Shown here: positions 1 to 64,000 of the stretch, one piece after another | Layout of the letters: every line of letters begins with the position of its first letter | Numbering within the stretch: position 1 is the first letter of the stretch | The notes under the pieces: generated by a model | What the model saw: only the letters and a program-made list of their open reading frames with translations | Databases searched by the model: none | What the model was told of the DNA's origin: nothing | Source of the DNA: an uncultured virus (IMG/VR IMGVR_UViG_3300011211_000002) | Taxonomy: Duplodnaviria > Heunggongvirae > Uroviricota > Caudoviricetes | DNA length: 64,000 nt | Direction: 5' to 3' (one strand) | Virus record (IMG/VR): IMGVR_UViG_3300011211_000002 | Made by a program: the position numbers and the translations under genes

Positions 1-401
1 TTATTTCCGTATGTTATCTCTGTTAGTTCTCTAGGTTTGTACTTCCTATTCTTCTGCTTATTAATGATTCCCCTTACCTCACCTAATGTATTATTAAAAA
101 TACTAATGTTTGGAAGTTTAGGTTTTAACTTGTCATACGCACTTTTCATGACATCCAACATATCTTTAGCTTTCCTACGTTCATTCCTAACTATATGTAA
201 TTTACGATAAGCTTCATAGCCTTTATTAGCAGGTAAAGTTTCGAACTCAATATGATGTAATAAGTCTTCTTGTTCACGTTGTTTCTGATCCACCAATTGT
301 GATAAATATTCCACCTCTTTAGGAAGCTTATCTAAGAAATCCCTAACAAACGCTAAATCCTTTTCAAACTGAATGGCTTCTTTTAAAGTGTCTTTGGTCA
401 A
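1..401 (-). CDS. Hypothetical protein, runs off window start
   Basis: TTG start at 401 after AGGTG RBS; open frame MTKDTLKEAIQFEKD...QEDLLHHIE...RKYKPREL. Confidence 0.75.
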   Translation of the reverse strand, partial: MTKDTLKEAIQFEKDLAFVRDFLDKLPKEVEYLSQLVDQKQREQEDLLHHIEFETLPANKGYEAYRKLHIVRNERRKAKDMLDVMKSAYDKLKPKLPNISIFNNTLGEVRGIINKQKNRKYKPRELTEITYGN

Positions 402-402
402 A

Positions 403-519
403 TTAATCACCTAACTCTCGTTTGAGGTATTCCTCATAAGTAATTCCTTCATCTTCACGAATATTGCCATTTACAAACTTATAACCAAAGTACTCTAACA
501 CTGAATCACTGATTTTCAT
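403..519 (-). CDS. 38-aa hypothetical protein
   Basis: Manual translation MKISDSVLEYFGYKF...ELGD, GGGAG RBS, directly downstream of a promoter. Confidence 0.55.
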   Translation of the reverse strand: MKISDSVLEYFGYKFVNGNIREDEGITYEEYLKRELGD

Positions 520-551
520 TTTCTCATCTCCCTTGCTTGCTGTATGATTTT

Positions 552-595
552 ATTATACCACCAAGCGCTAATATTTCAAGTATTATTATGTATTT
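552..595 (-). promoter_or_regulatory. Sigma-A promoter with upstream AAATACATAA motif
   Basis: TTGAAA-16-TATAAT with extended TG; motif at 586-595. Confidence 0.7.
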
Positions 596-611
596 ATTTA
601 TTTAATTAATT

Positions 612-989
612 TTAGTAACCATCAATGTAACTTACCTCAAAATACAGACCAAGTTCATCTTCTCCATAAATAAACTGTAAATCAGAGTATTTACTGATCT
701 TTTCTGCAATGTAATCCTTTGTGAACATGAAAATCTGTTCCAAATACCTCAAATCAAACGAAGTATAATATGCTTTATGGTACAGTTCAATTTCAAACTT
801 AAATGACTCGTCACGTAAAGTATTAGCATTCAAATAATATCTAATTGCAGTTTTGTTATTATTAGTGAATTCATTCTTAATATGTTGATATAGGTATTTA
901 TAAAATGGTTTCTTGAATAATAAATCTCTTAATTTAACTTTTAGCTTCTTAAGTCTTTTAATCCACTTGATTCTATTTCTAAACTTCAA
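612..989 (-). CDS. Hypothetical protein
   Basis: ORF track, AGGTG RBS. Confidence 0.6.
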   Translation of the reverse strand: MKFRNRIKWIKRLKKLKVKLRDLLFKKPFYKYLYQHIKNEFTNNNKTAIRYYLNANTLRDESFKFEIELYHKAYYTSFDLRYLEQIFMFTKDYIAEKISKYSDLQFIYGEDELGLYFEVSYIDGY

Positions 990-1010
990 TAGTTATTCAC
1001 CTACCTTAGA

Positions 1011-1050
1011 ATTGAGTAGAGGTAGAATAACTACCCCACTCAATATTTTT
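1011..1050. terminator. Hairpin, probable terminator
   Basis: ATTGAGTAGAGGTAG...CTACCCCACTCAAT imperfect inverted repeat after the 3D-protein stop. Confidence 0.5.
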
Positions 1051-1058
1051 ATGTATTA

Positions 1059-1757
1059 TTATGGAGCCTTCAATACTTTGATTTGTATATTATGTCTTCC
1101 TAAATTTATTGCTTCCTGAGTACTTGAAACTAAGATATCTGCCTTATGGTTCTTAATAGCGCCTCCTGTATCAAGTGAAATTGCTTTGAACGTTTCGTAT
1201 GGTGTTTTAACTTCCACAATTGTTCCCAACTTAATAACCTTTGGATCGGTTGCAATAATTCTTAATCCATTATAATAAATAGTATTCGACACATCATAAC
1301 CTGTTGCAGTAATTCCTGTGCAGCCTTCTGAACAATAAGCTGTATAATAACTTGCGTTAAAAGTCATCCAGTTACCTGTAGAGCTTGTGTCACCTCTACT
1401 TACTACATTTTCTTGCTGCTGCTTCTTTAACTCATCATTTCGTTTTTGTTCAGCTATCTTTTTTGCTTCTTCTATTTTTGCTAATCTAATTTTCTCTAAC
1501 CTTTCTAAGCGTTGTCGTTCCAATTCCTCTAATCTTTTTCGTTCTTCTTCCTTTAAACGCTCAAACTCTGCATAAAATGAGTCAACTTTACTTGTGATTG
1601 TATTCTCTTTGATCCTTTCTATAGAATTAGTAACATCTAATGATTCATTTGTACTACCCCTATTATCTTCTACGAAAGCTTTTGCAAAGAAGCACGTCCA
1701 TGCTAATATACATGTTATGATGGTTGGTACAATAAAAAACTTTTTAAATTTGTTCAT
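1059..1757 (-). CDS. Membrane-anchored 3D-domain (lytic transglycosylase-like) protein, YorM-like
   Basis: N-terminal TM, coiled coil, VSRG linker, 3D motifs ASYYT, GITATG, IATDPKVIKLGT, DTGGAIK..KADI. Confidence 0.85.
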   Translation of the reverse strand: MNKFKKFFIVPTIITCILAWTCFFAKAFVEDNRGSTNESLDVTNSIERIKENTITSKVDSFYAEFERLKEEERKRLEELERQRLERLEKIRLAKIEEAKKIAEQKRNDELKKQQQENVVSRGDTSSTGNWMTFNASYYTAYCSEGCTGITATGYDVSNTIYYNGLRIIATDPKVIKLGTIVEVKTPYETFKAISLDTGGAIKNHKADILVSSTQEAINLGRHNIQIKVLKAP

Positions 1758-1892
1758 TAATTCGCTTATTCTCTACAAAACTTATCTCATCTGAAGCTCT
1801 TATGACAACTTTAAATTGTGCGCTTCATTAATGCAGAAATAAACTCCCCTTCTTTCTAATATGTATTTTCTTATATAAAATATGGTTATTTA

Positions 1893-2492
1893 TTATTTAA
1901 CTTTATAGCCTAATGCAGTACCATTTAAACTAGGTGCTTCATAGCTATCCTTAACTTTTTGTAGCAATTTGACACATTGATCTAGTGCTTTGTATTCTCC
2001 TTCATTTAGATTTTCTTTAATTTTACTTTCAAGAAGCTTCTCAACTCTTGATAATTCAATACCTTCTTTCCCATATTTGCAATATCCAACAGGATTGATA
2101 CTCTTAATAGTTGATAAAATACACTCAATTTCTTTATTAGATGTTTCATTATCAACTTTAGTAAGTAATTGTAATGGAATACTGTTAATATTAAATTCGT
2201 TTTTCACTTGTACGGGATTTTCGCTTTCAAGTTTAGCAATACAATCTGACCAGTTCTTAGTTAATATTTTATATGTCGATTTCGCAAGTTTGTCCATATT
2301 AACTTTGTTTAGTGTTGTTTCGCTGGGAAACAGTGTAATTTTAACCCCTTCTGCTGTTCCTTCACTTACATCCTTATCTGTTTGCATCCACTTTTTAACT
2401 AAATCATGAGCAATCTTCCCATTTACATCTAATGCTGATTTAACAATCTCTACTAACTCCATCGCTTGTCTAATTTCATTTACTGTTTTCAT
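1893..2492 (-). CDS. Hypothetical protein
   Basis: ORF track. Confidence 0.7.
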   Translation of the reverse strand: MKTVNEIRQAMELVEIVKSALDVNGKIAHDLVKKWMQTDKDVSEGTAEGVKITLFPSETTLNKVNMDKLAKSTYKILTKNWSDCIAKLESENPVQVKNEFNINSIPLQLLTKVDNETSNKEIECILSTIKSINPVGYCKYGKEGIELSRVEKLLESKIKENLNEGEYKALDQCVKLLQKVKDSYEAPSLNGTALGYKVK

Positions 2493-2551
2493 AAATAACT
2501 ACCATCCTTATTATTTTGTATTTGTTGTTTTAATTCTATAGAAGCAAACTA

Positions 2552-2953
2552 TTATTTAACTTCAGTTACATCGTAATATAGACATCCTTTGACCATACCT
2601 AGACTGTCACCTATTTTAATCTTATCTGCTGGACTTAAGTACAGACCATAGATACCTTTGTAAATATGATGCTTATTGTCAGACTCTACAATGATTGTAA
2701 AACCTGAATTTTGGTCGTATGAAGTTTCTTTTACGTATCCTTCTACATTGGAATGAATTTCTTTTAGGTTGAAATCTTCTATACCCTTGTTTAGCATTTG
2801 AATATCAGTAACTATTCTTTTATACTCAGGTTTATAAATTCCATCATCACCATATCTGTAAAGAAGCACATCCTTCTCATTTTGAAGCTCATGTAACTTA
2901 TTATTCAATACTTCTAATCCACACATACCGGTCATTCCTTTAAATCCTTTCAT
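2552..2953 (-). CDS. Hypothetical protein
   Basis: ORF track, GAGG RBS. Confidence 0.7.
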   Translation of the reverse strand: MKGFKGMTGMCGLEVLNNKLHELQNEKDVLLYRYGDDGIYKPEYKRIVTDIQMLNKGIEDFNLKEIHSNVEGYVKETSYDQNSGFTIIVESDNKHHIYKGIYGLYLSPADKIKIGDSLGMVKGCLYYDVTEVK

Positions 2954-3008
2954 CTTTAAATTCCTCTTTTCTCTTTTTATAGATATTTTTATAAAATCAA
3001 AATATTAT

Positions 3009-3623
3009 TTAATTATCCAAAAGTATTTTAGTTAATTTCTTCACTACTTCTTCAGTTAAATCATCTAACTTAGTGAAACTCATGTCTTTATTCAATAGTT
3101 TAGACTTTCTTAAAACTTCACTTACTTCAATAATAGCTCCTGCAATTTGATTCAATGTAATTTCAGTAGAACTTCCTACATCCAAGACCTTTTTCTTTAA
3201 TTTGCTTGATACTTCATTCCATTGTTCATTTAAAATGATCGTAACTCCTTGCTTATCAATTGTTTCATCCCATTTATATTTACTCATATCGATTACAACT
3301 GACTCACCGTTTACAATCAAATCTTTTAATTTTTGGTATTCAGTAACTAATGAGTCAATGTAAGGTTTGTTAAATAACCTACATTCGATTTCTAGTGTAT
3401 TGTTTTTAATTAAGCGATCAATCTCAAATAAACTTATTAACTCTTTAGTAACTCGATCTGCTCCTACCTTATTATCAGAGTGAACTGTATGAATTTGGAG
3501 TTCTTCTCTTAATTTAAGTTCTGCATTATTAATGACAGACAAAGCCAATTCTTTAAATTCATTAATTTCCTTATCATACTTCGTTGTTAAATAAGCGTTA
3601 TAAGCGTTTTGTAAAATTGTCAT
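3009..3623 (-). CDS. Hypothetical protein bounded by boundary elements
   Basis: ORF track; elements at 2991 and 3662. Confidence 0.7.
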   Translation of the reverse strand: MTILQNAYNAYLTTKYDKEINEFKELALSVINNAELKLREELQIHTVHSDNKVGADRVTKELISLFEIDRLIKNNTLEIECRLFNKPYIDSLVTEYQKLKDLIVNGESVVIDMSKYKWDETIDKQGVTIILNEQWNEVSSKLKKKVLDVGSSTEITLNQIAGAIIEVSEVLRKSKLLNKDMSFTKLDDLTEEVVKKLTKILLDN

Positions 3624-3675
3624 AAATATATCCCCACTCTTTTTATATTTTTGTTATTTAAATAATATTGTCATA

Positions 3676-4161
3676 TTATTTGTCAAATAACTCTAATTCA
3701 AAGCTATTACCATCATCATCTGTCTTAATTCTAAACACATGAGTATAAAAACTTAATTCTTCATTACTTGATTCAAAATCTAATCCACTCACCAATTCTG
3801 ATTTATTAATAATCACCTTGAAATCATGAGAAATTTCACCATTACCGTTATAAAACTCTCCTTCTGCAATCAATTTAAACTTTTTAATGTTACTTGAATG
3901 ATGTAACGGTTTAAATACAATCTTTGTTGATTGGGAAGATATCTCTTTTTCAAAATCTGTTTTACTCTCACTAGGGTTTACTTCACCTAATGCCTTGATT
4001 AAATCGATATTAAAATCAACCACTTCAATCGCAAAATAAGACTCCCCTTTTGAATTATGTACTAATTTGCCTTTTACTGCCTTATCTAGCTTTGTTATAA
4101 ATTTCCCTTCAATATCAAAAACTTTTAAATCCAATACGTTTGCTAAAAATAATGATGTCAT
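3676..4161 (-). CDS. Hypothetical protein
   Basis: ORF track, GAGGAG RBS. Confidence 0.75.
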   Translation of the reverse strand: MTSLFLANVLDLKVFDIEGKFITKLDKAVKGKLVHNSKGESYFAIEVVDFNIDLIKALGEVNPSESKTDFEKEISSQSTKIVFKPLHHSSNIKKFKLIAEGEFYNGNGEISHDFKVIINKSELVSGLDFESSNEELSFYTHVFRIKTDDDGNSFELELFDK

Positions 4162-4192
4162 AAATTTATTCTCCTCTAGCGTAAGTCGCCAC

Positions 4193-4357
4193 CTATTTTA
4201 TTTTTGTACTATCGTATGACAAGTGAATCTTGATCCAGTAGTAGGATTCTTTTGCTTCTTTATGATCCATTATCATCAAATTATGTATTCCTGTTTTAAA
4301 TAGACAGTATAGGTGCTTCCAATCTTGCTTATCAAAACCAAGTATTCGTTTTATCAT
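4193..4357 (-). CDS. Small hypothetical protein
   Basis: Likely start MIKRILG adjacent to upstream stop. Confidence 0.55.
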   Translation of the reverse strand: MIKRILGFDKQDWKHLYCLFKTGIHNLMIMDHKEAKESYYWIKIHLSYDSTKIK

Positions 4358-4358
4358 A

Positions 4359-4727
4359 TTAATTAATAACTGCCCATAGCATATATCCGAAATATACAAT
4401 TGTTAAGAATCGTGAGAAGTAAGAATAAAATCCAATTTTCTCTTTCATCTTTCGTTTTTTACCTGTGATTCGTGAAAATAAAATTAATAACATAGCTACT
4501 AAAAATTCAACAATGTATAATCCTAACATTGTATATGTTGGGTATAGATATGTATCATGTTTTAAAGCAAAGAATAGATAAACAAGTTCACCTAACATAT
4601 ACGTTAACCCAAATGTCATATACAGACATCCTGCACCTACTAAATCTTTATCTTCAATTTCTCCTTTTTCTTTTCTTGCATTACTGGACGTAATACTTCT
4701 ACGGTAAATACAGCTAATGCCCACCAA
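4359..4727 (-). CDS. Hypothetical membrane protein (start uncertain, possible 5' frameshift)
   Basis: Three hydrophobic segments. Confidence 0.6.
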   Translation of the reverse strand: MVGISCIYRRSITSSNARKEKGEIEDKDLVGAGCLYMTFGLTYMLGELVYLFFALKHDTYLYPTYTMLGLYIVEFLVAMLLILFSRITGKKRKMKEKIGFYSYFSRFLTIVYFGYMLWAVIN

Positions 4728-4767
4728 ATAATCATTACGATTGTGAAAAATAACATCTATTCATCTC

Positions 4768-4992
4768 CTACTTTCTTCTAATTGTATTTTTGTACTTAGG
4801 CTTACGATTTTCAGTAAGCTTTTCGAACTTTACTTTCAACGTACTGATCACACGCTTAAGATATTTAATCTGTCTATTCTTATTAACGAGTTGTTTCTTA
4901 AGGTGAAAGTTTTCTGCTTCCACCTTTTTATAATGCTCCCATACAGTTTGTTCGGTTAATGTTTTCCCATCTTGCATAAGAATCAACTCCAA
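4768..4992 (-). CDS. Hypothetical coiled-coil protein
   Basis: ORF track, abuts upstream gene. Confidence 0.6.
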   Translation of the reverse strand: MELILMQDGKTLTEQTVWEHYKKVEAENFHLKKQLVNKNRQIKYLKRVISTLKVKFEKLTENRKPKYKNTIRRK

Positions 4993-5472
4993 TTATGCAT
5001 TTTTAATATCAACTATTCTATCCACCTTAAATTTATCTAACTCTGACTTCTGATCATCATTTAAAGTCATTCCGTACTTCAATGCAGTTAGTAAAGATTC
5101 TGACATATATTCTTCCTTTGCATAAGGCGAATAATTAACAATCCATTCAGACTCTTCATCATCAATAATAAATTTGATACGAGTCACTTTTATAGGATTG
5201 TTACTTTCTTCATTGATAGCTTCCATGATATTGAATCCTAATTTGATTAATTCCGATTCACTTAATTTAGTGCCTTTTTCGATATTGAAATCTCTAACAC
5301 TTCCTGAGCTTATTGTGTATGTAGGTTTCACATAATCAGTCATGCCAATAAATTGATTGTCTGGAATATATCCTTCTAATTCTGGAATGTTAACCTTAGT
5401 AATATCGCATAAAACACCTAAATCATGTATCCCTATTGTTTTTCCTTTAAAGTTTTTTACATATTCTCGCAT
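4993..5472 (-). CDS. Hypothetical protein
   Basis: ORF track. Confidence 0.65.
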   Translation of the reverse strand: MREYVKNFKGKTIGIHDLGVLCDITKVNIPELEGYIPDNQFIGMTDYVKPTYTISSGSVRDFNIEKGTKLSESELIKLGFNIMEAINEESNNPIKVTRIKFIIDDEESEWIVNYSPYAKEEYMSESLLTALKYGMTLNDDQKSELDKFKVDRIVDIKNA

Positions 5473-5529
5473 ATGCGTTTGTACATAAGCATTGTATTCA
5501 CTTACAATTCCATCAATTTTTCTGTAGGA

Positions 5530-5745
5530 TTATTTATCCACGAATGTTAACCTAGGATGGTTTACAATTCCATTCTGCACTTTTATTAAACCTATGTATG
5601 TGCCATCTCGACCAATAGGAATACTTAATCCTGTAGAACCATTTTCTCTTTCGTGTGTAAGACTTAATCGACCACTCTTATTTAAAACATCTAATTCATT
5701 CTCTAACTTTTCCTTGTATTTACTACTGTAAATCACCATGTACAA
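5530..5745 (-). CDS. Hypothetical protein
   Basis: ORF track, AGGAG RBS. Confidence 0.6.
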   Translation of the reverse strand: MYMVIYSSKYKEKLENELDVLNKSGRLSLTHERENGSTGLSIPIGRDGTYIGLIKVQNGIVNHPRLTFVDK

Positions 5746-5785
5746 TCTCCTTTTTATATTTATTTTAATAATACTAATCTTTTAT

Positions 5786-6178
5786 TTAATACAGTAAAAA
5801 CCTAGGTTCATAGAATTCTTCTGATTTATATTCATTTTTCATGTTGTAGTCAACCGTTGACGGCATAATTCGATTCATGAAAAATTCAATCCTGTTGTCC
5901 TCGCCAAATAATTGTTTATCAATAAATGAGTAATGAACTTTGTAGCCTCTTGCCGAATCAGTCATAGGTAATGCAATTAATGCTATTTCAAATCCATCTT
6001 TCTCTACAATAACCTCACAATGATTTTTGTATCTACGTTCACTTATGACGTTTTCATAAATCTTTAATTTATCAATCAAATTAACAGCTTTATCGAAATT
6101 TATATAATAAACTCCTACTGTAATTGGACGACCTTTTTCTACAATATGTGTATTTACGAAATTTAACATCATCTTCAC
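5786..6178 (-). CDS. Hypothetical protein bounded by boundary elements
   Basis: ORF track; elements at 5768 and 6187. Confidence 0.7.
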   Translation of the reverse strand: MKMMLNFVNTHIVEKGRPITVGVYYINFDKAVNLIDKLKIYENVISERRYKNHCEVIVEKDGFEIALIALPMTDSARGYKVHYSFIDKQLFGEDNRIEFFMNRIMPSTVDYNMKNEYKSEEFYEPRFLLY

Positions 6179-6208
6179 CCCTTTTTATAATAGTGTGATT
6201 TTATTTAA

Positions 6209-7147
6209 TTACATTACTATTAAATACTTGTTTTCTGTTTCTTCATAACCATTATTGACCAACACTTCAACAAACTCATGTGCTTTATCCTTCCAAAAAT
6301 GACCTACATAATAGATTTTCTTTACTAAATCAAATTCTATTACCTCACGATAACCGTTTTTAAATTCAGTTTCTTGTACAATAATTGCATTCTCGTTTCT
6401 TTTCAATTGTCCTAACTTAATGTGTAAATCTTTTTCATTATTTCGATTATGTATTTTAATCATTTCTTTAATTTCTTGTACTTCATCTGAATACAATGGA
6501 TTAATTCTATGTGTAAACTTATTTGTTGTAATATGACTTTTACCAAATGCTGATCCTTTAGCTTCACATTTAGGACATGTGGATGGATAGTAACCATCCC
6601 CCATCATGATTGAGGATTTGCCCATTTCAGATTCTTTCATTTCATATTCACAACTGTAACATACTCTAATGTCATCTTTTAGATACTTACTATCTTTATA
6701 GTCATTCTTTTGAATTTGAATTTTTAAGTCATTGTCTAAAATGTAATCAATTAATTGATTAATTACATTATGTTTTTCACAACACTCTTGACACATATCG
6801 CCCTGTCCTTGAATCGTTACGAATCCTTCATTAAATTTAACTCCTGAGTAGTATTTTGGTTTACTGTAATTCTTTTCCCCTTTTCTATGGTATTTCCCAC
6901 TCCTAGGATATGTATAGTAATCATATGGTTTGTTATCGCAATAAGTACAACGCTTGATTTCTTTATATCTCCAATTCAATAGTCCGTTTTCTTCTGATTT
7001 TCTTAAAATTTCATTCATCACTGGTAATGAAAATCCAAATGAATTCTCCTTTTTAGCTAGATCAATTACTTTCTGAGCGTCTTCAGAAACTTTACCATCA
7101 ATCTCTTCTAATTCATTAAACGAAAGTTCAATATTATATTTCTTCAT
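6209..7147 (-). CDS. Cys-rich putative zinc-binding protein
   Basis: CxxC pairs CTYC, CQEC, CYSC, CPKC; GGAGG RBS. Confidence 0.7.
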   Translation of the reverse strand: MKKYNIELSFNELEEIDGKVSEDAQKVIDLAKKENSFGFSLPVMNEILRKSEENGLLNWRYKEIKRCTYCDNKPYDYYTYPRSGKYHRKGEKNYSKPKYYSGVKFNEGFVTIQGQGDMCQECCEKHNVINQLIDYILDNDLKIQIQKNDYKDSKYLKDDIRVCYSCEYEMKESEMGKSSIMMGDGYYPSTCPKCEAKGSAFGKSHITTNKFTHRINPLYSDEVQEIKEMIKIHNRNNEKDLHIKLGQLKRNENAIIVQETEFKNGYREVIEFDLVKKIYYVGHFWKDKAHEFVEVLVNNGYEETENKYLIVM

Positions 7148-7191
7148 TTAATTCCTCCTAATATTTCATTTAATATGCGTGTTTTATTTAA

Positions 7192-7563
7192 TTAACCAGT
7201 GAATGGAATTGTTCCAATATCATTAAATCTATCAATAAAAGTATTCAATCTCTCTCTTTCTAATTCAGTTGAACTCAATGAAGTTGTACTTTTAGTAAAT
7301 CTACCATCTAAAAATTCATGCAATGGTCTGGCATAGAAGATATTTCTATCAACATTTCCTTCTTCATCAATAGGATGATACAATAATCCCCACCATGCGC
7401 TGCCACACTCATTTATAATAGTTGAACCATAAATGTAATACTCTCCTCCATTCGTATGGCGATAAATATGACCACAATACTCTTTATTTAAATTGAAAAT
7501 TCCTTGGTGTAACTGTTTTTCTGATAATCTTTCTTTAATTTCGTAACTTGACATTTTAACCAT
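7192..7563 (-). CDS. DUF1653-like protein
   Basis: IYRHTNGGEY...YARPLHEFLDGRF pattern. Confidence 0.55.
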   Translation of the reverse strand: MVKMSSYEIKERLSEKQLHQGIFNLNKEYCGHIYRHTNGGEYYIYGSTIINECGSAWWGLLYHPIDEEGNVDRNIFYARPLHEFLDGRFTKSTTSLSSTELERERLNTFIDRFNDIGTIPFTG

Positions 7564-7832
7564 CCTCTTTTTATGTATTTTTAAATAAAAGATGAATTTT
7601 ATTTAATTATTTTAAGTTTTATAGTGATTTTGAAAAATCACTCCTTTTTCGTTCATTTCTTCATATTCTCCGATTTCAATATCTAAGTCATATTCTATAT
7701 AATTTTATTTCTACATACCCTGTTCTTTTCACATGTAGATGCTAATACAATGGAATTTGAATAAATAGTTCCATTCATAAATGAAATTTCTATATACTTC
7801 TAGGTTATTCATAGTCAATCACCTTTAGTTGT

Positions 7833-8276
7833 TTATTTCTGCAATTCTTGGTTTTCATAAACGTTGCCGATGACCCCTAAGGAAGTAGTAATGCCATCAT
7901 ATCTACTGTGAGAAGCTGTTGGTATCGTTGAGTCAATCAGATAATATGAAATAGCTGCGTATGTTCTTTCATACTCATCATGATGCAAACCCTTTATCCT
8001 GAAAGTGCCTTGTTCATATTCAACGACATTGTTTTGATTGTGAGTTTTCACAATATCTCCCTCATATATTTCCGTACCATACTTGTCCTTTAAACCTGTG
8101 AAATCGTCTCTACCAATCAATTTATAGCCAAATTCCGCATGAAAGCACGGTGATAATTCCTTTGCTGTTCGTTCTTCTAACTGACTTAATGTATAAATCT
8201 TTTGTTCAATATTTCCTGTTACAACATGTTTGAATGTATATCTAAATTTTTTCTCCCTCACGCTGTTGCCTCCCAC
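7833..8276 (-). CDS. yopX: YopX family protein
   Basis: KFR start, FTGLKDKYGTEIYEGDIV, VIGNVYENQELQ. Confidence 0.85.
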   Translation of the reverse strand: MGGNSVREKKFRYTFKHVVTGNIEQKIYTLSQLEERTAKELSPCFHAEFGYKLIGRDDFTGLKDKYGTEIYEGDIVKTHNQNNVVEYEQGTFRIKGLHHDEYERTYAAISYYLIDSTIPTASHSRYDGITTSLGVIGNVYENQELQK

Positions 8277-8348
8277 TTATCCTACTTCTCATATTCATTA
8301 TATTTATTAAATATGTATAATCTCTTTTTTATTGTGTTTTGTGTTTAT

Positions 8349-8582
8349 TTAAGAATTAAAATTTAAAAAATCATAATTTTCATGCGATACATCAATCCAG
8401 TAAGTCTCTACTTCGTCTTTATAAATATTAAAATCATTCAAAGCTTGAAGATAACCCTCTATTCTTTCGTTGATTTTATTATGATAATAGTCACCACTCA
8501 CAATTACTTTTTTACTTTCTAAATCAAATAGTGCCCTTTCCTCTTCAAAATCTTCATTTACATAAATAACTAACTTTAACAT
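8349..8582 (-). CDS. Hypothetical protein
   Basis: ORF track, AGGAG RBS. Confidence 0.65.
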   Translation of the reverse strand: MLKLVIYVNEDFEEERALFDLESKKVIVSGDYYHNKINERIEGYLQALNDFNIYKDEVETYWIDVSHENYDFLNFNS

Positions 8583-8633
8583 GAGATCACTCCTGCTTCA
8601 TATTCATTTAAATAATAGGTTTCTTTTATTTAA

Positions 8634-9020
8634 TCACTCATTGACCCCTTTAATTTTGACATCATTAAAGTTCAAAGTGTTGAGTATGGCATTTCTATAA
8701 CCTGCCCAATAATCTGTATTCTGACCATGTTGAACGTTATATGTAGCAGTTTTATAATCATCTAAAATCTTTTCTTCAGGAGTTAACTCAACATCATATC
8801 CATAATAAAGCGCATTACAGAAATCAATAAATTTTAATTCATGTACTACGTGTAGATCTTTAAATTCATGAAACTCTTCTCTTAACCACCAATCAGTTGC
8901 AATATTAAGCAGTTCATCAATATCAGTAATATTAAACTTATCTTTTTGCATTTCCTTGAACCATTTAATTGCATTTGCAATGTCGTTACTAATTTTCACC
9001 TTTTCACTCATGCCATTCAT
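8634..9020 (-). CDS. Hypothetical phage protein bounded by boundary elements
   Basis: ORF track; elements at 8612 and 9031. Confidence 0.7.
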   Translation of the reverse strand: MNGMSEKVKISNDIANAIKWFKEMQKDKFNITDIDELLNIATDWWLREEFHEFKDLHVVHELKFIDFCNALYYGYDVELTPEEKILDDYKTATYNVQHGQNTDYWAGYRNAILNTLNFNDVKIKGVNE

Positions 9021-9077
9021 TCTCCTTTTAATAATATTTAATTTTTATTTAAATTATTTTATGTATTTAATTATTTA

Positions 9078-12000
9078 TTAAGCCTTTTTAGTAAGTTCCC
9101 ATGCTGATAGCCAGTTCTGCATAACATCAGTTGATGTCCATTTACCGTTCAGCAATTGTTGCTTAGGTTTACGATCAACTTTTAACACTTTTATTAAATC
9201 TCCTTTAATTAAAAGTGGATTGCCTTTATTATCAGTGAATAATTTTTTATTAACTTTAACCTCTACCTCACTACCATTGTTAATAATGTGTAGCTTTATG
9301 GTTGGTGAATAACGAGTTTCTATATCTGAAATTACAGCAAACGATTTGTCGAAAGCCTCATCTACACTTTGCGGATACCCTAGTACCTCAACTTCAAACA
9401 TTATTTTTTCATTGATCGAATAGTCATTGATATTAATTAAAGTTGAAATAAACTCCTGTATCTCTTCAATCCTTTTAGATTTTGTATTGTCTTTATGAGT
9501 TTTCTTATATCGATCATTGAATTTTTTTGCTATTAACTCTAAGTATCGGCTATTACCAAACTCACTAAAGAACCCTAATCGAATAAGAATATTGAGTTGT
9601 CTAGTATTAACGGATGTATTTTCTGTTATATCAATTAACAACTCTAAGAAATCTGTATGTTTTTTTGATTGTGCTAACTCAAATAGTTCTTCAGATATAT
9701 TATCATTAATGTATTTGATTGATTTTAATCCTTTATATATAGACTTATCACTACTACTATATTCATACTTAGACTTTGATTTTCCAAACTTTATTGGCTT
9801 AATTTTAATTCCTCTTTGTTTAGCATAAGCAATTACTTTTGCACTCTTATCCATCTTATCTTCACGTACATTTAGTATGGTTGTTATAAATTCATGTGGA
9901 TAATGGTATCTTAAATACGCACATACATAACCAATAAAGGAATATGGTTGAGAGTGGTTTAGAGAAAATCCGTAATCTGAAGCATCCTCGATTACCTTTA
10001 AGAAGCTCTGTAGTATTTCTTCTGACTTTTCAATTGTTTCACCATACTGAGATGTCATTATTTCTAAAAATCCTTCTCTGATCTTTGGCAGAAACTGTTC
10101 TGTTCCCTCTTTCTTACTTAACCCACGCCTAACACTGTCAGATTCAGAACCTGAGTGATTACAGAAATCAGTTAAGAATCGCATAATGTCTTCTTGGAAA
10201 ACTAAATAGCCTAAGTTTGATTTAAGGAATTCATTTAATGATGCGTGTCCATTATCATTTGTAATACCATTAGACAGTTTACTTCTGTAAGAATCACCTG
10301 CTGGTCTTATTGCACCGTTAGCTAAACTTAGCAGGCTAATATAATCAATTTCACCAATGTCACTCTTTATATTCGATAATGTCTTGTCACTAAATAGCTG
10401 TTGCACATAATCAAACGCAGTATCCGATTCAAATTGGAACACACCAAGAGTAGAGTCACGAAGCGATCTCCAAACATTTAAATCATTTACATCGATATTA
10501 TCTGGTGTAAGCCGTTCAATATTAGCTAATTTACAAGTCTCATTTATTATCTCGATATTATCAAGACCTAAAATATCTAGTTTTACGTATGATTGACCGT
10601 CTAACTCCTTCATATTAATTGAAGTTACCTTATATTTACTCTCTTTTGTATAAATAGTTGATATATTGCTGTTCAAGTCAATAGGAGAAACTACAAATCC
10701 TGATGGATGGCTACCCATTGAAACAATAGTGCCTTCTAACAAATCAACATAGTCAAACAACTCTTTGTACCTACTTCGATATCTATCTAATGTGTTGCTA
10801 TCTACAGCTTTAGATATTTCATCAACTTCATTTAGAGGAATGTTTAAAGCACGAGACACATCTCGAATAGCCCCTTTAGTTGCTATAGTATTAAATGTGA
10901 TAATTTCTGCAAAATCAATACCATCAATAGATGCTAAATAATCTATAACGTCTTGCCTACGTGATGGCTCAAAATCGACATCAATATCAGGCATGGAAAC
11001 TCGATCTGGATTTAAGAAACGGAAGAAGTTTAAGTTGTGCTTAACACTATCCATTTCAGTAACACCTAACAAGTAAGCAATCAATGATCCATTTACAGAA
11101 CCACGACCGTATCCTTGATAAATATCATTTTCATGACACCATTCAATAATGTTAGTCTGCAACAGCATGTAATCAACTGCATCTAGCTTTTCATATGTAT
11201 CAAATTCTTCATGTACACGGTCTAAGTACACCTTTTTCTCTTCTCTAGGCAACTTATTAAACCCACGCTTTACAAATCCATCGTTTATTTTACTTTTAAA
11301 CACTTCAATTGGATTTTCATATAACTTAGGATACTTAGGTTTTCTATCTAATTCAAAAACATCTATCATATTTGACATCACATTTGTATTTTCAATAGCC
11401 TCTAAATATTCATTACGTGATAAAGCACCTTGAATTTCAAACATCTCTACTAGTTCATCAAATGATTTCATTGTTAAGTCAAATTGATCTTCATCACCAT
11501 AGCTAGCACCCTTTGCTTTAAGAAGCGTTTCACGACCTTTTGCATGAACTTTATCCAAACAGTGTGTGTCTGTTCCTGCTATCAAAGGTATTCCTGTCTC
11601 TTTAGATAGTTGTGATAACATTTGATTAAATTTAACTTGCTCTGGATGCGTATGATATTGCACCTCAAAAAACATTCTATGTTTATTCTGAATGAACCAT
11701 TGCATTAACTCTTCGTATTCAATATGCAAATTGCCTTCTTTAACTACTTTGTTTCCACCTATAATTTCATATGCATTGTTATATAATCTCCAAATAGGTG
11801 AAGCTAAGCAAGCAGATGTCATAATGATGTTATCAGATGTACTCTTTAAATCATCAAATGTTAAACGTGGGTTGTAATAGAAATGTCCATCTTCACGATT
11901 AAAGGATTTTGAAGTCAAATCATTTAATTCTTTTACACCTTCATAGTTCTTAGCAATAGTCATAAAATGATAATTATCACGTTGAAGGATCAACTTATCT

Positions 12001-12263
12001 TTTCCTTTTACCTCTTCTACCCCTATTCCTTTAGTTAAATAAATTTCATTAGCATGAATATATTTTAATCCACGTTTTTCTACCTCTTGTTTCTTTTTCA
12101 CCCAATTCATTACACTTCCATGTTCTGAAAATGCTATTGAGTTCATTCCAAGCTCTTGTGCTTTATCGAGGTAATCAGTAAATTTAGTTATACTGTCTGC
12201 TCCTGTACCTGCGGTTAAATTTGAAATATCGCTATGAAGGTGATATATAGTGTAATTGTTCAA
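9078..12263 (-). CDS. dnaE: DNA polymerase III alpha subunit (YorL-like)
   Basis: PHP domain HLHS, SEHG; GYGRGS, RFLNPDRVSMPDIDVDF, HPSG, KLDILGL, YGFSLNHS. Confidence 0.97.
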   Translation of the reverse strand: MNNYTIYHLHSDISNLTAGTGADSITKFTDYLDKAQELGMNSIAFSEHGSVMNWVKKKQEVEKRGLKYIHANEIYLTKGIGVEEVKGKDKLILQRDNYHFMTIAKNYEGVKELNDLTSKSFNREDGHFYYNPRLTFDDLKSTSDNIIMTSACLASPIWRLYNNAYEIIGGNKVVKEGNLHIEYEELMQWFIQNKHRMFFEVQYHTHPEQVKFNQMLSQLSKETGIPLIAGTDTHCLDKVHAKGRETLLKAKGASYGDEDQFDLTMKSFDELVEMFEIQGALSRNEYLEAIENTNVMSNMIDVFELDRKPKYPKLYENPIEVFKSKINDGFVKRGFNKLPREEKKVYLDRVHEEFDTYEKLDAVDYMLLQTNIIEWCHENDIYQGYGRGSVNGSLIAYLLGVTEMDSVKHNLNFFRFLNPDRVSMPDIDVDFEPSRRQDVIDYLASIDGIDFAEIITFNTIATKGAIRDVSRALNIPLNEVDEISKAVDSNTLDRYRSRYKELFDYVDLLEGTIVSMGSHPSGFVVSPIDLNSNISTIYTKESKYKVTSINMKELDGQSYVKLDILGLDNIEIINETCKLANIERLTPDNIDVNDLNVWRSLRDSTLGVFQFESDTAFDYVQQLFSDKTLSNIKSDIGEIDYISLLSLANGAIRPAGDSYRSKLSNGITNDNGHASLNEFLKSNLGYLVFQEDIMRFLTDFCNHSGSESDSVRRGLSKKEGTEQFLPKIREGFLEIMTSQYGETIEKSEEILQSFLKVIEDASDYGFSLNHSQPYSFIGYVCAYLRYHYPHEFITTILNVREDKMDKSAKVIAYAKQRGIKIKPIKFGKSKSKYEYSSSDKSIYKGLKSIKYINDNISEELFELAQSKKHTDFLELLIDITENTSVNTRQLNILIRLGFFSEFGNSRYLELIAKKFNDRYKKTHKDNTKSKRIEEIQEFISTLININDYSINEKIMFEVEVLGYPQSVDEAFDKSFAVISDIETRYSPTIKLHIINNGSEVEVKVNKKLFTDNKGNPLLIKGDLIKVLKVDRKPKQQLLNGKWTSTDVMQNWLSAWELTKKA

Positions 12264-12276
12264 GTTATAACCTCCA

Positions 12277-13950
12277 TTATTTAATAATATTTATATCATC
12301 AATAATAAATTGATATTGTTTGATTCCTTTATATGTATTAATAATGCACGTTCCTACAATTTCAATCTCTTTTGTATTTTTTAATTTTAAAATAACTTCT
12401 TCATTCTGCTTAAACATTATGTATGTAATATTTCCACGTTGCATCTGAATCGTATCTAATTTAGATCCAATAACTTCAAGGTTTACATCATTCAATTTAA
12501 AATCATTAACTACAATTTTCGGCTCAACGATGTCTTTTCCCCATACAGGTGACAACTCACTAATCTCCTCAATAATAGATGAATTCATTGACTTTAATGG
12601 TATTAAAAAATCAACCTTATACTTTTTGCTAAAATCAACTTTAGACAATAGTTTGTTTAAATGTGATGTAACACCTTTAATGTTTTCTTTGCTAATTCCT
12701 ATTCCAAATGCAGATCCATGCCCCTTAGCATATTCAATATGTTTACTATCATTTAAAATATCTCTTAATTCATCAAAGCCACCATAACTACGTCCACTAC
12801 CAGTAAATAAATCTTCTTTTTCGTTAAAATCAACAATAATGATGGGCTTCATAAATTTACTTGCTAATTGATTGGCAATTAAACCTTTCGAACCGCTATC
12901 AATATTCATATCTTTTAACAATACAATTTTATCGCTTTCATTAACTTTAACATTTTCAATAATGCTATCAACCATTTTATTCTTTGCTCTGTCTTGTCGA
13001 GACTTTATATTTACACATTGTCTTGCGAAATCACTTATAAAAGGAACTAATTCTGGCTTATCTTTTCCTCTAGGCTTGTATTCAACAAGCTCTTTATGTT
13101 CGATAAAAGCCCTAAACATATCCTCTCTTTCCTTGCTAGTACCAATGCGAGTAACTGCATTAATAAGTGGCGCAATATAAAAGCCTATAGTGGTTGGGTT
13201 TAGCTTGCTCTTCATTGAGTAGTCTTGTTTAGTTATTAATGCTTGAAGAAATGAATTATTAATATTTAATAAACCCTCATTAATTAAGTAGCGAGTCTCC
13301 AATTCTTTTAGAGACATCATATCTGCAATATTCCCTACTGCCACTAAATCTAAGAAGTAGTCTGCAAACTCAGTATCGTAATGATCGTCTAATGCCTGAC
13401 ATACTTTATAAACAATTCCTGCACCACTTAATGACAAGCTACCTTCATTATTTAAGTATGGGTTAACAATTGTAGCATATTTACTTTCTTCACAATCAAT
13501 TTCATGGTGATCAATTACCACTACATCTATGCCTTTTTCGTAAAATCGCTTATGATCTTCTTCTTCATTTGATGATGCATCTGGAATTAACAGCAGATCA
13601 ATATCTAAGGCATCATTTACATCAGCAATACCATGTGTTTTTTTATCATGAATGTGATAAGTAATATCCAATTCTTCATTTTGTAATTTCAAATATTGAT
13701 ACAATATCGATGCACTGGTATAACCATCTGCATCTGAGTCTACTACTATATGTATTTTTGAACCATTATCAATATGTTTAACAATTATATCTTTAACTTT
13801 ATGTATATTCTTTAATATTCTCCAATCTTGAGTGACTGATTTATCTAAATCAAGGTAGTCGTGGAGGTTTGATACGTCTCTGTTTTGTGAGAGTGTACCA
13901 ATAATATCAAATATGTAATCATTGTCTCCTATTAGTTCGTATTTAAACAA
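12277..13950 (-). CDS. recJ: RecJ-like DHH ssDNA exonuclease (YorK-like)
   Basis: DSDADG, IDHH, SGAG, VAVGNIADMM, GSGRS, GHGSAFG. Confidence 0.92.
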   Translation of the reverse strand: MFKYELIGDNDYIFDIIGTLSQNRDVSNLHDYLDLDKSVTQDWRILKNIHKVKDIIVKHIDNGSKIHIVVDSDADGYTSASILYQYLKLQNEELDITYHIHDKKTHGIADVNDALDIDLLLIPDASSNEEEDHKRFYEKGIDVVVIDHHEIDCEESKYATIVNPYLNNEGSLSLSGAGIVYKVCQALDDHYDTEFADYFLDLVAVGNIADMMSLKELETRYLINEGLLNINNSFLQALITKQDYSMKSKLNPTTIGFYIAPLINAVTRIGTSKEREDMFRAFIEHKELVEYKPRGKDKPELVPFISDFARQCVNIKSRQDRAKNKMVDSIIENVKVNESDKIVLLKDMNIDSGSKGLIANQLASKFMKPIIIVDFNEKEDLFTGSGRSYGGFDELRDILNDSKHIEYAKGHGSAFGIGISKENIKGVTSHLNKLLSKVDFSKKYKVDFLIPLKSMNSSIIEEISELSPVWGKDIVEPKIVVNDFKLNDVNLEVIGSKLDTIQMQRGNITYIMFKQNEEVILKLKNTKEIEIVGTCIINTYKGIKQYQFIIDDINIIK

Positions 13951-14997
13951 TCAACCTCTCGCCTTTCTTTTCTCTTCATAGAGCTTACACCAGTTATCAA
14001 AATTATCACTAGGACTTTCCTTATCTTTGAGTAAACCTTTGGTATCATAGATACAATACAGCTCTTGATTTTTCATAAACTTATCAAATTCATCTGGATA
14101 GAAGTTTTTATCTACAAGTCCACCTCTACCTATCTCTGCGCCTTTGTCATAAGCTATAACAATCCTTACGCCTAACAAAGTTAACTTCTTTACTTGCGTT
14201 TTTGATAGTTTGTGACCGCCAATAGCGACTGCATTCTTTATCCCTTTGTCCCATAATTGCTGAACACCCTTTTCAGCCTCTAGCACTATCACTTCTTTAT
14301 GTTTTAAAATATGATGTTTTGCCTTGTCTAACCCATATAAAATTTTTGTTTTAGCACAAGGGTGTAAGTATATGTATTTATTCTCATGTGGAAGCACATC
14401 TTTTCTATTTAGTCTTCCTTTGATTCCCACTAAATTACCTAATTCATCTCGAATCGGAATGGTGATCATATTTGATTCTATATCATAACCAAGCTCAAAC
14501 TCTTCTTGTGTATAATACCCTATTCCATCATTTTTAAATAAGTCTGTTACATACAATCCGTAATAGTCTAGGATACTTTCGTCTATGGGTTCAAGATGTT
14601 CATCAACAGAATCTTTTTCCCTATTTTTTATTCTCATCATATCTCTAGCCCATGATGCTAATTTTGATTTTGATTTTTGCTTTTCGTAATAATCATAGTT
14701 ACAAATATCACATATCCATTTTAAGCTGTCAGAAAAGTAACTTTCATTCACAAATGACACTAGTGAGATAATGTCGCTGTTACCATATGCATCTTTTATA
14801 TTTCTTGTATATGCATCTACTTTTAAATTATCTTTATATACAACAGTAGAGTTTTGGTTATCTCCGTCAGGCATACCACAAGAATAATATCTGCTGTTTG
14901 ATTCTATTGAATGCATACCTAATTCTTCTAGGATTAATCTAATTTTATCATCATCAATAATCCTTTCTTTTAAATCTAAAGCATCCAAAGTATTCAC
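13951..14997 (-). CDS. dnaG: DNA primase (YorJ-like)
   Basis: IPIRDELGNLVGIKGR, LYGL, TOPRIM VLEAEK and IAYD. Confidence 0.88.
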   Translation of the reverse strand: MNTLDALDLKERIIDDDKIRLILEELGMHSIESNSRYYSCGMPDGDNQNSTVVYKDNLKVDAYTRNIKDAYGNSDIISLVSFVNESYFSDSLKWICDICNYDYYEKQKSKSKLASWARDMMRIKNREKDSVDEHLEPIDESILDYYGLYVTDLFKNDGIGYYTQEEFELGYDIESNMITIPIRDELGNLVGIKGRLNRKDVLPHENKYIYLHPCAKTKILYGLDKAKHHILKHKEVIVLEAEKGVQQLWDKGIKNAVAIGGHKLSKTQVKKLTLLGVRIVIAYDKGAEIGRGGLVDKNFYPDEFDKFMKNQELYCIYDTKGLLKDKESPSDNFDNWCKLYEEKRKARG

Positions 14998-15014
14998 CTC
15001 AATTACACATAAAG

Positions 15015-16472
15015 TTATTTATCGTTCTTCGGTTTAAATACCTTAGTTAGAAAGCCTACTTCATACCATGTATTTCTATCTAAATTAACCTCTGTAACTA
15101 AGACAGTCCCCTTACCTGTACCCCTATTTTTTGCTATTTTTTGTCCATAGTATGTTTTGTTTTTATCTAATTCATATGTACCCCATTCGTTAGTAATTCT
15201 ATATTTATGATAATCATTCGGATTTAATCGTTTCTCCAGAATCATATGATCAACTACATGGTATAGCTGCTTGGCGTTAGCTATGTTATTAGAGTTTAAA
15301 TCAAAGATATCAATATTATGAGTCTCATCGGTTAATTGAATTGTGCAGTATCCTGCTACATTCATTTCACCGCAAACATTTTTAATCATTGTTGTTGTTT
15401 GCTTTACGGTTTCCCACTGATCACCCTTGTAACCTTTTAATGTATCGTAATAAATTACTTCTACTCCTAATCCTAATACATGTTTTTTGATTTCACGTTG
15501 TAAATCTTCGTCTGAATATTTATTTAGTTCCAAAAAGTAAACTCTTGTATTTTCTTTGATCCACTCTCCAACAATATCAGTTATTAAGTGATATTGATCT
15601 TCTGATTCGTAAACACCGTTTAATATATCTGATTCAGTGATATTTGTTAGTGACTCCTTGTTATCAGGATTCTTCGAATTTAAGAAGTTAAACTCATAAT
15701 TATTACAGATTGTTGATGCTTGCATGGCATACCATTCATCTTCGTCTTGCTCATTAACTAAAACTAAGACAGGAACCCGTTTTAATACACCGATGAAATT
15801 AACAACCTTCGCCATACGTCTACTTTTACCTTCATTAGATAGCATACCATCAACGAGTACTTTCTTTTTACGTAGTCCTCTAAAATATTCATCCCATTTA
15901 GGAAAAGGTAACGGATGCCCAATATCTGGAGTCTGTTTCCATGATTCTAATTTATCTTTAAACTTACTACCCAATAAAGTTGCCTGTTTGCCTCCACCGA
16001 TAACTGTATTAATATTATCCACTGCATAACGCATTGTACTAATAATATCCTCTGCTTTCATTTGAGGAAATTTTGGGTGCTGCAACATTTTGTCTGTAGG
16101 GAAGTTTTTTCTAGCAAATTCACGTATTAGTGAATACTTTTTTACTGTATCAAAATATTTGTCAACATCTTTATCATCAGCTAGGCTCATTTGATACTCA
16201 ATTGTTCTCCAACCGCCTATATCCTTATATCTCTTAGTTCGTTCACTGTCCTGATTCATAAAAATTGTAAACTTTGACTCGTTCATTTCTTGTGAAAATG
16301 TCATATAAAACAACTCAAACATATCATACAAGTATCTAAGCTCTTCATCGTGAAAATCATATTTTGATTTAATTAAATCTGCATATTCTATGTATAAATC
16401 TACATTCTTATAAAATGAACCAACTAGTAATGCTTCAGACGCATAGTCATTATCTTTTCTTTTTTCAACCAT
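15015..16472 (-). CDS. dnaB: DnaB-like replicative helicase (YorI-like)
   Basis: Walker A-like SNEGKS, NEQ, Walker B IYYD, IQL, IAKNRG; position next to primase. Confidence 0.85.
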   Translation of the reverse strand: MVEKRKDNDYASEALLVGSFYKNVDLYIEYADLIKSKYDFHDEELRYLYDMFELFYMTFSQEMNESKFTIFMNQDSERTKRYKDIGGWRTIEYQMSLADDKDVDKYFDTVKKYSLIREFARKNFPTDKMLQHPKFPQMKAEDIISTMRYAVDNINTVIGGGKQATLLGSKFKDKLESWKQTPDIGHPLPFPKWDEYFRGLRKKKVLVDGMLSNEGKSRRMAKVVNFIGVLKRVPVLVLVNEQDEDEWYAMQASTICNNYEFNFLNSKNPDNKESLTNITESDILNGVYESEDQYHLITDIVGEWIKENTRVYFLELNKYSDEDLQREIKKHVLGLGVEVIYYDTLKGYKGDQWETVKQTTTMIKNVCGEMNVAGYCTIQLTDETHNIDIFDLNSNNIANAKQLYHVVDHMILEKRLNPNDYHKYRITNEWGTYELDKNKTYYGQKIAKNRGTGKGTVLVTEVNLDRNTWYEVGFLTKVFKPKNDK

Positions 16473-16482
16473 CTGTTTCCTC

Positions 16483-17163
16483 CTAAATCAATTCATCATG
16501 AATGTCTGCTACTCTAAAATCTTCCGCATCCTTTCTGGCTTTTTCAACTACCTGATTAAACTTATTGGATGATTCAATTTTAGACTTGATATCAACTACC
16601 TGATGATTCTTTTCTTCTAGTCTTTCTTTGTAGTTCTTGTAATCCTCATATTTACTAATAATAATAGCTAACTCATAATTCATTCTCTGGGAAGTGTTTT
16701 TGAATTTTTTATTTAATGTCTGTTTAGCTAGATAATTAACCAACATGGAATACATCTCTAGAAACTCATCGTATGAAATAGAGCCATAAACCTTTTCATC
16801 TTTTCCTTGTGAAATCTTATCGACTCTCATACAATAATAATTTGGCAACGTAACCTGATAATGCTCTTTAATCCATTCATAAAATCTATTTTTAGATTCT
16901 GCTAATTGTTTATCTTTATGTTGCTCTAATTGATAACCAATGATCATTCTTTCTATTTCCTGCTCAGACATCTTGCCTTTCTTATTTAATTCATTTTTAA
17001 AACACTCCTCATGGTAATACCTATTATTTATTTTTAAATATGAATCTTTTTCAGTATCGATTGACTGCAATCTTATCAGCTTTCCATCACTGTCTCTATC
17101 TAACCCTTGTAACTTTAACTCTTTTAATTTTTTTGTATCGCATGAATTACACTTGTATTTCAT
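16483..17163 (-). CDS. YorH-like protein, putative helicase loader
   Basis: N-terminal CxxC and YYHEEC; position between AAA ATPase and helicase. Confidence 0.6.
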   Translation of the reverse strand: MKYKCNSCDTKKLKELKLQGLDRDSDGKLIRLQSIDTEKDSYLKINNRYYHEECFKNELNKKGKMSEQEIERMIIGYQLEQHKDKQLAESKNRFYEWIKEHYQVTLPNYYCMRVDKISQGKDEKVYGSISYDEFLEMYSMLVNYLAKQTLNKKFKNTSQRMNYELAIIISKYEDYKNYKERLEEKNHQVVDIKSKIESSNKFNQVVEKARKDAEDFRVADIHDELI

Positions 17164-17182
17164 AATAGTTACACCTCATTTT

Positions 17183-17224
17183 ATAAAATAAGGGGAAAGA
17201 AAAAATTCAATCCCCTTATTTTAT
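17183..17224 (-). terminator. Hairpin terminator/attenuator
   Basis: ATAAAATAAGGGGA...TCCCCTTATTTTAT 14-bp inverted repeat. Confidence 0.65.
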
Positions 17225-17229
17225 ATGTA

Positions 17230-18369
17230 CTATTCTTTAACTAATTTCAAGAATTTCTCCAAGTCTGGAATAGCTTCAATTTGATTAAAATCAGTATCTA
17301 ATCCAGAAGCCTTAATTTTTGCACCTAACGATTTCTTTTTCAGTGGAGTTAAGGCAGAAATTAATTTTCCAATTTCATCACGTAAACCATCAACAGTAAC
17401 TTCTTGGATTACTTCTTCTTGAACTTTTTCTTTTTGGTTTGTCATTGTTTCAGACAGCAGATCTTCGTCTTTTTTAATTGAGTCTGACATGCTATTTCCT
17501 ACTACATTTGATTTTTTACCTTTGTTTTTATCAATAACCTCCTGCCATAGTAGAGGCGATGGATCATCAATTACAACATTTTGAGCATAAACTTGAGTTC
17601 GGTCTTTACGCATTACTTGTGCTTTGATTTGACCCATATCATCTTCAAAATGACGTAATACTGTAAAGAACTCGTATTCAACGCCATCCCATGTATCAGG
17701 AACTTTGCCAACCTCAACTAATTGCATTTTTCCATCTACATCAACCATTTGCTTTTTAGTCTTCTCACGAGAAGTTACTACCACATATTTATCTGTGCCA
17801 GTAATAAGGCTTCGCAATAAGTTCTTACCTTTCATTTTGATTTTATCGTGATCTTTAAATTCTAATCCTGCTGTAGATTCTGCTACAAATTGCTCTGTCG
17901 CTGTCTTATCTTGAGATTTAGCTTTTAACTTAGCACGTTTTTCAGATACGTTAATTGCCGCAAATTTTACATTATCACTAATCACAGTAATACCGTCTAC
18001 TACAATTACGTCAGCAACGAATGGATTTCCATCAGCGTCAAACACCTCTTCCAGATTCCCTTCATCATCTTCGATATAAAGTGCTTCTTCTTGCATTGCT
18101 TTTTGCGCCCACTCTTCAACTTCTGAGTATGATGTAGTATAGACCAACAATAAGTTGTCTAAATTAATGCCTTGTCCTTCTAATGATTCTAAGTAGTTGT
18201 CTACGCTACCTGCTTCACAGTCGATATATAATACACGCAACGGTTTACCATTTTCACTTGTCATCTTCATGAAGTCTAATGCAAATGTTGACTTCCAAGT
18301 TCCTGCCTCACCAAAGTTAAAGAATTTTAAACCTTTTTTTACTGTACTTCCACGTTTAGCTTTTGCCAT
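17230..18369 (-). CDS. AAA/RecA-fold ATPase (YorG-like, Sak4-type recombination protein)
   Basis: Walker A GEAGTWKS, YIDCEAGS, Walker B IVVDG, KDRT. Confidence 0.8.
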   Translation of the reverse strand: MAKAKRGSTVKKGLKFFNFGEAGTWKSTFALDFMKMTSENGKPLRVLYIDCEAGSVDNYLESLEGQGINLDNLLLVYTTSYSEVEEWAQKAMQEEALYIEDDEGNLEEVFDADGNPFVADVIVVDGITVISDNVKFAAINVSEKRAKLKAKSQDKTATEQFVAESTAGLEFKDHDKIKMKGKNLLRSLITGTDKYVVVTSREKTKKQMVDVDGKMQLVEVGKVPDTWDGVEYEFFTVLRHFEDDMGQIKAQVMRKDRTQVYAQNVVIDDPSPLLWQEVIDKNKGKKSNVVGNSMSDSIKKDEDLLSETMTNQKEKVQEEVIQEVTVDGLRDEIGKLISALTPLKKKSLGAKIKASGLDTDFNQIEAIPDLEKFLKLVKE

Positions 18370-18421
18370 GAATAAGTTACTCTCCTCTTAAATATGTATT
18401 TTTTTATGTATTAATTATCTA

Positions 18422-19453
18422 CTACCAAGGTAGATCGTCCTCTTCTACTTCTACTCCTTTTTTCTCACTATTTGAATCTTGTTTACCCCAATTATCAGAT
18501 GATTTTTGTTGACCTTCAGCATTCAGTTTTTCTAACGCTTCATCTACAATTGATTGTGCATACGTTTCAACGTCAATCGTTTCTGGGTTAGCACCTTCAA
18601 TTACATACTCACGAGTGTAAGATGTATTTGCTCGATCAAATGAGTTTGTTTTACCCCAAGAGTCAGTTTCTTTTACTTCTTCTACGTCAGCTTTATTAAT
18701 GATTTTTCCGCTAACATCAATAGATGTGTATGGCTTTAAATTCTTCTTGATCATATTTGCAAGAGACTTTTCATAAATTACAAACTCTGCATTTTCGATT
18801 GAATTTTGAGTAATGATCTTTGCTTCAACTAAGAATTTATCTCCACTTTCTGCTTTTTCAATTCCGATGAATACAATAGTTTGCTTAAAGTCTGATAGTG
18901 ATTCAAACCCATCTTCTTCAAAATCAATATCCTTAGAGTTTAAGAATACTGCATCAGCAAGCAACTTTTTGTTACGAATAGCATCACCATCACGATTTTT
19001 AAATGAAGAATACTCAATTTTACCTTGTACATAAATGGAAGTATCATCACTTAGACCGCTAATTAAAGCTTCAGGTGCATCGTATTGAGCAAATGTAGAG
19101 ATGATATTTTTACCTTTCTCATCTTTCTCTAATCCTAAGCGAGTACCAATAACCTTAAATCCTTCCTCTTCATGATTGTATCGATCATCCCAAGGTACGA
19201 CTTTTTTCTGTGATTTTTCTCCTTTAACTTCAGACTGTTTGAACAAGTGAGCTTCCTTTGTTTTAAAGCCTTCTGCATTAATAAATACAATCGATTCTTG
19301 GTCAACTTTTACACCGAATTTTGCAGTATTTTTTTCTGAGCCCGATGTAAACGTATGTGACTTTAATGCATCCTCTTTTTTTAATCCTGTTGCAAGACCT
19401 CGTAAACGGAAGAATCCTTTTGTTTCTGGTAACCCATGAGTAGTTTTTGCCAT
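18422..19453 (-). CDS. Putative single-stranded DNA-binding protein (YorF-like)
   Basis: Acidic C-terminal tail EEDDLPW; position in replication block; start moved to MAKTT behind GGAGAG. Confidence 0.6.
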   Translation of the reverse strand: MAKTTHGLPETKGFFRLRGLATGLKKEDALKSHTFTSGSEKNTAKFGVKVDQESIVFINAEGFKTKEAHLFKQSEVKGEKSQKKVVPWDDRYNHEEEGFKVIGTRLGLEKDEKGKNIISTFAQYDAPEALISGLSDDTSIYVQGKIEYSSFKNRDGDAIRNKKLLADAVFLNSKDIDFEEDGFESLSDFKQTIVFIGIEKAESGDKFLVEAKIITQNSIENAEFVIYEKSLANMIKKNLKPYTSIDVSGKIINKADVEEVKETDSWGKTNSFDRANTSYTREYVIEGANPETIDVETYAQSIVDEALEKLNAEGQQKSSDNWGKQDSNSEKKGVEVEEDDLPW

Positions 19454-19672
19454 ATTAATAAATCTCTCCATTTCAATTATGTATTTTATCATTTAACTAT
19501 CGAACCAATCACAATGTACCTAACCAAAATCTAAATAATATTAGGATTTTATTGAGAACATTTGATGAGTTTAGAACATGTGTTATTTTACATTTACCTA
19601 TAATTAGTTAAATTTTAATTATTTACATCGCTCATGGTTCGATAGTTTGTCTAGCCTATGTATTATAGCATT

Positions 19673-20332
19673 TTATTTCTTCCCGTAAATCAATTCATTT
19701 CCAGTGTAACCTTTATGATATCTATACCAAATTGTTGCATACTTTACATTATACTTCTTAGATAGTTCACTTAAAGAAATTGTTTCACCTAAATACTCAA
19801 CCTTAATAGGTTCATGTTTAGGTGAAACCAAATCGCCACCTCTGACCCCTTTGTGATATCGGTTCAATACAACATTATATGATATATTATATTTATTAGA
19901 TATTTGAGTTAATGTAAGCTCTTCATTATTAATCTCTGTCTTAACATTGTTTCTCTTATTGTTTGCTTGTTCAGCCTTTGATATCCATTTACAATTATTT
20001 GGTGAATAATTACTATTCACATTAATTCTTTCTAAAGTTAAATCCTTATTATATCCATTTCTTAGCGACCATTGATAAAATATTTTATAATCAAACCATT
20101 CTTCACATAGGTATATTCCTCTACCACCATAATCTTTATATCCAGATGCACTTTTTATGTAACATCTTGCCTTAATACCTTTCCATATCCTATAGAGTCT
20201 AGGAATGTCTTTGGATAGTCCATGTTTAGTATTTCTTTCTATTAACTTTTTAATGTTTGACTTTACTTTGTCTCGCCTTCTTTCTCTGTTTTCTTTTTTC
20301 AGACAGCGCTTCAAGAGTGATCCATCCACCAT
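19673..20332 (-). CDS. HNH homing endonuclease (start uncertain)
   Basis: HGLS, RLYRIWKGIKARC, YGGRGI, LERINVNSNYSPNNCKW, EQANNKR. Confidence 0.85.
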   Translation of the reverse strand: MVDGSLLKRCLKKENRERRRDKVKSNIKKLIERNTKHGLSKDIPRLYRIWKGIKARCYIKSASGYKDYGGRGIYLCEEWFDYKIFYQWSLRNGYNKDLTLERINVNSNYSPNNCKWISKAEQANNKRNNVKTEINNEELTLTQISNKYNISYNVVLNRYHKGVRGGDLVSPKHEPIKVEYLGETISLSELSKKYNVKYATIWYRYHKGYTGNELIYGKK

Positions 20333-20672
20333 CTATTTTACTATATGTTATGAGAGTAAGTGGATAGTCAAATTTGTAATGATACATCTTTTCTTTAAGT
20401 AAGAAAAGTGGTTGAGTCATTCCTTTTACATCAATTATTTCTATACTGTCATCATTATGTATAACTTTAAAATCTGCTTTATATGTAATTGCTCGAAACT
20501 TCTTACCATCCTTTTCAAACTTGGACTGTAATTCAAAAGATGGTTGTAAAGTAAATCCTTTTATCTTACCTTGTATACGTTGCTGCTTTAAGTATAAGTA
20601 GTAATCACGTTCCATTTTTGATGCAAACTTAATACCGTCTTCAACTACCGATTTTGCACCATATTTAGTCAT
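20250..20672 (-). CDS. DUF1064 family PD-(D/E)XK nuclease
   Basis: KYGAK, DGIKFASKME, LQPSFEL, ITYKADF, IIDVKG. Confidence 0.85.
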   Translation of the reverse strand: MTKYGAKSVVEDGIKFASKMERDYYLYLKQQRIQGKIKGFTLQPSFELQSKFEKDGKKFRAITYKADFKVIHNDDSIEIIDVKGMTQPLFLLKEKMYHYKFDYPLTLITYSKIDGGWITLEALSEKRKQRKKARQSKVKH

Positions 20673-21324
20673 AAGCATCGTACCATATTGGTTTTATTTC
20701 TTTTAAATCACTGTGAGATGATCCTCTTTTTATAGAACTAACCATGCTTTGGGTGATATTGTATCTTATACCGATTTCCGATTGGGTTAATTTTGTGTTT
20801 AAAGTTAACCATCTCACTTCAGAAACTTCGATATCTGATAATTTAACTTTAAATTTAGTGTTAGGTAACCCATCTCTTCTCACACCACGCTTCAATGGTG
20901 TAATTAGTTTTTCACCTCTGTCACCTACGTTATACCTATGTTGAATGCATACCAATTTAAATCCGTACTTTTTAGCAACTTGAGCTAAGGTTAACTCTTC
21001 ACCATTTATGATTGTCTTAACACTATTTCTTTTGTTATTATCTTGTTCTTCTCTGGTACTCCATCTGCAATTAGACGGTTCGTAATTTCCTTCTGGATTT
21101 TTCCTGTCTATTGACAATCCTTCTTTGTATCCGTTATCCATAGACCAAATATAGAAATTCATAAAATCATCTTCCCAACCTTGACAGACTCTAACTCCTT
21201 TTGCTCCATAGAACTCATAGTTGGTCGATTTTTCGTTATTACATCTTTGAATCATATCTGCCCATTTTCTATAAATTTTCGTATTACTTAATCCATGATT
21301 TTTCTTTGTACCATACTTTGTCAA
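20665..21324 (-). CDS. HNH homing endonuclease with C-terminal HTH
   Basis: HGLSNTKIYRKWADMIQRC, YGAKGV, SIDRKNPEGNYEPSNCRW, TQSEIGIRYNITQSMVS. Confidence 0.85.
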   Translation of the reverse strand: MTKYGTKKNHGLSNTKIYRKWADMIQRCNNEKSTNYEFYGAKGVRVCQGWEDDFMNFYIWSMDNGYKEGLSIDRKNPEGNYEPSNCRWSTREEQDNNKRNSVKTIINGEELTLAQVAKKYGFKLVCIQHRYNVGDRGEKLITPLKRGVRRDGLPNTKFKVKLSDIEVSEVRWLTLNTKLTQSEIGIRYNITQSMVSSIKRGSSHSDLKEIKPIWYDAYD

Positions 21325-21764
21325 TCAGCTTCACCTTCATCGATATCTTCATCGTCTACAATTTCTACACCCTTTACTTTCTTTCTTCCTCTCCCCTTGG
21401 CAGATTCCCCTAGATCAACAGTAATATGTTCTGTAAGATGTTCTGAGACCTCTTTTGCTACCTTATCAATATGTACAAGTGCTTTGTTAATTGCTTCTTT
21501 CAAATCTTCAACTTGACTTAAATCTTGTTCGCTTAGATTCTCTAGAAATTCTTTTTCAATGAGTCGTTTACCTAAGGTATTTAGATTTCCAAAGTAGCTT
21601 GCATTTGTTTTGTTAAAAGCAAATTCACCACTACCTTCAGCATTTTTACCTCTAGACATTTTCTTCTCATACTTATTCATTAATGCAAAGTTTAATTTAT
21701 CAACTGCAATCCTGTGTTGAGAAGTAATTTGTACTTCATTTTTCTCTAATGGAGGTTCTAACAT
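21321..21764 (-). CDS. Hypothetical protein
   Basis: ORF track, overlapping stop/start with next gene. Confidence 0.7.
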   Translation of the reverse strand: MLEPPLEKNEVQITSQHRIAVDKLNFALMNKYEKKMSRGKNAEGSGEFAFNKTNASYFGNLNTLGKRLIEKEFLENLSEQDLSQVEDLKEAINKALVHIDKVAKEVSEHLTEHITVDLGESAKGRGRKKVKGVEIVDDEDIDEGEAD

Positions 21765-21776
21765 TATATCACCCTT

Positions 21777-21959
21777 TTATGTATTTTTATTAATATTATC
21801 ATTTCTAATAAAATGTAATTCTAGTAGCAGCTTTTTGATTGTCTTACTACACCAAACAGCATTTTCACGATTAAATTCTGTCTGTTCATTTAAGTAATCC
21901 AATTCGTTTAAAATTCTCTGTTCTTCTTCATAAGTCAATCTCCTGACCATTGTCCTCAC
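21777..21959 (-). CDS. Small hypothetical protein
   Basis: ORF track, GGGAG RBS. Confidence 0.6.
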   Translation of the reverse strand: MRTMVRRLTYEEEQRILNELDYLNEQTEFNRENAVWCSKTIKKLLLELHFIRNDNINKNT

Positions 21960-21982
21960 TCCCTTTCTAAACTATATTAGTA

Positions 21983-22025
21983 ATTATAACATTCTCAATT
22001 TATATTTCAAGTATTTTATGTATTT
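21983..22025 (-). promoter_or_regulatory. Sigma-A promoter upstream of replication block, with AAATACATAA
   Basis: TTGAAA-16-TATAAT with extended TG; motif at 22016-22025. Confidence 0.7.
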
Positions 22026-22057
22026 ATTTATTTAATTTTATAAAATGTGATTTTTAA

Positions 22058-22237
22058 TTAATAGTAAAATTCTTTTAACTTTTCATCGATTTTATTCAAT
22101 ACATCACCTGCTTGCTTCCATAGTTCAGCCAACTCACTGTCCTGTATTTTTTCATAAGATAAATAATGTTGAACAGTGTAACCAAGTCCTTCGCTCATTA
22201 TTTTGTCTGCAATTTGTTCATTTGTATATTTAGACAT
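22058..22237 (-). CDS. 59-aa hypothetical protein (not in ORF track)
   Basis: MSKYTNEQIADKIMSEGLGY...EFYY with GGAG RBS; stop abuts near-copy of boundary element at 22040. Confidence 0.65.
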   Translation of the reverse strand: MSKYTNEQIADKIMSEGLGYTVQHYLSYEKIQDSELAELWKQAGDVLNKIDEKLKEFYY

Positions 22238-22241
22238 TTAA

Positions 22242-22496
22242 TCATTCTCCTTCTTTTATTTTAGGCTTATAAACATCTGGTCGTGTTTCTTTAAACCATT
22301 TAATAAATTGCTTTTTATATCTAATAAATTTCACAAAGTAAGTAACACCTTTAATACGTTTATACAACCATACGTTGAAAATGTACCAAATAGGATATAA
22401 AAGTAAGCTAATTACTAATAGACTTCCTAAAATAATAATTAAGACTGCTGATATGTACGAACTGACTGATAAAACATTTATTACAAAATCATTCAA
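22242..22496 (-). CDS. Small membrane protein
   Basis: Long hydrophobic N-terminus. Confidence 0.6.
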   Translation of the reverse strand: MNDFVINVLSVSSYISAVLIIILGSLLVISLLLYPIWYIFNVWLYKRIKGVTYFVKFIRYKKQFIKWFKETRPDVYKPKIKEGE

Positions 22497-22550
22497 TCTA
22501 TATCACTCTCCTTTTTTTTAATAAAACTGAAATATTATTTAGTTTTTAAC

Positions 22551-22889
22551 TTAATCTTTCTTATTCAAGTAGTCAATTTTATGTGTTAAGTAATCTCGTA
22601 ATTGAACCATTTCAATTAAAGTCATACTCATCCAATAATCTTTATCATAGTTGTGTAATTCTATGTATAAAGGGTCGTTAATTTCTTTCGAATCATACCA
22701 AGTATCTTGATTGGACTCTAAAATTAAATATCTTTTATCTGAATCAGGATCTTTAATTTCTAGTTTACCTTTAGTTTCATACCACTCTTCTTTATTAGAT
22801 TTACCTTCTTTGATGCTTAAAACCTCTTCACGTAATCCATCCAATTTCTCTATAATAACTTCTAATTTATCCATAGTTAATGCCTCCAT
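22551..22889 (-). CDS. Hypothetical protein
   Basis: ORF track; elements at 22521 and 22902. Confidence 0.7.
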   Translation of the reverse strand: MEALTMDKLEVIIEKLDGLREEVLSIKEGKSNKEEWYETKGKLEIKDPDSDKRYLILESNQDTWYDSKEINDPLYIELHNYDKDYWMSMTLIEMVQLRDYLTHKIDYLNKKD

Positions 22890-22919
22890 CCTTATAATTT
22901 TATAAAAGCAGAATATTAT

Positions 22920-23699
22920 TTAATTAGTCCAGTCAGAATCAAAGTGCTTATCAACCAATTCCATTACATCTTCAATATTAACTCTCTCTTTACCCTGTAG
23001 ATCTTCAATAATAGCCATAAAATACGCTAAATCTACACCTGTTAATTGTTCACGTAGAACTTCTCTATCCTTCAAGTCGAATTCATTTAGTTGTACTGCC
23101 ATTTTTAAATATTGTCCTGCATTAACAGTCCATCCTCGCTCAATGAATTTTCGTGTTCTAATAATAGAAGCTAATGGATATTTAGATCCTGTGTAATGTA
23201 GTTCTCTAGTTAGTATTGCTTTCATAGCATTTTCTTTTAACACTAATTTATTAATTGATGGTAAGTAGTAACAATGCGTATGAACAAAATCGAAATTAGA
23301 GTGTATTTCTTCTGGATTTCCTACAAATCTAGTAATTAATTGAAAAGTGTATTCTGAACTACTAATAGTGACTGCATTGTCAGTAATAAATAATGTGTAT
23401 CCATTGATTACATGTTGTTCAATTACACTATTTTGTTTCAAGATTTTAACCCTATAATCAGACACATCATATGTAATTTCACTTGGTAATAGAGATTTAA
23501 GTACTTTTAATAATTCATCTGAATTTTTAAAGTAAATGTCGTAATCATTAACATCTTCATCTAATAACAGAGAAGTAATAGCTCCTCCAGTAATAAATGA
23601 GTTGTTCATCGCTACTGTCTTCAACTCTTCTGAATTGAATAATTTTGTAAATTCATCATTAGCTTTTTTTAATACCGTTTTAATAGTTGTTAGTTTCAC
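22920..23699 (-). CDS. Nucleotidyltransferase-fold protein
   Basis: FITGGAI...VNDYDIYF (GG + DxD), NFDF, RTRKFIERGW. Confidence 0.65.
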   Translation of the reverse strand: MKLTTIKTVLKKANDEFTKLFNSEELKTVAMNNSFITGGAITSLLLDEDVNDYDIYFKNSDELLKVLKSLLPSEITYDVSDYRVKILKQNSVIEQHVINGYTLFITDNAVTISSSEYTFQLITRFVGNPEEIHSNFDFVHTHCYYLPSINKLVLKENAMKAILTRELHYTGSKYPLASIIRTRKFIERGWTVNAGQYLKMAVQLNEFDLKDREVLREQLTGVDLAYFMAIIEDLQGKERVNIEDVMELVDKHFDSDWTN

Positions 23700-23759
23700 A
23701 CAGTACCCTCCTAAGTTTTAAATAATACGTGTATTTTATTGAGTTTAATTTATGTATTT

Positions 23760-23867
23760 TTATTTATTAATAACTAATTCATATCCAAACCATCTGAAAA
23801 TGTAGTAATATCTAGTGTTTTCTAGCCTCGGTGTACAACTGTATAGAAATCCTTTTAATTTCAACAT
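23760..23867 (-). CDS. 35-aa micro-ORF between two boundary elements
   Basis: GAGGTG RBS; MLKLKGFLYSCTPRLENTRYYYIFRWFGYELVINK. Confidence 0.5.
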   Translation of the reverse strand: MLKLKGFLYSCTPRLENTRYYYIFRWFGYELVINK

Positions 23868-23900
23868 ATTCACCTCATTTCAATAAAATCGTACTATTAT

Positions 23901-24161
23901 TTAATCTTCTTTCAACAATTCTTCAAGAGTATGATTATCAATATAATCCTTAGCTATTGATTCCAACTTCTCGTATTCGGAACGCCATTCACTGACCTGC
24001 TGCTTCAAACTAATTGTTTCATCTAATAATTTACGTAAATACCAAGTATCTTGTCTAGCTTCATTCAAATTACCATCAACATAAATCTCTACATCTGTGG
24101 AAGATTCAGCTTGTTTATATTTAACTTTAAAATCATTTACCTTGATTAAGATACTGTCCAT
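23901..24161 (-). CDS. Hypothetical protein
   Basis: Start MDSIL behind GGAGAG; elements at 23883 and 24184. Confidence 0.65.
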   Translation of the reverse strand: MDSILIKVNDFKVKYKQAESSTDVEIYVDGNLNEARQDTWYLRKLLDETISLKQQVSEWRSEYEKLESIAKDYIDNHTLEELLKED

Positions 24162-24197
24162 CGAATTACATCTCTCCTTTTTCATAAAAGTGAATTA

Positions 24198-24491
24198 TTA
24201 TTTAATATTCCATTGTTTAAGATTGCTTGTATCAAAGTAGTTCCATTTAGTATTACTCAACATCAAATCTAACGTATATTTAGATTCTTCCTCTGTCATA
24301 TTTGGATTAACTTTCATCCATGTATCAATTAGTAAATTGTTATCTGTCTGGTGCAGCATAGCCATTTTACGAATCATGAGTAACTCTTTATCACTAAATT
24401 TCAACTTAATATTGGTCTTAGCTGTGTTTATCAACTTCATAGCAATATCTCTAATTCTATTTTCCTCAGAATAAGTGAATTTATAACTCAT
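24198..24491 (-). CDS. Hypothetical protein
   Basis: ORF track. Confidence 0.65.
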   Translation of the reverse strand: MSYKFTYSEENRIRDIAMKLINTAKTNIKLKFSDKELLMIRKMAMLHQTDNNLLIDTWMKVNPNMTEEESKYTLDLMLSNTKWNYFDTSNLKQWNIK

Positions 24492-24516
24492 CTTGTCACC
24501 CTTTCGTAATACTATT

Positions 24517-24768
24517 TCACTCCATTACTTTTCTGTAATCTGGATTTACTCTTTCAATTACTTCTTTACATTTTCGTAAGAAGAAAATTGTGGGTTCTTG
24601 ATTTTCAATTCCTTTGTACCATGCTTCATGTAACTGCTGATATTTAATTGCTAAATCCATCATGTAATCCATCTCTTCAATTGAAACATGAGTGAAATTT
24701 GAAAAACTTTCCGCATCTTTAAAGATTAATTTTTCAACCTCTAATGGAGTGTACTTTAACTCTTCCAT
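24517..24768 (-). CDS. Hypothetical protein
   Basis: Start MEELKY behind AGGAG. Confidence 0.65.
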   Translation of the reverse strand: MEELKYTPLEVEKLIFKDAESFSNFTHVSIEEMDYMMDLAIKYQQLHEAWYKGIENQEPTIFFLRKCKEVIERVNPDYRKVME

Positions 24769-24856
24769 ATTTATGCTCCTTAATCGTTTTATTTGAAAAT
24801 GATCAATGCGAAATGCTAACATGAATGTGATATAAGTTGTAAAGGATTGATTATGT

Positions 24857-25018
24857 ATGACTGAAAAACTTAATACAAATACAGTTAATTGTGATGAACA
24901 TCTAGCATTGAAAAACCTGTTCAATGAAATTTCTGATGATGAATTAGAAATCGCTAAGAAATATATTGAAGCACTAGCACATCTTAATAAGAAGTCTGAG
25001 GATAAACCTAAAGGATGA
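24857..25018 (+). CDS. 53-aa counter-oriented helical protein (not in ORF track)
   Basis: AAAGGA RBS; MTEKLNTNTVNCDEHLALKNLFNEISDDELEIAKKYIEALAHLNKK...; followed by terminator. Confidence 0.6.
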   Translation: MTEKLNTNTVNCDEHLALKNLFNEISDDELEIAKKYIEALAHLNKKSEDKPKG

Positions 25019-25033
25019 TTTCATCCTTTTTTT
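25010..25033 (+). terminator. Rho-independent terminator
   Basis: AAAGGATGA-tt-TCATCCTTT followed by T run. Confidence 0.65.
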
Positions 25034-25064
25034 ATTTCTTATAATATAATTCTTTTATCTAATT

Positions 25065-25691
25065 TTAAGAAACAATCTCACCACTTGAGTAATGAAATAT
25101 GTATTCACGAACATGTTCTTTAAACAATAGAACTGTATATCTTACTGTACTTACACTAACTCCTATTAATGGAGCTACTTCATTAGTTGTAATTTCCCTG
25201 AACATTAATGGGATCAAGTATGGATGGTACTTATCAATAACCCATGTTTTTGCGTATTCAATTGCATTATGTAAGTATATGAAATCTTTATTATGTAAAA
25301 CATCTTTATTTGATACGTCTAAAATGTCAATCAGCTTACTACCTTCATTATCTAAAACGTTCGCATCTAGATATGAAAATGTAAAATCTGATGAATCCCT
25401 TTTCTTTCTTGTTGCTGCCTTTATACTTTTAATTACTTCATTTCTCATTATTGAGAAACAATATGTAGAAAATTTACAATTCCTAGTTGAAGAATATGTT
25501 TGTGCAGCTCTAGAAAAAGCATAATTGCAATCACTCTTTATGTCTTCTGAAGTAATTACTTTTGAACTCTTAAAAAGCTTTTTAACCTCAAAAACTAAAC
25601 CTATATTTCGCATGTATAACTCATCAAACGCTAACTCGTTATTGTCATTTTTATATAACTCTACTAATTCTTCATTTGTTAGTTTTTCCAT
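25065..25691 (-). CDS. Sigma-70 family RNA polymerase sigma factor
   Basis: LTNEELV, AFDELY..NIGLV, KFSTY...MRNE, C-terminal HTH EVAPLIGVSVSTV. Confidence 0.8.
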   Translation of the reverse strand: MEKLTNEELVELYKNDNNELAFDELYMRNIGLVFEVKKLFKSSKVITSEDIKSDCNYAFSRAAQTYSSTRNCKFSTYCFSIMRNEVIKSIKAATRKKRDSSDFTFSYLDANVLDNEGSKLIDILDVSNKDVLHNKDFIYLHNAIEYAKTWVIDKYHPYLIPLMFREITTNEVAPLIGVSVSTVRYTVLLFKEHVREYIFHYSSGEIVS

Positions 25692-25778
25692 CCTTTTTCC
25701 TCTATGTATAATATTTTGATAAGTCTCACTTGCAAGAGCACCTATTTCAGTATAAGCACTCTTGCTACAATCGACTTT

Positions 25779-25982
25779 TTATTTCTGCTTCCAGATGTCT
25801 TCATTAATTGATTCAGCCTCATTTTCAACACTGTACCACTCATTAGCTATATCAAGATTAATTTTAGCCATTTCCTGATACCCTATTTCCATCTGCTTGA
25901 ACATTGCTTCTCTAAGCTTGTCCTGTATTCTGGAATCTTCCCTTAACTGCTTTATTTCTTCAAACATACCACCCATCTCCAT
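25779..25982 (-). CDS. MazE/NdoAI C-terminal-like orphan antitoxin
   Basis: MEIGYQEMAKINLDIANE...ENEAE resembles B. subtilis NdoAI MRRGYMEMAKINLNISSE...ECEAE (recalled sequence); no RHH domain. Confidence 0.75.
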   Translation of the reverse strand: MEMGGMFEEIKQLREDSRIQDKLREAMFKQMEIGYQEMAKINLDIANEWYSVENEAESINEDIWKQK

Positions 25983-26089
25983 TCATTATTATGTATTTAT
26001 TTCATTAGTCACCGACAATTTGCTACATAACAACTTCACTACTGATCGAGAATGGATTTACATTCCTTTATTTCTACTAGAATATGTAT

Positions 26090-26133
26090 ATCTTACTATA
26101 TTAAGTTTAAATAATCAATAGTTTTATGTATTT
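26090..26133 (-). promoter_or_regulatory. Sigma-A promoter with AAATACATAA
   Basis: TTGATT-17-TAAGAT; motif at 26124-26133. Confidence 0.55.
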
Positions 26134-26153
26134 ATTTATATAAAATTCCACTA

Positions 26154-26615
26154 TTATTCAATAATCCGTAACGGTATTCCGAAATGCAGTTCTAATTCTT
26201 TCATTGTCATTTCTAAAGGTTTCATGTTTTCATTTGTAACTACTTCAAATTCGTCCCATATGAAATCTGTTAGATCAAATGGATAGTCTGTAATATGTCC
26301 ATTTTCTAATTTACATAAGGTACGATTACATTGTGGATTGAAATAAATGTACTGTACATCATAAGTCTTACTATTACCGATTCCACACACGGCAACTTCA
26401 TTAACTTCTTTACCAATAGGGATTTCAAGCTTAGTAAATTTATTATTGAAATACTCATTGTTGGGTGTAAATTTACTGTATTCGTAATTTCCATCCAAAT
26501 AAGTTACTTTAATTATAGGTGCATCTGTCAATATTTTTAAAGTTCGATTCTTTGGTCTGATTTTCTTACCTTCTTTTAACCATTGAATCACTTGAGTAAT
26601 ATCTTGTTTTATCAT
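26154..26615 (-). CDS. Hypothetical protein
   Basis: Start MIKQD behind GGAGAG. Confidence 0.65.
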   Translation of the reverse strand: MIKQDITQVIQWLKEGKKIRPKNRTLKILTDAPIIKVTYLDGNYEYSKFTPNNEYFNNKFTKLEIPIGKEVNEVAVCGIGNSKTYDVQYIYFNPQCNRTLCKLENGHITDYPFDLTDFIWDEFEVVTNENMKPLEMTMKELELHFGIPLRIIE

Positions 26616-26664
26616 ATTTAAATAACTCTCCTTTTTAATTAATAGAGTGGTTTTATTAAATATC

Positions 26665-27099
26665 TTAATTAACATTCAGTAATTCAGAATCTTCATAAAT
26701 GTTACCAATAATCTCAAATTCATCTACATATAAAAACAAATAATCACCTACATTTGTTGACACAACATAAGACATATAAGACCAATTAATGACTCCTTTG
26801 TTTCCTATATACTCATATCCATTTCTTGTCTTGAATTTGATAATGTCCCCATCATAAAGCGCCTTACCGTTCTTATCATTTAAGCCTGTATATTCACGAA
26901 TAGCTATTAAACTATTATCTAAAAACGAATATTCATTACCTTCACTGTCATTAACATAATCGATTTTACCTTTATCAAAAGAGATGCTGCAAACATCAAT
27001 CATTACCTCATATTCAGATATCCCTGCCAAGTGCATGTTTGATCCTAGATTATCTAATTTCTGAACAACTACAAATGCTTTATACTTCGTCTCTTTCAT
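26665..27099 (-). CDS. yopX: YopX family protein
   Basis: YTGLNDKNGKALYDGDII, EIIGNIYEDSELL. Confidence 0.85.
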   Translation of the reverse strand: MKETKYKAFVVVQKLDNLGSNMHLAGISEYEVMIDVCSISFDKGKIDYVNDSEGNEYSFLDNSLIAIREYTGLNDKNGKALYDGDIIKFKTRNGYEYIGNKGVINWSYMSYVVSTNVGDYLFLYVDEFEIIGNIYEDSELLNVN

Positions 27100-27692
27100 T
27101 ATTTAACCTCTTTATTCATTAGAATTTCATAGCACTTAACAACTAATCTGATCTGATAAGCAATATCATCAAAAGCGTCATGCTTTCGTTCATTCTCATC
27201 TGTAACAGACTTTTTAATTTCATCTTCTGTTAATCCAGAATTCATACTGGCTAATTCTAAAATTGTACGCACATCACGATCATTTTTATAATAAATTGGA
27301 TACTTCAATCCACTACAACCGTTCAAATTAGTCTGTAATTTTGCATTATCAAATAAGATACCGTTACCCCATAAGTAAACGTCTTTCATGTCTCCTGTAT
27401 TGGATTGTTTTAGTAGCCAATTATAAAGTTCTTCAAATAATTCGTGCTCACCATATGTACCTTTATTAATCAATTCAGTAAGTAATTCTTTATCTGTATT
27501 TAACCACCATTTCAATGTTGAACCGTCCACATTTAAGTTACCGTACTTTTCGATATCACCAATCAAATTAATCGAACCATACTTGTCCCCTGTTGTTAAA
27601 TCAAAACTCATCGCTGAAATTTGAAATACTGATGCATTCTCTCCAGTTCCTAATGTTTCAATATCAACCATAATATCTTTACGCATATTCAT
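27099..27692 (-). CDS. DEDDh 3'-5' exonuclease (Rv2179c-like)
   Basis: IMVDIETLG, TLKWW, WGNG..FD, RDVRT, HDAFDD. Confidence 0.85.
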   Translation of the reverse strand: MNMRKDIMVDIETLGTGENASVFQISAMSFDLTTGDKYGSINLIGDIEKYGNLNVDGSTLKWWLNTDKELLTELINKGTYGEHELFEELYNWLLKQSNTGDMKDVYLWGNGILFDNAKLQTNLNGCSGLKYPIYYKNDRDVRTILELASMNSGLTEDEIKKSVTDENERKHDAFDDIAYQIRLVVKCYEILMNKEVK

Positions 27693-28110
27693 TTCTCCTC
27701 ATTATGTATATGTATTTTAAAATCCTACGTATTTCATTAATATCTGGAATGGACGATAATCATTAGATATGTACTTCATATTACTCCCTACTTGCCATCC
27801 ATTCTTATTGCATTCTATAATGTTTTCATGCAGCTCAATTTCATTACTTGCTTTAACAATCTTCTTTCCGTTAAATTTATTAAACTTCATATTTTTATCC
27901 TCTTTTATGTATAATTTTAATAATATCTATATATTATGTATTTATTATTATTTAACTTCTCTTACTACATATTCACTTATCATGTACTTGGTATAACAAA
28001 TCGAATCACAATATAAATTTGCACCATCTATAAGATATTCATCTTCTCTTGTTAACTCATTTGAACAATCCTTATTCGCACAACATCCAATTACATTGAT
28101 ATCGTGATAC

Positions 28111-28350
28111 TTATTCAACTTCTTCACCCTCTCCTACAATAATGTTTTCTTTAAGAGGATTGTACTCTTTCTGCATTTCGAAATATTTAAATCCTGCTCC
28201 AACTTTTAGGTCAACTAACTGCTTTACTAACCAATCACATTCAGCGACCCATGTAACCATGTTATCATCATTATTAAACATTGACCCTTCGTCATACTTG
28301 TTGACGATCTTATCAAAAGTGTTTCTTAAATTTGCAATATCCTTATTCAT
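28111..28350 (-). CDS. Hypothetical protein
   Basis: ORF track. Confidence 0.6.
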   Translation of the reverse strand: MNKDIANLRNTFDKIVNKYDEGSMFNNDDNMVTWVAECDWLVKQLVDLKVGAGFKYFEMQKEYNPLKENIIVGEGEEVE

Positions 28351-28377
28351 TTTTATCGCACCTTTATGTATATGTAT

Positions 28378-28770
28378 TTAAATTACTACTCTTCTAAGCT
28401 TTGTTTGCATCATCTTTCGACATTCTGTATCTGCAATTTTAATTTGATAATGCTTTCTGTTCTTCCATATAATATTTGATTTTGTTACCTTAAGTAAATG
28501 TGCTATGTATCGATAATCCTCATTACTAAACTTTCCATGTTTAACACCAAACACTGTCACTAATGAATCTGTATAGATTGTCACCCCTTCCCAATCTTTC
28601 TTTAAAACCATTTGTAACGCCTTAATAATTGTAGTTGCTTCTGCTTTCATAGAAGATGAATCAAATCCTATAAAAGTTCTTCTTTTAATTTTATTATTCC
28701 CTTTCATTACAAAGTAATGGTGTGTTGAAGTACCATCCTTGTAGCTGCTGTCTGTATATATCTTTAACAT
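28378..28770 (-). CDS. Ribonuclease H-like protein
   Basis: IYTDSS, KAE, IYTDS, IAD acidic tetrad. Confidence 0.75.
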   Translation of the reverse strand: MLKIYTDSSYKDGTSTHHYFVMKGNNKIKRRTFIGFDSSSMKAEATTIIKALQMVLKKDWEGVTIYTDSLVTVFGVKHGKFSNEDYRYIAHLLKVTKSNIIWKNRKHYQIKIADTECRKMMQTKLRRVVI

Positions 28771-29113
28771 TCAATTTCACCTACCTATTTTTATTTTGAT
28801 CCACATTAATTATGTACATGTCCATTTCAATCATTCTTTGAATTAATTAATAAATCATTTATGTATACTACCCAATCATTTGCTGCATTTTTCGAGTTGT
28901 ATGTTTTTTCATAAATGTAACCATCTTCATCCCTAATAATTTTGTAACCCTCTCCCCATCTATTAGGTATAACAAAAAGATCAATCGCAAACGAATTTCC
29001 ATTCATTTAATAACCACCTTTTTATGTATTTATATATTTTATATTTATACTGATGTGATATTGGCTCCTTTACCATACCACATCATATTCTCACAAAGAC
29101 AACATTATCAAAT

Positions 29114-29563
29114 TCACCCCTTAATTTTCCTCAGAACTTCATAACTTGGATAGTTAATATTTAAGTATTTTCTTATCTCATCTATGCTAGACGCACTACC
29201 TGTTTCAATTGTAGTTAAATCTTCTGCATTATATAAAAATATATTATTGTGCATTAAAATTAAACTGTAGTCACCTCTACCATCAATCCTAATCAAATCG
29301 TTCATATTAAAAGATTTATTTTCTGATAGATAATATTTTACTTCTGGTGTACGTTTAAATATTTCAATTAAATCGCCATCTTCAGTTACCTCAGCAATTT
29401 CTACGAAATGAAAGTCTGAGCATTCTGATATTAACTTATTACCTCGCACATTTGTTACTTCTAGTCCATTAGTAGGTATTAAACCATCATAAAGTGACAA
29501 CAATTCTTCTGGGTTGTTATACTGAATTACTACTTCAGACTGAATCTTTGCTACTATTGTCAT
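29114..29563 (-). CDS. Hypothetical protein with own promoter
   Basis: ORF track; strong promoter upstream. Confidence 0.7.
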   Translation of the reverse strand: MTIVAKIQSEVVIQYNNPEELLSLYDGLIPTNGLEVTNVRGNKLISECSDFHFVEIAEVTEDGDLIEIFKRTPEVKYYLSENKSFNMNDLIRIDGRGDYSLILMHNNIFLYNAEDLTTIETGSASSIDEIRKYLNINYPSYEVLRKIKG

Positions 29564-29631
29564 AATTATATATTCCCCCTTTTTTATTTTATTAGCTTAT
29601 CTATGGTATAAATAGTTGCTTTATTAATACA

Positions 29632-29684
29632 ATTTTACCAATTGTCTAAAATATTGTCAATCTATAAATGAAAACATTTGTTCG
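29632..29684 (-). promoter_or_regulatory. Sigma-A promoter with adjacent LexA-box-like site
   Basis: TTGACA-17-TAAAAT; AAAACATTTGTTCG at 29671-29684 versus consensus CGAAC-N4-GTTCG. Confidence 0.6.
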
Positions 29685-29828
29685 TATTTTTGTTCGATAT
29701 TTTTTAAGAACATTTAAATTTAGAATAATGTTTATATACTCTTAAAAAACATCAAATCCGTTTGATATATTTATATATTTATATGTATAAGAGAGCTGAA
29801 TGATAAATTCATTCAGTCTTTCTATTTT

Positions 29829-30818
29829 CTATATTTTCACTTCAAAGTGACCAAATTCTTCCTGCATATAATCAAAATCCATGGTTTCTCTGATTCTTTG
29901 TAGCTGAGGATATTCTTTATTATTCAAACTTATTGTACTTAAATTATATTTTTTAACTAACTCTTCTACAATGTTTAAATCAAAAACACGTTCGCCTTTT
30001 TGATTCATCCATTCATTGGCATAGTACATCATTCCACTAATTTCAATAGTTGTTGCAGTTACATTATTGTCCTCAAATGTATCCTTAATTCGCTGCATAA
30101 TGATAGTACTAATCATTGATGCTGTAATACGAACATCGTTGTCTTTTCCTAGTCTATTTTTTCTAAAAATGTATTCGCCATCAACTAACCGTACCATTTT
30201 TCCACTAGGGCTTTTTATTTCTGTAGTATTATTAGTTTTAATTAAAAGATCATGGAGCTCTTTGGAAACTTCAATTTGCCTGCTATCTAAGTTTATTTCA
30301 TCTGAAAGTACATTCAAAAAGTATTTATCATCTTTTGTAGTTATATCATCAATTCTTAAGTTTCTTATTTCAGAAAATGAAGATCCTACAATACCTTCAA
30401 ACAATAAAAGCACAATAGCCTTATCTCTGTTGTTATCCAGTAATTCAATTTTTTGAAGTAGTTCTTCTCTATTATAATAATGCTTTCCTGCATTCCATAC
30501 ATAAGTAGAAACGTAATCATCATTGATTACATCTACAATGGGATGCGTTGGCGATGCACTATGTCCGTTATCAATAGCCCAAGTAATATAGTTTTTAATA
30601 GTATTAATAAATATAATTGCAGATCTTTTGGTTTGTCTTTTTGCTTGTCTAAATAATAGATCTAACATGGAATTATCCATATCATATAAATCAGTTTCAT
30701 GTTTTCGTTCAAACGGTTCCGTTTTATTAAATATAGAGTAGTATGTTTTCAAAGATGAATCAGATAAATTTAATGTTTCAAGAAATGATTTCTTGTATTC
30801 TTCGTTATACATAATCAC
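29829..30818 (-). CDS. yopR: Integrase-fold, probably catalytically dead repressor (YopR/MrpR-like)
   Basis: MYNEEYK..FL start, RDKAIVLLLFEGI..SEIRNLR lacking the catalytic Arg, ISGM instead of HxxR; third gene of the trio. Confidence 0.75.
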   Translation of the reverse strand: MIMYNEEYKKSFLETLNLSDSSLKTYYSIFNKTEPFERKHETDLYDMDNSMLDLLFRQAKRQTKRSAIIFINTIKNYITWAIDNGHSASPTHPIVDVINDDYVSTYVWNAGKHYYNREELLQKIELLDNNRDKAIVLLLFEGIVGSSFSEIRNLRIDDITTKDDKYFLNVLSDEINLDSRQIEVSKELHDLLIKTNNTTEIKSPSGKMVRLVDGEYIFRKNRLGKDNDVRITASMISTIIMQRIKDTFEDNNVTATTIEISGMMYYANEWMNQKGERVFDLNIVEELVKKYNLSTISLNNKEYPQLQRIRETMDFDYMQEEFGHFEVKI

Positions 30819-32155
30819 TTCACGCCTTTCTTATACATATCTGTAAATATTTTAATCAACGCTTTGCGGTCTTTTGCATTTAATTTCATATTCCCGTTAA
30901 TAATTTTACTCAATTTAGATTCTGATCTATGGAATTCATTTATATCTATAATATCTTCTATCTTTTCGTAAGATACATCTTCATCATTCATCAATTTTAT
31001 TAAATGTAGGTGTCCTTCGAATACATCTGCATCGAACAGTAAATTGTAATCACTGACAATATAATTTTTATAAATTCCAAATAAGTAAACCAAATATTCA
31101 TTAATAGATTTTGCAAGTTTTCTTGCGTCTAAAATACTCTCTAGCTTAAATACACTATTTATTTGCGTATTAATTATCTTATAAGTCGTAAAGTCACTAC
31201 CTCTTATAGATGACTTAGCATCACTTGCAGATGTTATTCTATTCTTTAATTGTCCTTCTACTTTTAAAATATTCACAACTTCATTTGAATATGATTTGTT
31301 ATCTAACTCTTCTACTCGACTTCTTGATAGTGGAGTATGTTTATCCAGATCAACTTGATATCTCTTAACTTCTGCATCTGATTTATTAGAAATTGTTATT
31401 GGGAAAGAACCTTTGATATTAGAGTCTTTATTATAAGCACTGTAATTACCTAATAGTCTATGCATACCATCTACAATATCTAAAACAGTACCTTCATTTA
31501 TTTTTAAAGTATGATTTTTTTCATCGAATACAAGCTCTACACCCTCTAGAGCAGTCATTTGATGTGCGTTAAGAGTAATTGTTGTTGGTCTTAAGACACC
31601 TTTTAAAATTTCATTTCTAATCTGTGTAATTTTACTTTGATAAATAATAGGTTTTTCTATTTCAACACCGAAACGAACTACCTTCTTCATACCACGTTGA
31701 ACATTGGCGTTATAGTCTAATTTTCCTGATTTATATAATCTAGCTAATTCTTTTCGTGTCAGAGTTGCATTATAATAACCGTCACCTAAGTCAGTGACAT
31801 TGTGAATCGTCATTGGGAAATCGATAATATCTGTTGATGAAGAACCTACAAATTGAAAACCACCAATTTCTTTTTGTTCACGATCAGTAAACCATTCATT
31901 CATCCATTCATTTTGGTTCATTCCTAATTTAATTACTAATTGCTGCCCAAAAAGTGCAACCTCTTCAAAATCTAATTTACTTACATTATTAACATTATTA
32001 AATAAGGAATAAATCTTAGCACTTTCAATACCATGCTTCATATTTAGGTGTTCAACAATTAAATCTACTTCATCTTTGTCTACATTAGATGAGAATGCAC
32101 TAATTAAACTTTTAACTTCAATCTCTAATTGTTCATTATCTTTACCTAATTTCAT
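30815..32155 (-). CDS. yopQ: DndB/ParB-like (DGQHR-type) protein, YopQ-like
   Basis: YNANVQRG, ITLN, DIVDGMHRL; lies between two integrase-fold genes. Confidence 0.7.
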   Translation of the reverse strand: MKLGKDNEQLEIEVKSLISAFSSNVDKDEVDLIVEHLNMKHGIESAKIYSLFNNVNNVSKLDFEEVALFGQQLVIKLGMNQNEWMNEWFTDREQKEIGGFQFVGSSSTDIIDFPMTIHNVTDLGDGYYNATLTRKELARLYKSGKLDYNANVQRGMKKVVRFGVEIEKPIIYQSKITQIRNEILKGVLRPTTITLNAHQMTALEGVELVFDEKNHTLKINEGTVLDIVDGMHRLLGNYSAYNKDSNIKGSFPITISNKSDAEVKRYQVDLDKHTPLSRSRVEELDNKSYSNEVVNILKVEGQLKNRITSASDAKSSIRGSDFTTYKIINTQINSVFKLESILDARKLAKSINEYLVYLFGIYKNYIVSDYNLLFDADVFEGHLHLIKLMNDEDVSYEKIEDIIDINEFHRSESKLSKIINGNMKLNAKDRKALIKIFTDMYKKGVK

Positions 32156-32225
32156 TAATTTCCCTCCCTTAATTACAAATGATATTTTATCATCTAGTAA
32201 TTATTTTTTCATTAAATATTACATA

Positions 32226-33272
32226 TTATTTTTTCTTATTTTTTATTTTATTATTTAAAAGTAAAAGCATTTCAGGTCGCATTTCACTTAATGCTTCTAA
32301 AAGTACATCATGTGATACTGTTTTATAAATATCATCTTCAGTATTTAATTTAGATGATATTATACCAGTAACATTTAAATTTGTTAATCTAAGATACCTC
32401 ATAGTTGTATTAACATTACTGTGACGGGCTTTCTTCATTGCAGTATCAATACAGTTGTTATTATTTAAGTAACACATTGTCACAGCTAATTTTTTAAATG
32501 AATGGAATGAATATTTAACTCCTGTGTCATTTAAAAGTTCATTTCCACTCTTCATCATACCAGTTAATTGTTTATATGTGAGAGTAAACAACTTATGATT
32601 ATTTCCTAAATCCCTTAATTGTAAAAGTTCTTCATATAATTCTTTATTTATTTTATCAATCCACTCTTTATTCCCTTTACCTTTATTATTTCCATGAGAT
32701 TTCATGATCACACCATCTTCAACAACTGTAAAGTTGCTCCACTTCAATTCTAATAATTCGGTTGCTCTAAGAGCAGTTTCAACAGCTAACTTAATTATTA
32801 ATTGTTTTTCTAACCCCTGTTCCTCACTTCTAAAGTAAACAGAATACTTCATTGCTAATTCAAAGGGTATCATTTCAATCTCTTCTCTTGTGTCTGGAAA
32901 GAATTTAAGTAGTGATAGCTTATTTACATCATATGAAATTACATCCCAAGCAGCTAAATACTCAATGAACTTCTTTATAACTGAAATGTGTTTATTAATT
33001 GTTGAATTTTTGTGTTTTGGTTCATCATCCAAATTTACTTCTTCATGTAATGTATTGAAGTATTCTTTTAATACATGTACAGACATACCTTCAATATCAG
33101 AAACAGTTATGAATTTAAAGTCACTTTTATTTAATATATCTTTAATTAATTTGTTCAAGCTGCCTTTGTAACTCTTATAACTGTGTATTGAATTTGATTT
33201 GTATTCATTTAAGAAGGCTTCAATATGATCACCGATATAATTTTCCATCTTAACTGTGTTTAAAGCTACCAC
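32226..33272 (-). CDS. yopP: Tyrosine recombinase family protein, YopP-like
   Basis: TALRATELL (Arg), KGKGNK (Lys), FHSFKK (HxxK), ARHSNVNTTMRY (His, Tyr); SAM-like N-terminus. Confidence 0.85.
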   Translation of the reverse strand: MVALNTVKMENYIGDHIEAFLNEYKSNSIHSYKSYKGSLNKLIKDILNKSDFKFITVSDIEGMSVHVLKEYFNTLHEEVNLDDEPKHKNSTINKHISVIKKFIEYLAAWDVISYDVNKLSLLKFFPDTREEIEMIPFELAMKYSVYFRSEEQGLEKQLIIKLAVETALRATELLELKWSNFTVVEDGVIMKSHGNNKGKGNKEWIDKINKELYEELLQLRDLGNNHKLFTLTYKQLTGMMKSGNELLNDTGVKYSFHSFKKLAVTMCYLNNNNCIDTAMKKARHSNVNTTMRYLRLTNLNVTGIISSKLNTEDDIYKTVSHDVLLEALSEMRPEMLLLLNNKIKNKKK

Positions 33273-33304
33273 TACAACATCCCCCTTATACTCTTGTTAT
33301 TAAC

Positions 33305-33348
33305 AGTATAAGCCATATTTAACTCAAAGTAAAGTAAATTATGTATTT
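33305..33348 (-). promoter_or_regulatory. Sigma-A promoter of the recombinase/repressor operon, with AAATACATAA
   Basis: TTTACT-17-TATACT; motif at 33339-33348. Confidence 0.65.
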
Positions 33349-33378
33349 ATTTTATTAATATATTCCTTTTATCAAAGG

Positions 33379-33633
33379 TTATTTATAGCTATAATATCCA
33401 TCTTCTTTACCAAACTCTTCGTCTCCACAATAGATACATTGAACATGGTTGTGATTCCAAGTTCTATAACAACCAACACAAATGTCATTATTATTTTCTT
33501 CGATAAATCCATCATCGATCAACTTATCAAATTCTTCTGAAGTAATTCCAAAGTTTTTAATTACTGTATTTTTAGTAAATCGTTTTAATACTGGATTCCT
33601 CGATAAGAACATTTCTCGTCTTTTATTCGACAT
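33379..33633 (-). CDS. Small zinc-ribbon protein
   Basis: CVGC...CIYC. Confidence 0.65.
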   Translation of the reverse strand: MSNKRREMFLSRNPVLKRFTKNTVIKNFGITSEEFDKLIDDGFIEENNNDICVGCYRTWNHNHVQCIYCGDEEFGKEDGYYSYK

Positions 33634-33654
33634 AATCTAGCTCCTTTTATGTAT

Positions 33655-33966
33655 TTAATAATATTTTTTATTTAGTGAATTAATTAATGCTTCTCCAATG
33701 GTTTCCATGATTTTATCATGAGAAGGTATTTCTTTTTTCTCCACTGACTTTGCATTATCACAATCATCATCAATTAATTCATATGTAACTTTATATTTGG
33801 CTATTTTATATTTTCCTTTATCTTCATAAACTCCATGAACATTTGAGCTTCTAGCACTTTCTACTGATCCAAAATCATATTTATCATAATTACCTCTCCA
33901 ATAAACTCCTTGTGGTTCATTAGATTCTTTATCAAGAATACGATATACTTCTAAAGGTTCTTTCAA
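33655..33966 (-). CDS. Hypothetical protein
   Basis: ORF track. Confidence 0.65.
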   Translation of the reverse strand: MKEPLEVYRILDKESNEPQGVYWRGNYDKYDFGSVESARSSNVHGVYEDKGKYKIAKYKVTYELIDDDCDNAKSVEKKEIPSHDKIMETIGEALINSLNKKYY

Positions 33967-33999
33967 AATTTCCGCTCTCCTTCCTTGATTTTATAATAC

Positions 34000-34203
34000 T
34001 TACCTTTTATTTAAAGCCTGACGTGCTACGATATAACAATTATCTAGATACTTAGATATTCCATCATGCTTTGATAGTTCAAAGATCTCTTTTAATGCTT
34101 CACGTAGACGTTTATTTTCTTGTTGTAGTATTTCAATTTCATCTATAAAGTCTCCTGCTACTTGTTCGGCAGCAGAATGTTGCATATAGCTTAATTCATC
34201 CAT
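34000..34203 (-). CDS. Hypothetical protein
   Basis: ORF track; 3' end reads into element at 33993. Confidence 0.6.
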   Translation of the reverse strand: MDELSYMQHSAAEQVAGDFIDEIEILQQENKRLREALKEIFELSKHDGISKYLDNCYIVARQALNKR

Positions 34204-34216
34204 GATTATCTACCCC

Positions 34217-34411
34217 TTAGTTTAAAATTTCTTCGTTTCCAAAAGTGTTATTAAAGCTTTTATTAAGTGCAATATTCGCCTGTTCGATACCTATAAATAT
34301 CTTCTTCATTGCTTCACAATATTCCTTATACTCTTGTGGTAAGTCTTTCTTTGAACACTCATCAAAAGTATTAATTACACTCATAAAAGAACCTATATAT
34401 TCAGTAGTCAT
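34217..34411 (-). CDS. Hypothetical protein
   Basis: ORF track, GGAG RBS. Confidence 0.6.
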   Translation of the reverse strand: MTTEYIGSFMSVINTFDECSKKDLPQEYKEYCEAMKKIFIGIEQANIALNKSFNNTFGNEEILN

Positions 34412-34451
34412 ATTTTCTACTCCTAATTATGCATTTAATAATATTTAGTTT

Positions 34452-34655
34452 TTATTTAATGTGACTAGGTTTACTATTTAATAATTCATACATTGTAGGT
34501 GGTACAATCCCATCTTTTTCATCCTTGAAAAATATTTGACCGTCTTTTACTTCAAATTCACTAAGAATTTTATTTCCTCGACCACCATTCAGAGAGTATT
34601 CGCCTTCTTCTAAATACTGTAGTCCCAAAAATAATCCTTTACCCATTAGTATCAT
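34452..34655 (-). CDS. Hypothetical protein
   Basis: ORF track. Confidence 0.6.
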   Translation of the reverse strand: MILMGKGLFLGLQYLEEGEYSLNGGRGNKILSEFEVKDGQIFFKDEKDGIVPPTMYELLNSKPSHIK

Positions 34656-34661
34656 ATCCTC

Positions 34662-34904
34662 CTATGTACTCTCACAATAATTATGTGCTTCACTTTCAAA
34701 CTCAAAATTCAGTTCTTTATCGCACATTGGACAACGTATTCTATATTGTTTTATTAAATCAATATCAAAACCATTATAGTACTCTTTATAAAACCTACCT
34801 AAATAAGTCCATTCATGTATACATTCAGCTTGTCTTAATTCCTTCTCACGTTGAATTTCTCTTAATTCTCGTCTGTGTGAAAATTTATCTATCCATTCGA
34901 ACAC
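34662..34904 (-). CDS. Small zinc-ribbon-like protein
   Basis: CIHEW...CPMC. Confidence 0.6.
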   Translation of the reverse strand: MFEWIDKFSHRRELREIQREKELRQAECIHEWTYLGRFYKEYYNGFDIDLIKQYRIRCPMCDKELNFEFESEAHNYCEST

Positions 34905-35068
34905 CGAACCATCTCCAATTGTTTCAATTGATCCTTTAAACCAATATAATCATTTATTGCAAACAGTAAATTATCCAAATATCTTTTCGAGTATCGATTC
35001 GACAGCTCACCATTTATACGCACACTTAGCCTATACATAACCGTATACCTCTTTTCATTAATATATTT

Positions 35069-35302
35069 CTATTGTTTAGTTTCCATCAGTGCAACTCTAG
35101 CTAATGAACCTCCGTCTTTATCGACTAATGAACCATTGTATTGTTCACGTTCATCGTAAATAGGTGATTCGTAATTATCTTCATTCCCATAAAACTTAAG
35201 AACATCTTTAATACCAGACAATTCTAGAATATCCTCTCTACTGATTTTATACACTTTCTCATCAGTCATATATGCTTCCATTAATTTATTTAAGATGTCC
35301 AT
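35069..35302 (-). CDS. Hypothetical protein
   Basis: ORF track. Confidence 0.6.
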   Translation of the reverse strand: MDILNKLMEAYMTDEKVYKISREDILELSGIKDVLKFYGNEDNYESPIYDEREQYNGSLVDKDGGSLARVALMETKQ

Positions 35303-35503
35303 TCAAATCCCCTTTCATAATATATCTCTTTTATTCAACTTTCTTTGATATAGTCAATCAATTTTGCTGTATAAATATAACCCTTAAAGATCACTCGTTG
35401 AATGTCTGCAACTTTATAATCTGGTTTTCTTTCCATAATCAATTTAGCCTTTTCAACTTCTTCATCAGTAAATGTATGTTTCAAATTAATTCTCCTTCCT
35501 GTG

Positions 35504-35845
35504 CTATAATTTTTCTTCAGTTAAATTATCTATCACTTCATATGTATTTTTTAACATACATAACCTGCTCACATAGTACATTCCATTTCGCCAATCTACA
35601 TAATATTCTCCATTAGCATATTGGATAACCCCTGTACCTAACTTATGTTTGATGATATCGTTTAAAAACACTTCTTTTCCATTCTTATCTTTTTCACCAA
35701 TTGAAGATTGTGGTTTTCCAACCATAACTACTCCATCTCCGTCTTCATCTCCTATATACCACCAAATCGAAGAATCCGTTTCATCTTGAATAAATGCTGT
35801 TCCATAAATCCAATCTCCACCATCATATGCTCTATGTAATTGCAA
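35504..35845 (-). CDS. YopX-like protein
   Basis: WIYG, IGEKDKNGKEVFLNDII, YEVIDN. Confidence 0.7.
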   Translation of the reverse strand: MQLHRAYDGGDWIYGTAFIQDETDSSIWWYIGDEDGDGVVMVGKPQSSIGEKDKNGKEVFLNDIIKHKLGTGVIQYANGEYYVDWRNGMYYVSRLCMLKNTYEVIDNLTEEKL

Positions 35846-35850
35846 TTAGT

Positions 35851-36285
35851 TCACTCCTTTACAACAACTAAAATTTCAATATCAGTATCTATAAATGTAT
35901 CTTGAATAAATTTATTACTTTCCTTCCAACTCAAACGATCAAGTCCACTGCCAATCAACGGCATGGCTAGCTTTTTAATTTCATAGTACTCCACTGTTTC
36001 TTTAAGTTTTAAGATGGTTAAATTGAAATCTTCTCTAGTAGGTTTATGAAAATATCGTTCTTTTGTGATAAGATTGATCACTCCATGTTGACCTTCCCAA
36101 TTATAGTAAAGTGCATCTCCAATCTTGGGATTCATTTCTTGTAATGACTTTCTCATGTAAGGATTATGTTTTACGAATAAAGTAGCAATTCCTGCTCCCA
36201 TTTTACAATCTGCACTAATGCAATGCGTTAACGTATATTCGTCTGAAACTTTAAACAAATCACCTTTAATTTCTTGATAATCCAT
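35851..36285 (-). CDS. Macrodomain ADP-ribose hydrolase (TARG1/Poa1p-like)
   Basis: IKGDLF, HCISADCKMGAGIA, INLITK..YFHKPT, AMPLIGSGLDRLSW. Confidence 0.88.
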   Translation of the reverse strand: MDYQEIKGDLFKVSDEYTLTHCISADCKMGAGIATLFVKHNPYMRKSLQEMNPKIGDALYYNWEGQHGVINLITKERYFHKPTREDFNLTILKLKETVEYYEIKKLAMPLIGSGLDRLSWKESNKFIQDTFIDTDIEILVVVKE

Positions 36286-36335
36286 TAGTTAGCTCCTCCT
36301 CATTTCTCAATAATACATCTGTTTTATGTAATTAT

Positions 36336-36563
36336 TTATTCTTTGATTACCTCGATACCTGATTTTAAATACATTCTACAACGAGTTTGTATAACTTCTT
36401 GAATAGTAACCCATTCCCCACCAACTTCTACCAGTGCATTTTTTGCAATGTAATCTTCAAGCCTTTCAGTATCAGACACAACTCCATTTGACACTTGTGT
36501 TATTACATGTGAACCACTTGAACTTTCAATAACGTCTCCGATTTTCGCTTTCAATTCCATCAC
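36336..36563 (-). CDS. Hypothetical protein
   Basis: ORF track. Confidence 0.6.
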   Translation of the reverse strand: MMELKAKIGDVIESSSGSHVITQVSNGVVSDTERLEDYIAKNALVEVGGEWVTIQEVIQTRCRMYLKSGIEVIKE

Positions 36564-36588
36564 CTTTTCTTTGTTATATGTATTAATA

Positions 36589-36828
36589 TTAGAAACCTCT
36601 CAGCTCATTGAATTTCTTCAATACTAGATTTTTCTCATTTTCAGGTAAGAAAGCACATATTGTTTTTAATTCACTATACATCGCTCTCATTTTAATTCGC
36701 TCTAAGCATTCTTCATCTGATTCCGCACTTCGTTTTATCTCATATAAATTACTATGTAAATGCCACATTCTTTCAGCTAAGTGTGTTTTGAATTCATTCA
36801 ACTTAACCCCTTCCTTTCTACTTAACAT
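36589..36828 (-). CDS. Hypothetical protein
   Basis: ORF track. Confidence 0.55.
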   Translation of the reverse strand: MLSRKEGVKLNEFKTHLAERMWHLHSNLYEIKRSAESDEECLERIKMRAMYSELKTICAFLPENEKNLVLKKFNELRGF

Positions 36829-37063
36829 TCTTTTTAGTATGTCTTTGTAAATTAAACTTTAGCAATCCATCTTTTTGATCTTTATATCTTTTGAATCTCA
36901 ATTGACCATTAACAGTTTCATTCCACATTGATATAGGTCTAGCCCATACATTACCTTTAATGTCATGATAAATTACTAACTCATCTTCTGTTTCAGTATG
37001 TTTAGCAAAGCCTGTTACACTGTATACTGCTCCCTTGTAGTGCTTATAATATCCTGTATTCAT
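36818..37063 (-). CDS. DUF1653 family protein
   Basis: GYYKHYKG..Y, AKHTET.DELVIY, WARPISMW, RF. Confidence 0.85.
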   Translation of the reverse strand: MNTGYYKHYKGAVYSVTGFAKHTETEDELVIYHDIKGNVWARPISMWNETVNGQLRFKRYKDQKDGLLKFNLQRHTKKNVK

Positions 37064-37143
37064 CTTCTGTTATCCCCTTCTTTTTATAATAGACGGCTTT
37101 TATTTAACTTTTTTTTCTTATTTTCATTTAGATAAACCCCTTA

Positions 37144-37908
37144 TCATTGTACTTGGTTATTTAGAAACTCCTCTAATCCAACAAAATCCCTATTATCTAA
37201 ATATTTATTAATTATATCTTCTTTATAATTATCTTTATTAAATTGAATTATTTCAGATATTAATTCTATAGTTTCTTGTTTGAACTTGTTGGGGATACTG
37301 TATTCACACTTTCTTGACTCCTGAACATCTACAGTAAAGTCATCTTGACCTACTACTTCTGGAGCATTCAACCTACTTATTATGTATTTCGTGGGCTTAA
37401 AATCAATTTCATATTCATCTATGTATCCTAAAAAATTTGCACGTTGTTGTTTATTTTGACTATCTACCCATACAACATCATTAATTTTAAGATCTTCTAT
37501 GTATGTTCTGAAGTAATAAGTTTTTTCATTTGTTGGTAAATCACTCAATCCTTTAAAGTTAACTTTGGCTATCTTGTAAGTAGGTTCTTTCCAATCCTTT
37601 ATATTTGAATTCTTCTTTATTTCATTATGTATGATGGGATTTATAAAATTATATACGTCAGTAATGAGTGAAAATTGATAAAGAGGTAATCTGATAAAAC
37701 GATTTCCTTTCTGGAAAACAAATACTTCTGATATATTTTCTATTTGCTGCGTTTTTAAATCGATAATCATCTCCTTACCTTCAATTGGAATGAAATGATA
37801 GATTTCCCCTTCATTTAAAATTGACAAATACTGAAATGCAAATACAAGCCTTAATTTATTTCCAGTTACCTTTGTATAAAATGGTTTCAAATATTGAACT
37901 TGTATCAT
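37144..37908 (-). CDS. IDEAL-domain-like protein
   Basis: KPFYTKV..LRLVFAFQYLSI N-terminus; C-terminal INKYLDNRDF. Confidence 0.55.
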   Translation of the reverse strand: MIQVQYLKPFYTKVTGNKLRLVFAFQYLSILNEGEIYHFIPIEGKEMIIDLKTQQIENISEVFVFQKGNRFIRLPLYQFSLITDVYNFINPIIHNEIKKNSNIKDWKEPTYKIAKVNFKGLSDLPTNEKTYYFRTYIEDLKINDVVWVDSQNKQQRANFLGYIDEYEIDFKPTKYIISRLNAPEVVGQDDFTVDVQESRKCEYSIPNKFKQETIELISEIIQFNKDNYKEDIINKYLDNRDFVGLEEFLNNQVQ

Positions 37909-37947
37909 ACCTATTCCTCCCTTTGTTTTATAAAATGCGACTATTAT

Positions 37948-38367
37948 TTAATTACTGAATGCTTTTAAGTCATAGCCATTAACTGACCAAACATCTACTG
38001 ACTGACAATTCCCGAATTTATAATTTCCTGTTAATTGAATAAGCGTACTTCCATCCTTAAAAACTTTGATTTGTTGAATATGGACATTTTTATTGTTGTA
38101 AAAATCCAAACCATCCCTATTATGAATTTGCATAAATTGCATTGTTTCTTTATCATAAATTTTAATTGTAATAAATAAAGCATCGTTGTAACCATTCAAC
38201 TCACCATCTTCAGTTCTAGTGTCATGAGTACCATATAGATGTACTAATGGATTTGTGATAATTAAATTTGAATCATATTTGATCTCTTCATATTGATTGA
38301 AAACCTCATTTAAATACTTTACGCTTTCCTCGTGTAGTTCGATATTGTGTAAAACGTTCATATTCAT
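37948..38367 (-). CDS. Hypothetical protein
   Basis: ORF track; elements at 37930 and 38393. Confidence 0.7.
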   Translation of the reverse strand: MNMNVLHNIELHEESVKYLNEVFNQYEEIKYDSNLIITNPLVHLYGTHDTRTEDGELNGYNDALFITIKIYDKETMQFMQIHNRDGLDFYNNKNVHIQQIKVFKDGSTLIQLTGNYKFGNCQSVDVWSVNGYDLKAFSN

Positions 38368-38406
38368 CCTCCTCTTTTATGCATTTTCTTTTATAAAATG
38401 AAAATA

Positions 38407-38673
38407 TTATTTAACTGGTCTTGCATCAAGACTTTCATTTCTTATTGCTTCGTAATATTTCATCACATATGGTTCTATAACATGAGCACCTTTTTTATGT
38501 AAATTTGAATATACATAGTCATATACTTCATACAGCTTATCATCTATTTTAATAATACTACCTACTATTAATGTTTTTCTGCCAGAACCAAACTCTGGAA
38601 TATTCAATTCATAGGCTTGTAATACTGTGTTGTCATCTATTATTTCTCCTTTTTTAATTAAATTAAATAACAT
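38407..38673 (-). CDS. Hypothetical protein
   Basis: ORF track. Confidence 0.65.
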   Translation of the reverse strand: MLFNLIKKGEIIDDNTVLQAYELNIPEFGSGRKTLIVGSIIKIDDKLYEVYDYVYSNLHKKGAHVIEPYVMKYYEAIRNESLDARPVK

Positions 38674-38706
38674 TTAACTTCCCCCCCCCTTTCTTAAAAG
38701 TAATTT

Positions 38707-38964
38707 TTAGTTAATTATTTTACCCATAAAATATTCACCATTATCTAACTGATACAAATTATCTGACCTATTTAAAACTATATTTTTTCCATTGATTCTT
38801 ACCACAAACTCATAGTTGCTTTTTGGATATACATTTGAATCCTTATTGTAAAAACCAATCACTTCTCCGTTTAATTTGTAGAAAATGTACCCTGCCACAA
38901 TATTATTGTCTTTATGAGTTTCAAACGTATCTTCACTTGAGTTAATCAGTAACTTCACTATCAT
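38707..38964 (-). CDS. Hypothetical protein
   Basis: ORF track, GGAGG RBS. Confidence 0.65.
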   Translation of the reverse strand: MIVKLLINSSEDTFETHKDNNIVAGYIFYKLNGEVIGFYNKDSNVYPKSNYEFVVRINGKNIVLNRSDNLYQLDNGEYFMGKIIN

Positions 38965-38998
38965 ACCTCCTGTTGAATTATTTTATAAAAGCGTTCTA

Positions 38999-39226
38999 TT
39001 ATTGAATTTCTACTATTTCAGCCTTAGTAACATAAGTTGATTCTTTTAAGATCTTAATAACTGCATTCTCTGCTCGTTTACGTGATTTATATATTTTTGC
39101 TAACCTTAAATCTTCGGTATGAGTGGGTACTGCAACCCCATCGAGCGAGAAAATAGAAATTCTTCCTGCATAATAACCTTCAATATCACCAGAGTTCACT
39201 GGAATAATTTTAACTACAAATGACAT
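38999..39226 (-). CDS. Hypothetical protein
   Basis: ORF track. Confidence 0.65.
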   Translation of the reverse strand: MSFVVKIIPVNSGDIEGYYAGRISIFSLDGVAVPTHTEDLRLAKIYKSRKRAENAVIKILKESTYVTKAEIVEIQ

Positions 39227-39263
39227 TCAAATCTCTCCTTTTCATTTTATTAAAATCGTTATT

Positions 39264-39599
39264 TTATTCAAACCAACTATTATCAATTTTTACCTCAGAA
39301 TAAACAGTATCTAGAGCGAACTGTAATACTTCTTTTGGAACAGCATTTATAATGTCGCGTCTTACTGCTTTTAAACGTTCTACACCTTTAATATATCTGT
39401 ACTCATTATTCATTTGATCAATAAACTTATAATTCCTATTCTTGTTTGCAGCAACTCCCACTTTATCAACAGTAAATGTTAATCCTTTTAAACTCATTCG
39501 AACATCGATATATCTTAGTTTACCATCAATTTTAGTTTTAACTTCTACACTGTAGTACCCCGATCCTTGATAAATATCTACAACTTCCATTGTTGTCAT
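39264..39599 (-). CDS. Hypothetical protein
   Basis: ORF track, GGAGG RBS. Confidence 0.7.
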   Translation of the reverse strand: MTTMEVVDIYQGSGYYSVEVKTKIDGKLRYIDVRMSLKGLTFTVDKVGVAANKNRNYKFIDQMNNEYRYIKGVERLKAVRRDIINAVPKEVLQFALDTVYSEVKIDNSWFE

Positions 39600-39640
39600 T
39601 TATCATTCCTCCTCTAATTTTGATAATATCAACTTTTTAT

Positions 39641-39841
39641 TCAAATCATATCTTCGATTTTTAATGAATGCATTCCAAAGTATTCTGCAACATAATCTGC
39701 TTCATATTTATTTAACTTTCTTGCATCTCTTATTAGTTCTGAAACAGCAACTTGTCCTTGAGTAACGCTGTAATCACTCACATACCAATCAATTCCTTCG
39801 GTTGTCTCAAACACTACGTATACGTCATTGATCTCATTCAT
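39641..39841 (-). CDS. Hypothetical protein
   Basis: ORF track. Confidence 0.6.
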   Translation of the reverse strand: MNEINDVYVVFETTEGIDWYVSDYSVTQGQVAVSELIRDARKLNKYEADYVAEYFGMHSLKIEDMI

Positions 39842-39899
39842 TGAATACGTCTCCTTTTACAATTCGTATATTTATGTATTTAATTGTTTTTTACTATAA

Positions 39900-40283
39900 T
39901 CAAAGTAATTCAATCCCATATAACCCTTTATACTTACTAAGTTCATCTTTTAATGGGTTAATTCCTTTTCTGACTTTAGCTAATGCAATGGCAACATCCA
40001 TTCCTAAATGTGTAAATTCAGCAAAATCAACTATTGGCAAATCTTTATTGAACTCTTTCCCTAGCATTCTGTGCTCTTTAGTAAAACCACCACAAACTAC
40101 TCCTACTTCACCGTGGCATCCCCAATTAACATTTTGATTTTCTGGCAGTTCCAAAATTTCATTAGTTGTAGGAAGACATCCTGTATTTTCTACATAAAAT
40201 GCATCTTCATTTTGTGAAAAAGGATATGTGATACATCCTCCTGATCCACAAAATGAACGTTCTTTCTTATAACTCAAACTCAA
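39900..40283 (-). CDS. Hypothetical Cys-containing protein
   Basis: ORF track; GCLP, WGCH, CGG. Confidence 0.65.
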   Translation of the reverse strand: MSLSYKKERSFCGSGGCITYPFSQNEDAFYVENTGCLPTTNEILELPENQNVNWGCHGEVGVVCGGFTKEHRMLGKEFNKDLPIVDFAEFTHLGMDVAIALAKVRKGINPLKDELSKYKGLYGIELL

Positions 40284-40325
40284 TTCATCATTCTCCTTTC
40301 ATCATATCGAATTATTATTTAATTG

Positions 40326-40595
40326 TCATGCTTTGTAAACTGCTGTTTTATTATTTATAAAGTCGATAACTTTATAAGAATCAATTCCTAATTCATGTAA
40401 TTTCATAACTAATTCATAATATTCTTTTTGTTCTCTTAAGCTTATCTCTCTAATATCATCCTCAATAATTACCTCTTCTGATTTAAAAATATTTACATTT
40501 ACTAAATTAGGATATTTACTAATCCATGATTTACGTATTTCTTTAGCTTCTTCCATTGTATCTACCTCATGATAGCCATCTAATAAAGTCGGCAT
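40326..40595 (-). CDS. Hypothetical protein (may start further upstream)
   Basis: ORF track. Confidence 0.6.
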   Translation of the reverse strand: MPTLLDGYHEVDTMEEAKEIRKSWISKYPNLVNVNIFKSEEVIIEDDIREISLREQKEYYELVMKLHELGIDSYKVIDFINNKTAVYKA

Positions 40596-40688
40596 CCATA
40601 CATCACTATTAGATTTAATTTGGAAAGTTTAACTATATACATATTTTATTGCCTCCATTTCAATAATGTACGAATATTATCCAATTGT

Positions 40689-41042
40689 TTAATTTGTATT
40701 TACTACCATTAAATATTCATTATCATTGAAGTAAATTACAAATACCTCAAATTTCCTATCATAATGGATCTCTTCATCAACAGTTCCTTTTTTACTAATG
40801 AACTTTTTCACTAAAATAATCTCTTTTTTGATTTCTTTAATATTACTAAATCTATGAGGCAATAATGATCCAACATTCCCAAGATATTTTGGTGTATCAT
40901 ATTCTTTAAGTTTTTCCAATCGTCTATCTAGGTGTCTCTCTCCAAATTTGTTATCTCCTATCGGGACAATTTGATATGGTTTACTGAAAGTTAATGCCCA
41001 TACTTTATCTTCTGTTCCGAACCCTTCTTTAATTTCAATCAT
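40689..41042 (-). CDS. Hypothetical protein
   Basis: ORF track, GGAGGTG RBS. Confidence 0.7.
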   Translation of the reverse strand: MIEIKEGFGTEDKVWALTFSKPYQIVPIGDNKFGERHLDRRLEKLKEYDTPKYLGNVGSLLPHRFSNIKEIKKEIILVKKFISKKGTVDEEIHYDRKFEVFVIYFNDNEYLMVVNTN

Positions 41043-41086
41043 GTATTCACCTCCTAATATTTAGTATTGTTTCATTTCTTACCATA

Positions 41087-41132
41087 AGTATAATTCAACG
41101 CCTTTATAAAAACAAGATAAATTTATGTATTT
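41087..41132 (-). promoter_or_regulatory. Sigma-A promoter with AAATACATAA
   Basis: TTGTTT-17-TATACT; motif at 41123-41132. Confidence 0.6.
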
Positions 41133-41176
41133 ATTAAATTAATTTATGTGAAACGAAACTGTCCTAACATTCCATT

Positions 41177-41551
41177 TCACTCCTCATTTGCTATTTCCCA
41201 TATTCTTCGAAGTTTATCTAAGTCTTTCTCATTCAAATTTAATACTTCTTCATACCAAGTTTGTAATTTTTTATTATTAAATTTACGTTTCTTTATATAA
41301 TCAGACTTAATTTCCCATACTTCTATATAACCTGTTCTAACCATGAGTTCTTCATAATCATAATTATATGCTTCTGCTAGCATTTTTAATGTTTCGGGAG
41401 TGGGCTTCACAATACTTCCAGAACGCTTATCAACACCCTTTTCAAGTGTATCAAGATATGTATGACTAATCCCAATACGTTTACTTGCATCTCTTAATGA
41501 TTCTTTACTTCTAAGCTCTTTTAATAAATTACCTAATGTATTCAAATGCAT
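41177..41551 (-). CDS. XRE-family HTH regulator
   Basis: LKELR..SLRDASKRIGISHTYLDTLEKG...PTPETLKMLA. Confidence 0.88.
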   Translation of the reverse strand: MHLNTLGNLLKELRSKESLRDASKRIGISHTYLDTLEKGVDKRSGSIVKPTPETLKMLAEAYNYDYEELMVRTGYIEVWEIKSDYIKKRKFNNKKLQTWYEEVLNLNEKDLDKLRRIWEIANEE

Positions 41552-41712
41552 ACCTCCTGTAAACATATGATTACAAATAGTGTATCAGAGAATTTTATAA
41601 AAGGGAAATATTATCTAATACTATAATAATCCTGTACAGGAAAATTTTAATAGATTCTTACTTTTTATTTGATATACTTACAATGTAACTATTTACTAGG
41701 AGGATTCAGGTA

Positions 41713-42312
41713 ATGCACAGTAAGTTTTGGACTATATTCTTTTTAATTCTCTTCTTTCCATTAGGAATATTTTTAATGTGGAGACATGGACATTTTACTA
41801 AACAAATACGTGTCTTTATCACGCTATTTTTCTTAATCATAATTTTACTTTCCTCATGTGTCGGTGGATTAAATAGCGTTAAAGAAGAAGAATTGCTTAA
41901 GAAGGAACAACTTCTAAACGAAAAAGAAAGTCGCTTAATCAAGTTAGAAAATGATTTAAAGGAAAGAGAAAAAGAACTAAAACAAAAAACCAAAGAATGT
42001 GAAAAGATCATTAAAGAACAAAAGAAATTGGAACAACAAAAACTAGAAGAACAAGAAAAGGAACGTAAAAAGCAAGAAGAAATAAAGAAACAAGAAGAAC
42101 AAAAAAGGCTTGAAGAAGAAGCACGAAAACAAGAACAGGAAAAACAAGAAGCTGCTCAACAGAAAACTACAACTACTGCACCTCAGCAAAATTTAAATTT
42201 CAGAAACTGTACAGAAGCTAAAGCAGCAGGTTATTCAAACATTAGAAGAGGTGAAGCAGGTTACTCATCTAAACTTGATAGAGATGGTGATGGATTAGCT
42301 TGTGACAAATAA
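41713..42312 (+). CDS. Membrane protein with coiled coil and C-terminal Excalibur Ca-binding domain
   Basis: Two TM segments; FRNCTEAKAAG...GEAGYSSKLDRDGDGLACD. Confidence 0.88.
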   Translation: MHSKFWTIFFLILFFPLGIFLMWRHGHFTKQIRVFITLFFLIIILLSSCVGGLNSVKEEELLKKEQLLNEKESRLIKLENDLKEREKELKQKTKECEKIIKEQKKLEQQKLEEQEKERKKQEEIKKQEEQKRLEEEARKQEQEKQEAAQQKTTTTAPQQNLNFRNCTEAKAAGYSNIRRGEAGYSSKLDRDGDGLACDK

Positions 42313-42355
42313 AAAAAGAAAGTCACTCACTATTTAAGATGGGTGACTTTTTTAA
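42313..42355. terminator. Bidirectional terminator
   Basis: AAAGTCACTCA...TGGGTGACTTT between convergent genes. Confidence 0.7.
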
Positions 42356-42365
42356 ATACAGTAGA

Positions 42366-43271
42366 TTATAAGGTACTTTCAAATGGAACTTTATCAAAAT
42401 TAAATCCTTTAAATGACACAATTCTCAATGATCCAGTACTAGTTTTTTCTAGGTATTGAACTTTACAATGTAAACTTGGTTCTACCCAAACAGTATCACG
42501 TTCTACTTTAGTTGTAATTTGTTTTGCGATTTCTCTGAATGCTGTTTTTTCTTCAGGTTTAAATCCAAACTCTACATTTGCTACAGGTCTATATTTACTA
42601 TTGGATGATTGAACACCAACAATCATTGTAAATGGATTTTCTTTATAACCTAAGATTATAGTATCCATTACTTTAAAATGCTTAAATTTCAACCAATCAT
42701 GCGATCGATGGTTAGTTTTGTATGTTGAATTACTTCTCTTTCCAACAATACCTTCTATGTTTCGTTCTTTAGTCAATTGAAAGACATCATTACCATTTCC
42801 CATTACTGAGGGAGTGATTAATAAATTACTAGAAGGCTCGACTATTGAAGTTAATCGTTCTTTTCTATCCACTAATGACTCATTCATATGAGATTTATCA
42901 GTAGCTAAAACATCAAAAGCAATAAAAGTTGAAGGATGAGTTACTGTAGCTTCTTTAATTTTCTCTTTATTTGAAAGTCTACCTCGATAAGCAAAATCAT
43001 CAAAAACAGATATACCGTTTCTAAGGACAACTCCTTCACAATCAATAATTGCGGAATGTTCCTTAATTGACTCTCCTACAGTGAGCAGCTCAGGAAATTT
43101 TGCAGTAACATTATTACCATGACGAGTGTACGCTTCCACCCTGTCCCCTTCTTTGTGTAGAAGGATACGCCAACCATCCCATTTTATATCATAAATCCAA
43201 CTTGGATCATCATCTATTTCATTACTATTACCCATATGAAGTAACATTGGTTTTATTGGAGTAAATAACAT
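42366..43271 (-). CDS. ATP-dependent DNA ligase
   Basis: KPML, KWDGWR, IDCE, AFDVL, EGIVGK, WLKFK; start MLFTP. Confidence 0.9.
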   Translation of the reverse strand: MLFTPIKPMLLHMGNSNEIDDDPSWIYDIKWDGWRILLHKEGDRVEAYTRHGNNVTAKFPELLTVGESIKEHSAIIDCEGVVLRNGISVFDDFAYRGRLSNKEKIKEATVTHPSTFIAFDVLATDKSHMNESLVDRKERLTSIVEPSSNLLITPSVMGNGNDVFQLTKERNIEGIVGKRSNSTYKTNHRSHDWLKFKHFKVMDTIILGYKENPFTMIVGVQSSNSKYRPVANVEFGFKPEEKTAFREIAKQITTKVERDTVWVEPSLHCKVQYLEKTSTGSLRIVSFKGFNFDKVPFESTL

Positions 43272-43348
43272 AACTATTCCCCCCTCATAAACCATTATCT
43301 CATGGTAGATAGGACAAAAACACATGTAAATCAAGGAATGAGTGGTAA

Positions 43349-43702
43349 TTACATTTTAACTTTCTCATTAATGCGATCATCCAGTAGCTTTTCTACTTTT
43401 GATTTTAATGCTTGGTTTGCATAACGTAAATCAACATCATTTCCAGATGTAGCAATTTTCACATCACTAAAATATTCATCCACTTTAGTCCATCCAACAA
43501 TGCGTATTCTTTGTTGACCTAGCTGCCTTTTTAAATCAAAGCACTCGTTACGTAAATCCTTTAATATTGAATCCATAAACGGGATAAATACTTTTTTCAA
43601 TTTAAATTGTTCCACTTTGAGGTAATCCACTTGTAAAGATTTTACGGCTAGCTCTAATAATAAAAACTTATGCACAATTTGACGTTGTTCTGGATTAATC
43701 AT
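43349..43702 (-). CDS. Hypothetical protein in SOS operon
   Basis: Overlaps yolD stop. Confidence 0.7.
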   Translation of the reverse strand: MINPEQRQIVHKFLLLELAVKSLQVDYLKVEQFKLKKVFIPFMDSILKDLRNECFDLKRQLGQQRIRIVGWTKVDEYFSDVKIATSGNDVDLRYANQALKSKVEKLLDDRINEKVKM

Positions 43703-44033
43703 CTGAATTTACCAAAGTAACTTTTTGAATCTGATCAATTGTAATTCGCTTAATTACTGTTTCTGTTTCAAATAGAAGCTCCTTTTTAAATACATCGACA
43801 CCAGTAACTTTCCCAATAACATCTTGTAATTTATTATTGCTCCATAAAATTAATTTGATTTGGTCTTTCGCTTTGAAAGCTCGCTGCACTATCTGATCAA
43901 TTTCTTCAATTTCCCACTCGGCTAACTCACGTTTAGTGTCATAGTACTGTTCATTTTTCCATTTCTTAATCTCCACAAGATGTTCTGGTAGCATCAATGA
44001 TGTCCATTTAATATTTCCACGATCATTTATCAT
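43695..44033 (-). CDS. yolD: YolD-like protein
   Basis: DRGNIKWTSLMLPEH signature. Confidence 0.88.
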   Translation of the reverse strand: MINDRGNIKWTSLMLPEHLVEIKKWKNEQYYDTKRELAEWEIEEIDQIVQRAFKAKDQIKLILWSNNKLQDVIGKVTGVDVFKKELLFETETVIKRITIDQIQKVTLVNSDD

Positions 44034-44077
44034 GATATCGCTCCCCTAACTTAAAATCAGAACGTTTATATGTATAC

Positions 44078-44107
44078 ATTATAGAACAAATGTTCTTTTT
44101 TATACAA
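44078..44107 (-). promoter_or_regulatory. LexA (SOS) box within sigma-A promoter
   Basis: TTGTAT-18-TATAAT with AGAAC-AAAT-GTTCT at 44083-44096. Confidence 0.8.
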
Positions 44108-44167
44108 TAGAAATTTCATGTAAATTTTCATGGATGTTCTAGGTAATAAATAATATTCTCATTTTAC

Positions 44168-44887
44168 TTAAAGCTCATTTGACACCACATTAAACCCTAA
44201 TGCATAAGCTTCTTCACGAATAAACCCTTCATCTAAATGCATACACCATACTTTACTACGATACTCGGGTTCTATTAATTCTGTTAATTTTCGTAAGGAT
44301 AGATGTACATTGCCTTCATAATCAGCTTTACAAGTATTAATGTATATCTCATCATATCCATTTGAATTAATTATCTCCTTTAATTCATCTTCTATCTCAC
44401 AACTATCACCTGAATACCACAACAACTTACCATCCAAATTTAATTCCAAACCGTAAGAAAACAATTCTTCCATGTGCTTATTTCTATTGAAAGAGAACCC
44501 AAAATCATTATCAATTTCAAAGATGGTACTTCCACCTATAGGTACTTCATTATGATGAACTCCATTAACACAACCATTTAACTTTAATACTTCTGAAAAG
44601 CCTGTATCAAATGGTGAGTATACTGTCACCTTCTTCTCAGCAAACTCCTCATATGAATAGTATGTATAAAGAATTAAATCAGCAAGACTTCCTATATGGT
44701 CTGCATGGGTATGAGTGATTAGTACATGAATATGTTCAATACCTTGTAATAAGTTGCTTTCTTTAATCCTTTGAAAGATGTTACTTCCGCAATCAATTAG
44801 CAACATCTGACTCCCTTCTTTGTAATAAGCTGAATTGTTACCTAACTTTGTATTAAAAGCACTTCCTGATCCGATGAATTTTAACAT
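44168..44887 (-). CDS. MBL-fold metallo-hydrolase, Apyc1-like
   Basis: GSGSAF..NNSA, LLIDCG, ITHTHADHIG, H..SYG, YSGDS, HL, MH. Confidence 0.8.
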   Translation of the reverse strand: MLKFIGSGSAFNTKLGNNSAYYKEGSQMLLIDCGSNIFQRIKESNLLQGIEHIHVLITHTHADHIGSLADLILYTYYSYEEFAEKKVTVYSPFDTGFSEVLKLNGCVNGVHHNEVPIGGSTIFEIDNDFGFSFNRNKHMEELFSYGLELNLDGKLLWYSGDSCEIEDELKEIINSNGYDEIYINTCKADYEGNVHLSLRKLTELIEPEYRSKVWCMHLDEGFIREEAYALGFNVVSNEL

Positions 44888-44905
44888 TAACTTCTCTCCT
44901 TTATT

Positions 44906-45091
44906 TTATAATAGGCTCGTTTTATTAAAATCAATCAATTTTGGTTTATACTTCAATTCGTCTTCATTTATAATCAATGCTGTATTTTCTGGGATGTAGT
45001 GTGATGATATTAAATTATCAGGCTTAAACTTTAGTTTGGTTACAATAGTCTCATATGTTGAGTTATTAACATACACATTTTTACCCTCCAC
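44906..45091 (-). CDS. Small hypothetical protein
   Basis: ORF track; reads through element at 44908. Confidence 0.55.
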   Translation of the reverse strand: MEGKNVYVNNSTYETIVTKLKFKPDNLISSHYIPENTALIINEDELKYKPKLIDFNKTSLL

Positions 45092-45200
45092 ACCTAACCT
45101 CCTAATTGAATATACTTTGTTTTTTATTCAATACAAATTTATATACCGTTTATCTATCTTTGTATTATCTAACACTTATATATTTATAAAATTAATATTT

Positions 45201-45233
45201 AAGTGGTATTCATGAAATTCAAATACCACTTTA
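45201..45233. terminator. Hairpin, probable terminator after ATPase gene
   Basis: AAGTGGTATT...AATACCACTT. Confidence 0.5.
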
Positions 45234-45286
45234 TAACTTCACTTTCTTTAAAGAAGCCATCTCGCAGAATGTTATCATTTGAAATT

Positions 45287-46444
45287 CTATTTCTCATCTA
45301 ATAATGTCTGTTCCAGAAGTCTTATAGATAAATGTTTAGCAAGGTATAGTTCAACACCGTTTTTTATGTTACGACTATTAGAAAAATTTGATACTTGTTG
45401 TAATAATACATTTAGCAAATTCAAATGTTCAATATAATCTTTATCTACTTGTGTATACTTTGCTACAACATTATTATAAGTTTCCTTAATTAGTTGTTCT
45501 TTTGCTTCGTTACTTAAAGGATTAAATTTAATAAATGCTGTAAATCTTGAACATAAAGCAGTACCTAAAGCTGATTGAATTTCAGAACGAGAATTAAAAT
45601 TTGCTGTACAAATAATAACCGTATTTGATAAATCAACCTTATAATTATTGTCTTCAAATTCTCCTTCATCAAACATTTGAAAGAAAGCTGAATATAATCC
45701 TTGAGGACACTGATTAAACTCATCAAATAATATAACATTTCCCGCACTTCTCATAAGGTCTTTTGTTAAGGAAGGTGTATGAATTTCACTTCCAAATAAA
45801 TAATTGTAAAATTCATTTGTTTTAAACATGGAAAGCTGTTGTCTAAAAATACTCTGATCTGACAAGCTATTATTAATAATTTTAGCGGTTTCAGTTTTTC
45901 CTACTCCTGGTTGACCATAAAACATTAATACTATCGGTAATCTTTTCTCATGATGAATGGAAGTATATAAAGCCGCTGTAATATCGTATAGTACTTCTTC
46001 TTGACCATAAATCTTGCTATTAATTGATTTAATTATTTCTTTTAATTTATCCTCAGTGATTTTAGGTCTACAATAAACTTCTCTTTCAACATAAATATCA
46101 GAATAACCCTTACTTAATGAGATCAATTTGTTAACTAAAAATTTAGGCGGATTATGCAGCACTGAACAGTATACTTTTTCCTTATCCATAAGGATATTTA
46201 GAATACTTAATAGATTTTCTATAAAATGTTCTTTTACTGAAAAAAACTCCTCGGCTCTCGCGACGAAAATGTAATCAATGTCATTTGTAATAATTTCTTT
46301 GGCTGCTTCATAAAACCCTTTTATGTCAACCATTTTTACAATAGTACTCAATCTAAGTTCTTCGTAACCATCTTGTTCTAAATTCTTATAAAACTCTTCA
46401 AATTTATTACTTGGTCCCTCAAATATTATATAATTTTTATCCAT
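45287..46444 (-). CDS. dolB: ClpB-like AAA+ ATPase, Dodola DolB-like
   Basis: IYGQE, FYGQPGVGKTETAK, VILFDEF, FFQMFDEG, ICTAN, SRF; coupled to DUF6414-like gene. Confidence 0.7.
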   Translation of the reverse strand: MDKNYIIFEGPSNKFEEFYKNLEQDGYEELRLSTIVKMVDIKGFYEAAKEIITNDIDYIFVARAEEFFSVKEHFIENLLSILNILMDKEKVYCSVLHNPPKFLVNKLISLSKGYSDIYVEREVYCRPKITEDKLKEIIKSINSKIYGQEEVLYDITAALYTSIHHEKRLPIVLMFYGQPGVGKTETAKIINNSLSDQSIFRQQLSMFKTNEFYNYLFGSEIHTPSLTKDLMRSAGNVILFDEFNQCPQGLYSAFFQMFDEGEFEDNNYKVDLSNTVIICTANFNSRSEIQSALGTALCSRFTAFIKFNPLSNEAKEQLIKETYNNVVAKYTQVDKDYIEHLNLLNVLLQQVSNFSNSRNIKNGVELYLAKHLSIRLLEQTLLDEK

Positions 46445-47205
46445 TATTCTACCCCTGCCAATATTATATCTATTATATCAAAATAGTTTTCTGATTCAAT
46501 GGGATCTGCCAATGGATCAAAACCTAAATCCTCATTATTTGCTGACTTAAAATCTAGTTCATTTTGAAAATTTAATATATCCACATCAGAGTTTCCAACA
46601 ACTACGCCATATAAAGTAAGTCTCATTCTTTGTAAATCTTGAATCCTGTAGTTATTTCTAAATCCTTCTAAATTAAATCTAACAATATACTTTTTATTAT
46701 CATTATCTGTAGCTACAAGCTCATAATAACCTTTTGCATTTGCTAAAACATCATCCATTGCATGAAAGTCTATATTTTCGTAATCAGTTGACATTTCAGG
46801 AGTTATTTCAGTAATCTCTTTAAAAATCTTAGTAAAAGGAGCTATTACTTTTATGTAAGTTGCAGATTCAGGAATAATTTCTATTGATTTCGTTTGTATT
46901 TTTAAAAGTTCATCAGGTTCATTTTTCTTCTTTTTTCCATTCAATATTTCTAAAAAGCTTGTTAGAATTGTGTTCGTAATATTTATAGCCATAATACTTT
47001 CCTTATTTCTAGAAAACGCCCCTTTAATTCCTCCTGTAACACCTGTTGTAAGTAAATCTAAAAGACCAGTGCCAAATCCTCCCTCGATTTTTAAATTGTT
47101 TGCGTTTTTCACTATCTTTTCCATAATTTCTTGTGATCTTCCGTTATTCTTTATATCTATCAAATCTAAAGCTGAAGATTCATCAAAATATATTACTTTT
47201 CTCAT
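46444..47205 (-). CDS. dolA: DUF6414-like protein, Dodola DolA-like
   Basis: KVIYFDE..ALD, TNTILT.F, KGYYE, RFN..GFRNNY.I.DL, DIILAGV; 1-nt overlap with ATPase gene. Confidence 0.65.
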   Translation of the reverse strand: MRKVIYFDESSALDLIDIKNNGRSQEIMEKIVKNANNLKIEGGFGTGLLDLLTTGVTGGIKGAFSRNKESIMAINITNTILTSFLEILNGKKKKNEPDELLKIQTKSIEIIPESATYIKVIAPFTKIFKEITEITPEMSTDYENIDFHAMDDVLANAKGYYELVATDNDNKKYIVRFNLEGFRNNYRIQDLQRMRLTLYGVVVGNSDVDILNFQNELDFKSANNEDLGFDPLADPIESENYFDIIDIILAGVE

Positions 47206-47379
47206 TGAATACCTCCTAAAAGAACATGTGTATAATCCAATGATATACCTGATACCTAATTAATTACAAGAAATAGATATTTTTGTATGATTACCTACCT
47301 AAGTATATTTAGTCATACAGAAGCTTTAGATTATTACTGAATAAGTATCATTACATTTTTTATAAAAATCCAATATTAT

Positions 47380-47556
47380 TTAATTCGCTATTGAATACGG
47401 ACATTTCTTACAAGTTTCATTCGCTTCTTCTTTTGCTCCTGTTCTATCTGTGGTCATATAGCATCCATCTTCATGAGTGCATTCCAGAGAAATATGTCCA
47501 TTTACGTATGCTGTTGTAATCCACATTTCACCACATAATCCTTTGAATTTTTTCAT
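47380..47556 (-). CDS. 58-aa Cys-containing protein (not in ORF track)
   Basis: MKKFKGLCGEMW...CKKCPYSIAN; stop abuts element at 47362. Confidence 0.55.
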   Translation of the reverse strand: MKKFKGLCGEMWITTAYVNGHISLECTHEDGCYMTTDRTGAKEEANETCKKCPYSIAN

Positions 47557-47637
47557 GTTTCCTTACCTTCTTTACTAAATAATTTGTTTTTCTTTTACTG
47601 AACAATATCTTTCAATTAAATAATAAGTCTCTTTCAT

Positions 47638-47829
47638 TTAAAACAGACAAAAATTTCTGTTCTTAGTGATTTCTTTATACTCAGCTTCAGTAACATCCCT
47701 CACAGTATATCCATCATCTTTAAATCGTTGGATCATAAGACTTTCATCATCCGCAACCCTATTATCTATAGTTACAATTGCAATTCCTTCTTGATTAAAA
47801 ATAATCGTGTATGGTTTATTCACTATCAT
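47638..47829 (-). CDS. Hypothetical protein
   Basis: ORF track. Confidence 0.6.
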   Translation of the reverse strand: MIVNKPYTIIFNQEGIAIVTIDNRVADDESLMIQRFKDDGYTVRDVTEAEYKEITKNRNFCLF

Positions 47830-47862
47830 TTCTCCTTTCCATATTAAATTTTAATTATGTAA

Positions 47863-47961
47863 TTAGAAGCCTTTCAAGGTTAATATCACAATAGCAATAG
47901 GAATAAGTGCAATTACCATTCCTATTAAACACCCGAAACGTTCTCTTTCTTTCAAATCCAT
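47863..47961 (-). CDS. 32-aa single-TM peptide (not in ORF track)
   Basis: GGAGAG RBS; MDLKERERFGCLIGMVIALIPIAIVILTLKGF. Confidence 0.5.
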   Translation of the reverse strand: MDLKERERFGCLIGMVIALIPIAIVILTLKGF

Positions 47962-47995
47962 ATCACAACTCTCCTTTTATAAAAGTTTAGTATTA

Positions 47996-48133
47996 TTAAA
48001 TGTCAACGTACATGTTTTTATGGAAAACTTCTAACTCACCTTCTAATAGAAGATGTTCGATGTGTTCTTCTGCTTGTGTCAAACTAAAACCATGTGTCAT
48101 TAGATAATCAATTACTTCATCTCTCATATCCAT
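47996..48133 (-). CDS. 45-aa hypothetical protein (not in ORF track)
   Basis: MDMRDEVIDYLMTHGFS...YVDI; lies between elements at 47979 and 48165. Confidence 0.55.
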   Translation of the reverse strand: MDMRDEVIDYLMTHGFSLTQAEEHIEHLLLEGELEVFHKNMYVDI

Positions 48134-48178
48134 TTCAACACCACCTATATATGTATTTTATTTAATAAAAGCATGATA

Positions 48179-48403
48179 TTACTTAAACACTGACTTAATG
48201 TACTTATAAAAATTGATTACCAATTCAATTATTATTTTAATTAAAAATCCTATTAACAAAGCAAATATGAGTATCCCATAAGATAAGCCAATTTTTTGAA
48301 CCATACTTGAATCTGTATATAGATAAACACAAGCCAATATCATCATTCCGATAACAGCTATTCCAATTGTATCTTCATGAAATATTCTATTTAATACCTT
48401 CAA
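48179..48403 (-). CDS. Small two-TM membrane protein
   Basis: Two hydrophobic segments. Confidence 0.6.
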   Translation of the reverse strand: MKVLNRIFHEDTIGIAVIGMMILACVYLYTDSSMVQKIGLSYGILIFALLIGFLIKIIIELVINFYKYIKSVFK

Positions 48404-48439
48404 CTTATCACTTCCTTAATTTTAAATAATATATTGGTT

Positions 48440-48637
48440 TCATTTAATTACTGTTTTATATGCTTCAGCTAAATGTCGTTGCTGCCCTTCTGAATATGTA
48501 GGATTGAACTCGTTTGCAACTTGTTCTAATCTTCCTGCAATATCAATTAGAAAATTAATATCTTGATAATTGATCTCGTGCATTAGTCCGTTCTCTGATA
48601 ACCCTTTTATGTATTTAATTCTTTCTTGTTCATTCAT
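48440..48637 (-). CDS. Hypothetical protein
   Basis: ORF track, GGAGTG RBS. Confidence 0.6.
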   Translation of the reverse strand: MNEQERIKYIKGLSENGLMHEINYQDINFLIDIAGRLEQVANEFNPTYSEGQQRHLAEAYKTVIK

Positions 48638-48667
48638 TTCAAATCACTCCTTATTTTATCTACCTAA

Positions 48668-48712
48668 ATATTACCACAAGAGAAATTCTTTTTCAATTAA
48701 TTTTATGTATTT
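48668..48712 (-). promoter_or_regulatory. Sigma-A promoter with AAATACATAA
   Basis: TTGAAA-17-TAATAT with TG; motif at 48703-48712. Confidence 0.65.
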
Positions 48713-48802
48713 ATTTTAATAATTTAAATTGCACCCACAACTTTATTGATACTATGTATAATAGTATCAATAAAAGATATTAGTGAATACTGGAGGATTT
48801 CG

Positions 48803-49603
48803 ATGAGCTCTTTGAAAAGTACAGATAAAATTTTATTTGAAAAACTCTTTGGAATGGATAGTGGATATGTTTTAAATTTCAATGATAGAAGCTTTCAAGG
48901 ATTTGTAATAGAGTCTACAGGAATTAACATTTATGAAGGTGAATACGATGTATCCATATCAAAAGCAAAGCGATTACGTTTATTTTGGGAAAAGGAAAAT
49001 GATTATATAGTACAAAAACTATTAAAAGAATTAGTTACATACTGGTATAATACAAATGAAGTATTAGGACATACATTCAGTGAAGAAGAGTTGCGTTTAT
49101 ATGATAGATGCTTGAAAATTATAAAATCATTAATAGATCGTAACAGCACAATTGAAGATATTGATTCTTTCTCTTCATTAAATATTTTAAATACTAAAGC
49201 AATTAATTTATTAACTACAGAAATTAAAGAAAAAATAAAAGATAATAATCCAGAACTAGCATTAGACAGATTACATACTTTCAGTGTGAGGTTTTTCAGA
49301 GAGTTATGTAGGAAGCACAATTTAGCATTTGAAAAGGACGATGCACTGCACACACTAATGACTATATACCGTAAATTTATAGAAATGAATTCCAACATAC
49401 AGTCTGAAATGACAATTCAAATTTTAAAGACTAATACAAATATAATGAATAACTTCAACAATGTCAGAAATGATAAAAGCTATGCACATGATAACGTTAT
49501 TCTCAATAAAAATGAAAGTAAATTAATCTGCAATCATGTTATCTCCTTATTGAAATTTATTGATGAAATTGAAGAAATCATAACCGTTAAAAATGATTTG
49601 TAA
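48803..49603 (+). CDS. Abortive infection protein (AbiJ-like N-terminus plus Abi_C/HEPN)
   Basis: FEKLFGMDSGYVLNF, SKAKRLR.FW, LDRLHT, HEPN-like RNDKSYAH; start MSSLK behind GGAGG. Confidence 0.8.
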   Translation: MSSLKSTDKILFEKLFGMDSGYVLNFNDRSFQGFVIESTGINIYEGEYDVSISKAKRLRLFWEKENDYIVQKLLKELVTYWYNTNEVLGHTFSEEELRLYDRCLKIIKSLIDRNSTIEDIDSFSSLNILNTKAINLLTTEIKEKIKDNNPELALDRLHTFSVRFFRELCRKHNLAFEKDDALHTLMTIYRKFIEMNSNIQSEMTIQILKTNTNIMNNFNNVRNDKSYAHDNVILNKNESKLICNHVISLLKFIDEIEEIITVKNDL

Positions 49604-49605
49604 AT

Positions 49606-49653
49606 TTTAGCGACAACAAAGCGTTAAATCCCTAACATTTAGTTGTCGCTAAA
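49606..49653. terminator. Hairpin terminator
   Basis: TTTAGCGACAAC...GTTGTCGCTAAA. Confidence 0.65.
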
Positions 49654-49714
49654 TTATTATTATGTATTTTATAAAACAAATATATTATTTAATACTGACT
49701 TATCCCTCTTCCCA

Positions 49715-49921
49715 TTATTCGATCTTTCTTTCCACAATTAATAGCTCTTCAACACCACAATTTAAGTAGTTGCAGAGAGTCTCTAGTGTGTCAAACTGAA
49801 TCCCCTTTGACGTTTCATGGAATATCCCTCTAATCGCAGTTTTAGATATTCCAGTATCTCTAATTACATCTGTCATTTTTAGTTTTCTTTCGGCAAGTAA
49901 TACTCTAAGGTTTAATTTCAT
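49715..49921 (-). CDS. Cro/XRE HTH regulator (HTH_26-like)
   Basis: LRVLLAERKL..DVIRDTGISK...IQFDTLETLCNYLNC; own promoter TTGCAT-17-TAATGT. Confidence 0.88.
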   Translation of the reverse strand: MKLNLRVLLAERKLKMTDVIRDTGISKTAIRGIFHETSKGIQFDTLETLCNYLNCGVEELLIVERKIE

Positions 49922-50004
49922 TTTAAAAACTCCTTTTTTATATTACATTAACAGCCTAAAGTGCTTTATGCAATACTTTTAAACATTTTTATAAAACGTG
50001 ACTA

Positions 50005-50280
50005 TTATATAAATTGACCTTTATATTCGTTATAGTCATCTAGATAATTTTTGCATATATTATAAATTGCATAGTGACTTTCTGGACAAAAGTCTAAATG
50101 TAAAAGATCACATCTTTGTTTTATTTCTTCAATTTTATCTAATTCATTACATAGTCTATCGAATTTATCTGACAACGTTGGTGAATTTAGCACCCTCCTG
50201 TACTCCTCTTTTATTGAGCAATATACTTCCATAAATCTATATTCATATATCCTAAGATTTTTTATATCCGTAAATTTCAA
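50005..50280 (-). CDS. Hypothetical protein
   Basis: ORF track; elements at 49991 and 50304. Confidence 0.65.
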   Translation of the reverse strand: MKFTDIKNLRIYEYRFMEVYCSIKEEYRRVLNSPTLSDKFDRLCNELDKIEEIKQRCDLLHLDFCPESHYAIYNICKNYLDDYNEYKGQFI

Positions 50281-50317
50281 AGAACCATCTCCTTTTCATT
50301 TTAATAATAGAATCATA

Positions 50318-50503
50318 TTATTTATTTTTTACATTAAACTTATGACATAGATTTTCTAATTCTCTAATTACATCTACACCTCTGTCGTAAAGTAATGAGC
50401 TTATCCTAGCGACTTCTCCTATTTGATAGCTACCCATAGCATGATACTCGACAGATTCATCAATTTTATTTTGATCTTCACTGAACAATATTTTCCGTTC
50501 CAT
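50318..50503 (-). CDS. Hypothetical protein
   Basis: ORF track. Confidence 0.6.
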   Translation of the reverse strand: MERKILFSEDQNKIDESVEYHAMGSYQIGEVARISSLLYDRGVDVIRELENLCHKFNVKNK

Positions 50504-50529
50504 TATGTATTTCCTCCTTCTATTTATCC

Positions 50530-50829
50530 TTATACTAAATGCACTTCTTTACACTCTCTACACTCCCATAAACGTTTATAATTGTATCGCTTATCCTTTT
50601 TACCACGAATCATTTTACCTTCGCATGATGGGCAACTACCTTGTCGTACCTTTGAGCATCTAATTTCTTCTAACCTAGTTACTTCTCTTTCCTGTCTCAT
50701 GATTTCTCTTTCTTCTTTTGTATATTTTTTATTATAATTTCTATTCGCACCTAACATTATAGCAGTAATTGTAGTTAATGGATTTGAACCTAATCCACTC
50801 ACAATCCTATCTAACTCTCGTGTATCCAT
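50530..50829 (-). CDS. Zinc-ribbon protein
   Basis: CPSC...CREC. Confidence 0.65.
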   Translation of the reverse strand: MDTRELDRIVSGLGSNPLTTITAIMLGANRNYNKKYTKEEREIMRQEREVTRLEEIRCSKVRQGSCPSCEGKMIRGKKDKRYNYKRLWECRECKEVHLV

Positions 50830-51037
50830 TTATTCATTCTCCTCATCTTCAAGTTTAATTTCATTTATGAAATACATGTCAGATAAGTATTCATTCAACT
50901 CGTCTACATACTCTTTAGCATTTTCTTCGCTCTTAAAATATTTATTTAATGAAGACGACCCACTACCCATAAACCCTTTACTTCTTATTTCATAAATCAT
51001 ATTTCATTCCTCCTCAACTTTTCATAAAACTCCTCTT

Positions 51038-51226
51038 TTAACTAGCTTTAATTACTTCTTGATTTTCTACAGCATAACTACTTCCACGATCCTTTAACTG
51101 CCCTATCATAATGTCTTTACTTTTAAACATTTTTTGTCCTTCTGATCTAGCGTCTATTTTGCTATAAAATGTTTCATGTACCCATTCAATATCGTTTGCT
51201 TCTGTGAAAGTCCACTGATTATGCAT
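51038..51226 (-). CDS. Hypothetical protein
   Basis: ORF track, GGAGG RBS. Confidence 0.65.
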   Translation of the reverse strand: MHNQWTFTEANDIEWVHETFYSKIDARSEGQKMFKSKDIMIGQLKDRGSSYAVENQEVIKAS

Positions 51227-51267
51227 TTCTAATACCTCCTAAATTTTAGTATTGTTTTCTTCTTAGT

Positions 51268-51314
51268 ATATTAACATTTCCTATTTTTTAGTTCAATATT
51301 AATATTATGTATTT
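51268..51314 (-). promoter_or_regulatory. Sigma-A promoter with AAATACATAA
   Basis: TTGAAC-17-TAATAT with TG; motif at 51305-51314. Confidence 0.65.
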
Positions 51315-51404
51315 AATTTATTAAAAAGAGTAGAAATTAATCTACTCCATAACACTATCCATTAAAAGTAGCATCTGTATTGACAGTTTTAGACCCGTCA
51401 ATCA

Positions 51405-52163
51405 TTATTCTATTTTTTTATGCTTCTCATCTATAGCTCGAACTATTTTTTCTTCTCTCATTTTATGATGACATGTTAAGCATATATTTGATGGTATTCG
51501 TGTATAGTCTCCTCTTTCTCTTTTATTTTTCCAAGGATTATTCTTTCTCATTGAATTAATTGGTTTATTTTCATTGCATATTTTACATTTTTTATATAAC
51601 TTACATGTTTTGAATTCATATGGATTACTGTAGAATGTTATCTTCTTTAATTTTGATAACTCTTGTAAGACTATAGTAGTATTCCATGCATCATCTATGG
51701 CACTATGGATTACCCCTTCATATTGCCTGTTGAATATATCCATCGCTGTTGTAACACTAGGATGACTTTCTAATTCGAAATAGCTTGTAAAATTTTCTTG
51801 TAAGTCACAGTAATTTTTAAGCCATCTATTAAAGTCAAATCTTTCTAGTTCATAATGGTCAAATAATATATTTAAATCACTTTTAGACCAAAAAACTAAA
51901 ATGTAATCGTCTGTTCCGATCCATTTTATGAATTCGTCATTAACTGTATGTATATCATTAGCATTTACAATATCCTGCCTATTTTGATTCATTAAATACT
52001 CATTAGACATAAGCCGTTTAAATTTAGGTTTAACAAATTTATTGAATGTATCTTTTATCTCCATCGATGCATCTAACTTCACAGCTCCAACCTCTACAAT
52101 CGACGACTGTTTACTTCTCCAGTTCTTTTTAGTCGCTTCTAAGTCCACAATAACATATATCAT
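51405..52163 (-). CDS. DEDDh 3'-5' exonuclease (KapD/ERI1-like) with C-terminal zinc finger
   Basis: IVDLEAT, EVGAVK, FVKP, W..SD, HSAIDDAWNT; CKIC...CLTC. Confidence 0.85.
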   Translation of the reverse strand: MIYVIVDLEATKKNWRSKQSSIVEVGAVKLDASMEIKDTFNKFVKPKFKRLMSNEYLMNQNRQDIVNANDIHTVNDEFIKWIGTDDYILVFWSKSDLNILFDHYELERFDFNRWLKNYCDLQENFTSYFELESHPSVTTAMDIFNRQYEGVIHSAIDDAWNTTIVLQELSKLKKITFYSNPYEFKTCKLYKKCKICNENKPINSMRKNNPWKNKRERGDYTRIPSNICLTCHHKMREEKIVRAIDEKHKKIE

Positions 52164-52296
52164 ACATAGTTCACCTCATGTAAATTATATGTAATTCGTA
52201 AATGAAGTATTCATTTAGCATAACTTTTCTAATTCAGCATATAAAATTATAATGGTTTAAATTCTAATATTTTTAGAAATAATTATATACAAGGAT

Positions 52297-52854
52297 GTGA
52301 TTATTTTGAACGTACTTAATCAAGAAGATTTAGATAAAGAAATGTTAGAGAAATATAATTTAAATAATTGTGTAAATTCAACCACAATCAAAGAAAGTAT
52401 CTATGTTAGATTGGTTGCATACGCATTGATATTGGCTTCTGGGTATATGATGAAAATTGAATTTTTCAATTATCCATTATCTTTTAATAAAACATTTATA
52501 TTTGTAATTTTATCTTATTTATTAATTATTCCTACACATGAAATGTTACATTATCTTCCTTTTAAAATACTTAAGTATGATCCAAAATTAAATTTACTAA
52601 ATAATACAATCGATGGAGCAATAAAAAGAGAAGATTTAATGATCATTTCAATATCACCATTAATTATTATCTCTACCTTTTTGGTTGCTCTAATGACCAT
52701 TTTCACTTCTTATACTCCTATATTTTTACTGATACTTGGAATTCACTTACTTACTTGTATTAATGATTTAGCTCAATTTAGCATAGCGAAGAAATTCCAA
52801 AAGGGTTGTTATATAGGAGTTGCTAACAAAACTGAGTACAGAGGATATTTATAA
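52297..52854 (+). CDS. Membrane zincin-like protein (DUF3267-like)
   Basis: TM segments, HEMLH, SP, CIND. Confidence 0.7.
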   Translation: MIILNVLNQEDLDKEMLEKYNLNNCVNSTTIKESIYVRLVAYALILASGYMMKIEFFNYPLSFNKTFIFVILSYLLIIPTHEMLHYLPFKILKYDPKLNLLNNTIDGAIKREDLMIISISPLIIISTFLVALMTIFTSYTPIFLLILGIHLLTCINDLAQFSIAKKFQKGCYIGVANKTEYRGYL

Positions 52855-52870
52855 ATTCTGTACTCAGTTT
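52829..52870. terminator. Bidirectional hairpin
   Basis: AAACTGAGTACAGA...TCTGTACTCAGTTT between convergent genes. Confidence 0.65.
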
Positions 52871-52889
52871 ATACTTCATTAGTTCTTCT

Positions 52890-53093
52890 TCAATAATCAT
52901 CGTCATCAAAAATTATTACCTTATTTTTTGTATCAGTAATCATTTGAATTCGTTCATTAAAAATAATTTCTACATCATTGTCTAATTTAATAGTTACATC
53001 GTCTATCATTTCCAAAGCAATTGGTTTGATTTTATGTGTTATTAAATATTCATCATAATTAACCCAATGTGTCACTTCATATGTATTCATCAT
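52890..53093 (-). CDS. Hypothetical protein
   Basis: ORF track. Confidence 0.6.
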   Translation of the reverse strand: MMNTYEVTHWVNYDEYLITHKIKPIALEMIDDVTIKLDNDVEIIFNERIQMITDTKNKVIIFDDDDY

Positions 53094-53141
53094 AATTCTC
53101 CTTTTTATAATACGAATCTTTTATATAACCATTAAATTTTG

Positions 53142-53921
53142 TTATCCTAAGTACTGCAACGAGTCACTCTTACATTTAGGATAACGTGTTTCTTTCTTAG
53201 TGTTATAACCACCATCATTCGATAATTTTTCATCAGCTTCTTGTTCTGTTGGAAGTTTTAAAGCTGTACTATACCCACATTCCTGATTTATACAAACATA
53301 ATTGCCTTTCGGATCATTATCCATATCTTCTTTGTTCAATTGTTCGCCCATCTGCAATAGTAAATTTCTAAATGGTACAAAATCACCATAATTAGAGTAT
53401 CCTGCTGAATATGTATATGTACGTGGAAAACGTAAATTATGTCGTTGATACTCAATGTATCGTTTAGCCTCATCAAGAATAAAGAAATATGCTACTGGCT
53501 CATAATACTCTTGTATCCATGATATAGCAGTTACTTCGACTCTATAAGCTTCAAAGTAGTCTTTGTAGCTACAAATAGAATGTTCTTCTCCATCCACTCC
53601 TTCAATATCTTTTAAATAGGCTTCATCAAAACTAATTACATTAGCACCTTCAATATCGTTATCGTCTAAGTGATCATTAACTAATTCAACTTCATCTGTA
53701 TACCAACTTTCATGCGCATCATCAGCACAGAATTCAATTGGTAGACCTCCAAACCAATCAGTTAAATCTTCATGATACGGTATGTAATTCTTGCGTTTAG
53801 TTTGTACTACATGAAAAGCATCTCTGGTACACAAATTGTCTATTGCTCCTTCGTAATGCTTGCTTGCAAATTCTTTGAGAAACTTCTCTTGTTTTTCGTT
53901 TAAATCGATTGTGATTTCCAC
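53142..53921 (-). CDS. Hypothetical acidic protein
   Basis: ORF track; bounded by elements at 53107 and 53945. Confidence 0.75.
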   Translation of the reverse strand: MEITIDLNEKQEKFLKEFASKHYEGAIDNLCTRDAFHVVQTKRKNYIPYHEDLTDWFGGLPIEFCADDAHESWYTDEVELVNDHLDDNDIEGANVISFDEAYLKDIEGVDGEEHSICSYKDYFEAYRVEVTAISWIQEYYEPVAYFFILDEAKRYIEYQRHNLRFPRTYTYSAGYSNYGDFVPFRNLLLQMGEQLNKEDMDNDPKGNYVCINQECGYSTALKLPTEQEADEKLSNDGGYNTKKETRYPKCKSDSLQYLG

Positions 53922-53961
53922 TAAATCTCCCCTTTTTTCATTTTATAATATAAGCACTTTA

Positions 53962-54228
53962 TTAAATTCTTTTAGGTTGTTCATTCCATAGCGTCAGCTC
54001 ATCGCTTGGTATTTCACTAAAATCATTTGGCAAATCTCCACCATATTCATCTACATAATTGTCCGTTACTTCATAGGTAGCAAATGAACCATCTAATTCT
54101 TTTTCATTGATCAAACTTAAAAACGCTAAATTACTTATGTTATGTCCTGCTGTATAGATTTTGTCATTAAAATACAACCATGCATAATCTCCTCGTTCCG
54201 CATACACTAATTTAATCTGCGTCATCAT
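53962..54228 (-). CDS. Hypothetical protein
   Basis: ORF track. Confidence 0.65.
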   Translation of the reverse strand: MMTQIKLVYAERGDYAWLYFNDKIYTAGHNISNLAFLSLINEKELDGSFATYEVTDNYVDEYGGDLPNDFSEIPSDELTLWNEQPKRI

Positions 54229-54257
54229 TATCTCTCCTTCTATATAAAATGAACATA

Positions 54258-54770
54258 TTAATCAATTTTTAACATTACGGTTACATTCTCGTTCACACCA
54301 AAATGATATGTATATTTATATCCTCGAATATCCCATTTATCTTTTGAATCTTTGTATGTTACTTTTACAAATGTATATTTATTTATCTTATCGAATTCAA
54401 CCATGACCATTTTAAAGAAAACCTCATTAACATCCTTACGATCTAATGCCCTACCTACATTTCTTGCTTTAGAATTAAATTTTGTAAAGTACTCAATGGC
54501 TCTATATGGATCAATATATTCTTCTCGATTTACATAATCAGCAATAATTACGTATGCATCATTGCTATAGCTGCTTTTACATAAGCGTCTATAAATATCT
54601 TTTGAAAGCAACTTTGCAACATATTCTGGGGTCGCTTTTTTCTTCAATCGTCTATATTTATATTTCTCGAATTTATCAATCGCCCATGCTAACGGATGCA
54701 TGATTTTGTAATATGTATTGAGCGATTTTGATTTAAAATTTTTTATCTTCTTGTATGTTGACGGCTTCAA
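54258..54770 (-). CDS. Hypothetical basic protein
   Basis: ORF track. Confidence 0.7.
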   Translation of the reverse strand: MKPSTYKKIKNFKSKSLNTYYKIMHPLAWAIDKFEKYKYRRLKKKATPEYVAKLLSKDIYRRLCKSSYSNDAYVIIADYVNREEYIDPYRAIEYFTKFNSKARNVGRALDRKDVNEVFFKMVMVEFDKINKYTFVKVTYKDSKDKWDIRGYKYTYHFGVNENVTVMLKID

Positions 54771-54819
54771 TTAATCACTCCTTTTCATTTTATGTATTTG
54801 TTTGAATAATAAATCACTT

Positions 54820-55200
54820 TTATTTAAATATAGATGTTAAACCAATGATATAGTCTGTCTTTGTAATAAATACTTGGTATTCTTCTGTGTGAGTATAATC
54901 GTCGTCAGAACTCATATCCAATTCATTATTATCGCCATCTAATTTAACTTTTCTTTTTAATTCCCAACCATTTTCATTTTCTGTACAATCAAACTGTCTA
55001 ATTGCACAATGAATTGATTCTAGTCGTTTTAATACAGTTTCTTTTAATTCGTTTTTATTCCTAATGTGAATCTCTTCACCCAAATAAACTGTAATGTCGC
55101 TTATTAGTCTATAATAATATGAATCATTGCCGTTCTTGTCTTTATATATCTCTCTTATATCTGCATAGTACGCTCCTATATATGCTTTTTCTCCATACAT
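54820..55200 (-). CDS. Hypothetical protein
   Basis: ORF track; elements at 54806 and 55220. Confidence 0.7.
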   Translation of the reverse strand: MYGEKAYIGAYYADIREIYKDKNGNDSYYYRLISDITVYLGEEIHIRNKNELKETVLKRLESIHCAIRQFDCTENENGWELKRKVKLDGDNNELDMSSDDDYTHTEEYQVFITKTDYIIGLTSIFK

Positions 55201-55249
55201 ATTTTTCGTCTCCTCTTCTATAATATTCAGTTTTTATTTAATCCTATAT

Positions 55250-55726
55250 TTAACTTTCTTCGATAATATCTTTTATTGCATTATGTACTGATTCAATATC
55301 TTTAAATGTGGACAGATACACAAGAGTATCCATATGTTCTTCTGTCAAACTAATAATCTCTTTACCATTTCTAATTAAATGTTCAACCTGATTATTGATA
55401 ATGATATCCAATTCTTTAAATCGTTTCATCATTTCAGGTAAAATTAAATGAATTGCAGCGTCATTATATGTACTTATTCTATATGGTTTATGACATTGCG
55501 AAATATAGTACTCAGCTTGTTCAAGTAATGTTTCGTCTGTTAATTTAGGATAAATATCATTTCGAGCGTATGAATTCATTCTAAAAGTTTGATATTCGTC
55601 TGGTGAAATACTCTTGTCACCAAATTCAGATACATGTTTCTGTGATCCATCATCAAATAATACGTACTTCAATTCATTTTCTTGCTTCAGTTTTTCTACA
55701 TACTCTTTTGGTAATTCAAATCCCAT
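55250..55726 (-). CDS. Hypothetical protein
   Basis: ORF track; elements at 55220 and 55749. Confidence 0.7.
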   Translation of the reverse strand: MGFELPKEYVEKLKQENELKYVLFDDGSQKHVSEFGDKSISPDEYQTFRMNSYARNDIYPKLTDETLLEQAEYYISQCHKPYRISTYNDAAIHLILPEMMKRFKELDIIINNQVEHLIRNGKEIISLTEEHMDTLVYLSTFKDIESVHNAIKDIIEES

Positions 55727-56078
55727 CTACATCGTCTCCTACCTTTCGATAATATCTATCTTTTATGTAATTTTTAAAATAGAATCCAATTGTTTTGAAC
55801 TGTATTAAACTCTTTCTTGACACTTTATATATCAATTTAACTTAAGCTCTCTATTAATTAATAGCGCCTTAATTCATTAGTAAAGCCAAATGCAATTATT
55901 ATATAAGTTCAATTACCAGTATCGTTAAAGCGAATCACCATTAAAGGTTGCATAAATCTTTGTATATAAAGAATAAGATATTAAGATACATAATATACAG
56001 TATTTACGATTTATAATTTCACCTTTTCAGGTAAAATTCCAATCGTGAAAATTTTCCTCTTCTATCTTCCTTCACTAT

Positions 56079-56699
56079 TCATAGCTTATGTAAATTTACA
56101 CTATAATGATTATTAAACTTTTCTAATCCACTATCTCCAAATGGATCATATTCTGCTTTGTGTTTAGTGATAGTAAGTAGTTTTTCTTTTGTTAACAATT
56201 TATTGTACTTTGTAACAGAAAAATTACTTATCCCTAAATCAATTTGAATAGTTTCATAGCTTGGATAACAAAACTGCTTTGACATATTACTTCTATTAAT
56301 ATAAGACTCGTAGTAATACATTAATCTAAATCCAATTAAACCTATATTATCGATTGATTTTAATAGCTCTAAAGGTAACTGTGTAAAGTAATCACTCTTA
56401 TAAGGCTCTAACATTATAAATCGTAATGGTTTATTAATTGGCAGCTTATCTATTTGATTCTTAATTAAGCCTTGATTATGTAAATTTAAAAAACACTTCT
56501 TGAGAGTTCTATTATCTGTGATCCCTGTTACAACTTTTATATCTCTAAGTAAAACATCTATTTCGCTATTATTGAACGCTTTAAACTTCTTATAAAGTAA
56601 ATAAGCATATACTGCAAATGATTTCTCATCAAGATTGAATCCTATATTTCTAACTATTTCCGTTGGCACTTGAAGCCATAATTTAGTTTTATCACTCAT
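56079..56699 (-). CDS. Tandem winged-HTH protein, replication-initiator-like
   Basis: Two repeats (WLQVP..VYAYL..; FTQLP..LMYYY..CYPSYETIQIDLGIS). Confidence 0.6.
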   Translation of the reverse strand: MSDKTKLWLQVPTEIVRNIGFNLDEKSFAVYAYLLYKKFKAFNNSEIDVLLRDIKVVTGITDNRTLKKCFLNLHNQGLIKNQIDKLPINKPLRFIMLEPYKSDYFTQLPLELLKSIDNIGLIGFRLMYYYESYINRSNMSKQFCYPSYETIQIDLGISNFSVTKYNKLLTKEKLLTITKHKAEYDPFGDSGLEKFNNHYSVNLHKL

Positions 56700-56789
56700 T
56701 CAACTTTTACCCTTTATGTATATTATTTATTAATAATTAGGATGCCTCCAATCCATGTTATACAATAATACGTAATACCAACGAAATAA

Positions 56790-57023
56790 TTAGTAACGAT
56801 TTTTCTCCCATATTTCGGTTATTTTATCATTGTCATCTATACCGAAGTCAAATATCATTCCGCAATTATCACACTCTAGATATTCTGGCATCCCATAAGT
56901 TTTGTCCATACTAAGCTCAATTCTTTTAGAAATAGTACCTTTCTTTGTTATTTTGCGATGTTCTGCAATACATTTTTCTCGATATAAAAATAAACTGCCA
57001 ATTTTACAATTTGGGCATTTCAA
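56790..57023 (-). CDS. Zinc-ribbon protein
   Basis: CPNC...CDNC. Confidence 0.65.
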   Translation of the reverse strand: MKCPNCKIGSLFLYREKCIAEHRKITKKGTISKRIELSMDKTYGMPEYLECDNCGMIFDFGIDDNDKITEIWEKNRY

Positions 57024-57076
57024 ATTATCACCTCATCTTCTTTGCAATTTTAAATTTAATAATAGATGTGTTTTAT

Positions 57077-57289
57077 CTAATACCTATTCATTACTTTTCC
57101 GTCAACTTCAAAAGTTAATTTAAAATGTTCTCCTTCGCCATGCCAAGATTTATCATCAAACTTTTTTGATTCCACTAGTGAATAGATTATCTCACTAATA
57201 TCTAGCTTTTCACCATTCATATCAATTAAATACCAATAATCTTGACTATCATCATAATATAAACGACCTTCTAACAATTTATTCCTCAT
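57077..57289 (-). CDS. Hypothetical protein
   Basis: ORF track; elements at 57059 and 57297. Confidence 0.65.
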   Translation of the reverse strand: MRNKLLEGRLYYDDSQDYWYLIDMNGEKLDISEIIYSLVESKKFDDKSWHGEGEHFKLTFEVDGKVMNRY

Positions 57290-57350
57290 CCTTTCAATAA
57301 TAGTTCTATTTTATCTACTGATAGCAACACCTTTAACAAACTACAATCAT

Positions 57351-57638
57351 TTAATCAATTGTAATCAAACCATCTTTTGTACTTTTAAGTCCTAATTTCT
57401 TTAATATTGCATTTAACTGTGCTCTATACCTAGCCTTCAATTTAATCTGTGTTTCTTTATCCTCAAAATAGTCATTTTCATACTTAGACAACCAGTAAGT
57501 GGCCTCACTCATTGGCAATTCCTTAATTACTAACATATTTATTGCACGTAATCGATTACTGAATTCCTGATTAGTTAAGCCTTTATTTTTATAGTAATCC
57601 GAAACAACTTTATAAATTACTTCTTCAGAAAACTCCAT
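57351..57638 (-). CDS. Hypothetical protein
   Basis: Start MEFSE behind AAGGTG. Confidence 0.6.
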   Translation of the reverse strand: MEFSEEVIYKVVSDYYKNKGLTNQEFSNRLRAINMLVIKELPMSEATYWLSKYENDYFEDKETQIKLKARYRAQLNAILKKLGLKSTKDGLITID

Positions 57639-57663
57639 GAAAATACACCTTCTTATATTATCC

Positions 57664-58032
57664 TCAATTTTTGTATGCATCTGTTAAACCTTGAGCATAA
57701 GCTAATAATTTTATTTTAGATTCATCAATTTTCTCTTCTGGTACAGCTTTAATAATTTCTAAAAGTTCTGCCATACATTCATTTGCTGCTATTGCATTCT
57801 TTTGTTCATTTCTCCCTAACAGATAGTCTATAGAAACATCAAAAAAATCGGCTATATTGATTAACGTTTCTAGCGTAGGTTGTTTTGTACCGTTTTCATA
57901 TGCGGTATAGGAAGTCCTTGCTACATTCAATTTGTCAGCAACAAAACCTTGAGTCCAATCCTTATTAGTAATTTTCATTTCTTCTCTTAACTTCTTGAGT
58001 CTCGCTGCTAATATAACCACCATAATCACCAC
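57664..58032 (-). CDS. XRE-family HTH regulator
   Basis: RLKKLRE..WTQ..VADKLNVARTSYTAYENG...FFDVSIDYLLG. Confidence 0.9.
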   Translation of the reverse strand: MVIMVVILAARLKKLREEMKITNKDWTQGFVADKLNVARTSYTAYENGTKQPTLETLINIADFFDVSIDYLLGRNEQKNAIAANECMAELLEIIKAVPEEKIDESKIKLLAYAQGLTDAYKN

Positions 58033-58062
58033 CCTCGTTTTACCTTTAATAATAACTTCATT

Positions 58063-58590
58063 TTATTTACGCAAACCATCTATTACTCTTTTGTGGTACT
58101 CAATATCCTCTTCCTCTACATCAAATACAACTTTCTGATCAACATATTCGTCAAATAATGAAGAATCAAACTTTTCACTCCATCCTATTAAAAACACCTT
58201 TTTACATCCCTTATCAAAGATATTTGTTATTGACTTCGTATTTACGCCCTTTTGATTAATCATCGAGTCTATAGGATAAATGATTGTGTAATCTAGTTTG
58301 TTAGGCGAGTTCTTCCATGTCTTACTATCAATAGAGTCGAAATAAATATCATTAGAACCAAATTCATAAGGAGTACCAGTTTTAAAGTTATTACTGGCAT
58401 TTAAAAATGTATCTAAATTTTTAAGTGTATTTGCTCTGAAAAGAATATTTTTATGTTCAGCCTCATTTCCTAAAATAGAAAGTACCAACTTATGCTTTTC
58501 ATACATATGTGTACCCGTTAACAATAAACACCTTCTATCAGAATTAATAAAATCTATTATCTGTTCTTTTGCTTTTTTTCTAGTATTCAT
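58063..58590 (-). CDS. Hypothetical protein (degenerate P-loop-like start)
   Basis: CLLLTGTHMYEKH. Confidence 0.65.
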   Translation of the reverse strand: MNTRKKAKEQIIDFINSDRRCLLLTGTHMYEKHKLVLSILGNEAEHKNILFRANTLKNLDTFLNASNNFKTGTPYEFGSNDIYFDSIDSKTWKNSPNKLDYTIIYPIDSMINQKGVNTKSITNIFDKGCKKVFLIGWSEKFDSSLFDEYVDQKVVFDVEEEDIEYHKRVIDGLRK

Positions 58591-58608
58591 GCAACTTCAC
58601 CTCATAAT

Positions 58609-58926
58609 TTATTTCAATAACTTTTCAATTTTTAAAATGATCGATTCTAACTTAATTTTATTTTCAGTTAAATTATTTTTGATAAGTACTAATTCCTCTT
58701 TTGAAAATAGTTCGATATCAGAAAAATCTATATCATCATTGCCTAATAAAAAATCTACACTCACGTCAAGTTTCGATGATAATATCAAAAGCATGTCAAT
58801 TGATGGAGTACTATACCCATTCTCATAATTACTAATTGTTGCTTTAGTTGTCGTTACTAATTCAGCTAATTCTTCTTGAGTGTATTTTTTGTTTTTACGA
58901 GCAATTTTTAATCTTTTCTGGAACAT
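58609..58926 (-). CDS. XRE-family HTH regulator
   Basis: RLKIARK..YTQEELAE..TISNYENG..P..LDVSVDFLLG. Confidence 0.9.
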   Translation of the reverse strand: MFQKRLKIARKNKKYTQEELAELVTTTKATISNYENGYSTPSIDMLLILSSKLDVSVDFLLGNDDIDFSDIELFSKEELVLIKNNLTENKIKLESIILKIEKLLK

Positions 58927-58983
58927 AATTCACCTTCTTCTATTACCCAGATTAGTAAAATATTTTTTTTATTTTCACTTAAA

Positions 58984-59160
58984 TTACTTTTGTGAACCTT
59001 CATATTCCTTTATTTCACAATTCTCATTAGGTAAATTCAATTCTGCATAGCTTTCAGCTTCCTCTTTTGTTTCGAATAAGGTAGGTATTCTATGTTCAGT
59101 AATAATTGTCCCTGTTGTTGATTTAATTGCCCATTGATTTCCTATCTTTATAAAAAACAT
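58984..59160 (-). CDS. Small hypothetical protein
   Basis: Start MFFIK behind GAGG. Confidence 0.6.
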   Translation of the reverse strand: MFFIKIGNQWAIKSTTGTIITEHRIPTLFETKEEAESYAELNLPNENCEIKEYEGSQK

Positions 59161-59226
59161 TATTATTCCTCTTTTCATTTTAATTTTAACTGCTATACAT
59201 AAATAATAGACTTCCATTATCTAATC

Positions 59227-59823
59227 TTAATCAATTCCTAATTCAACTCTTTCATATTCTTTTTTACTTTGAATCATTTCAGACATACAGTCTTTATTAG
59301 CTATAGCTTCCTTATATACAGCTACAGCTTTTTCTTTAGAATCAAAGAATAAATGCTTAAATTTATCAATTTTTAAATCTAGGTAGCTGACTACATATTC
59401 ACTATCAACCTCTAATTTTGAAATTAAAATTTCAGCTTCTTTTTCATCATCATCATCATCATACTCTTCATCATCTGTATTTTCTTCTTCATTAAAACAA
59501 GCTAAATGTCGCTGTGGAACTAAATGAATTGAACCTGATGTATCTTCACATAAAGCCATTCCATTATCGTATTTATAAATAACAATTAGCGTTGTATGCC
59601 CTTCAAGACCTTCATATGGCTCTTGAATTGTTGTTTCTATATCTAAGCATTCTTCCTCAACAGAATGTATACCTAATCTCAATAGCTGATCACGATAATC
59701 CATTGAATCATCTAATATTACATCTATATCACTAGAAGACATACCTCTATCATCTAATTCATCATAAATATTATCTTCTATTTCTTTAAATTTTTTAATT
59801 ATATCAAATATTTCTTTATCCAT
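59227..59823 (-). CDS. Highly acidic hypothetical protein
   Basis: ORF track; D/E-rich tract. Confidence 0.7.
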   Translation of the reverse strand: MDKEIFDIIKKFKEIEDNIYDELDDRGMSSSDIDVILDDSMDYRDQLLRLGIHSVEEECLDIETTIQEPYEGLEGHTTLIVIYKYDNGMALCEDTSGSIHLVPQRHLACFNEEENTDDEEYDDDDDEKEAEILISKLEVDSEYVVSYLDLKIDKFKHLFFDSKEKAVAVYKEAIANKDCMSEMIQSKKEYERVELGID

Positions 59824-59951
59824 TACTTACACTCCTTATTGATTAATCTTCATCTCTTTCTAAGAATTTACTAATGAGATTATTTAATTCTTTACTCTCC
59901 ATCACTCTATGAACCATACTTTTAACTTCCTCTCACCTTAAAGACTTCTTT

Positions 59952-60167
59952 TCACACTAGAGTTTGAGGTGTTTTCCCATCACCCTCTTTAATACTAGGT
60001 GCATTTTGAATAATGTTCATATTTTCTGATGAAACCAACACCTGACCAACAAGTTTGCCATTTTTATACTGAAAAATCCATGTTCCTGTATCAAACTTTC
60101 TAAAATACGTTTTCATACCTTCTCTGTCTTCTAATTCACAATAACTCTCTAAAAACTCACTTTTCAT
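59952..60167 (-). CDS. Hypothetical protein
   Basis: Start MKSEF behind GGAGG. Confidence 0.6.
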   Translation of the reverse strand: MKSEFLESYCELEDREGMKTYFRKFDTGTWIFQYKNGKLVGQVLVSSENMNIIQNAPSIKEGDGKTPQTLV

Positions 60168-60241
60168 TTTATCTTCCTCCTTAATATTCAATTAAAATAC
60201 TTCTATTTTCTAATTATCATCCAATATGTAATATCTAAGCC

Positions 60242-60496
60242 CTAAGATACTAGTTCTGTAATAAGCTCATCGATGTCATCATGATGGTATGGAGCTACGT
60301 CTTTTAGCTTTACCAAGAAATTTTCCATTTTTGAAGGATCAACACAAGTGAATTCAACTTCTTTTTCTTCTGTAACTACATTTAATTCTACTCTGTTTGG
60401 CTTTCGAACGATATCAAACGCGAGTAAAAATTGAGCTTCATTTAATGTAGTGGAAATCACCTGTAATGCTTCTTTTATTTGAACATTTACTTTCAT
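60242..60496 (-). CDS. Hypothetical protein
   Basis: ORF track, GGAGG RBS. Confidence 0.65.
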   Translation of the reverse strand: MKVNVQIKEALQVISTTLNEAQFLLAFDIVRKPNRVELNVVTEEKEVEFTCVDPSKMENFLVKLKDVAPYHHDDIDELITELVS

Positions 60497-60592
60497 AAGT
60501 ATATTCCTCCTAAGTTTTATAAAATGCTGATTTTATGTAAGAGTAGTATCACTCTTTGTAATTCTCATAAAGTTCACAATTCAATTTCCGTT

Positions 60593-60838
60593 TCATTCAT
60601 TTACTTCTTTTGTTTCAACTCCAAATAAAGGGCTATCAAAAAACTTACTCATTGTTATCGCACAACCATTACAATAAGCTTGAATTGTACTTACTTTTGG
60701 ATGTTTTGATCGTCCATTCATAATCTCTGAAACAGTAGATTGTTTTAATCCTCCTCTTCTAGCGATTTGTGTAACAGTACTTTCACGTTCATCTGCTAAT
60801 TGAATCATTCTTATTCCTATTGCGTTATGAAGTGTCAT
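60593..60838 (-). CDS. Cro/XRE HTH regulator
   Basis: IARRGGLKQSTVSEIMNG..P.VSTI...FFDSPLF. Confidence 0.85.
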   Translation of the reverse strand: MTLHNAIGIRMIQLADERESTVTQIARRGGLKQSTVSEIMNGRSKHPKVSTIQAYCNGCAITMSKFFDSPLFGVETKEVNE

Positions 60839-60987
60839 TTAAACTACGCCTCTTTTCACTTATAATCTCTTCATAAAATTATACTTTTATAGATCAATTT
60901 TACTTGATGCTCAAATGGTATACAACTTCCAATTATAATACTAATCACAATTATAATCAGTTGCTGCCTCCATGTATACTTAACCTG

Positions 60988-61033
60988 ATATTACCATACG
61001 CATAAAAATAAAGTCAAATACAATTATGTATTT
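60988..61033 (-). promoter_or_regulatory. Sigma-A promoter at head of the leftward gene array, with AAATACATAA
   Basis: TTGACT-18-TAATAT with TG; motif at 61024-61033. Confidence 0.65.
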
Positions 61034-61066
61034 TTATATTTAATTTTAGTTTGGTTAACTTAAATC

Positions 61067-61238
61067 AAAAATTCTATACGATTGAAGTTTCAAAATCATA
61101 CAATTAATAAATCAAGATTCTGTCTATCTCTATATTCGTATTAAAATTCTACATATCCCAATTTTCAAAATGTAAAATTCTACGATTTTGATTTTTTAAT
61201 TCTACAGTTTTGATTTTTTAAAGTGATGAAAAATTCTA
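61067..61238 (+). repeat. Cluster of AAAATTCTA direct repeats
   Basis: Copies near 61068, 61143, 61174, 61230, partial at 61197; TTTTGATTTTTTA twice. Confidence 0.6.
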
Positions 61239-61336
61239 TAGATTTCATTTTTCATTCAACCAGTTTAATTCTTGCTACATAAATCGATTTCTAAAAATGA
61301 ACACAACAATACATCCTAATTTATTTTTTCATGTAT

Positions 61337-61663
61337 TTAGTTAGCTAACAACTTCATGTATCCCTTTTGCAGCTCTTTCATTTGATCTTTATAATAATCA
61401 ACTTCTTCTTTTGTATAACTTAGAGTAAATAATGTAGGAACTTCAATTTCCATATCTGAATTATTAACTGAGATCTCATAACGAGCGAAATCATATTTAT
61501 CCACTAATTCAAAACCATATTCTTTATTTATATTGTTAATACATTCTTCTCTTACCTCCTTACTCATTTGTAGTAGTGCGCCGTACACTTCATACTTATT
61601 ATAACTAACCCCAATATTACAATCCGTAGCATTATTAACAACTAATTTTAATTGATTCATCAT
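61337..61663 (-). CDS. Hypothetical protein
   Basis: ORF track. Confidence 0.65.
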   Translation of the reverse strand: MMNQLKLVVNNATDCNIGVSYNKYEVYGALLQMSKEVREECINNINKEYGFELVDKYDFARYEISVNNSDMEIEVPTLFTLSYTKEEVDYYKDQMKELQKGYMKLLAN

Positions 61664-62505
61664 TTTTATATCCCCTTTATTATTTTAAGTATTTATTCAT
61701 ATAAATTATATCACAACAACTTAACTTGTTTCTTTGTAAGATTAGATCATTTTAATATCAATATTCAAATTTTCAATAAATAATTACATTATTATGTATT
61801 TTATATTTTAATCAACTTAAGAATAATCGAGTTAAGATACCTATAACCTTACTCTAAGTAGATAACTGGAACTTTTACTAAAATATATCTTACTTGTAAG
61901 CTATAAGTAAATTATACATAAGATACAAGTAAGATACAATAGTTTTTTAAATTTAATTTTGTATAATTTGGAAGTATTAATTATTCTTGACTATTCCCGT
62001 CTTTCTTATCAATTGATTTTTGAAAAGGAGTTTTGTTGTTTTGAGTTTTAGATGAATAGTTCTAACTAATAAATTGATCGAACATATTATTGATTATGAG
62101 GTAAGATTTATTAGTTAGAACTTTAACGGCTTTTTCAATTGTAATTATTTAAATACCTATTATATTTAGCACTACTTTAACATTTGACTGTTACAATTAG
62201 CTCTAATTGTTCTTACTCATCCGTTTGTAATTAGAATGTCTCAGTGTTATTATTTGTTTCCTGTTACTATATGGGATCATGCTCACCACCCCTCGTCTCA
62301 AATTCATCCCAAAACTCGTAGCAATATTTTCTACACGCTGTTACTATATAGCGATTTGGATACATATTGAATTAAAGTAAGCATTTTTTTGTGAAGTAAC
62401 TTTGTAATTTCTCTATTAATAGGAAGAAACTCAATTCACTTATTAAAAGTTCTTATAAACATTGATATAGGAGCGTCTATGTAGGTAACTAAATTTTATT
62501 TAAAT

Positions 62506-62579
62506 AAATACATAAATTTAGTTGACTAAATCTTCATCGGATGTTATGATAAATTCAAGTTAAACAAATAAATACATAA
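62506..62579 (+). promoter_or_regulatory. Rightward sigma-A promoter flanked by two AAATACATAA motifs
   Basis: TTGACT(62522)-17-TATGAT with TG; motifs at 62506 and 62570. Confidence 0.8.
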
Positions 62580-62602
62580 ATATACTTCAGGAGGAACAAA
62601 TA

Positions 62603-63061
62603 ATGAAACTACAAAATAAAATCAGTGCTCTATCTAATATGAAAGCTAAAGAGTTACAAACAGAGGCAAACAAAGAGGGTTTAACATGGTATAACCGTGA
62701 GGAAAAGCGAAAAATGCATAAAGATGAAATTATTACTTTGTTAACTGAACACTACACAAACTTAATTGAACAGGATCAAAACACAGAATTAGAAATTGAA
62801 AACTCAACGACTGTTCAATTAGTTACACACTTTAAAGAACTAGCTTCCAATGCGATAAATGCAGCTAAAGAAGACTATAACCAAGCAGCACAGCAATTAA
62901 GTAATGTAAAAGAGTTACTATCAGATGCATTAGTGAAGTTGCAAGATAAACTAACAGACAAGAAAAACAAATTACTGGCTCGTAAATGGAACTTAACTAT
63001 TAATAACATTAAATGTATTGTGACTACAGCAGAACGTAAAATAAACGCTGTAGTAGCTTAA
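62603..63061 (+). CDS. Protein with Rho-N/SAP-like N-terminal motif
   Basis: LSNMKAKELQTEANKEGL...KMHKDEIITLL; GGAGG RBS. Confidence 0.65.
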   Translation: MKLQNKISALSNMKAKELQTEANKEGLTWYNREEKRKMHKDEIITLLTEHYTNLIEQDQNTELEIENSTTVQLVTHFKELASNAINAAKEDYNQAAQQLSNVKELLSDALVKLQDKLTDKKNKLLARKWNLTINNIKCIVTTAERKINAVVA

Positions 63062-63099
63062 ATAAAAATACTATTTTATCTAAATTGGAGGAAAAGAAA

Positions 63100-63786
63100 A
63101 TGAAAAATTTTAGAAAACAATTAGGGTATGTATTAGAAAATAAAAATATATGTGTTAATGGTTATACTGAAAATAAAATTTTATTCCAAAACAATGATGG
63201 TAAAATTGATAAACAAAGAAAAGCAACTTTATACACTAATAAGAAAGGTATTTACTTTACTTATGAAAGTAAAAGATATTATGTATTAATTAATAAAGAG
63301 ACGAAATCTAAGTCAATCGACCCTAACTCTATCGAAAGTACAATACTATCTGAAATGATTGGAGACGTTGGAACTTTGATTGCTGGGTTACAAACTACGA
63401 CTAGCAAAAAAACGTTAAAAGAAATAAATAAAGAAAAGTACAAGCCACATTCTAATTTTAGTAAATGGTTAGATAGTTTAGTTAAAACAGAAATAAAAAA
63501 GAAAGTAGAAGAAGAACATAGTAAAGCTATTTCTTTATTACAAATCAATTCAGATTTAATCGGAACAGTTAGAAATAAAGTAAAACAAACTTTCTTAAAG
63601 GTTTTCGGTGCTGAAAATTTAAAATATAAGACAATCAACGTTGACAAGGTTTTCGGTGAAAGTACGGTTACAAAATATTCATTTTTAGCAAAAGAAAACG
63701 GCTTTAATTCTAATGATGTTGATCGACTTGTACAGTCTATTATTTATAGCGTGTTAAAAGAAAACAACCGTTTACAAATTAATTAA
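63100..63786 (+). CDS. Hypothetical protein bounded by boundary elements
   Basis: Start MKNFRK behind GGAGG; elements at 63062 and 63787. Confidence 0.7.
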   Translation: MKNFRKQLGYVLENKNICVNGYTENKILFQNNDGKIDKQRKATLYTNKKGIYFTYESKRYYVLINKETKSKSIDPNSIESTILSEMIGDVGTLIAGLQTTTSKKTLKEINKEKYKPHSNFSKWLDSLVKTEIKKKVEEEHSKAISLLQINSDLIGTVRNKVKQTFLKVFGAENLKYKTINVDKVFGESTVTKYSFLAKENGFNSNDVDRLVQSIIYSVLKENNRLQIN

Positions 63787-63832
63787 ATAAAAACATTATT
63801 TTATAAAATATATAAAATGGAGTGAATGAGGA

Positions 63833-64000
63833 ATGTTGAAATTTAATGGTATAAGCTTGACAGATAAAACTATTCAAAAGACTAGAAAATGGTTTTCTGA
63901 TAACGCTATAGCTTGTATTGAAGAAGCAAAGAGTGGAAAGGTTTATGTAAATGACTTAGATTACTATACAAAACTAAATGAGAAAAGTTCAAAAGAGTAT
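63833..64000 (+). CDS. Hypothetical protein, truncated by window end
   Basis: MLKFNGISLTDKTIQKTRKWF... open to window end. Confidence 0.65.
   Translation, partial: MLKFNGISLTDKTIQKTRKWFSDNAIACIEEAKSGKVYVNDLDYYTKLNEKSSKEY

Follow-up and report, generated by a model that had tools for sequence, protein, structure and literature searches.

Conserved 26-bp boundary elements between phage genes as apparent points of genome segment exchange

Inverted repeats of the form ATAAWA-N6-TWTTAT recur between most of the early genes of the window, the whole 64-kb stretch of DNA from an SPbeta-like phage analyzed here, and raise the question of whether they delimit genes that are exchanged as units. The window contains 43 exact matches, compared to a mean of 0.69 and a maximum of 3 in 100 dinucleotide-preserving shuffles, none of which reached 43. 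This confirms the enrichment proposed in the initial annotation. All 15 one-mismatch positions named there were recovered among 25 such copies, while the number of exact copies had to be corrected from 40 to 43. The replication block and the region from about 26660 to 33350, previously described as devoid of sites, contain exact ones at 19535 and 27920.

The motif forms the core of a larger, 26-bp dyad, TTnnATAAWA-N6-TWTTATnnAA. Across 80 exact sites that differ in their centres, T occupies the left outer positions -4 and -3 in 76% and 91%, and A the right outer positions +21 and +22 in 95% and 91%, respectively. The element thus consists of 10-bp arms on either side of a 6-bp centre, which matches the layout of dif-type sites described in PMC6449649. 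The centre is private to each copy and serves here as its "address". A perfect inverted repeat is not the dominant form, contrary to the earlier description, since 35 of the 43 exact copies combine one ATAAAA-type with one ATAATA-type arm. This polarity is kept per address (262 AA-AA, 200 TT-TT and 4 AA-TT pairs; pair counts derive from seven related genomes and are therefore not independent events), and the arm asymmetry is deliberate. An RNA hairpin was rejected as explanation of the dyad, with a mean folding energy of -0.81 kcal/mol versus -0.46 in shuffles and the two W positions pairing in 18 of 80 sites versus 39.8 expected. The SPBRE operator of MrpR was likewise rejected as its identity.

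For comparison we used the window and six related phages; the 18-mer of site 49991..50008 served as a query for relatives. Forty of the 43 exact copies, and 18 of the 25 with one mismatch, share their centre with a site in at least one of the six relatives. The remaining one-mismatch matches are mostly intragenic; not every motif match is a real site. The boundary sites (no strand assigned; G1 and G2 are two of the relatives) are as follows.

2991..3008, exact core, centre in 5/6 relatives
3662..3679, exact core, centre in 5/6 relatives
5768..5785, exact core, centre in 5/6 relatives; G1 and G2 unrelated on both flanks
6187..6204, exact core, centre in 5/6 relatives; G1 homology begins at site
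7170..7187, one arm mismatch, centre in 3/6 relatives; G1 homology stops at site
7585..7602, exact core, centre in 5/6 relatives
8612..8629, exact core, centre in 5/6 relatives
9031..9048, exact core, centre in 5/6 relatives
19535..19552, exact core, upstream of replication genes, centre in 4/6 relatives; both flanks conserved in G1 and G2
22040..22057, one arm mismatch, centre in 5/6 relatives
22521..22538, exact core, centre in 4/6 relatives
22902..22919, exact core, centre in 4/6 relatives
23722..23739, exact core, centre in 4/6 relatives; one edge of a 190-bp block common to G1
23883..23900, exact core, identical centre in 0/6 relatives, one-base variant in G1; other edge of the 190-bp block
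24184..24201, exact core, centre in 5/6 relatives
25041..25058, exact core, centre in 2/6 relatives
26140..26157, exact core, centre in 5/6 relatives; G1 and G2 homology one-sided
26639..26656, one arm mismatch, centre in 4/6 relatives; followed in G1 by a relative of window gene 55250-55726
27920..27937, exact core, centre in 3/6 relatives
33355..33372, one arm mismatch, upstream of yopP-like gene promoter, centre in 2/6 relatives
33993..34010, exact core, centre in 5/6 relatives
34438..34455, exact core, centre in 6/6 relatives
35317..35334, exact core, centre in 6/6 relatives
36310..36327, exact core, centre in 4/6 relatives; 47-bp identity island with G2
37086..37103, exact core, centre in 4/6 relatives
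37930..37947, exact core, centre in 2/6 relatives
38393..38410, exact core, identical centre in 0/6 relatives, one-base variant in 5; 48-bp identity island with G1
38985..39002, exact core, centre in 5/6 relatives
39250..39267, one arm mismatch, centre in 3/6 relatives
39623..39640, exact core, centre in 5/6 relatives
40301..40318, one arm mismatch, centre in 3/6 relatives
40663..40680, one arm mismatch, centre in 4/6 relatives
41597..41614, exact core, centre in 6/6 relatives
44150..44167, one arm mismatch, centre in 6/6 relatives
44908..44925, exact core, centre in 5/6 relatives
47362..47379, exact core, centre in 5/6 relatives
47620..47637, one arm mismatch, centre in 4/6 relatives
47979..47996, exact core, centre in 4/6 relatives
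48165..48182, one arm mismatch, centre in 6/6 relatives
48426..48443, one arm mismatch, centre in 5/6 relatives
49671..49688, exact core, centre in 5/6 relatives
49991..50008, exact core, centre in 6/6 relatives
50304..50321, exact core, centre in 6/6 relatives
51024..51041, one arm mismatch, centre in 6/6 relatives
53107..53124, exact core, centre in 2/6 relatives
53945..53962, one arm mismatch, centre in 1/6 relatives
54244..54261, one arm mismatch, centre in 3/6 relatives
54806..54823, exact core, centre in 3/6 relatives
55220..55237, exact core, centre in 5/6 relatives
55749..55766, exact core, centre in 5/6 relatives
57059..57076, exact core, centre in 6/6 relatives
57297..57314, exact core, centre in 6/6 relatives
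58049..58066, exact core, centre in 5/6 relatives
58955..58972, one arm mismatch, centre in 1/6 relatives
59203..59220, one arm mismatch, centre in 6/6 relatives
60519..60536, exact core, centre in 5/6 relatives
60873..60890, exact core, centre in 5/6 relatives
63062..63079, exact core, other arm, between plus-strand genes, centre in 2/6 relatives
63787..63804, exact core, other arm, between plus-strand genes, same centre in 0/6 relatives

The dyad follows the stop codon of an early or accessory gene and precedes the RBS of the next one; in the complete relative G002 the early arm carries 43 of the 46 copies. Among the 41 exact sites in the minus-strand arm, 28 have the stop codon of an ORF of at least 53 codons in the interval that runs from 15 nt upstream of the site to its centre; in 19 of these the stop codon is either immediately ahead of the site (-3) or in its left arm (+1). 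An SD-preceded start follows 13-38 nt past the site in 32 of the 41 and at 51-81 nt in 3 more, and under the criteria used none was found for the other 6. The previously noted order of stop, site, A-rich linker, RBS and start therefore holds.

All six related phages carry the centres in unchanged order. Each pair of genomes shares 28-48 colinear identical centres, compared to 8-11 on average and at most 15 for order-shuffled lists; 66 centres occur in at least three genomes and 11 in all seven. The DNA between them varies: among 792 pairwise inter-site segments 357 lacked detectable similarity (less than 5% blastn or tblastx coverage), 260 were partially similar and 175 homologous. Of the 33 slots for which four or more of the seven genomes have both adjacent bounding centres in common, 27 held at least two unrelated contents and 22 at least three. 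In 220 site pairs matched via a flank rather than via the centre, mismatches per base amounted to 2.35% in the centres and 6.3% in the arms, the adjacent homologous DNA used as anchor being 16.7% divergent. Centre matching was all-or-none, with 6/6 bases in 197 pairs and 5/6 in 15. Judged from these alignments, the centres are the best-kept part of the element. Since the same sites flank unrelated genes in the same order, they look like fixed docking points for gene swapping.

These comparisons support one part of the proposed cassette system, namely that the sites delimit one-gene or few-gene units and that replacement between relatives breaks at them. They do not support shuffling: replacement proceeds slot by slot in conserved order, and similar genes in different slots (five sets inspected) are mostly diverged members of gene families. 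The term "integron-like" is also inappropriate because the 26-bp non-folding element stays at its position instead of travelling with the cassette.

The initial annotation further proposed testing whether breakpoints between relatives fall in the N6 spacer. When the window was aligned to its six relatives, 77 of 292 blastn alignment ends lay no more than 12 nt from a site, such windows making up 4.5% of the sequence. Where only the upstream flank was homologous (n=51), mismatches per pair averaged 0.51 in the left and 1.84 in the right half of the element, and where only the downstream flank was (n=39), 1.51 and 0.26. Arm variants thus stay with their own flank, which maps the crossover between the two arms, and similarity ends there. 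A comparison of SPbeta with Goe14 is an independent replicate of the dyad-marked breaks: homology begins or ends at the dyads at 86073, 86885, 88399, 92393, 99497 and 115043, and the dyad at 95128 marks a gene insertion. Because similarity breaks inside the element, between its arms, comparison shows the 26-bp boundary elements to be the points where related phages exchange genome segments, with single genes or small groups of genes replaced slot by slot.

As the route of this exchange we infer conservative site-specific recombination to be most likely. A protein pair would bind the two 10-bp arms and strands would be swapped across the 6-bp centre, which would have to be identical in both partners. 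Two sites of one genome whose centres differ would then not recombine with each other, which would spare the phage deletion of its own genes. Literature term searches, with subscription journals outside their scope, agree with the earlier statement that nothing comparable is described for SPbeta-like phages. The favoured enzyme would be the XerC-like protein encoded by the first of three neighbouring genes.

32226..33272, minus strand, YopP-family XerC-like tyrosine recombinase gene, candidate enzyme (Pfam Phage_integrase, E 1.8e-10)
30815..32155, minus strand, YopQ-like gene between two recombinase-fold genes (phrog_5732, E 1.4e-67)
29829..30818, minus strand, MrpR (YopR) homologue, master-repressor family (Pfam MrpR_N_CB, E 4.3e-16; MrpR_C_cat, E 1.6e-09)

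The XerC-like protein has a profile that matches XerA (5hxy, E 1.1e-05), is 60-93% identical across the six relatives and has five of the six catalytic signature residues. R169, K199, H257, K261, H284 and Y293 are invariant in the YopP family, in which R, K, H, H and Y are conserved down to 33% identity. Lys replaces the second catalytic Arg (K260 at the Arg II position), rendering activity of the family uncertain. The dyad is enriched in the window's own group and in seven of eight other tested phages carrying a YopP-family gene, while three of four phages without the gene lack enrichment and the fourth, Staphylococcus phage K, is weakly enriched. This co-occurrence may reflect shared ancestry because all phages with both are relatives. 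Lysinibacillus phage LC76P1, which has a tightly packed genome, encodes a close YopP relative (E 4.9e-73) and showed no dyad enrichment, which counts against YopP as the enzyme. Taken together, exchange points acting by site-specific exchange across the centre, with the YopP-family protein as candidate enzyme, receive a probability of roughly 0.45, slightly below even odds.

The main rival is short-homology recombination, since homologous recombination across a short identical patch could yield every pattern seen. Similarity breaks are also enriched at site-free gene ends (79 of 292 alignment ends in windows making up 6.9% of the sequence), and 10-bp arms, of which two positions are free, make a short target for a recombinase; both count against the site-specific reading. 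A role of the dyads in gene expression would also suit their strict placement between stop and SD, which is maintained across Lysinibacillus, Bacillus and Mammaliicoccus phages. Within site-specific exchange, a host Xer enzyme is the fallback to the YopP-family protein.

The MrpR homologue matches the YopR/MrpR structures over its full length (E 2.4e-16) and is probably not the reader of the dyads, since in three relatives with the same sites its identity is only 45-47%. The YopQ-like protein is 55-99% identical in the six relatives, and a ParB_N_Srx domain is reported for SPbeta YopQ in PMC8612738.

The motif ATAAWA-N6-TWTTAT occurs in 43 exact copies in the window, compared to 0.69 on average and at most 3 in shuffled sequences; the enrichment over chance claimed in the initial annotation thus held under a shuffle control. 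A further 25 copies carry one mismatch. Neighbouring sites usually enclose one gene, with a median gap of 681 bp, and a phage genome holds about 55-60 of them. Read on the coding strand, a stop codon is followed by the site, a short A-rich linker, an SD sequence and a start codon. This layout, also described initially, was confirmed by counting: among the 41 exact sites of the minus-strand arm, 28 have a long ORF ending at or just before them, and 32 are followed 13-38 nt downstream by an SD-preceded start. In G002, one of six related phage genomes compared with the window, the minus-strand early arm accounts for 43 of the 46 exact sites and the late arm for the other 3.

Across 80 exact sites with distinct centres, the conserved element proved longer than the inverted repeat first noted and forms a 26-bp dyad, TTnnATAAWA-N6-TWTTATnnAA, which adds T at -4/-3 and A at +21/+22. 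Its 10-bp arms are nearly identical to each other, the 6-bp centre is of fixed length, and the half-site centres lie about 12 bp apart. The inverted repeat is not a true palindrome, since an ATAAAA arm is paired with an ATAATA arm in 35 of the 43 window copies. The two W positions would pair in 18 of the 80 sites, compared to 39.8 expected, and the same set revealed no compensatory changes at the free arm positions. An RNA or single-strand hairpin was rejected for the window's group because the 26-nt RNA is practically unfolded (mean -0.81 versus -0.46 kcal/mol for shuffles; 69% of sites weaker than -1). Moreover, the asymmetric site is found facing either way with respect to transcription (21 versus 14 in the window), and its RNA would therefore differ between sites. 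A promoter for each gene was likewise rejected: the gap between site and SD is too short for a transcript start, both orientations are used, and promoter-like matches are not in excess (102 versus 130 +/- 12 in shuffles). Terminator-like matches showed no excess either. Given the missing fold, the mismatched W positions and the two orientations, we read the site as a putative duplex-DNA target of two protein subunits, neither hairpin nor promoter.

The 64-kb window has a G+C content of 27-33%. Nearly all of its genes up to about 61.7 kb, where transcription diverges, are carried by the minus strand. The following genes were identified by Pfam and PHROGs:

9078-12263, DNA polymerase III alpha gene (Pfam/PHROGs)
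17230-18369, RecA-fold or Sak4-type candidate (weak UvsX-like match, E 5.8e-06)
29829-30818, minus strand, MrpR (YopR) homologue (full-length match to solved YopR/MrpR structures, E 2.4e-16)
30815-32155, minus strand, YopQ-like protein of 446 aa (Pfam/PHROGs)
32226-33272, minus strand, YopP-like protein of the Phage_integrase family (Pfam)
elsewhere in the window, genes for a RecJ-like exonuclease, a primase and a DnaB-like helicase (Pfam/PHROGs)
elsewhere in the window, genes for a ligase and a sigma-like protein (Pfam/PHROGs)
elsewhere in the window, three HTH regulator genes (Pfam/PHROGs)

The YopP-like protein, the YopQ-like protein and the MrpR homologue form a trio typical of SPbeta-like phages. 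Deposited phages yielded no near DNA match to window positions 26000-46000, no relative was found in the species-genome collection, and the only contig returned by a metagenome scan for relatives was G002. This complete genome of 121.9 kb with terminal repeats and the 52-kb fragment G001 are IMG/VR contigs found via the MrpR homologue; G003 to G006 were found via the 18-mer of one site, and the early arms of these relatives were compared. The window polymerase is at most 59% identical to the polymerases of large Bacillus and Lysinibacillus siphoviruses. Judging from relatives of the YopP-like protein, which their sources name as Lysinibacillus proteins, the host of the window phage is probably a Lysinibacillus.

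The 6-bp centre is private to each site, and the order of centres is the same across the seven genomes. Colinear identical centres numbered 28-48 per genome pair, compared to means of 8-11 and at most 15 after shuffling of the order; 66 centres are common to at least three genomes and 11 to all seven. Pairwise comparison of 792 inter-site segments by blastn or tblastx classed 357 as covered to less than 5%, 260 as partial and 175 as homologous. A slot, the DNA between two neighbouring sites, was counted if the same two adjacent centres were present in at least four of the seven genomes. At least two unrelated contents were found in 27 of 33 such slots and at least three in 22, and in the most varied slot each of six genomes has a content unrelated to the other five. 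Where the flanks of a pair are unrelated, the per-column identity is down to about 0.3 by 4 nt from the element. The polarity of each address is kept (AA-AA in 262 pairs, TT-TT in 200, AA-TT in 4).

Similar genes in different slots do exist, many of the listed pairs reflecting extra or missing sites. The five sets inspected consist mostly of diverged gene-family members with differing leaders. Where a similar gene stands in another slot, no site has come with it, and its flanking centres are different. The best such case is the window gene 55250-55726, whose relative in G001 stands behind another centre, with similarity extending up to the SD. Apart from this partial exception, the proposal that cassettes are shuffled between slots was mostly not borne out; the pattern in these genomes mostly suggests slot replacement in a conserved order.

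Larger modules vary as well. Proteins of the replication module 9078-19492 (polymerase, RecJ-like exonuclease, primase, helicase and three further genes) are 87-99% identical to those of G003 and G005, except for the polymerase, which is 69% identical in G003. G001, G002 and G006 carry unrelated or 21-33% identical versions, and essential modules therefore also exist as alternative alleles. At the edge of this module, a DUF1064 gene (20250-20678) stands between two HNH endonuclease genes that are paralogues of each other (19673-20332 and 20665-21324 on the minus strand; both match phrog_3377 with E about 1e-50). In the six relatives these HNH genes are absent or only 34% identical. One slot holds a minus-strand gene (44168-44887) for a metallo-beta-lactamase-fold protein that matches the anti-Pycsar Apyc1 family (PF23023, E 7.3e-15, 55.5 bits at a cut-off of 50), a candidate counter-defence gene. 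An AAA ATPase gene lies beside a DUF6414 gene at 45287-47205 on the minus strand, and an Abi_C-domain gene (48746-49603, plus strand) follows in the opposite orientation. None of these three has a relative in the six other phages, and they look like defence or exclusion cargo.

To avoid circularity in assessing the centres, sites were matched via an adjacent homologous flank and not via the centre itself. The partner has a site at the mapped place for 255 of 367 flank-matched sites, and the comparison is limited to these. Agreement between the centres was all-or-none, with 6/6 identical bases in 197 pairs, 5/6 in 15, 4/6 in 8 and at most 3/6 in 35. Per base, the mismatch rate among the 220 orthologous pairs was 2.35% in the centres and 6.3% in the arms (4.6% without the W positions), while the anchoring alignments were 16.7% divergent. 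A cruder first test, in which chance one-mismatch matches inside genes were included, found the centres (0.86 identity) no better conserved than the flanks.

We then related mismatches within the dyad to the homology of its flanks.

Mismatches per pair in the left and right half of the dyad. Colinear same-centre pairs from seven related genomes, which are not independent events; 'not alignable' denotes that both 40-nt flanks are at <=45% ungapped identity.
Only upstream flank homologous (n = 51): left half 0.51, right half 1.84
Only downstream flank homologous (n = 39): left half 1.51, right half 0.26
Neither flank alignable (n = 590): left half 1.79, right half 1.43
Both flanks homologous (n = 20): left half 0.15, right half 0.20

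Mismatches concentrate in the arm next to the unrelated flank, and arm variants therefore go with their own flank. This places the exchange between the two arms, within the centre or beside it. The expectation raised with the initial annotation, that breakpoints between relatives should fall at the sites, was supported by this segregation and by the alignment ends, 77 of 292 of which lie at sites that cover 4.5% of the window. Site-less gene ends, covering 6.9%, are also enriched, with 79 of the 292. We consider it very probable that exchange happens at the sites.

How the exchange is brought about is less certain. We propose, with a probability of roughly 0.4, a heterospecific-site system with YopP that, as a whole, would be a dedicated machine for modular evolution. 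SPbeta-like phages would possess naturally occurring heterospecific recombination sites, in which one arm pair is repeated some 55 times, and the private 6-bp overlap of each site would be kept across the phage population. The phage-encoded, XerC-like YopP would exchange DNA only between sites of the same overlap, so that co-infecting phages or resident prophages could swap any single gene slot in register. Owing to this restriction, a phage would never delete its own genes. SPbeta itself would harbour a sparser version of the same system. For a dedicated recombinase acting by strand exchange across the private centre, the chances appear at best a little short of even.

The main rival to a dedicated recombinase is homologous recombination across the short patch. 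Here the dyad would be the binding site of an early-region regulator or structural protein, e.g. the ParB-like YopQ, and would be retained on that account, and general or phage-encoded homologous recombination would cross the identical patch of about 18-26 bp at the same exchange points; the dyad would serve as crossover because it is the only sequence common to otherwise unrelated neighbouring genes. We regard this as possible, if somewhat doubtful. It predicts the junctions and the conserved order of centres equally well, and the RecA-fold or Sak4-type protein at 17230-18369 is a candidate to carry it out; in the annotated SPbeta record, YorG is named a Sak4-like annealing protein. Relaxed recombination by phage recombinases has been proposed as a source of mosaicism (PMC2327257, PMC3945230), and the PeSL elements of T4-type phages offer a precedent (PMC2839356). 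Retention of the stop-dyad-SD placement across distant phages and the phage LC76P1, in which YopP occurs without dyads, also fit. However, two-fold symmetry and a fixed 6-bp spacing are not required of a simple patch of homology, and this reading leaves unexplained why the centres are kept better than the arms, why each address has a polarity and why crossovers fall between the arms instead of anywhere in the 26 bp. As to the regulator, none is known for the dyad, and the ten MrpR ChAP-seq peaks reported for SPbeta all lie at SPBRE promoters (PMC10516654).

The sites are unlikely to be no more than operators, roadblocks or silencing sites on DNA, with replacements ending there as a by-product because survival requires intact genes and the sites happen to sit at gene ends. 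Similarity breaks are enriched at site-less gene ends too, the dyad symmetry with its spacing of about 12 bp would suit a dimeric DNA-binding protein, and three HTH proteins, the MrpR homologue and the YopQ-like protein are encoded nearby. Yet random joints filtered by selection would not repeatedly leave the same 18 bases, centre included, between unrelated genes, as in the 590 pairs with neither flank alignable. In pairs with unrelated flanks, identity also falls off very close to the element. Nor would an operator recognised by its arms be expected to preserve a private centre (2.35% mismatches) next to DNA that is 16.7% divergent, and the sites are not at promoters. Less probable still is a role in mRNA, where a small intercistronic hairpin or protein-binding signal would serve processing, stability or translation. 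The sites are transcribed between cistrons immediately 5' of the SD, their arms are perfectly complementary in SPbeta, the Mammaliicoccus phage phi6255 and Tsamsa, and the SPbeta record annotates one dyad as a stem-loop; against this stand, in the window's group, the practically unfolded RNA, W positions that avoid pairing, free arm positions without compensatory changes and the use of both orientations. A strict integron-like system, whose cassettes, each with a folded single-stranded site, would be captured or excised as circles by an integron-type integrase, agrees with the rows of small, promoterless genes in one orientation that have imperfect inverted repeats between them and with a tyrosine recombinase gene inside the array, but is extremely unlikely, as the sites are 26 bp long, do not fold and stay with the position and not with the gene, similar genes in other slots bring no site along, and neither a primary site resembling attI nor a common promoter was found. 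Of the cassette idea in the initial annotation, the sites as exchange points remain, given arm variants that go with their own flank and unrelated slot contents; 'integron-like' was wrong in detail, the site having no fold and being fixed to its position.

Returning to a dedicated recombinase, the YopP family is the best protein candidate for the dyads, as judged from sequence comparison. YopP is described as having a XerC-superfamily domain and YopQ a ParB_N_Srx domain (PMC8612738). The YopP-like protein gives a general Phage_integrase match, its nearest solved relative is XerA, and it is 60-93% identical among the seven phages. Compared to the catalytic set R-K-H-R-H/W-Y of Xer recombinases, the 21 sequences of the family, down to 33% identity, have invariant R169, K199, H257, H284 and Y293, and only the second Arg is replaced, by a nearly invariant Lys260 followed by an invariant K261; alignment to XerA (5hxy) confirmed the Lys at this place. 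A YopP-family gene is present in all seven other dyad-enriched phages. The phages SPO1, A511 and LIBA6276, which have no such gene, show no dyad enrichment; phage K, also without it, shows a weak one (9 and 5 versus 2 and 2). LC76P1 encodes a close YopP relative and has no dyads, with hardly any intergenic space. Co-occurrence as proof of a role for YopP is weakened by this phage and by shared ancestry. In the LC76P1 record (OP172811.1) the YopP-family gene is split between the two ends of the linear sequence (1-654 and 164909-165307), and the record therefore seems to have been opened inside the gene.

MrpR, the first idea for a dyad reader, was set aside and appears unlikely as the protein for the dyads: SPBRE is a different sequence located in promoters, and relatives with an MrpR of only 45-47% identity still have unchanged dyads. 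A second motif in the window, AAATACATAA, occurs in 27 copies where 1.27 would be expected, and every copy lies on the coding strand of the arm in question. Examples on the minus strand are 586-595, 22016-22025, 26124-26133, 33339-33348, 41123-41132, 48703-48712, 51305-51314, 61024-61033 and 61792-61801; examples on the plus strand are 62506-62515 and 62570-62579. Each copy is placed either immediately ahead of an SD or a few bases 5' of the -35-like hexamer in a sigma-A-type promoter. The motif resembles half of the SPbeta SPBRE and may be the operator of the MrpR homologue.

Comparison with known systems places pdif-bounded dif modules and the PeSL cassettes of T4-type phages closest. According to the site descriptions in PMC6449649, dif sites consist of two inverted arms of about 11 bp around a central region of 6-8 bp, and in pdif sites the 6-bp centre is variable, with conserved inner and looser outer arm parts. 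In Acinetobacter plasmids, small gene modules delimited by pdif sites turn up repeatedly in differing surroundings, with recombination presumed for most modules (PMC6449649). The dyad has this Xer/dif core-site layout, with 10-bp inverted arms around a fixed 6-bp centre in the 80 distinct-centre sites, and it likewise is short and bounds small gene modules. It differs in its number and density (about 55-60 per phage genome, median gap 681 bp), in 10-bp arms nearly identical to each other, in private centres kept across phages in a fixed order with slot-by-slot replacement, and in a phage-encoded candidate enzyme with Lys at the second Arg. PeSL are repeated intergenic elements of variable regions that mark insertions, deletions and replacements between T4-type relatives (PMC2839356); they combine a strong promoter with a terminator hairpin and recombine with one another by homology, yielding mini-circles. 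The dyads mark the same kinds of junctions between related phages, including SPbeta and Goe14, but they are neither sigma-70-type promoters nor terminator hairpins, differ in their centres and pair by position between genomes.

SPBRE is another repeated intergenic element of the same phage family and is read by MrpR, a protein of tyrosine-recombinase fold with a homologue encoded in the window. The dyad sequence is unlike the element upstream of the ten MrpR-bound SPbeta genes, it lies between stop codon and SD and not in promoter regions as SPBRE does at about ten SPbeta promoters, it is the same in relatives with diverged MrpR, and the window holds a separate, strand-specific SPBRE-like motif. 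Integron attC sites exceed the dyads in length, work as folded single strands and move together with the cassette. They share with the dyads the imperfect inverted repeats between co-oriented, mostly promoterless genes and a tyrosine recombinase nearby, whereas the dyads have no fold and are fixed to positions in seven genomes. In the heterospecific lox/FRT sets that genetic engineering employs for cassette exchange, sites have the same arms and different spacers, and only same-spacer sites recombine, which allows a defined segment to be swapped without deletions. By analogy, the dyads, with the same arms and different centres, may act only with partners of the same centre; lox/FRT sets, however, are man-made and comprise few sites, whereas the dyads form a natural array of some 55, for which we know of no description. 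A term search of papers, with the 1999 SPbeta genome paper and other subscription papers outside its scope, found no prior description of the dyad in SPbeta-like phages, in agreement with the initial annotation.

How phage mosaicism arises is an old open question: on one view, special linker sequences between modules guide exchange; on the other, joints form at random and selection merely acts as a filter. The junctions observed here are non-random and fall within a defined element of 26 bp, the centre of which is better preserved than the surrounding genes, with up to six unrelated genes in the same slot of six phages. If an enzyme is involved, this would give a role to YopP, a core gene of the family, explain the fast turnover of accessory genes including those for defence and counter-defence, and provide ready-made orthogonal sites for phage engineering. 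If not, it would still be the clearest case known to us of conserved boundary sequences steering modular exchange.

The dyad is also enriched beyond the window's group, mostly in a perfectly symmetric form and again between stop codon and SD. SPbeta carries 14 exact copies in the whole genome (0.52 expected by chance), 41 kb of phi6255 carry 10 (0.63 expected), and 41 kb of Tsamsa carry 12; in Goe14, Perkons, E3 and Kirov the dyad is enriched over a reversed-pattern control. Dyad matches in SPbeta number 27 forward and 18 reverse. Homology between SPbeta and Goe14 starts or stops at the SPbeta dyads 86073, 86885, 88399, 92393, 99497 and 115043, and an extra Goe14 gene is inserted at dyad 95128. 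The phenomenon is therefore present, more sparsely, in a genetically tractable model, and the idea is directly testable in Bacillus subtilis with existing phages and mutants. At Goe14 27011-28260, the inserted gene, Goe14_01120, forms a filled/empty pair with SPbeta 95128 and is bounded by a degenerate dyad with another centre and by the dyad that stands alone in SPbeta. In addition to the dyad, phi6255 contains two further intergenic repeats, e.g. at 2215-2320, 2651-2737, 3657-3741 and 5186-5298: hairpin-like repeats with a TAACAG loop, and a AATAAAATATAAA box that immediately precedes the SD of many genes.

What the first reader, a model, noticed from the sequence alone, without database searches (positions are those of the whole stretch)
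2991..63804. The boundary site is asymmetric, occurs in both orientations, and every spacer is unique
Seen among the 40 exact copies: 13 ATAAAA..TATTAT, 20 ATAATA..TTTTAT (the reverse complement of the first), 5 ATAAAA..TTTTAT and 2 ATAATA..TATTAT. So 33 of 40 pair one ATAAAA arm with one ATAATA arm. All 40 spacers differ (e.g. tcaaaa, gtgtga, gcagaa, gacggc, tgcgac, cgtgac). Inference: an RNA hairpin would favour perfectly paired arms, so the excess of mismatched arms points to an oriented DNA site with two distinct half-sites. Unique spacers imply either a recombinase tolerant of non-homologous overlaps (established for Tn916/Tn1549 integrases with about 6-bp coupling sequences) or spacers that act as addresses preventing deletion between neighbours.
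Basis: partly seen in the sequence, partly recalled or inferred. Interest (0 to 1): 0.72.

Follow-up and report, generated by a model that had tools for sequence, protein, structure and literature searches.

The report
Address-tagged gene-junction sites in a phage
A large Bacillus-type phage separates its small genes with a short two-armed DNA site whose middle six letters differ at every junction yet stay the same in related phages that carry different genes there, so the sites look like fixed, numbered slots for swapping genes.

Summary
ATAAWA-N6-TWTTAT occurs 43 times (0.69 expected). 35 of 43 copies pair one ATAAAA arm with one ATAATA arm (Fisher p 9e-5). Both orientations occur relative to the genes. 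All 43 spacers differ, but chance alone gives that (P 0.74).

The window is a temperate SPbeta/Tsamsa-like siphophage whose closest kin include a Lysinibacillus prophage. The site fills gene junctions, from stop codon to ribosome-binding site, and cannot fold stably.

The new result is comparative. 39 of 43 window spacers recur, in the same order, in three relatives (controls 3-4). Yet at 72 of 122 shared sites neither flank is homologous. Spacers differ at about 2% where flanks differ by 16%.

The dyad runs through the whole group: SPbeta has 34 copies, phi3T 30, Kirov 21, Tsamsa 20. My searches found no description of it.

Best reading (0.4): protein-bound DNA junctions whose spacer is a slot-specific crossover address. 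The conserved XerC-like YopP homologue is the candidate enzyme. The main rival is a regulatory operator with recombination as a by-product, as with PeSLs. The binding protein and any recombination are inferred, not shown.

The parts
2538..2555 (.). degenerate dyad (1 arm mismatch), spacer gcaaac
   Evidence: spacer shared with G003
2991..3008 (.). dyad ATAAAA-tcaaaa-TATTAT, mixed arms
   Evidence: spacer in G001, G002, G003
3662..3679 (.). dyad ATAATA-ttgtca-TATTAT, like arms
   Evidence: spacer in G001-G003, W state differs
5768..5785 (.). dyad ATAATA-ctaatc-TTTTAT, mixed arms
   Evidence: spacer in G001-G003; flanks unrelated
6187..6204 (.). dyad ATAATA-gtgtga-TTTTAT, mixed arms
   Evidence: spacer in G001-G003; flanks unrelated
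7170..7187 (.). degenerate dyad, spacer tgcgtg
   Evidence: G002
7585..7602 (.). dyad ATAAAA-gatgaa-TTTTAT, like arms
   Evidence: same spacer with three different arm states in window, G001, G002
8612..8629 (.). dyad ATAATA-ggtttc-TTTTAT, mixed arms
   Evidence: G001, G002; also metagenome locus L241
9031..9048 (.). dyad ATAATA-tttaat-TTTTAT, mixed arms, just after the DnaE stop
   Evidence: G001-G003
19535..19552 (.). dyad ATAATA-ttagga-TTTTAT, mixed arms
   Evidence: G002 has ttaaga at the flank-anchored place
21763..21780 (.). degenerate dyad, spacer tcaccc
   Evidence: no partner
22040..22057 (.). degenerate dyad, spacer tgtgat
   Evidence: G001-G003
22521..22538 (.). dyad ATAAAA-ctgaaa-TATTAT, mixed arms
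   Evidence: G001-G003
22902..22919 (.). dyad ATAAAA-gcagaa-TATTAT, mixed arms
   Evidence: G002, G003 exact
23722..23739 (.). dyad ATAATA-cgtgta-TTTTAT, mixed arms
   Evidence: G001-G003
23883..23900 (.). dyad ATAAAA-tcgtac-TATTAT, mixed arms
   Evidence: G003 with arm mismatch
24184..24201 (.). dyad ATAAAA-gtgaat-TATTAT, mixed arms
   Evidence: G001-G003; flanks unrelated
25041..25058 (.). dyad ATAATA-taattc-TTTTAT, mixed arms
   Evidence: no partner
26140..26157 (.). dyad ATAAAA-ttccac-TATTAT, followed by AATACATAA and a sigma-A-like promoter
   Evidence: G002, G003
27920..27937 (.). dyad ATAATA-tctata-TATTAT, like arms
   Evidence: G002, G003
33355..33372 (.). degenerate dyad, spacer tattcc
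   Evidence: G002
33993..34010 (.). dyad ATAATA-cttacc-TTTTAT, mixed arms
   Evidence: G001, G003
34438..34455 (.). dyad ATAATA-tttagt-TTTTAT, mixed arms
   Evidence: G001, G003
35317..35334 (.). dyad ATAATA-tatctc-TTTTAT; both arm letters flipped in G003
36310..36327 (.). dyad ATAATA-catctg-TTTTAT, mixed arms
   Evidence: G002, G003
37086..37103 (.). dyad ATAATA-gacggc-TTTTAT, mixed arms
   Evidence: G003
37930..37947 (.). dyad ATAAAA-tgcgac-TATTAT, mixed arms
   Evidence: G003
38393..38410 (.). dyad ATAAAA-tgaaaa-TATTAT; relatives have tgaaat in this slot
38985..39002 (.). dyad ATAAAA-gcgttc-TATTAT, mixed arms
   Evidence: G002, G003
39250..39267 (.). degenerate dyad, spacer tcgtta
   Evidence: G002
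39623..39640 (.). dyad ATAATA-tcaact-TTTTAT, mixed arms
   Evidence: G001
40301..40318 (.). degenerate dyad, spacer tcgaat
   Evidence: G002
40663..40680 (.). degenerate dyad, spacer tacgaa
   Evidence: G002
41597..41614 (.). dyad ATAAAA-gggaaa-TATTAT, mixed arms
   Evidence: G001-G003; same spacer also in Kirov, Tsamsa, PBC2, which may be chance
44150..44167 (.). degenerate dyad, spacer ttctca
   Evidence: G001-G003
44908..44925 (.). dyad ATAATA-ggctcg-TTTTAT, mixed arms
   Evidence: G001, G002 exact
47362..47379 (.). dyad ATAAAA-atccaa-TATTAT, mixed arms
   Evidence: G001
47620..47637 (.). degenerate dyad, spacer agtctc
47979..47996 (.). dyad ATAAAA-gtttag-TATTAT, mixed arms
   Evidence: G003 with arm mismatch
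48165..48182 (.). degenerate dyad, spacer gcatga
48426..48443 (.). degenerate dyad, spacer tattgg
49671..49688 (.). dyad ATAAAA-caaata-TATTAT, mixed arms
   Evidence: G002
49991..50008 (.). dyad ATAAAA-cgtgac-TATTAT, mixed arms
   Evidence: G001-G003; flanks unrelated
50304..50321 (.). dyad ATAATA-gaatca-TATTAT, like arms
51024..51041 (.). degenerate dyad, spacer ctcctc
53107..53124 (.). dyad ATAATA-cgaatc-TTTTAT, mixed arms
   Evidence: no partner
53945..53962 (.). degenerate dyad, spacer taagca
54244..54261 (.). degenerate dyad, spacer tgaaca
54806..54823 (.). dyad ATAATA-aatcac-TTTTAT, mixed arms
   Evidence: G001, G003
55220..55237 (.). dyad ATAATA-ttcagt-TTTTAT, mixed arms
   Evidence: G001, G002
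55749..55766 (.). dyad ATAATA-tctatc-TTTTAT; homology with relatives stops at the site
57059..57076 (.). dyad ATAATA-gatgtg-TTTTAT, mixed arms
   Evidence: G001, G003
57297..57314 (.). dyad ATAATA-gttcta-TTTTAT, mixed arms
58049..58066 (.). dyad ATAATA-acttca-TTTTAT, mixed arms
   Evidence: G001, G003
58955..58972 (.). degenerate dyad, spacer tatttt
59203..59220 (.). degenerate dyad, spacer gacttc
60519..60536 (.). dyad ATAAAA-tgctga-TTTTAT, like arms
60873..60890 (.). dyad ATAAAA-ttatac-TTTTAT, like arms
   Evidence: G001
63062..63079 (.). dyad ATAAAA-atacta-TTTTAT, like arms, between + strand genes
63787..63804 (.). dyad ATAAAA-acatta-TTTTAT, like arms, between + strand genes
32226..33272 (-). 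YopP-like XerC-family tyrosine recombinase homologue (348 aa); candidate enzyme, by inference only
   Evidence: Pfam Phage_integrase 1.8e-10; alignment keeps Arg, Lys, His, His, Tyr, with Lys in place of the second Arg; homologue in all dyad-bearing genomes tested except phi3Ts, where tblastn found none at E <= 1e-3
30815..32155 (-). YopQ-like protein (446 aa)
   Evidence: phrog_5732; 29% identical to SPbeta YopQ region, E 2e-24; SPbeta YopQ carries a ParB_N_Srx domain according to PMC8612738
29829..30818 (-). MrpR/YopR/SroF-like integrase-fold master repressor homologue (329 aa)
   Evidence: PDB 8bjv/8a0a, E 2e-16 over the full length; Pfam MrpR_N_CB + MrpR_C_cat

Best explanation
The dyad is a roughly 26-bp intercistronic DNA element: TTAA, then ATAAWA-N6-TWTTAT, then nAAA. 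It is characteristic of the SPbeta / Tsamsa / Kirov group of large temperate siphophages.

I propose that a phage protein binds the two A/T arms on double-stranded DNA. The six central bases would not be read as a common sequence. They would serve as a slot-specific address, the crossover region that must be identical in the two partner sites.

Two related genomes in one cell, such as an infecting phage and a resident prophage, could then exchange the single gene or small gene group lying between address i and address i+1. Order and reading context would be kept, because unlike addresses in one genome do not match each other. This works like recombinase-mediated cassette exchange with heterospecific lox sites, or like dif/Xer sites with a 6-bp central region.

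The candidate enzyme is the conserved XerC-family YopP homologue, whose function is unknown even in SPbeta. In the Lysinibacillus clade the site has also become polar, with one ATAAAA half and one ATAATAtt half.

Shown here:
- the motif is real and phage-specific;
- its position at gene junctions, its polarity and its inability to fold;
- conservation of slot-specific spacers, in the same order, independently of both flanks;
- purifying selection on those spacers;
- presence of the dyad across the phage group.

Inferred, not shown: protein binding, recombination at the site, the role of spacer identity, and YopP as the enzyme.
For: 1. The motif is real and belongs to the phage. The window holds 43 copies against 0.69 expected. 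In the Lysinibacillus genome G003, 43 of the 69 matches lie in the 160 kb fetched around its prophage. Across the whole 4.8 Mb the backwards control gives 44.

2. It sits at junctions. It abuts or overlaps the upstream stop and lies 8-45 nt before the next start. In Kirov and SPbeta it lies 0-5 nt from the ribosome-binding site. 31 of 59 inter-dyad segments hold exactly one gene. The replication module and the yopPQR region have none.

3. Spacers mark slots, not genes.
- Exact-spacer partners of the 43 window sites number 23 in G001, 19 in G002 and 22 in G003, in the same order.
- Allowing one arm mismatch in the relatives, 39 of 43 recur. Controls give 4 (spacers read backwards) and 3.2 (shuffled).
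- At 122 shared-address genome pairs, tblastx of 400-nt flanks finds no homology on either side in 72, on one side in 40, and on both in 10 (examples).
- Conservation falls to background 4 nt outside the 18-mer.

4. Spacers are under purifying selection. Sites were paired by a homologous flank, not by the spacer, giving 67 comparisons with a mean flank identity of 84%.
- 31 had the identical spacer and 4 had one mismatch.
- 7 more had the same spacer beside a mutated arm.
- Spacer differences are 4 of 210 positions. The two W arm positions differ at 15 of 70 (my count from the rows).
- In the cassette array I count 1 mismatch in 180 positions. In six site pairs outside it, where the flanks are conserved, I count 8 of 36.

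5. The pattern holds at greater distance. Kirov and Tsamsa belong to different subfamilies. They share 6 identical 18-mers, against 0.3 by chance, in the same order and between unrelated genes.

6. The architecture fits a tyrosine-recombinase core site: inverted arms and a 6-bp centre, 26 bp in all. A YopP-like integrase-family gene is found in every dyad-bearing genome tested except phi3Ts, where tblastn found none. It retains Arg, Lys, His, His and Tyr.

7. Mosaic block ends fall at dyads. 27 of 160 HSP ends lie within 20 nt of a dyad centre, against 4.4 for random positions. Between SPbeta and phi3Ts, 9 of 28 junctions with a dyad hold a block end, against 21 of 168 without (p 0.019).
Against: 1. 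No recombination event at a dyad has been observed, and nothing shows what binds the arms.

2. In the window clade, junctions with a dyad carry homology breaks no more often than junctions without: 29 of 57 against 29 of 56.

3. Lysinibacillus phage LC76P1 has a YopP-like gene (41% identity) but no dyad family at all.

4. The YopP family has Lys where canonical tyrosine recombinases have the second catalytic Arg, in 8 of 9 aligned sequences. Activity is therefore uncertain.

5. In three flank-anchored cases a homologous gene adjoins a different address in another genome. Slots are therefore not inviolable.

6. Laboratory phi3Ts-SPbeta hybrids crossed over within long stretches shared by both parents at 99.5% identity or more, not detectably at dyads.

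7. Selection for exchange compatibility is a second-order force. Its strength is arguable.

8. The relatives' sites are orthologous, so counts across genomes are not independent.
Confidence: 0.4

Rival explanations
1. The dyad is a regulatory operator or roadblock. A phage DNA-binding protein binds it at nearly every cistron junction to silence or time the early genes. Candidates are one of the four Xre-type HTH proteins in the window, or an integrase-fold repressor. This would resemble the stoperators of cluster A mycobacteriophages (recalled). Recombination at the sites is then a by-product of short shared sequence, as with PeSLs of T4-like phages. Spacers would be conserved because the centre tunes affinity.
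For: - The 5-6-5 dyad geometry is typical of dimeric HTH operators (general knowledge).
- The phage is temperate and encodes an MrpR/SroF-like repressor and four HTH_3 proteins.
- The phi3T homologue SroF binds a 26-bp A-tract-rich box as a monomer and senses DNA shape (section read). That matches the 26-bp footprint and the polarity seen here.
- LC76P1 lacks both the repressor homologue and the dyads.
- Dyad junctions are not preferred break points in the window clade.
- PeSLs show that regulatory cassettes can mediate modular shuffling (abstracts read).
Against: - In SPbeta, MrpR ChAP-seq gave ten peaks at promoters that carry the SPBRE (passages read). SPbeta has 34 dyads. In the 17 kb I read, five intergenic dyads lie at genes not on the peak list, and two peak genes have no dyad.
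- The SPBRE, ATACA-N7-TGTAT, resembles the window's other motif, AATACATAA, not the dyad.
- Affinity tuning does not predict letter-for-letter conservation of all six bases while the W arm positions vary at about 21%.
- It also does not predict spacer drift where the flanks are conserved.
- Brevibacillus phage Sundance has the repressor homologue but no dyads.
Confidence: 0.3
2. The dyad is an mRNA-level element at cistron junctions, for example a protein-bound processing site, a stabiliser, or a translational operator just upstream of the Shine-Dalgarno sequence.
For: It lies inside polycistronic units directly upstream of ribosome-binding sites. In Kirov-type phages the arms are perfectly complementary.
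Against: - The free hairpin is unstable: mean -0.62 kcal/mol, and -0.30 for the mixed-arm sites, no better than shuffles.
- The W positions co-vary against pairing.
- The polar site lies in either orientation relative to the mRNA, 14 against 21.
- Nothing in this model explains slot-specific conserved loops.
- No Rfam search was run. No RNA data were available.
Confidence: 0.08
3. The dyad is a promoter element for host or phage RNA polymerase, with one arm acting as a -10 box.
For: The arms are TATAAT-like and A/T-rich. The window encodes a sigma-factor-like protein.
Against: - No conserved -35 is seen.
- In Kirov and SPbeta the ribosome-binding site starts 0-5 nt after the arm, which leaves no leader.
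- The site occurs in both orientations.
- Recognisable sigma-A-like promoters in the window follow the other motif, AATACATAA.
- YonO RNA polymerase of SPbeta starts the late operon at a single site (passages read).
Confidence: 0.04
4. The sites belong to a recombinase that tolerates unlike overlaps, of the Tn916/Tn1549 type, or they are ends of small mobile elements.
For: The arms-plus-6-bp-centre layout fits. Integrase-family genes are present.
Against: - Spacers are fixed by slot across genomes instead of being carried along from earlier neighbours.
- The sites are single boundaries, not paired ends.
- No copies share a spacer within a genome.
Confidence: 0.03

Closest known systems
PeSLs (promoter-early stem-loops) of T4-like phages (PMC2839356, PMC4122927; abstracts read)
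   Same: Both are short conserved intergenic cassettes between small, variable, mostly unknown genes. Both lie at the points where otherwise unrelated sequences are joined in related phages.
   Different: - PeSLs are a sigma-70 promoter plus a terminator hairpin. All copies are alike, so any two can recombine and give mini-circles.
- The dyad has no promoter and no stable hairpin.
- Each copy carries its own six-base centre, which is conserved by position.
Tyrosine-recombinase core sites with an identity-tested centre: dif/XerCD, loxP and heterospecific lox variants used for cassette exchange (recalled)
   Same: Both have inverted arms around a 6-bp centre, about 26-28 bp in all. Two unlike half-sites give polarity. 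The logic that only sites with the same centre recombine would explain unique-within-genome, conserved-between-genome spacers.
   Different: - No natural system with some 40-60 different centres per genome is known to me.
- No recombination has been shown here.
- The candidate enzyme has Lys for the second Arg.
SPBRE / SroF box, operator of the integrase-fold repressor MrpR (YopR, SroF) of SPbeta-like phages (PMC10516654 passages; bioRxiv 2025.11.27.690993, section 5)
   Same: It belongs to the same phage group. It is A/T-rich, repeated and intergenic. The phi3T box is 26 bp and is bound by an intrinsically asymmetric monomer. A homologous repressor is encoded in the window.
   Different: - The SPBRE is ATACA-N7-TGTAT with a conserved centre. 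I found six strict copies, and the paper reports ten peaks.
- The dyads, 34 in SPbeta, are a separate and more numerous family. By the paper's gene list they do not coincide with the peaks.
Integron attC sites (recalled)
   Same: Both are imperfect inverted repeats bounding single-gene cassettes, recombined by a tyrosine recombinase, with mismatched bases setting polarity.
   Different: - An attC site travels with its cassette and is recombined as a folded single strand.
- Here the variable centre stays with the slot while the cassettes change.
- The strand cannot fold stably.
Stoperators of cluster A mycobacteriophages (recalled)
   Same: Both are dozens of short asymmetric sites in the short intergenic gaps of a temperate phage.
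   Different: - Stoperators share one sequence and one orientation relative to transcription.
- The dyads have unique centres and occur in both orientations.

Membership tests
Tyrosine-recombinase core site (dif/lox type) | Two inverted recombinase-binding arms around a 6-8 bp overlap region | tested here: met
   The arms are TTwwATAAWA and its inverted partner around 6 bp, with a 26-bp conserved footprint.
Tyrosine-recombinase core site (dif/lox type) | Overlap region identical in the two partner sites | tested here: met
   Spacers are identical at orthologous slots in different genomes. 31 of 35 flank-anchored same-slot comparisons are exact, and 39 of 43 window spacers recur. This is compatible with the feature but is not proof of use.
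Tyrosine-recombinase core site (dif/lox type) | A catalytically competent tyrosine recombinase that binds the arms | tested here: inconclusive
   The YopP-like protein has the Phage_integrase domain. It keeps Arg, Lys, His, His and Tyr, but has Lys for the second Arg in 8 of 9 aligned homologues. Binding cannot be tested here. LC76P1 has the gene but no dyads.
Tyrosine-recombinase core site (dif/lox type) | Recombination products with crossover inside the overlap | not testable with these tools
   Homology blocks end at sites, but the crossover point inside an identical 18-mer cannot be resolved. Arm letters follow the adjacent homologous flank in 9 of 12 informative comparisons by my count. 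These are not independent and the result is not significant.
MrpR/SroF operator (SPBRE) | Sequence of the SPBRE type | tested here: not met
   The SPBRE read in SPbeta is ATACA-N7-TGTAT. The dyad is TAAAA-N6-TTTTA.
MrpR/SroF operator (SPBRE) | Coincides with repressor binding peaks | tested here: not met
   There are ten peaks at named promoters against 34 dyads in SPbeta. The comparison uses the paper's gene list only. Peak coordinates and supplements were not seen.
MrpR/SroF operator (SPBRE) | Cognate integrase-fold repressor encoded by the phage | tested here: met
   ORF 29829-30818 matches YopR/MrpR with E 2e-16 and carries the MrpR_N_CB and MrpR_C_cat domains.
PeSL-type regulatory cassette | Strong sigma-70-like promoter plus terminator stem-loop | tested here: not met
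   No -35/-10 pair is conserved at the dyad. Mean MFE is -0.62 kcal/mol.
PeSL-type regulatory cassette | Lies between variable genes at mosaic junctions | tested here: met
   However, dyad-free junctions break as often in the window clade.
Integron attC | Site belongs to, and moves with, its cassette | tested here: not met
   The spacer stays with the slot while both neighbouring genes change, in 72 of 122 pairs.
Intrinsic terminator or structured RNA hairpin | Stable stem, pairing kept by compensatory change | tested here: not met
   The MFE is no better than shuffles. 35 of 43 sites have a mismatch at the co-varying pair.
Stoperator-type repressor site | One common asymmetric sequence in one orientation relative to transcription | tested here: not met
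   Both orientations occur, 14 and 21, among - strand genes. The centres are unique.

The most novel reading that the evidence does not exclude
SPbeta-group phages carry a natural counterpart of recombinase-mediated cassette exchange, or of Golden-Gate assembly. There would be 20-60 heterospecific recombination sites per genome. The arms would be common to all, and the 6-bp crossover regions would be slot addresses shared across a phage gene pool. A XerC-like enzyme (YopP) could then swap single accessory genes between co-resident phages at exact gene boundaries without scrambling gene order. Spacer conservation would be maintained because only cassettes with compatible addresses spread.
Probability: 0.25. 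Interest if true: 0.95.

Novelty: new variant of a known kind. Interest (0 to 1): 0.8.

Why it matters
How phage genomes stay ordered while their genes are shuffled is an old question. It goes back to the modular theory and its proposed linker sequences. Here a concrete, countable candidate linker is visible. It is a 26-bp junction element shared by a whole group of large temperate phages, including the model phage SPbeta. Its centre behaves as a position label under purifying selection, independently of the genes beside it.

The slots hold accessory genes, among them an anti-Pycsar Apyc1 homologue and an Abi_C protein. The sites may therefore govern the turnover of defence and counter-defence genes.

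SPbeta in Bacillus subtilis 168 is genetically tractable, so the idea can be tested directly. If it holds, it also gives YopP a function and offers a set of natural orthogonal recombination sites. If the operator reading is right instead, the finding is a genome-wide silencing system distinct from the known MrpR/SPBRE circuit.

Tried and rejected
- **No near match.** Megablast of 11 kb of the window against the phage collection found nothing. No whole genome is held for the window.
- **Genome-collection scan.** A scan with one 18-mer address gave 120 stretches. By motif count, 79 of the 80 loci with full flanks look like chance hits; only L062 held three dyads.
- **Metagenome scan.** A scan with DnaE gave 4 short loci holding only 2 dyads.
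- **Sequencing runs.** No RNA holder was listed. Two DNA holders had small shares, 0.09 and 0.06, kept as contigs only. I did not lay them.
- **Laboratory hybrids.** The phi3Ts-SPbeta hybrids Hyb2 and Hyb3 have junctions inside long stretches that both parents share at 99.5% identity or more. They say nothing about the dyads.
- **Phylogenetic profiling.** I ran tblastn with 285 ORFs over 11 genomes. Few proteins are detectable across the group. None is present in all dyad-bearing genomes and absent from both dyad-free ones.
- **Three-frame stop idea.** I checked by eye whether the element supplies stop codons in all three frames. The consensus gives TAA in two frames only, so I dropped the idea.
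- **Orientation runs.** A hand-computed runs test for clustering of site orientation along the window gave z about -1.4, not significant.
- **Deep address conservation.** Spacers shared between the window clade and the Bacillus phages (gggaaa, ttcagt, tttaat) are no more than chance allows: 1-3 observed against 0.6-0.8 expected per pair.
- **YonO promoters.** Rejected, because YonO starts the SPbeta late operon at one site.
- **Earlier findings of this scan.** Three look-ups returned nothing.
- **Literature.** I found no description of the dyad in:
  - the Tsamsa paper, where the words palindrom, promoter, intergenic and motif occur 0 times;
  - the SPbeta review, passages read;
  - the MrpR paper, passages read;
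  - the searches.

  Lazarevic 1999, the SPbeta genome paper, is not in the library and was not seen. It may describe the dyad.

Full report
**1. The observation**

The pattern ATAAWA-N6-TWTTAT occurs 43 times in the window, from 2991 to 63804. Dinucleotide shuffles give 0.69 on average and at most 3. On the + strand there are 14 ATAAAA..TATTAT, 21 ATAATA..TTTTAT, 5 ATAAAA..TTTTAT and 3 ATAATA..TATTAT. So 35 of 43 sites join one ATAAAA arm to one ATAATA arm. The two variable positions are associated with Fisher p 9.2e-5.

All 43 spacers differ. However, random 6-mers of the same composition are all different in 74% of trials, and near-identical pairs are as frequent as chance predicts (5 against 5.4). 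The first two claims of the title are therefore significant. The third is true but, inside one genome, uninformative.

**2. What the window is**

The DNA is 27-33% G+C and has no tRNA gene. About 101 of 114 called genes lie on the - strand. PHROG and Pfam matches give the following:
- a DnaE-type polymerase, a RecJ-like nuclease, a primase, a DnaB-like helicase and a DNA ligase;
- HNH endonucleases and a sigma-factor-like protein;
- an Apyc1 anti-Pycsar homologue and an Abi_C protein;
- four Xre-type HTH proteins and many ORFans.

The polymerase is 58% identical to those of 160-170 kb siphophages of Bacillus and Lysinibacillus: Kirov, PBC2, the Thrax phages and LC76P1.

ORF 29829-30818 is a full-length homologue of the SPbeta master repressor YopR/MrpR. 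It matches PDB 8bjv and 8a0a at E 2e-16 and carries the Pfam domains MrpR_N_CB and MrpR_C_cat. It follows a YopQ-like gene and a YopP-like integrase-family gene, as in the SPbeta yopP-yopQ-yopR operon.

Close relatives are two IMG/VR proviruses, G001 and G002, and a prophage in a Lysinibacillus genome, G003. In G003, 43 of the 69 matches lie in the 160 kb fetched around the prophage. The backwards control gives 44 over the whole 4.8 Mb. The motif therefore belongs to the phage, not to the host.

**3. Anatomy of the site**

Read on the coding strand, the site directly follows or overlaps the stop codon of the upstream gene. A few A residues, a GGAGG-type ribosome-binding site and the next start come 8-45 nt later. 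The conserved footprint is 26 bp: TTAA, the 18-mer, then nAAA.

Counting 17 intergenic copies with one arm mismatch, about 60 of 113 gene junctions carry a dyad. 31 of 59 inter-dyad segments hold exactly one gene. The long dyad-free stretches are the replication module (9031-19535) and the yopPQR region.

The site is polar beyond its arms. When all mixed-arm sites are turned the same way, spacer position 11 is A-rich next to the TATTAT arm, while its mirror position is not T-rich (p 4e-4; logo). This polar site lies in either orientation relative to transcription: 14 and 21 among sites flanked by - strand genes.

As a free strand it cannot fold. Mean MFE of the 26-nt element is -0.62 kcal/mol as RNA and -0.82 with DNA parameters, against -0.37 +/- 0.74 for shuffles. 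The mixed-arm sites average -0.30. A directional RNA signal, a terminator and a -10 promoter all fit poorly. In Kirov and SPbeta the ribosome-binding site begins 0-5 nt after the arm, which leaves no room for a leader.

**4. The comparative result**

I fetched the whole contigs of G001 and G002 and 160 kb around the G003 prophage. Their dyads carry the same spacers as the window, in the same order along the genome.
- Exact-spacer partners exist for 23 (G001), 19 (G002) and 22 (G003) of the 43 window sites; about 0.4 is expected per genome.
- Allowing one arm mismatch in the relatives, 39 of 43 window spacers recur. Controls give 4 when the spacers are read backwards and 3.2 (maximum 10) when they are shuffled.

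Yet the genes beside the sites are often different. I compared 400-nt flanks by tblastx at 122 genome pairs that share an address. 72 have no detectable homology on either side, 20 only on the left, 20 only on the right, and 10 on both. Printed examples show identical 18-mers between unrelated stop regions and unrelated N-termini. Only 26.6 and 28.2 kb of the 64-kb window align at all to G001 and G002. The spacer therefore belongs neither to the upstream nor to the downstream gene. It belongs to the position.

**5. Selection on the spacer**

To avoid circularity I paired sites through a homologous flank, not through the spacer. That gave 67 comparisons with a mean flank identity of 84%.

| Outcome at the expected place | Comparisons |
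|---|---|
| Strict dyad, identical spacer | 31 |
| Strict dyad, one spacer mismatch | 4 |
| Strict dyad, 2-5 spacer mismatches | 6 |
| No strict dyad | 26 |

- By my reading of the printed 24-mers, the 26 without a strict dyad break down as follows: 7 show the same spacer beside a mutated arm, 2 a spacer one letter off, 2-3 a dyad with another spacer, and the rest nothing recognisable.
- Of the 6 with 2-5 mismatches, three match the neighbouring address exactly. There a homologous gene adjoins a different slot, so a cassette and one site have been lost or moved.
- Among the 35 same-slot comparisons (32 distinct site pairs), spacer letters differ at 4 of 210 positions. The two W arm positions differ at 15 of 70.

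The spacer is thus far more conserved than adjacent coding DNA, while the W positions change at about the neutral rate. The two W letters nevertheless stay unlike-paired, which implies selection on the combination.

A small contrast points the same way. Inside the cassette array I count 1 spacer mismatch in 180 positions. In six site pairs outside it, where the flanks are conserved, I count 8 of 36 (rows). The second sample is small.

**6. The dyad across the phage group**

Counts of the dyad against the same pattern read backwards:

| Genome | Dyads | Control |
|---|---|---|
| Kirov | 21 | 0 |
| Tsamsa | 20 | 1 |
| PBC2 | 22 | 0 |
| pW2 | 19 | 0 |
| FADO | 30 | 0 |
| SPbeta (TAAAA-N6-TTTTA) | 34 | 2 |
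| phi3Ts | 30 | 2 |
| Geobacillus E3 | 30 | 7 |
| Staphylococcus SPbeta-like | 17 | 8 |
| LC76P1 | 1 | 1 |
| Brevibacillus Sundance | 0 | 4 |

In the five Bacillus phages from Kirov to FADO almost all copies have like arms, ATAAAA..TTTTAT. A de novo count of all 5-mer inverted dyads puts this family first in SPbeta and Kirov and finds no family in LC76P1.

Kirov and Tsamsa are classified in different subfamilies. They share six identical 18-mers in the same order (0.3 expected). Four of these have no flank homology, and the alignments show that identity stops at the site. The mixed-arm form is special to the Lysinibacillus clade. SPbeta varies at the outermost arm letters instead.

**7. What binds it**

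The obvious candidate, the MrpR/SroF repressor, is unlikely by homology. [quoted passage not shown] The SPBRE as I read it in the SPbeta record is ATACA-N7-TGTAT. That is a different and much rarer motif than the 34 dyads.

In the 17 kb around yopR, five intergenic dyads lie at genes not on the peak list, and two peak genes have no dyad. I saw neither peak coordinates nor supplements.

The phi3T homologue binds a 26-bp A-tract-rich box as a monomer and contacts 24 of its 26 base pairs (bioRxiv 2025.11.27.690993, section 5 read). That shows how a polar 26-bp site could be read by such a fold. It also implies that the protein reads the centre, whereas here the centre differs at every site.

The window has a second, oriented motif, AATACATAA, with 29 copies on the gene strand and 2 on the other. 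It often lies just upstream of sigma-A-like -35/-10 pairs or of ribosome-binding sites. In sequence and position it resembles the SPBRE and is the better candidate operator.

The YopP homologue is an integrase-family protein. In SPbeta, YopP is reported only as having a XerC-superfamily domain, and integration is carried out by SprA (PMC8612738, passages read). An alignment of nine homologues keeps the first Arg, the Lys, both His and the Tyr. It has Lys for the second Arg in all but Geobacillus E3.
- YopP-like and YopR-like genes are both detectable in eight of the nine dyad-bearing genomes tested.
- In phi3Ts, tblastn found no YopP-like match at E <= 1e-3.
- LC76P1 has only the YopP-like gene, and Sundance only the YopR-like gene. 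Two negatives are too few to lean on.

**8. Recombination evidence, for and against**

For:
- Ends of blastn alignments between the window and its three relatives fall within 20 nt of a dyad centre in 27 of 160 cases, against 4.4 for random positions.
- Between SPbeta and phi3Ts, 9 of 28 junctions with a dyad hold a block end, against 21 of 168 without (odds ratio 3.3, p 0.019).

Against:
- In the window clade, gene junctions with a dyad hold a break no more often than junctions without: 29 of 57 against 29 of 56.
- Laboratory phi3Ts-SPbeta hybrids crossed over inside long stretches shared by both parents at 99.5% identity or more. They say nothing about dyads.

In 9 of 12 informative flank-anchored comparisons, the arm letter next to the homologous flank is the conserved one (my count). 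This is what a crossover between the arms predicts. The cases are not independent and the result is not significant.

**9. Interpretation**

Any explanation must account for five facts together:
- generic arms conserved over a whole phage group;
- centres that differ between slots but are frozen within a slot;
- independence from both neighbouring genes;
- either orientation relative to transcription;
- drift of the centre where no gene turnover occurs.

A site whose centre must match the same site in another genome does this. It works like a tyrosine-recombinase overlap region, and the 10-6-10 layout and the unassigned XerC-like gene fit. A spacer that mutates can no longer take part in exchange. 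Cassettes seen today are those that arrived through compatible sites.

I hold this reading at 0.4, and the version with a dedicated recombinase at about 0.25. The main rival, at 0.3, is a regulatory operator or roadblock whose short shared sequence also seeds homologous exchange, as PeSLs do in T4-like phages. It explains position and number well, but explains poorly the letter-perfect spacers beside freely changing arm letters. RNA-level, promoter and Tn916-like readings are weak for the reasons above.

**10. Novelty**

My literature searches and the papers I read on Tsamsa, SPbeta, MrpR, SroF and YonO do not mention this dyad. The 1999 SPbeta genome paper could not be read.

PeSLs are the nearest described thing. 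The slot-specific conserved centre has no described counterpart that I know of. I file the finding as a new variant of a known kind, namely boundary motifs linked to modular shuffling. A categorically new reading, natural address-coded cassette exchange, remains open. It can be tested directly in Bacillus subtilis with SPbeta.

Noticed in passing
window, e.g. 7571-7579, 26124-26132, 54790-54798, 61024-61032 (- strand); 62507-62515 and 62571-62579 (+ strand): A second, oriented intergenic motif, AATACATAA, has 29 copies on the - strand and 2 on the + strand. The two + strand copies lie where the genes switch strand. About ten copies sit 5-8 nt upstream of sigma-A-like TTGAnn-N17-TAnAnT promoters; others lie just before ribosome-binding sites. 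In sequence and position it resembles the SPbeta SPBRE (ATACA-N7-TGTAT), so it may be the operator of the MrpR-like repressor. The relatives have 69-81 copies per genome.
   Followed up: partly
window 29829-33272 (- strand): The yopP-yopQ-yopR gene order of SPbeta is kept in this Lysinibacillus-type phage and in Geobacillus E3. PMC8612738 describes the operon as found only in B. subtilis SPbeta-like arbitrium phages. In Kirov, Tsamsa and FADO the P-like and R-like genes lie far apart, and no Q-like gene was detected.
   Followed up: partly
window 44168-44887 (-), 48746-49603 (+), 45287-47205 (-): Accessory genes sit in the slots: an Apyc1 anti-Pycsar homologue (PF23023, E 7e-15), an Abi_C-domain protein on the opposite strand, and a DUF6414 protein next to an AAA ATPase. 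Defence and counter-defence genes thus lie among the exchangeable cassettes.
   Followed up: no
window 60519-63804: Four of the five ATAAAA..TTTTAT sites (like arms, the form used by Kirov and SPbeta) cluster at the right end of the window, around the point near 62 kb where gene direction and GC skew reverse. This may be a different module with the ancestral site form.
   Followed up: no
window 9078-12263 against G002 (L013-L020): The DnaE gene is itself mosaic. Window 9020-12006 is 70% identical to G002, while 12040-19647 is 92% identical. Exchange therefore also occurs inside or beside core genes that have no dyad.
   Followed up: no
window 19673-21324 (- strand): Two adjacent HNH endonuclease ORFs (phrog_3377, E 1e-50 and 5e-51), with an overlapping ORF between them, lie directly after the replication module. 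This looks like tandem free-standing homing-type endonucleases.
   Followed up: no
all 43 strict sites: Spacers are 38% G+C in a 29% G+C window. They are richer in G and C than the surrounding A/T-rich intergenic DNA, as expected if they carry information.
   Followed up: partly
SPbeta record AF020713, 76171-76215 (locus L004 2892-2936): In the SPbeta aimR promoter a dyad (TTAAAA-ttggaa-TTTTAA) lies immediately upstream of the SPBRE and the -35 box. The same order of dyad, operator-like motif and promoter is seen at window 26140. The composite may be an ancestral regulatory module.
   Followed up: partly
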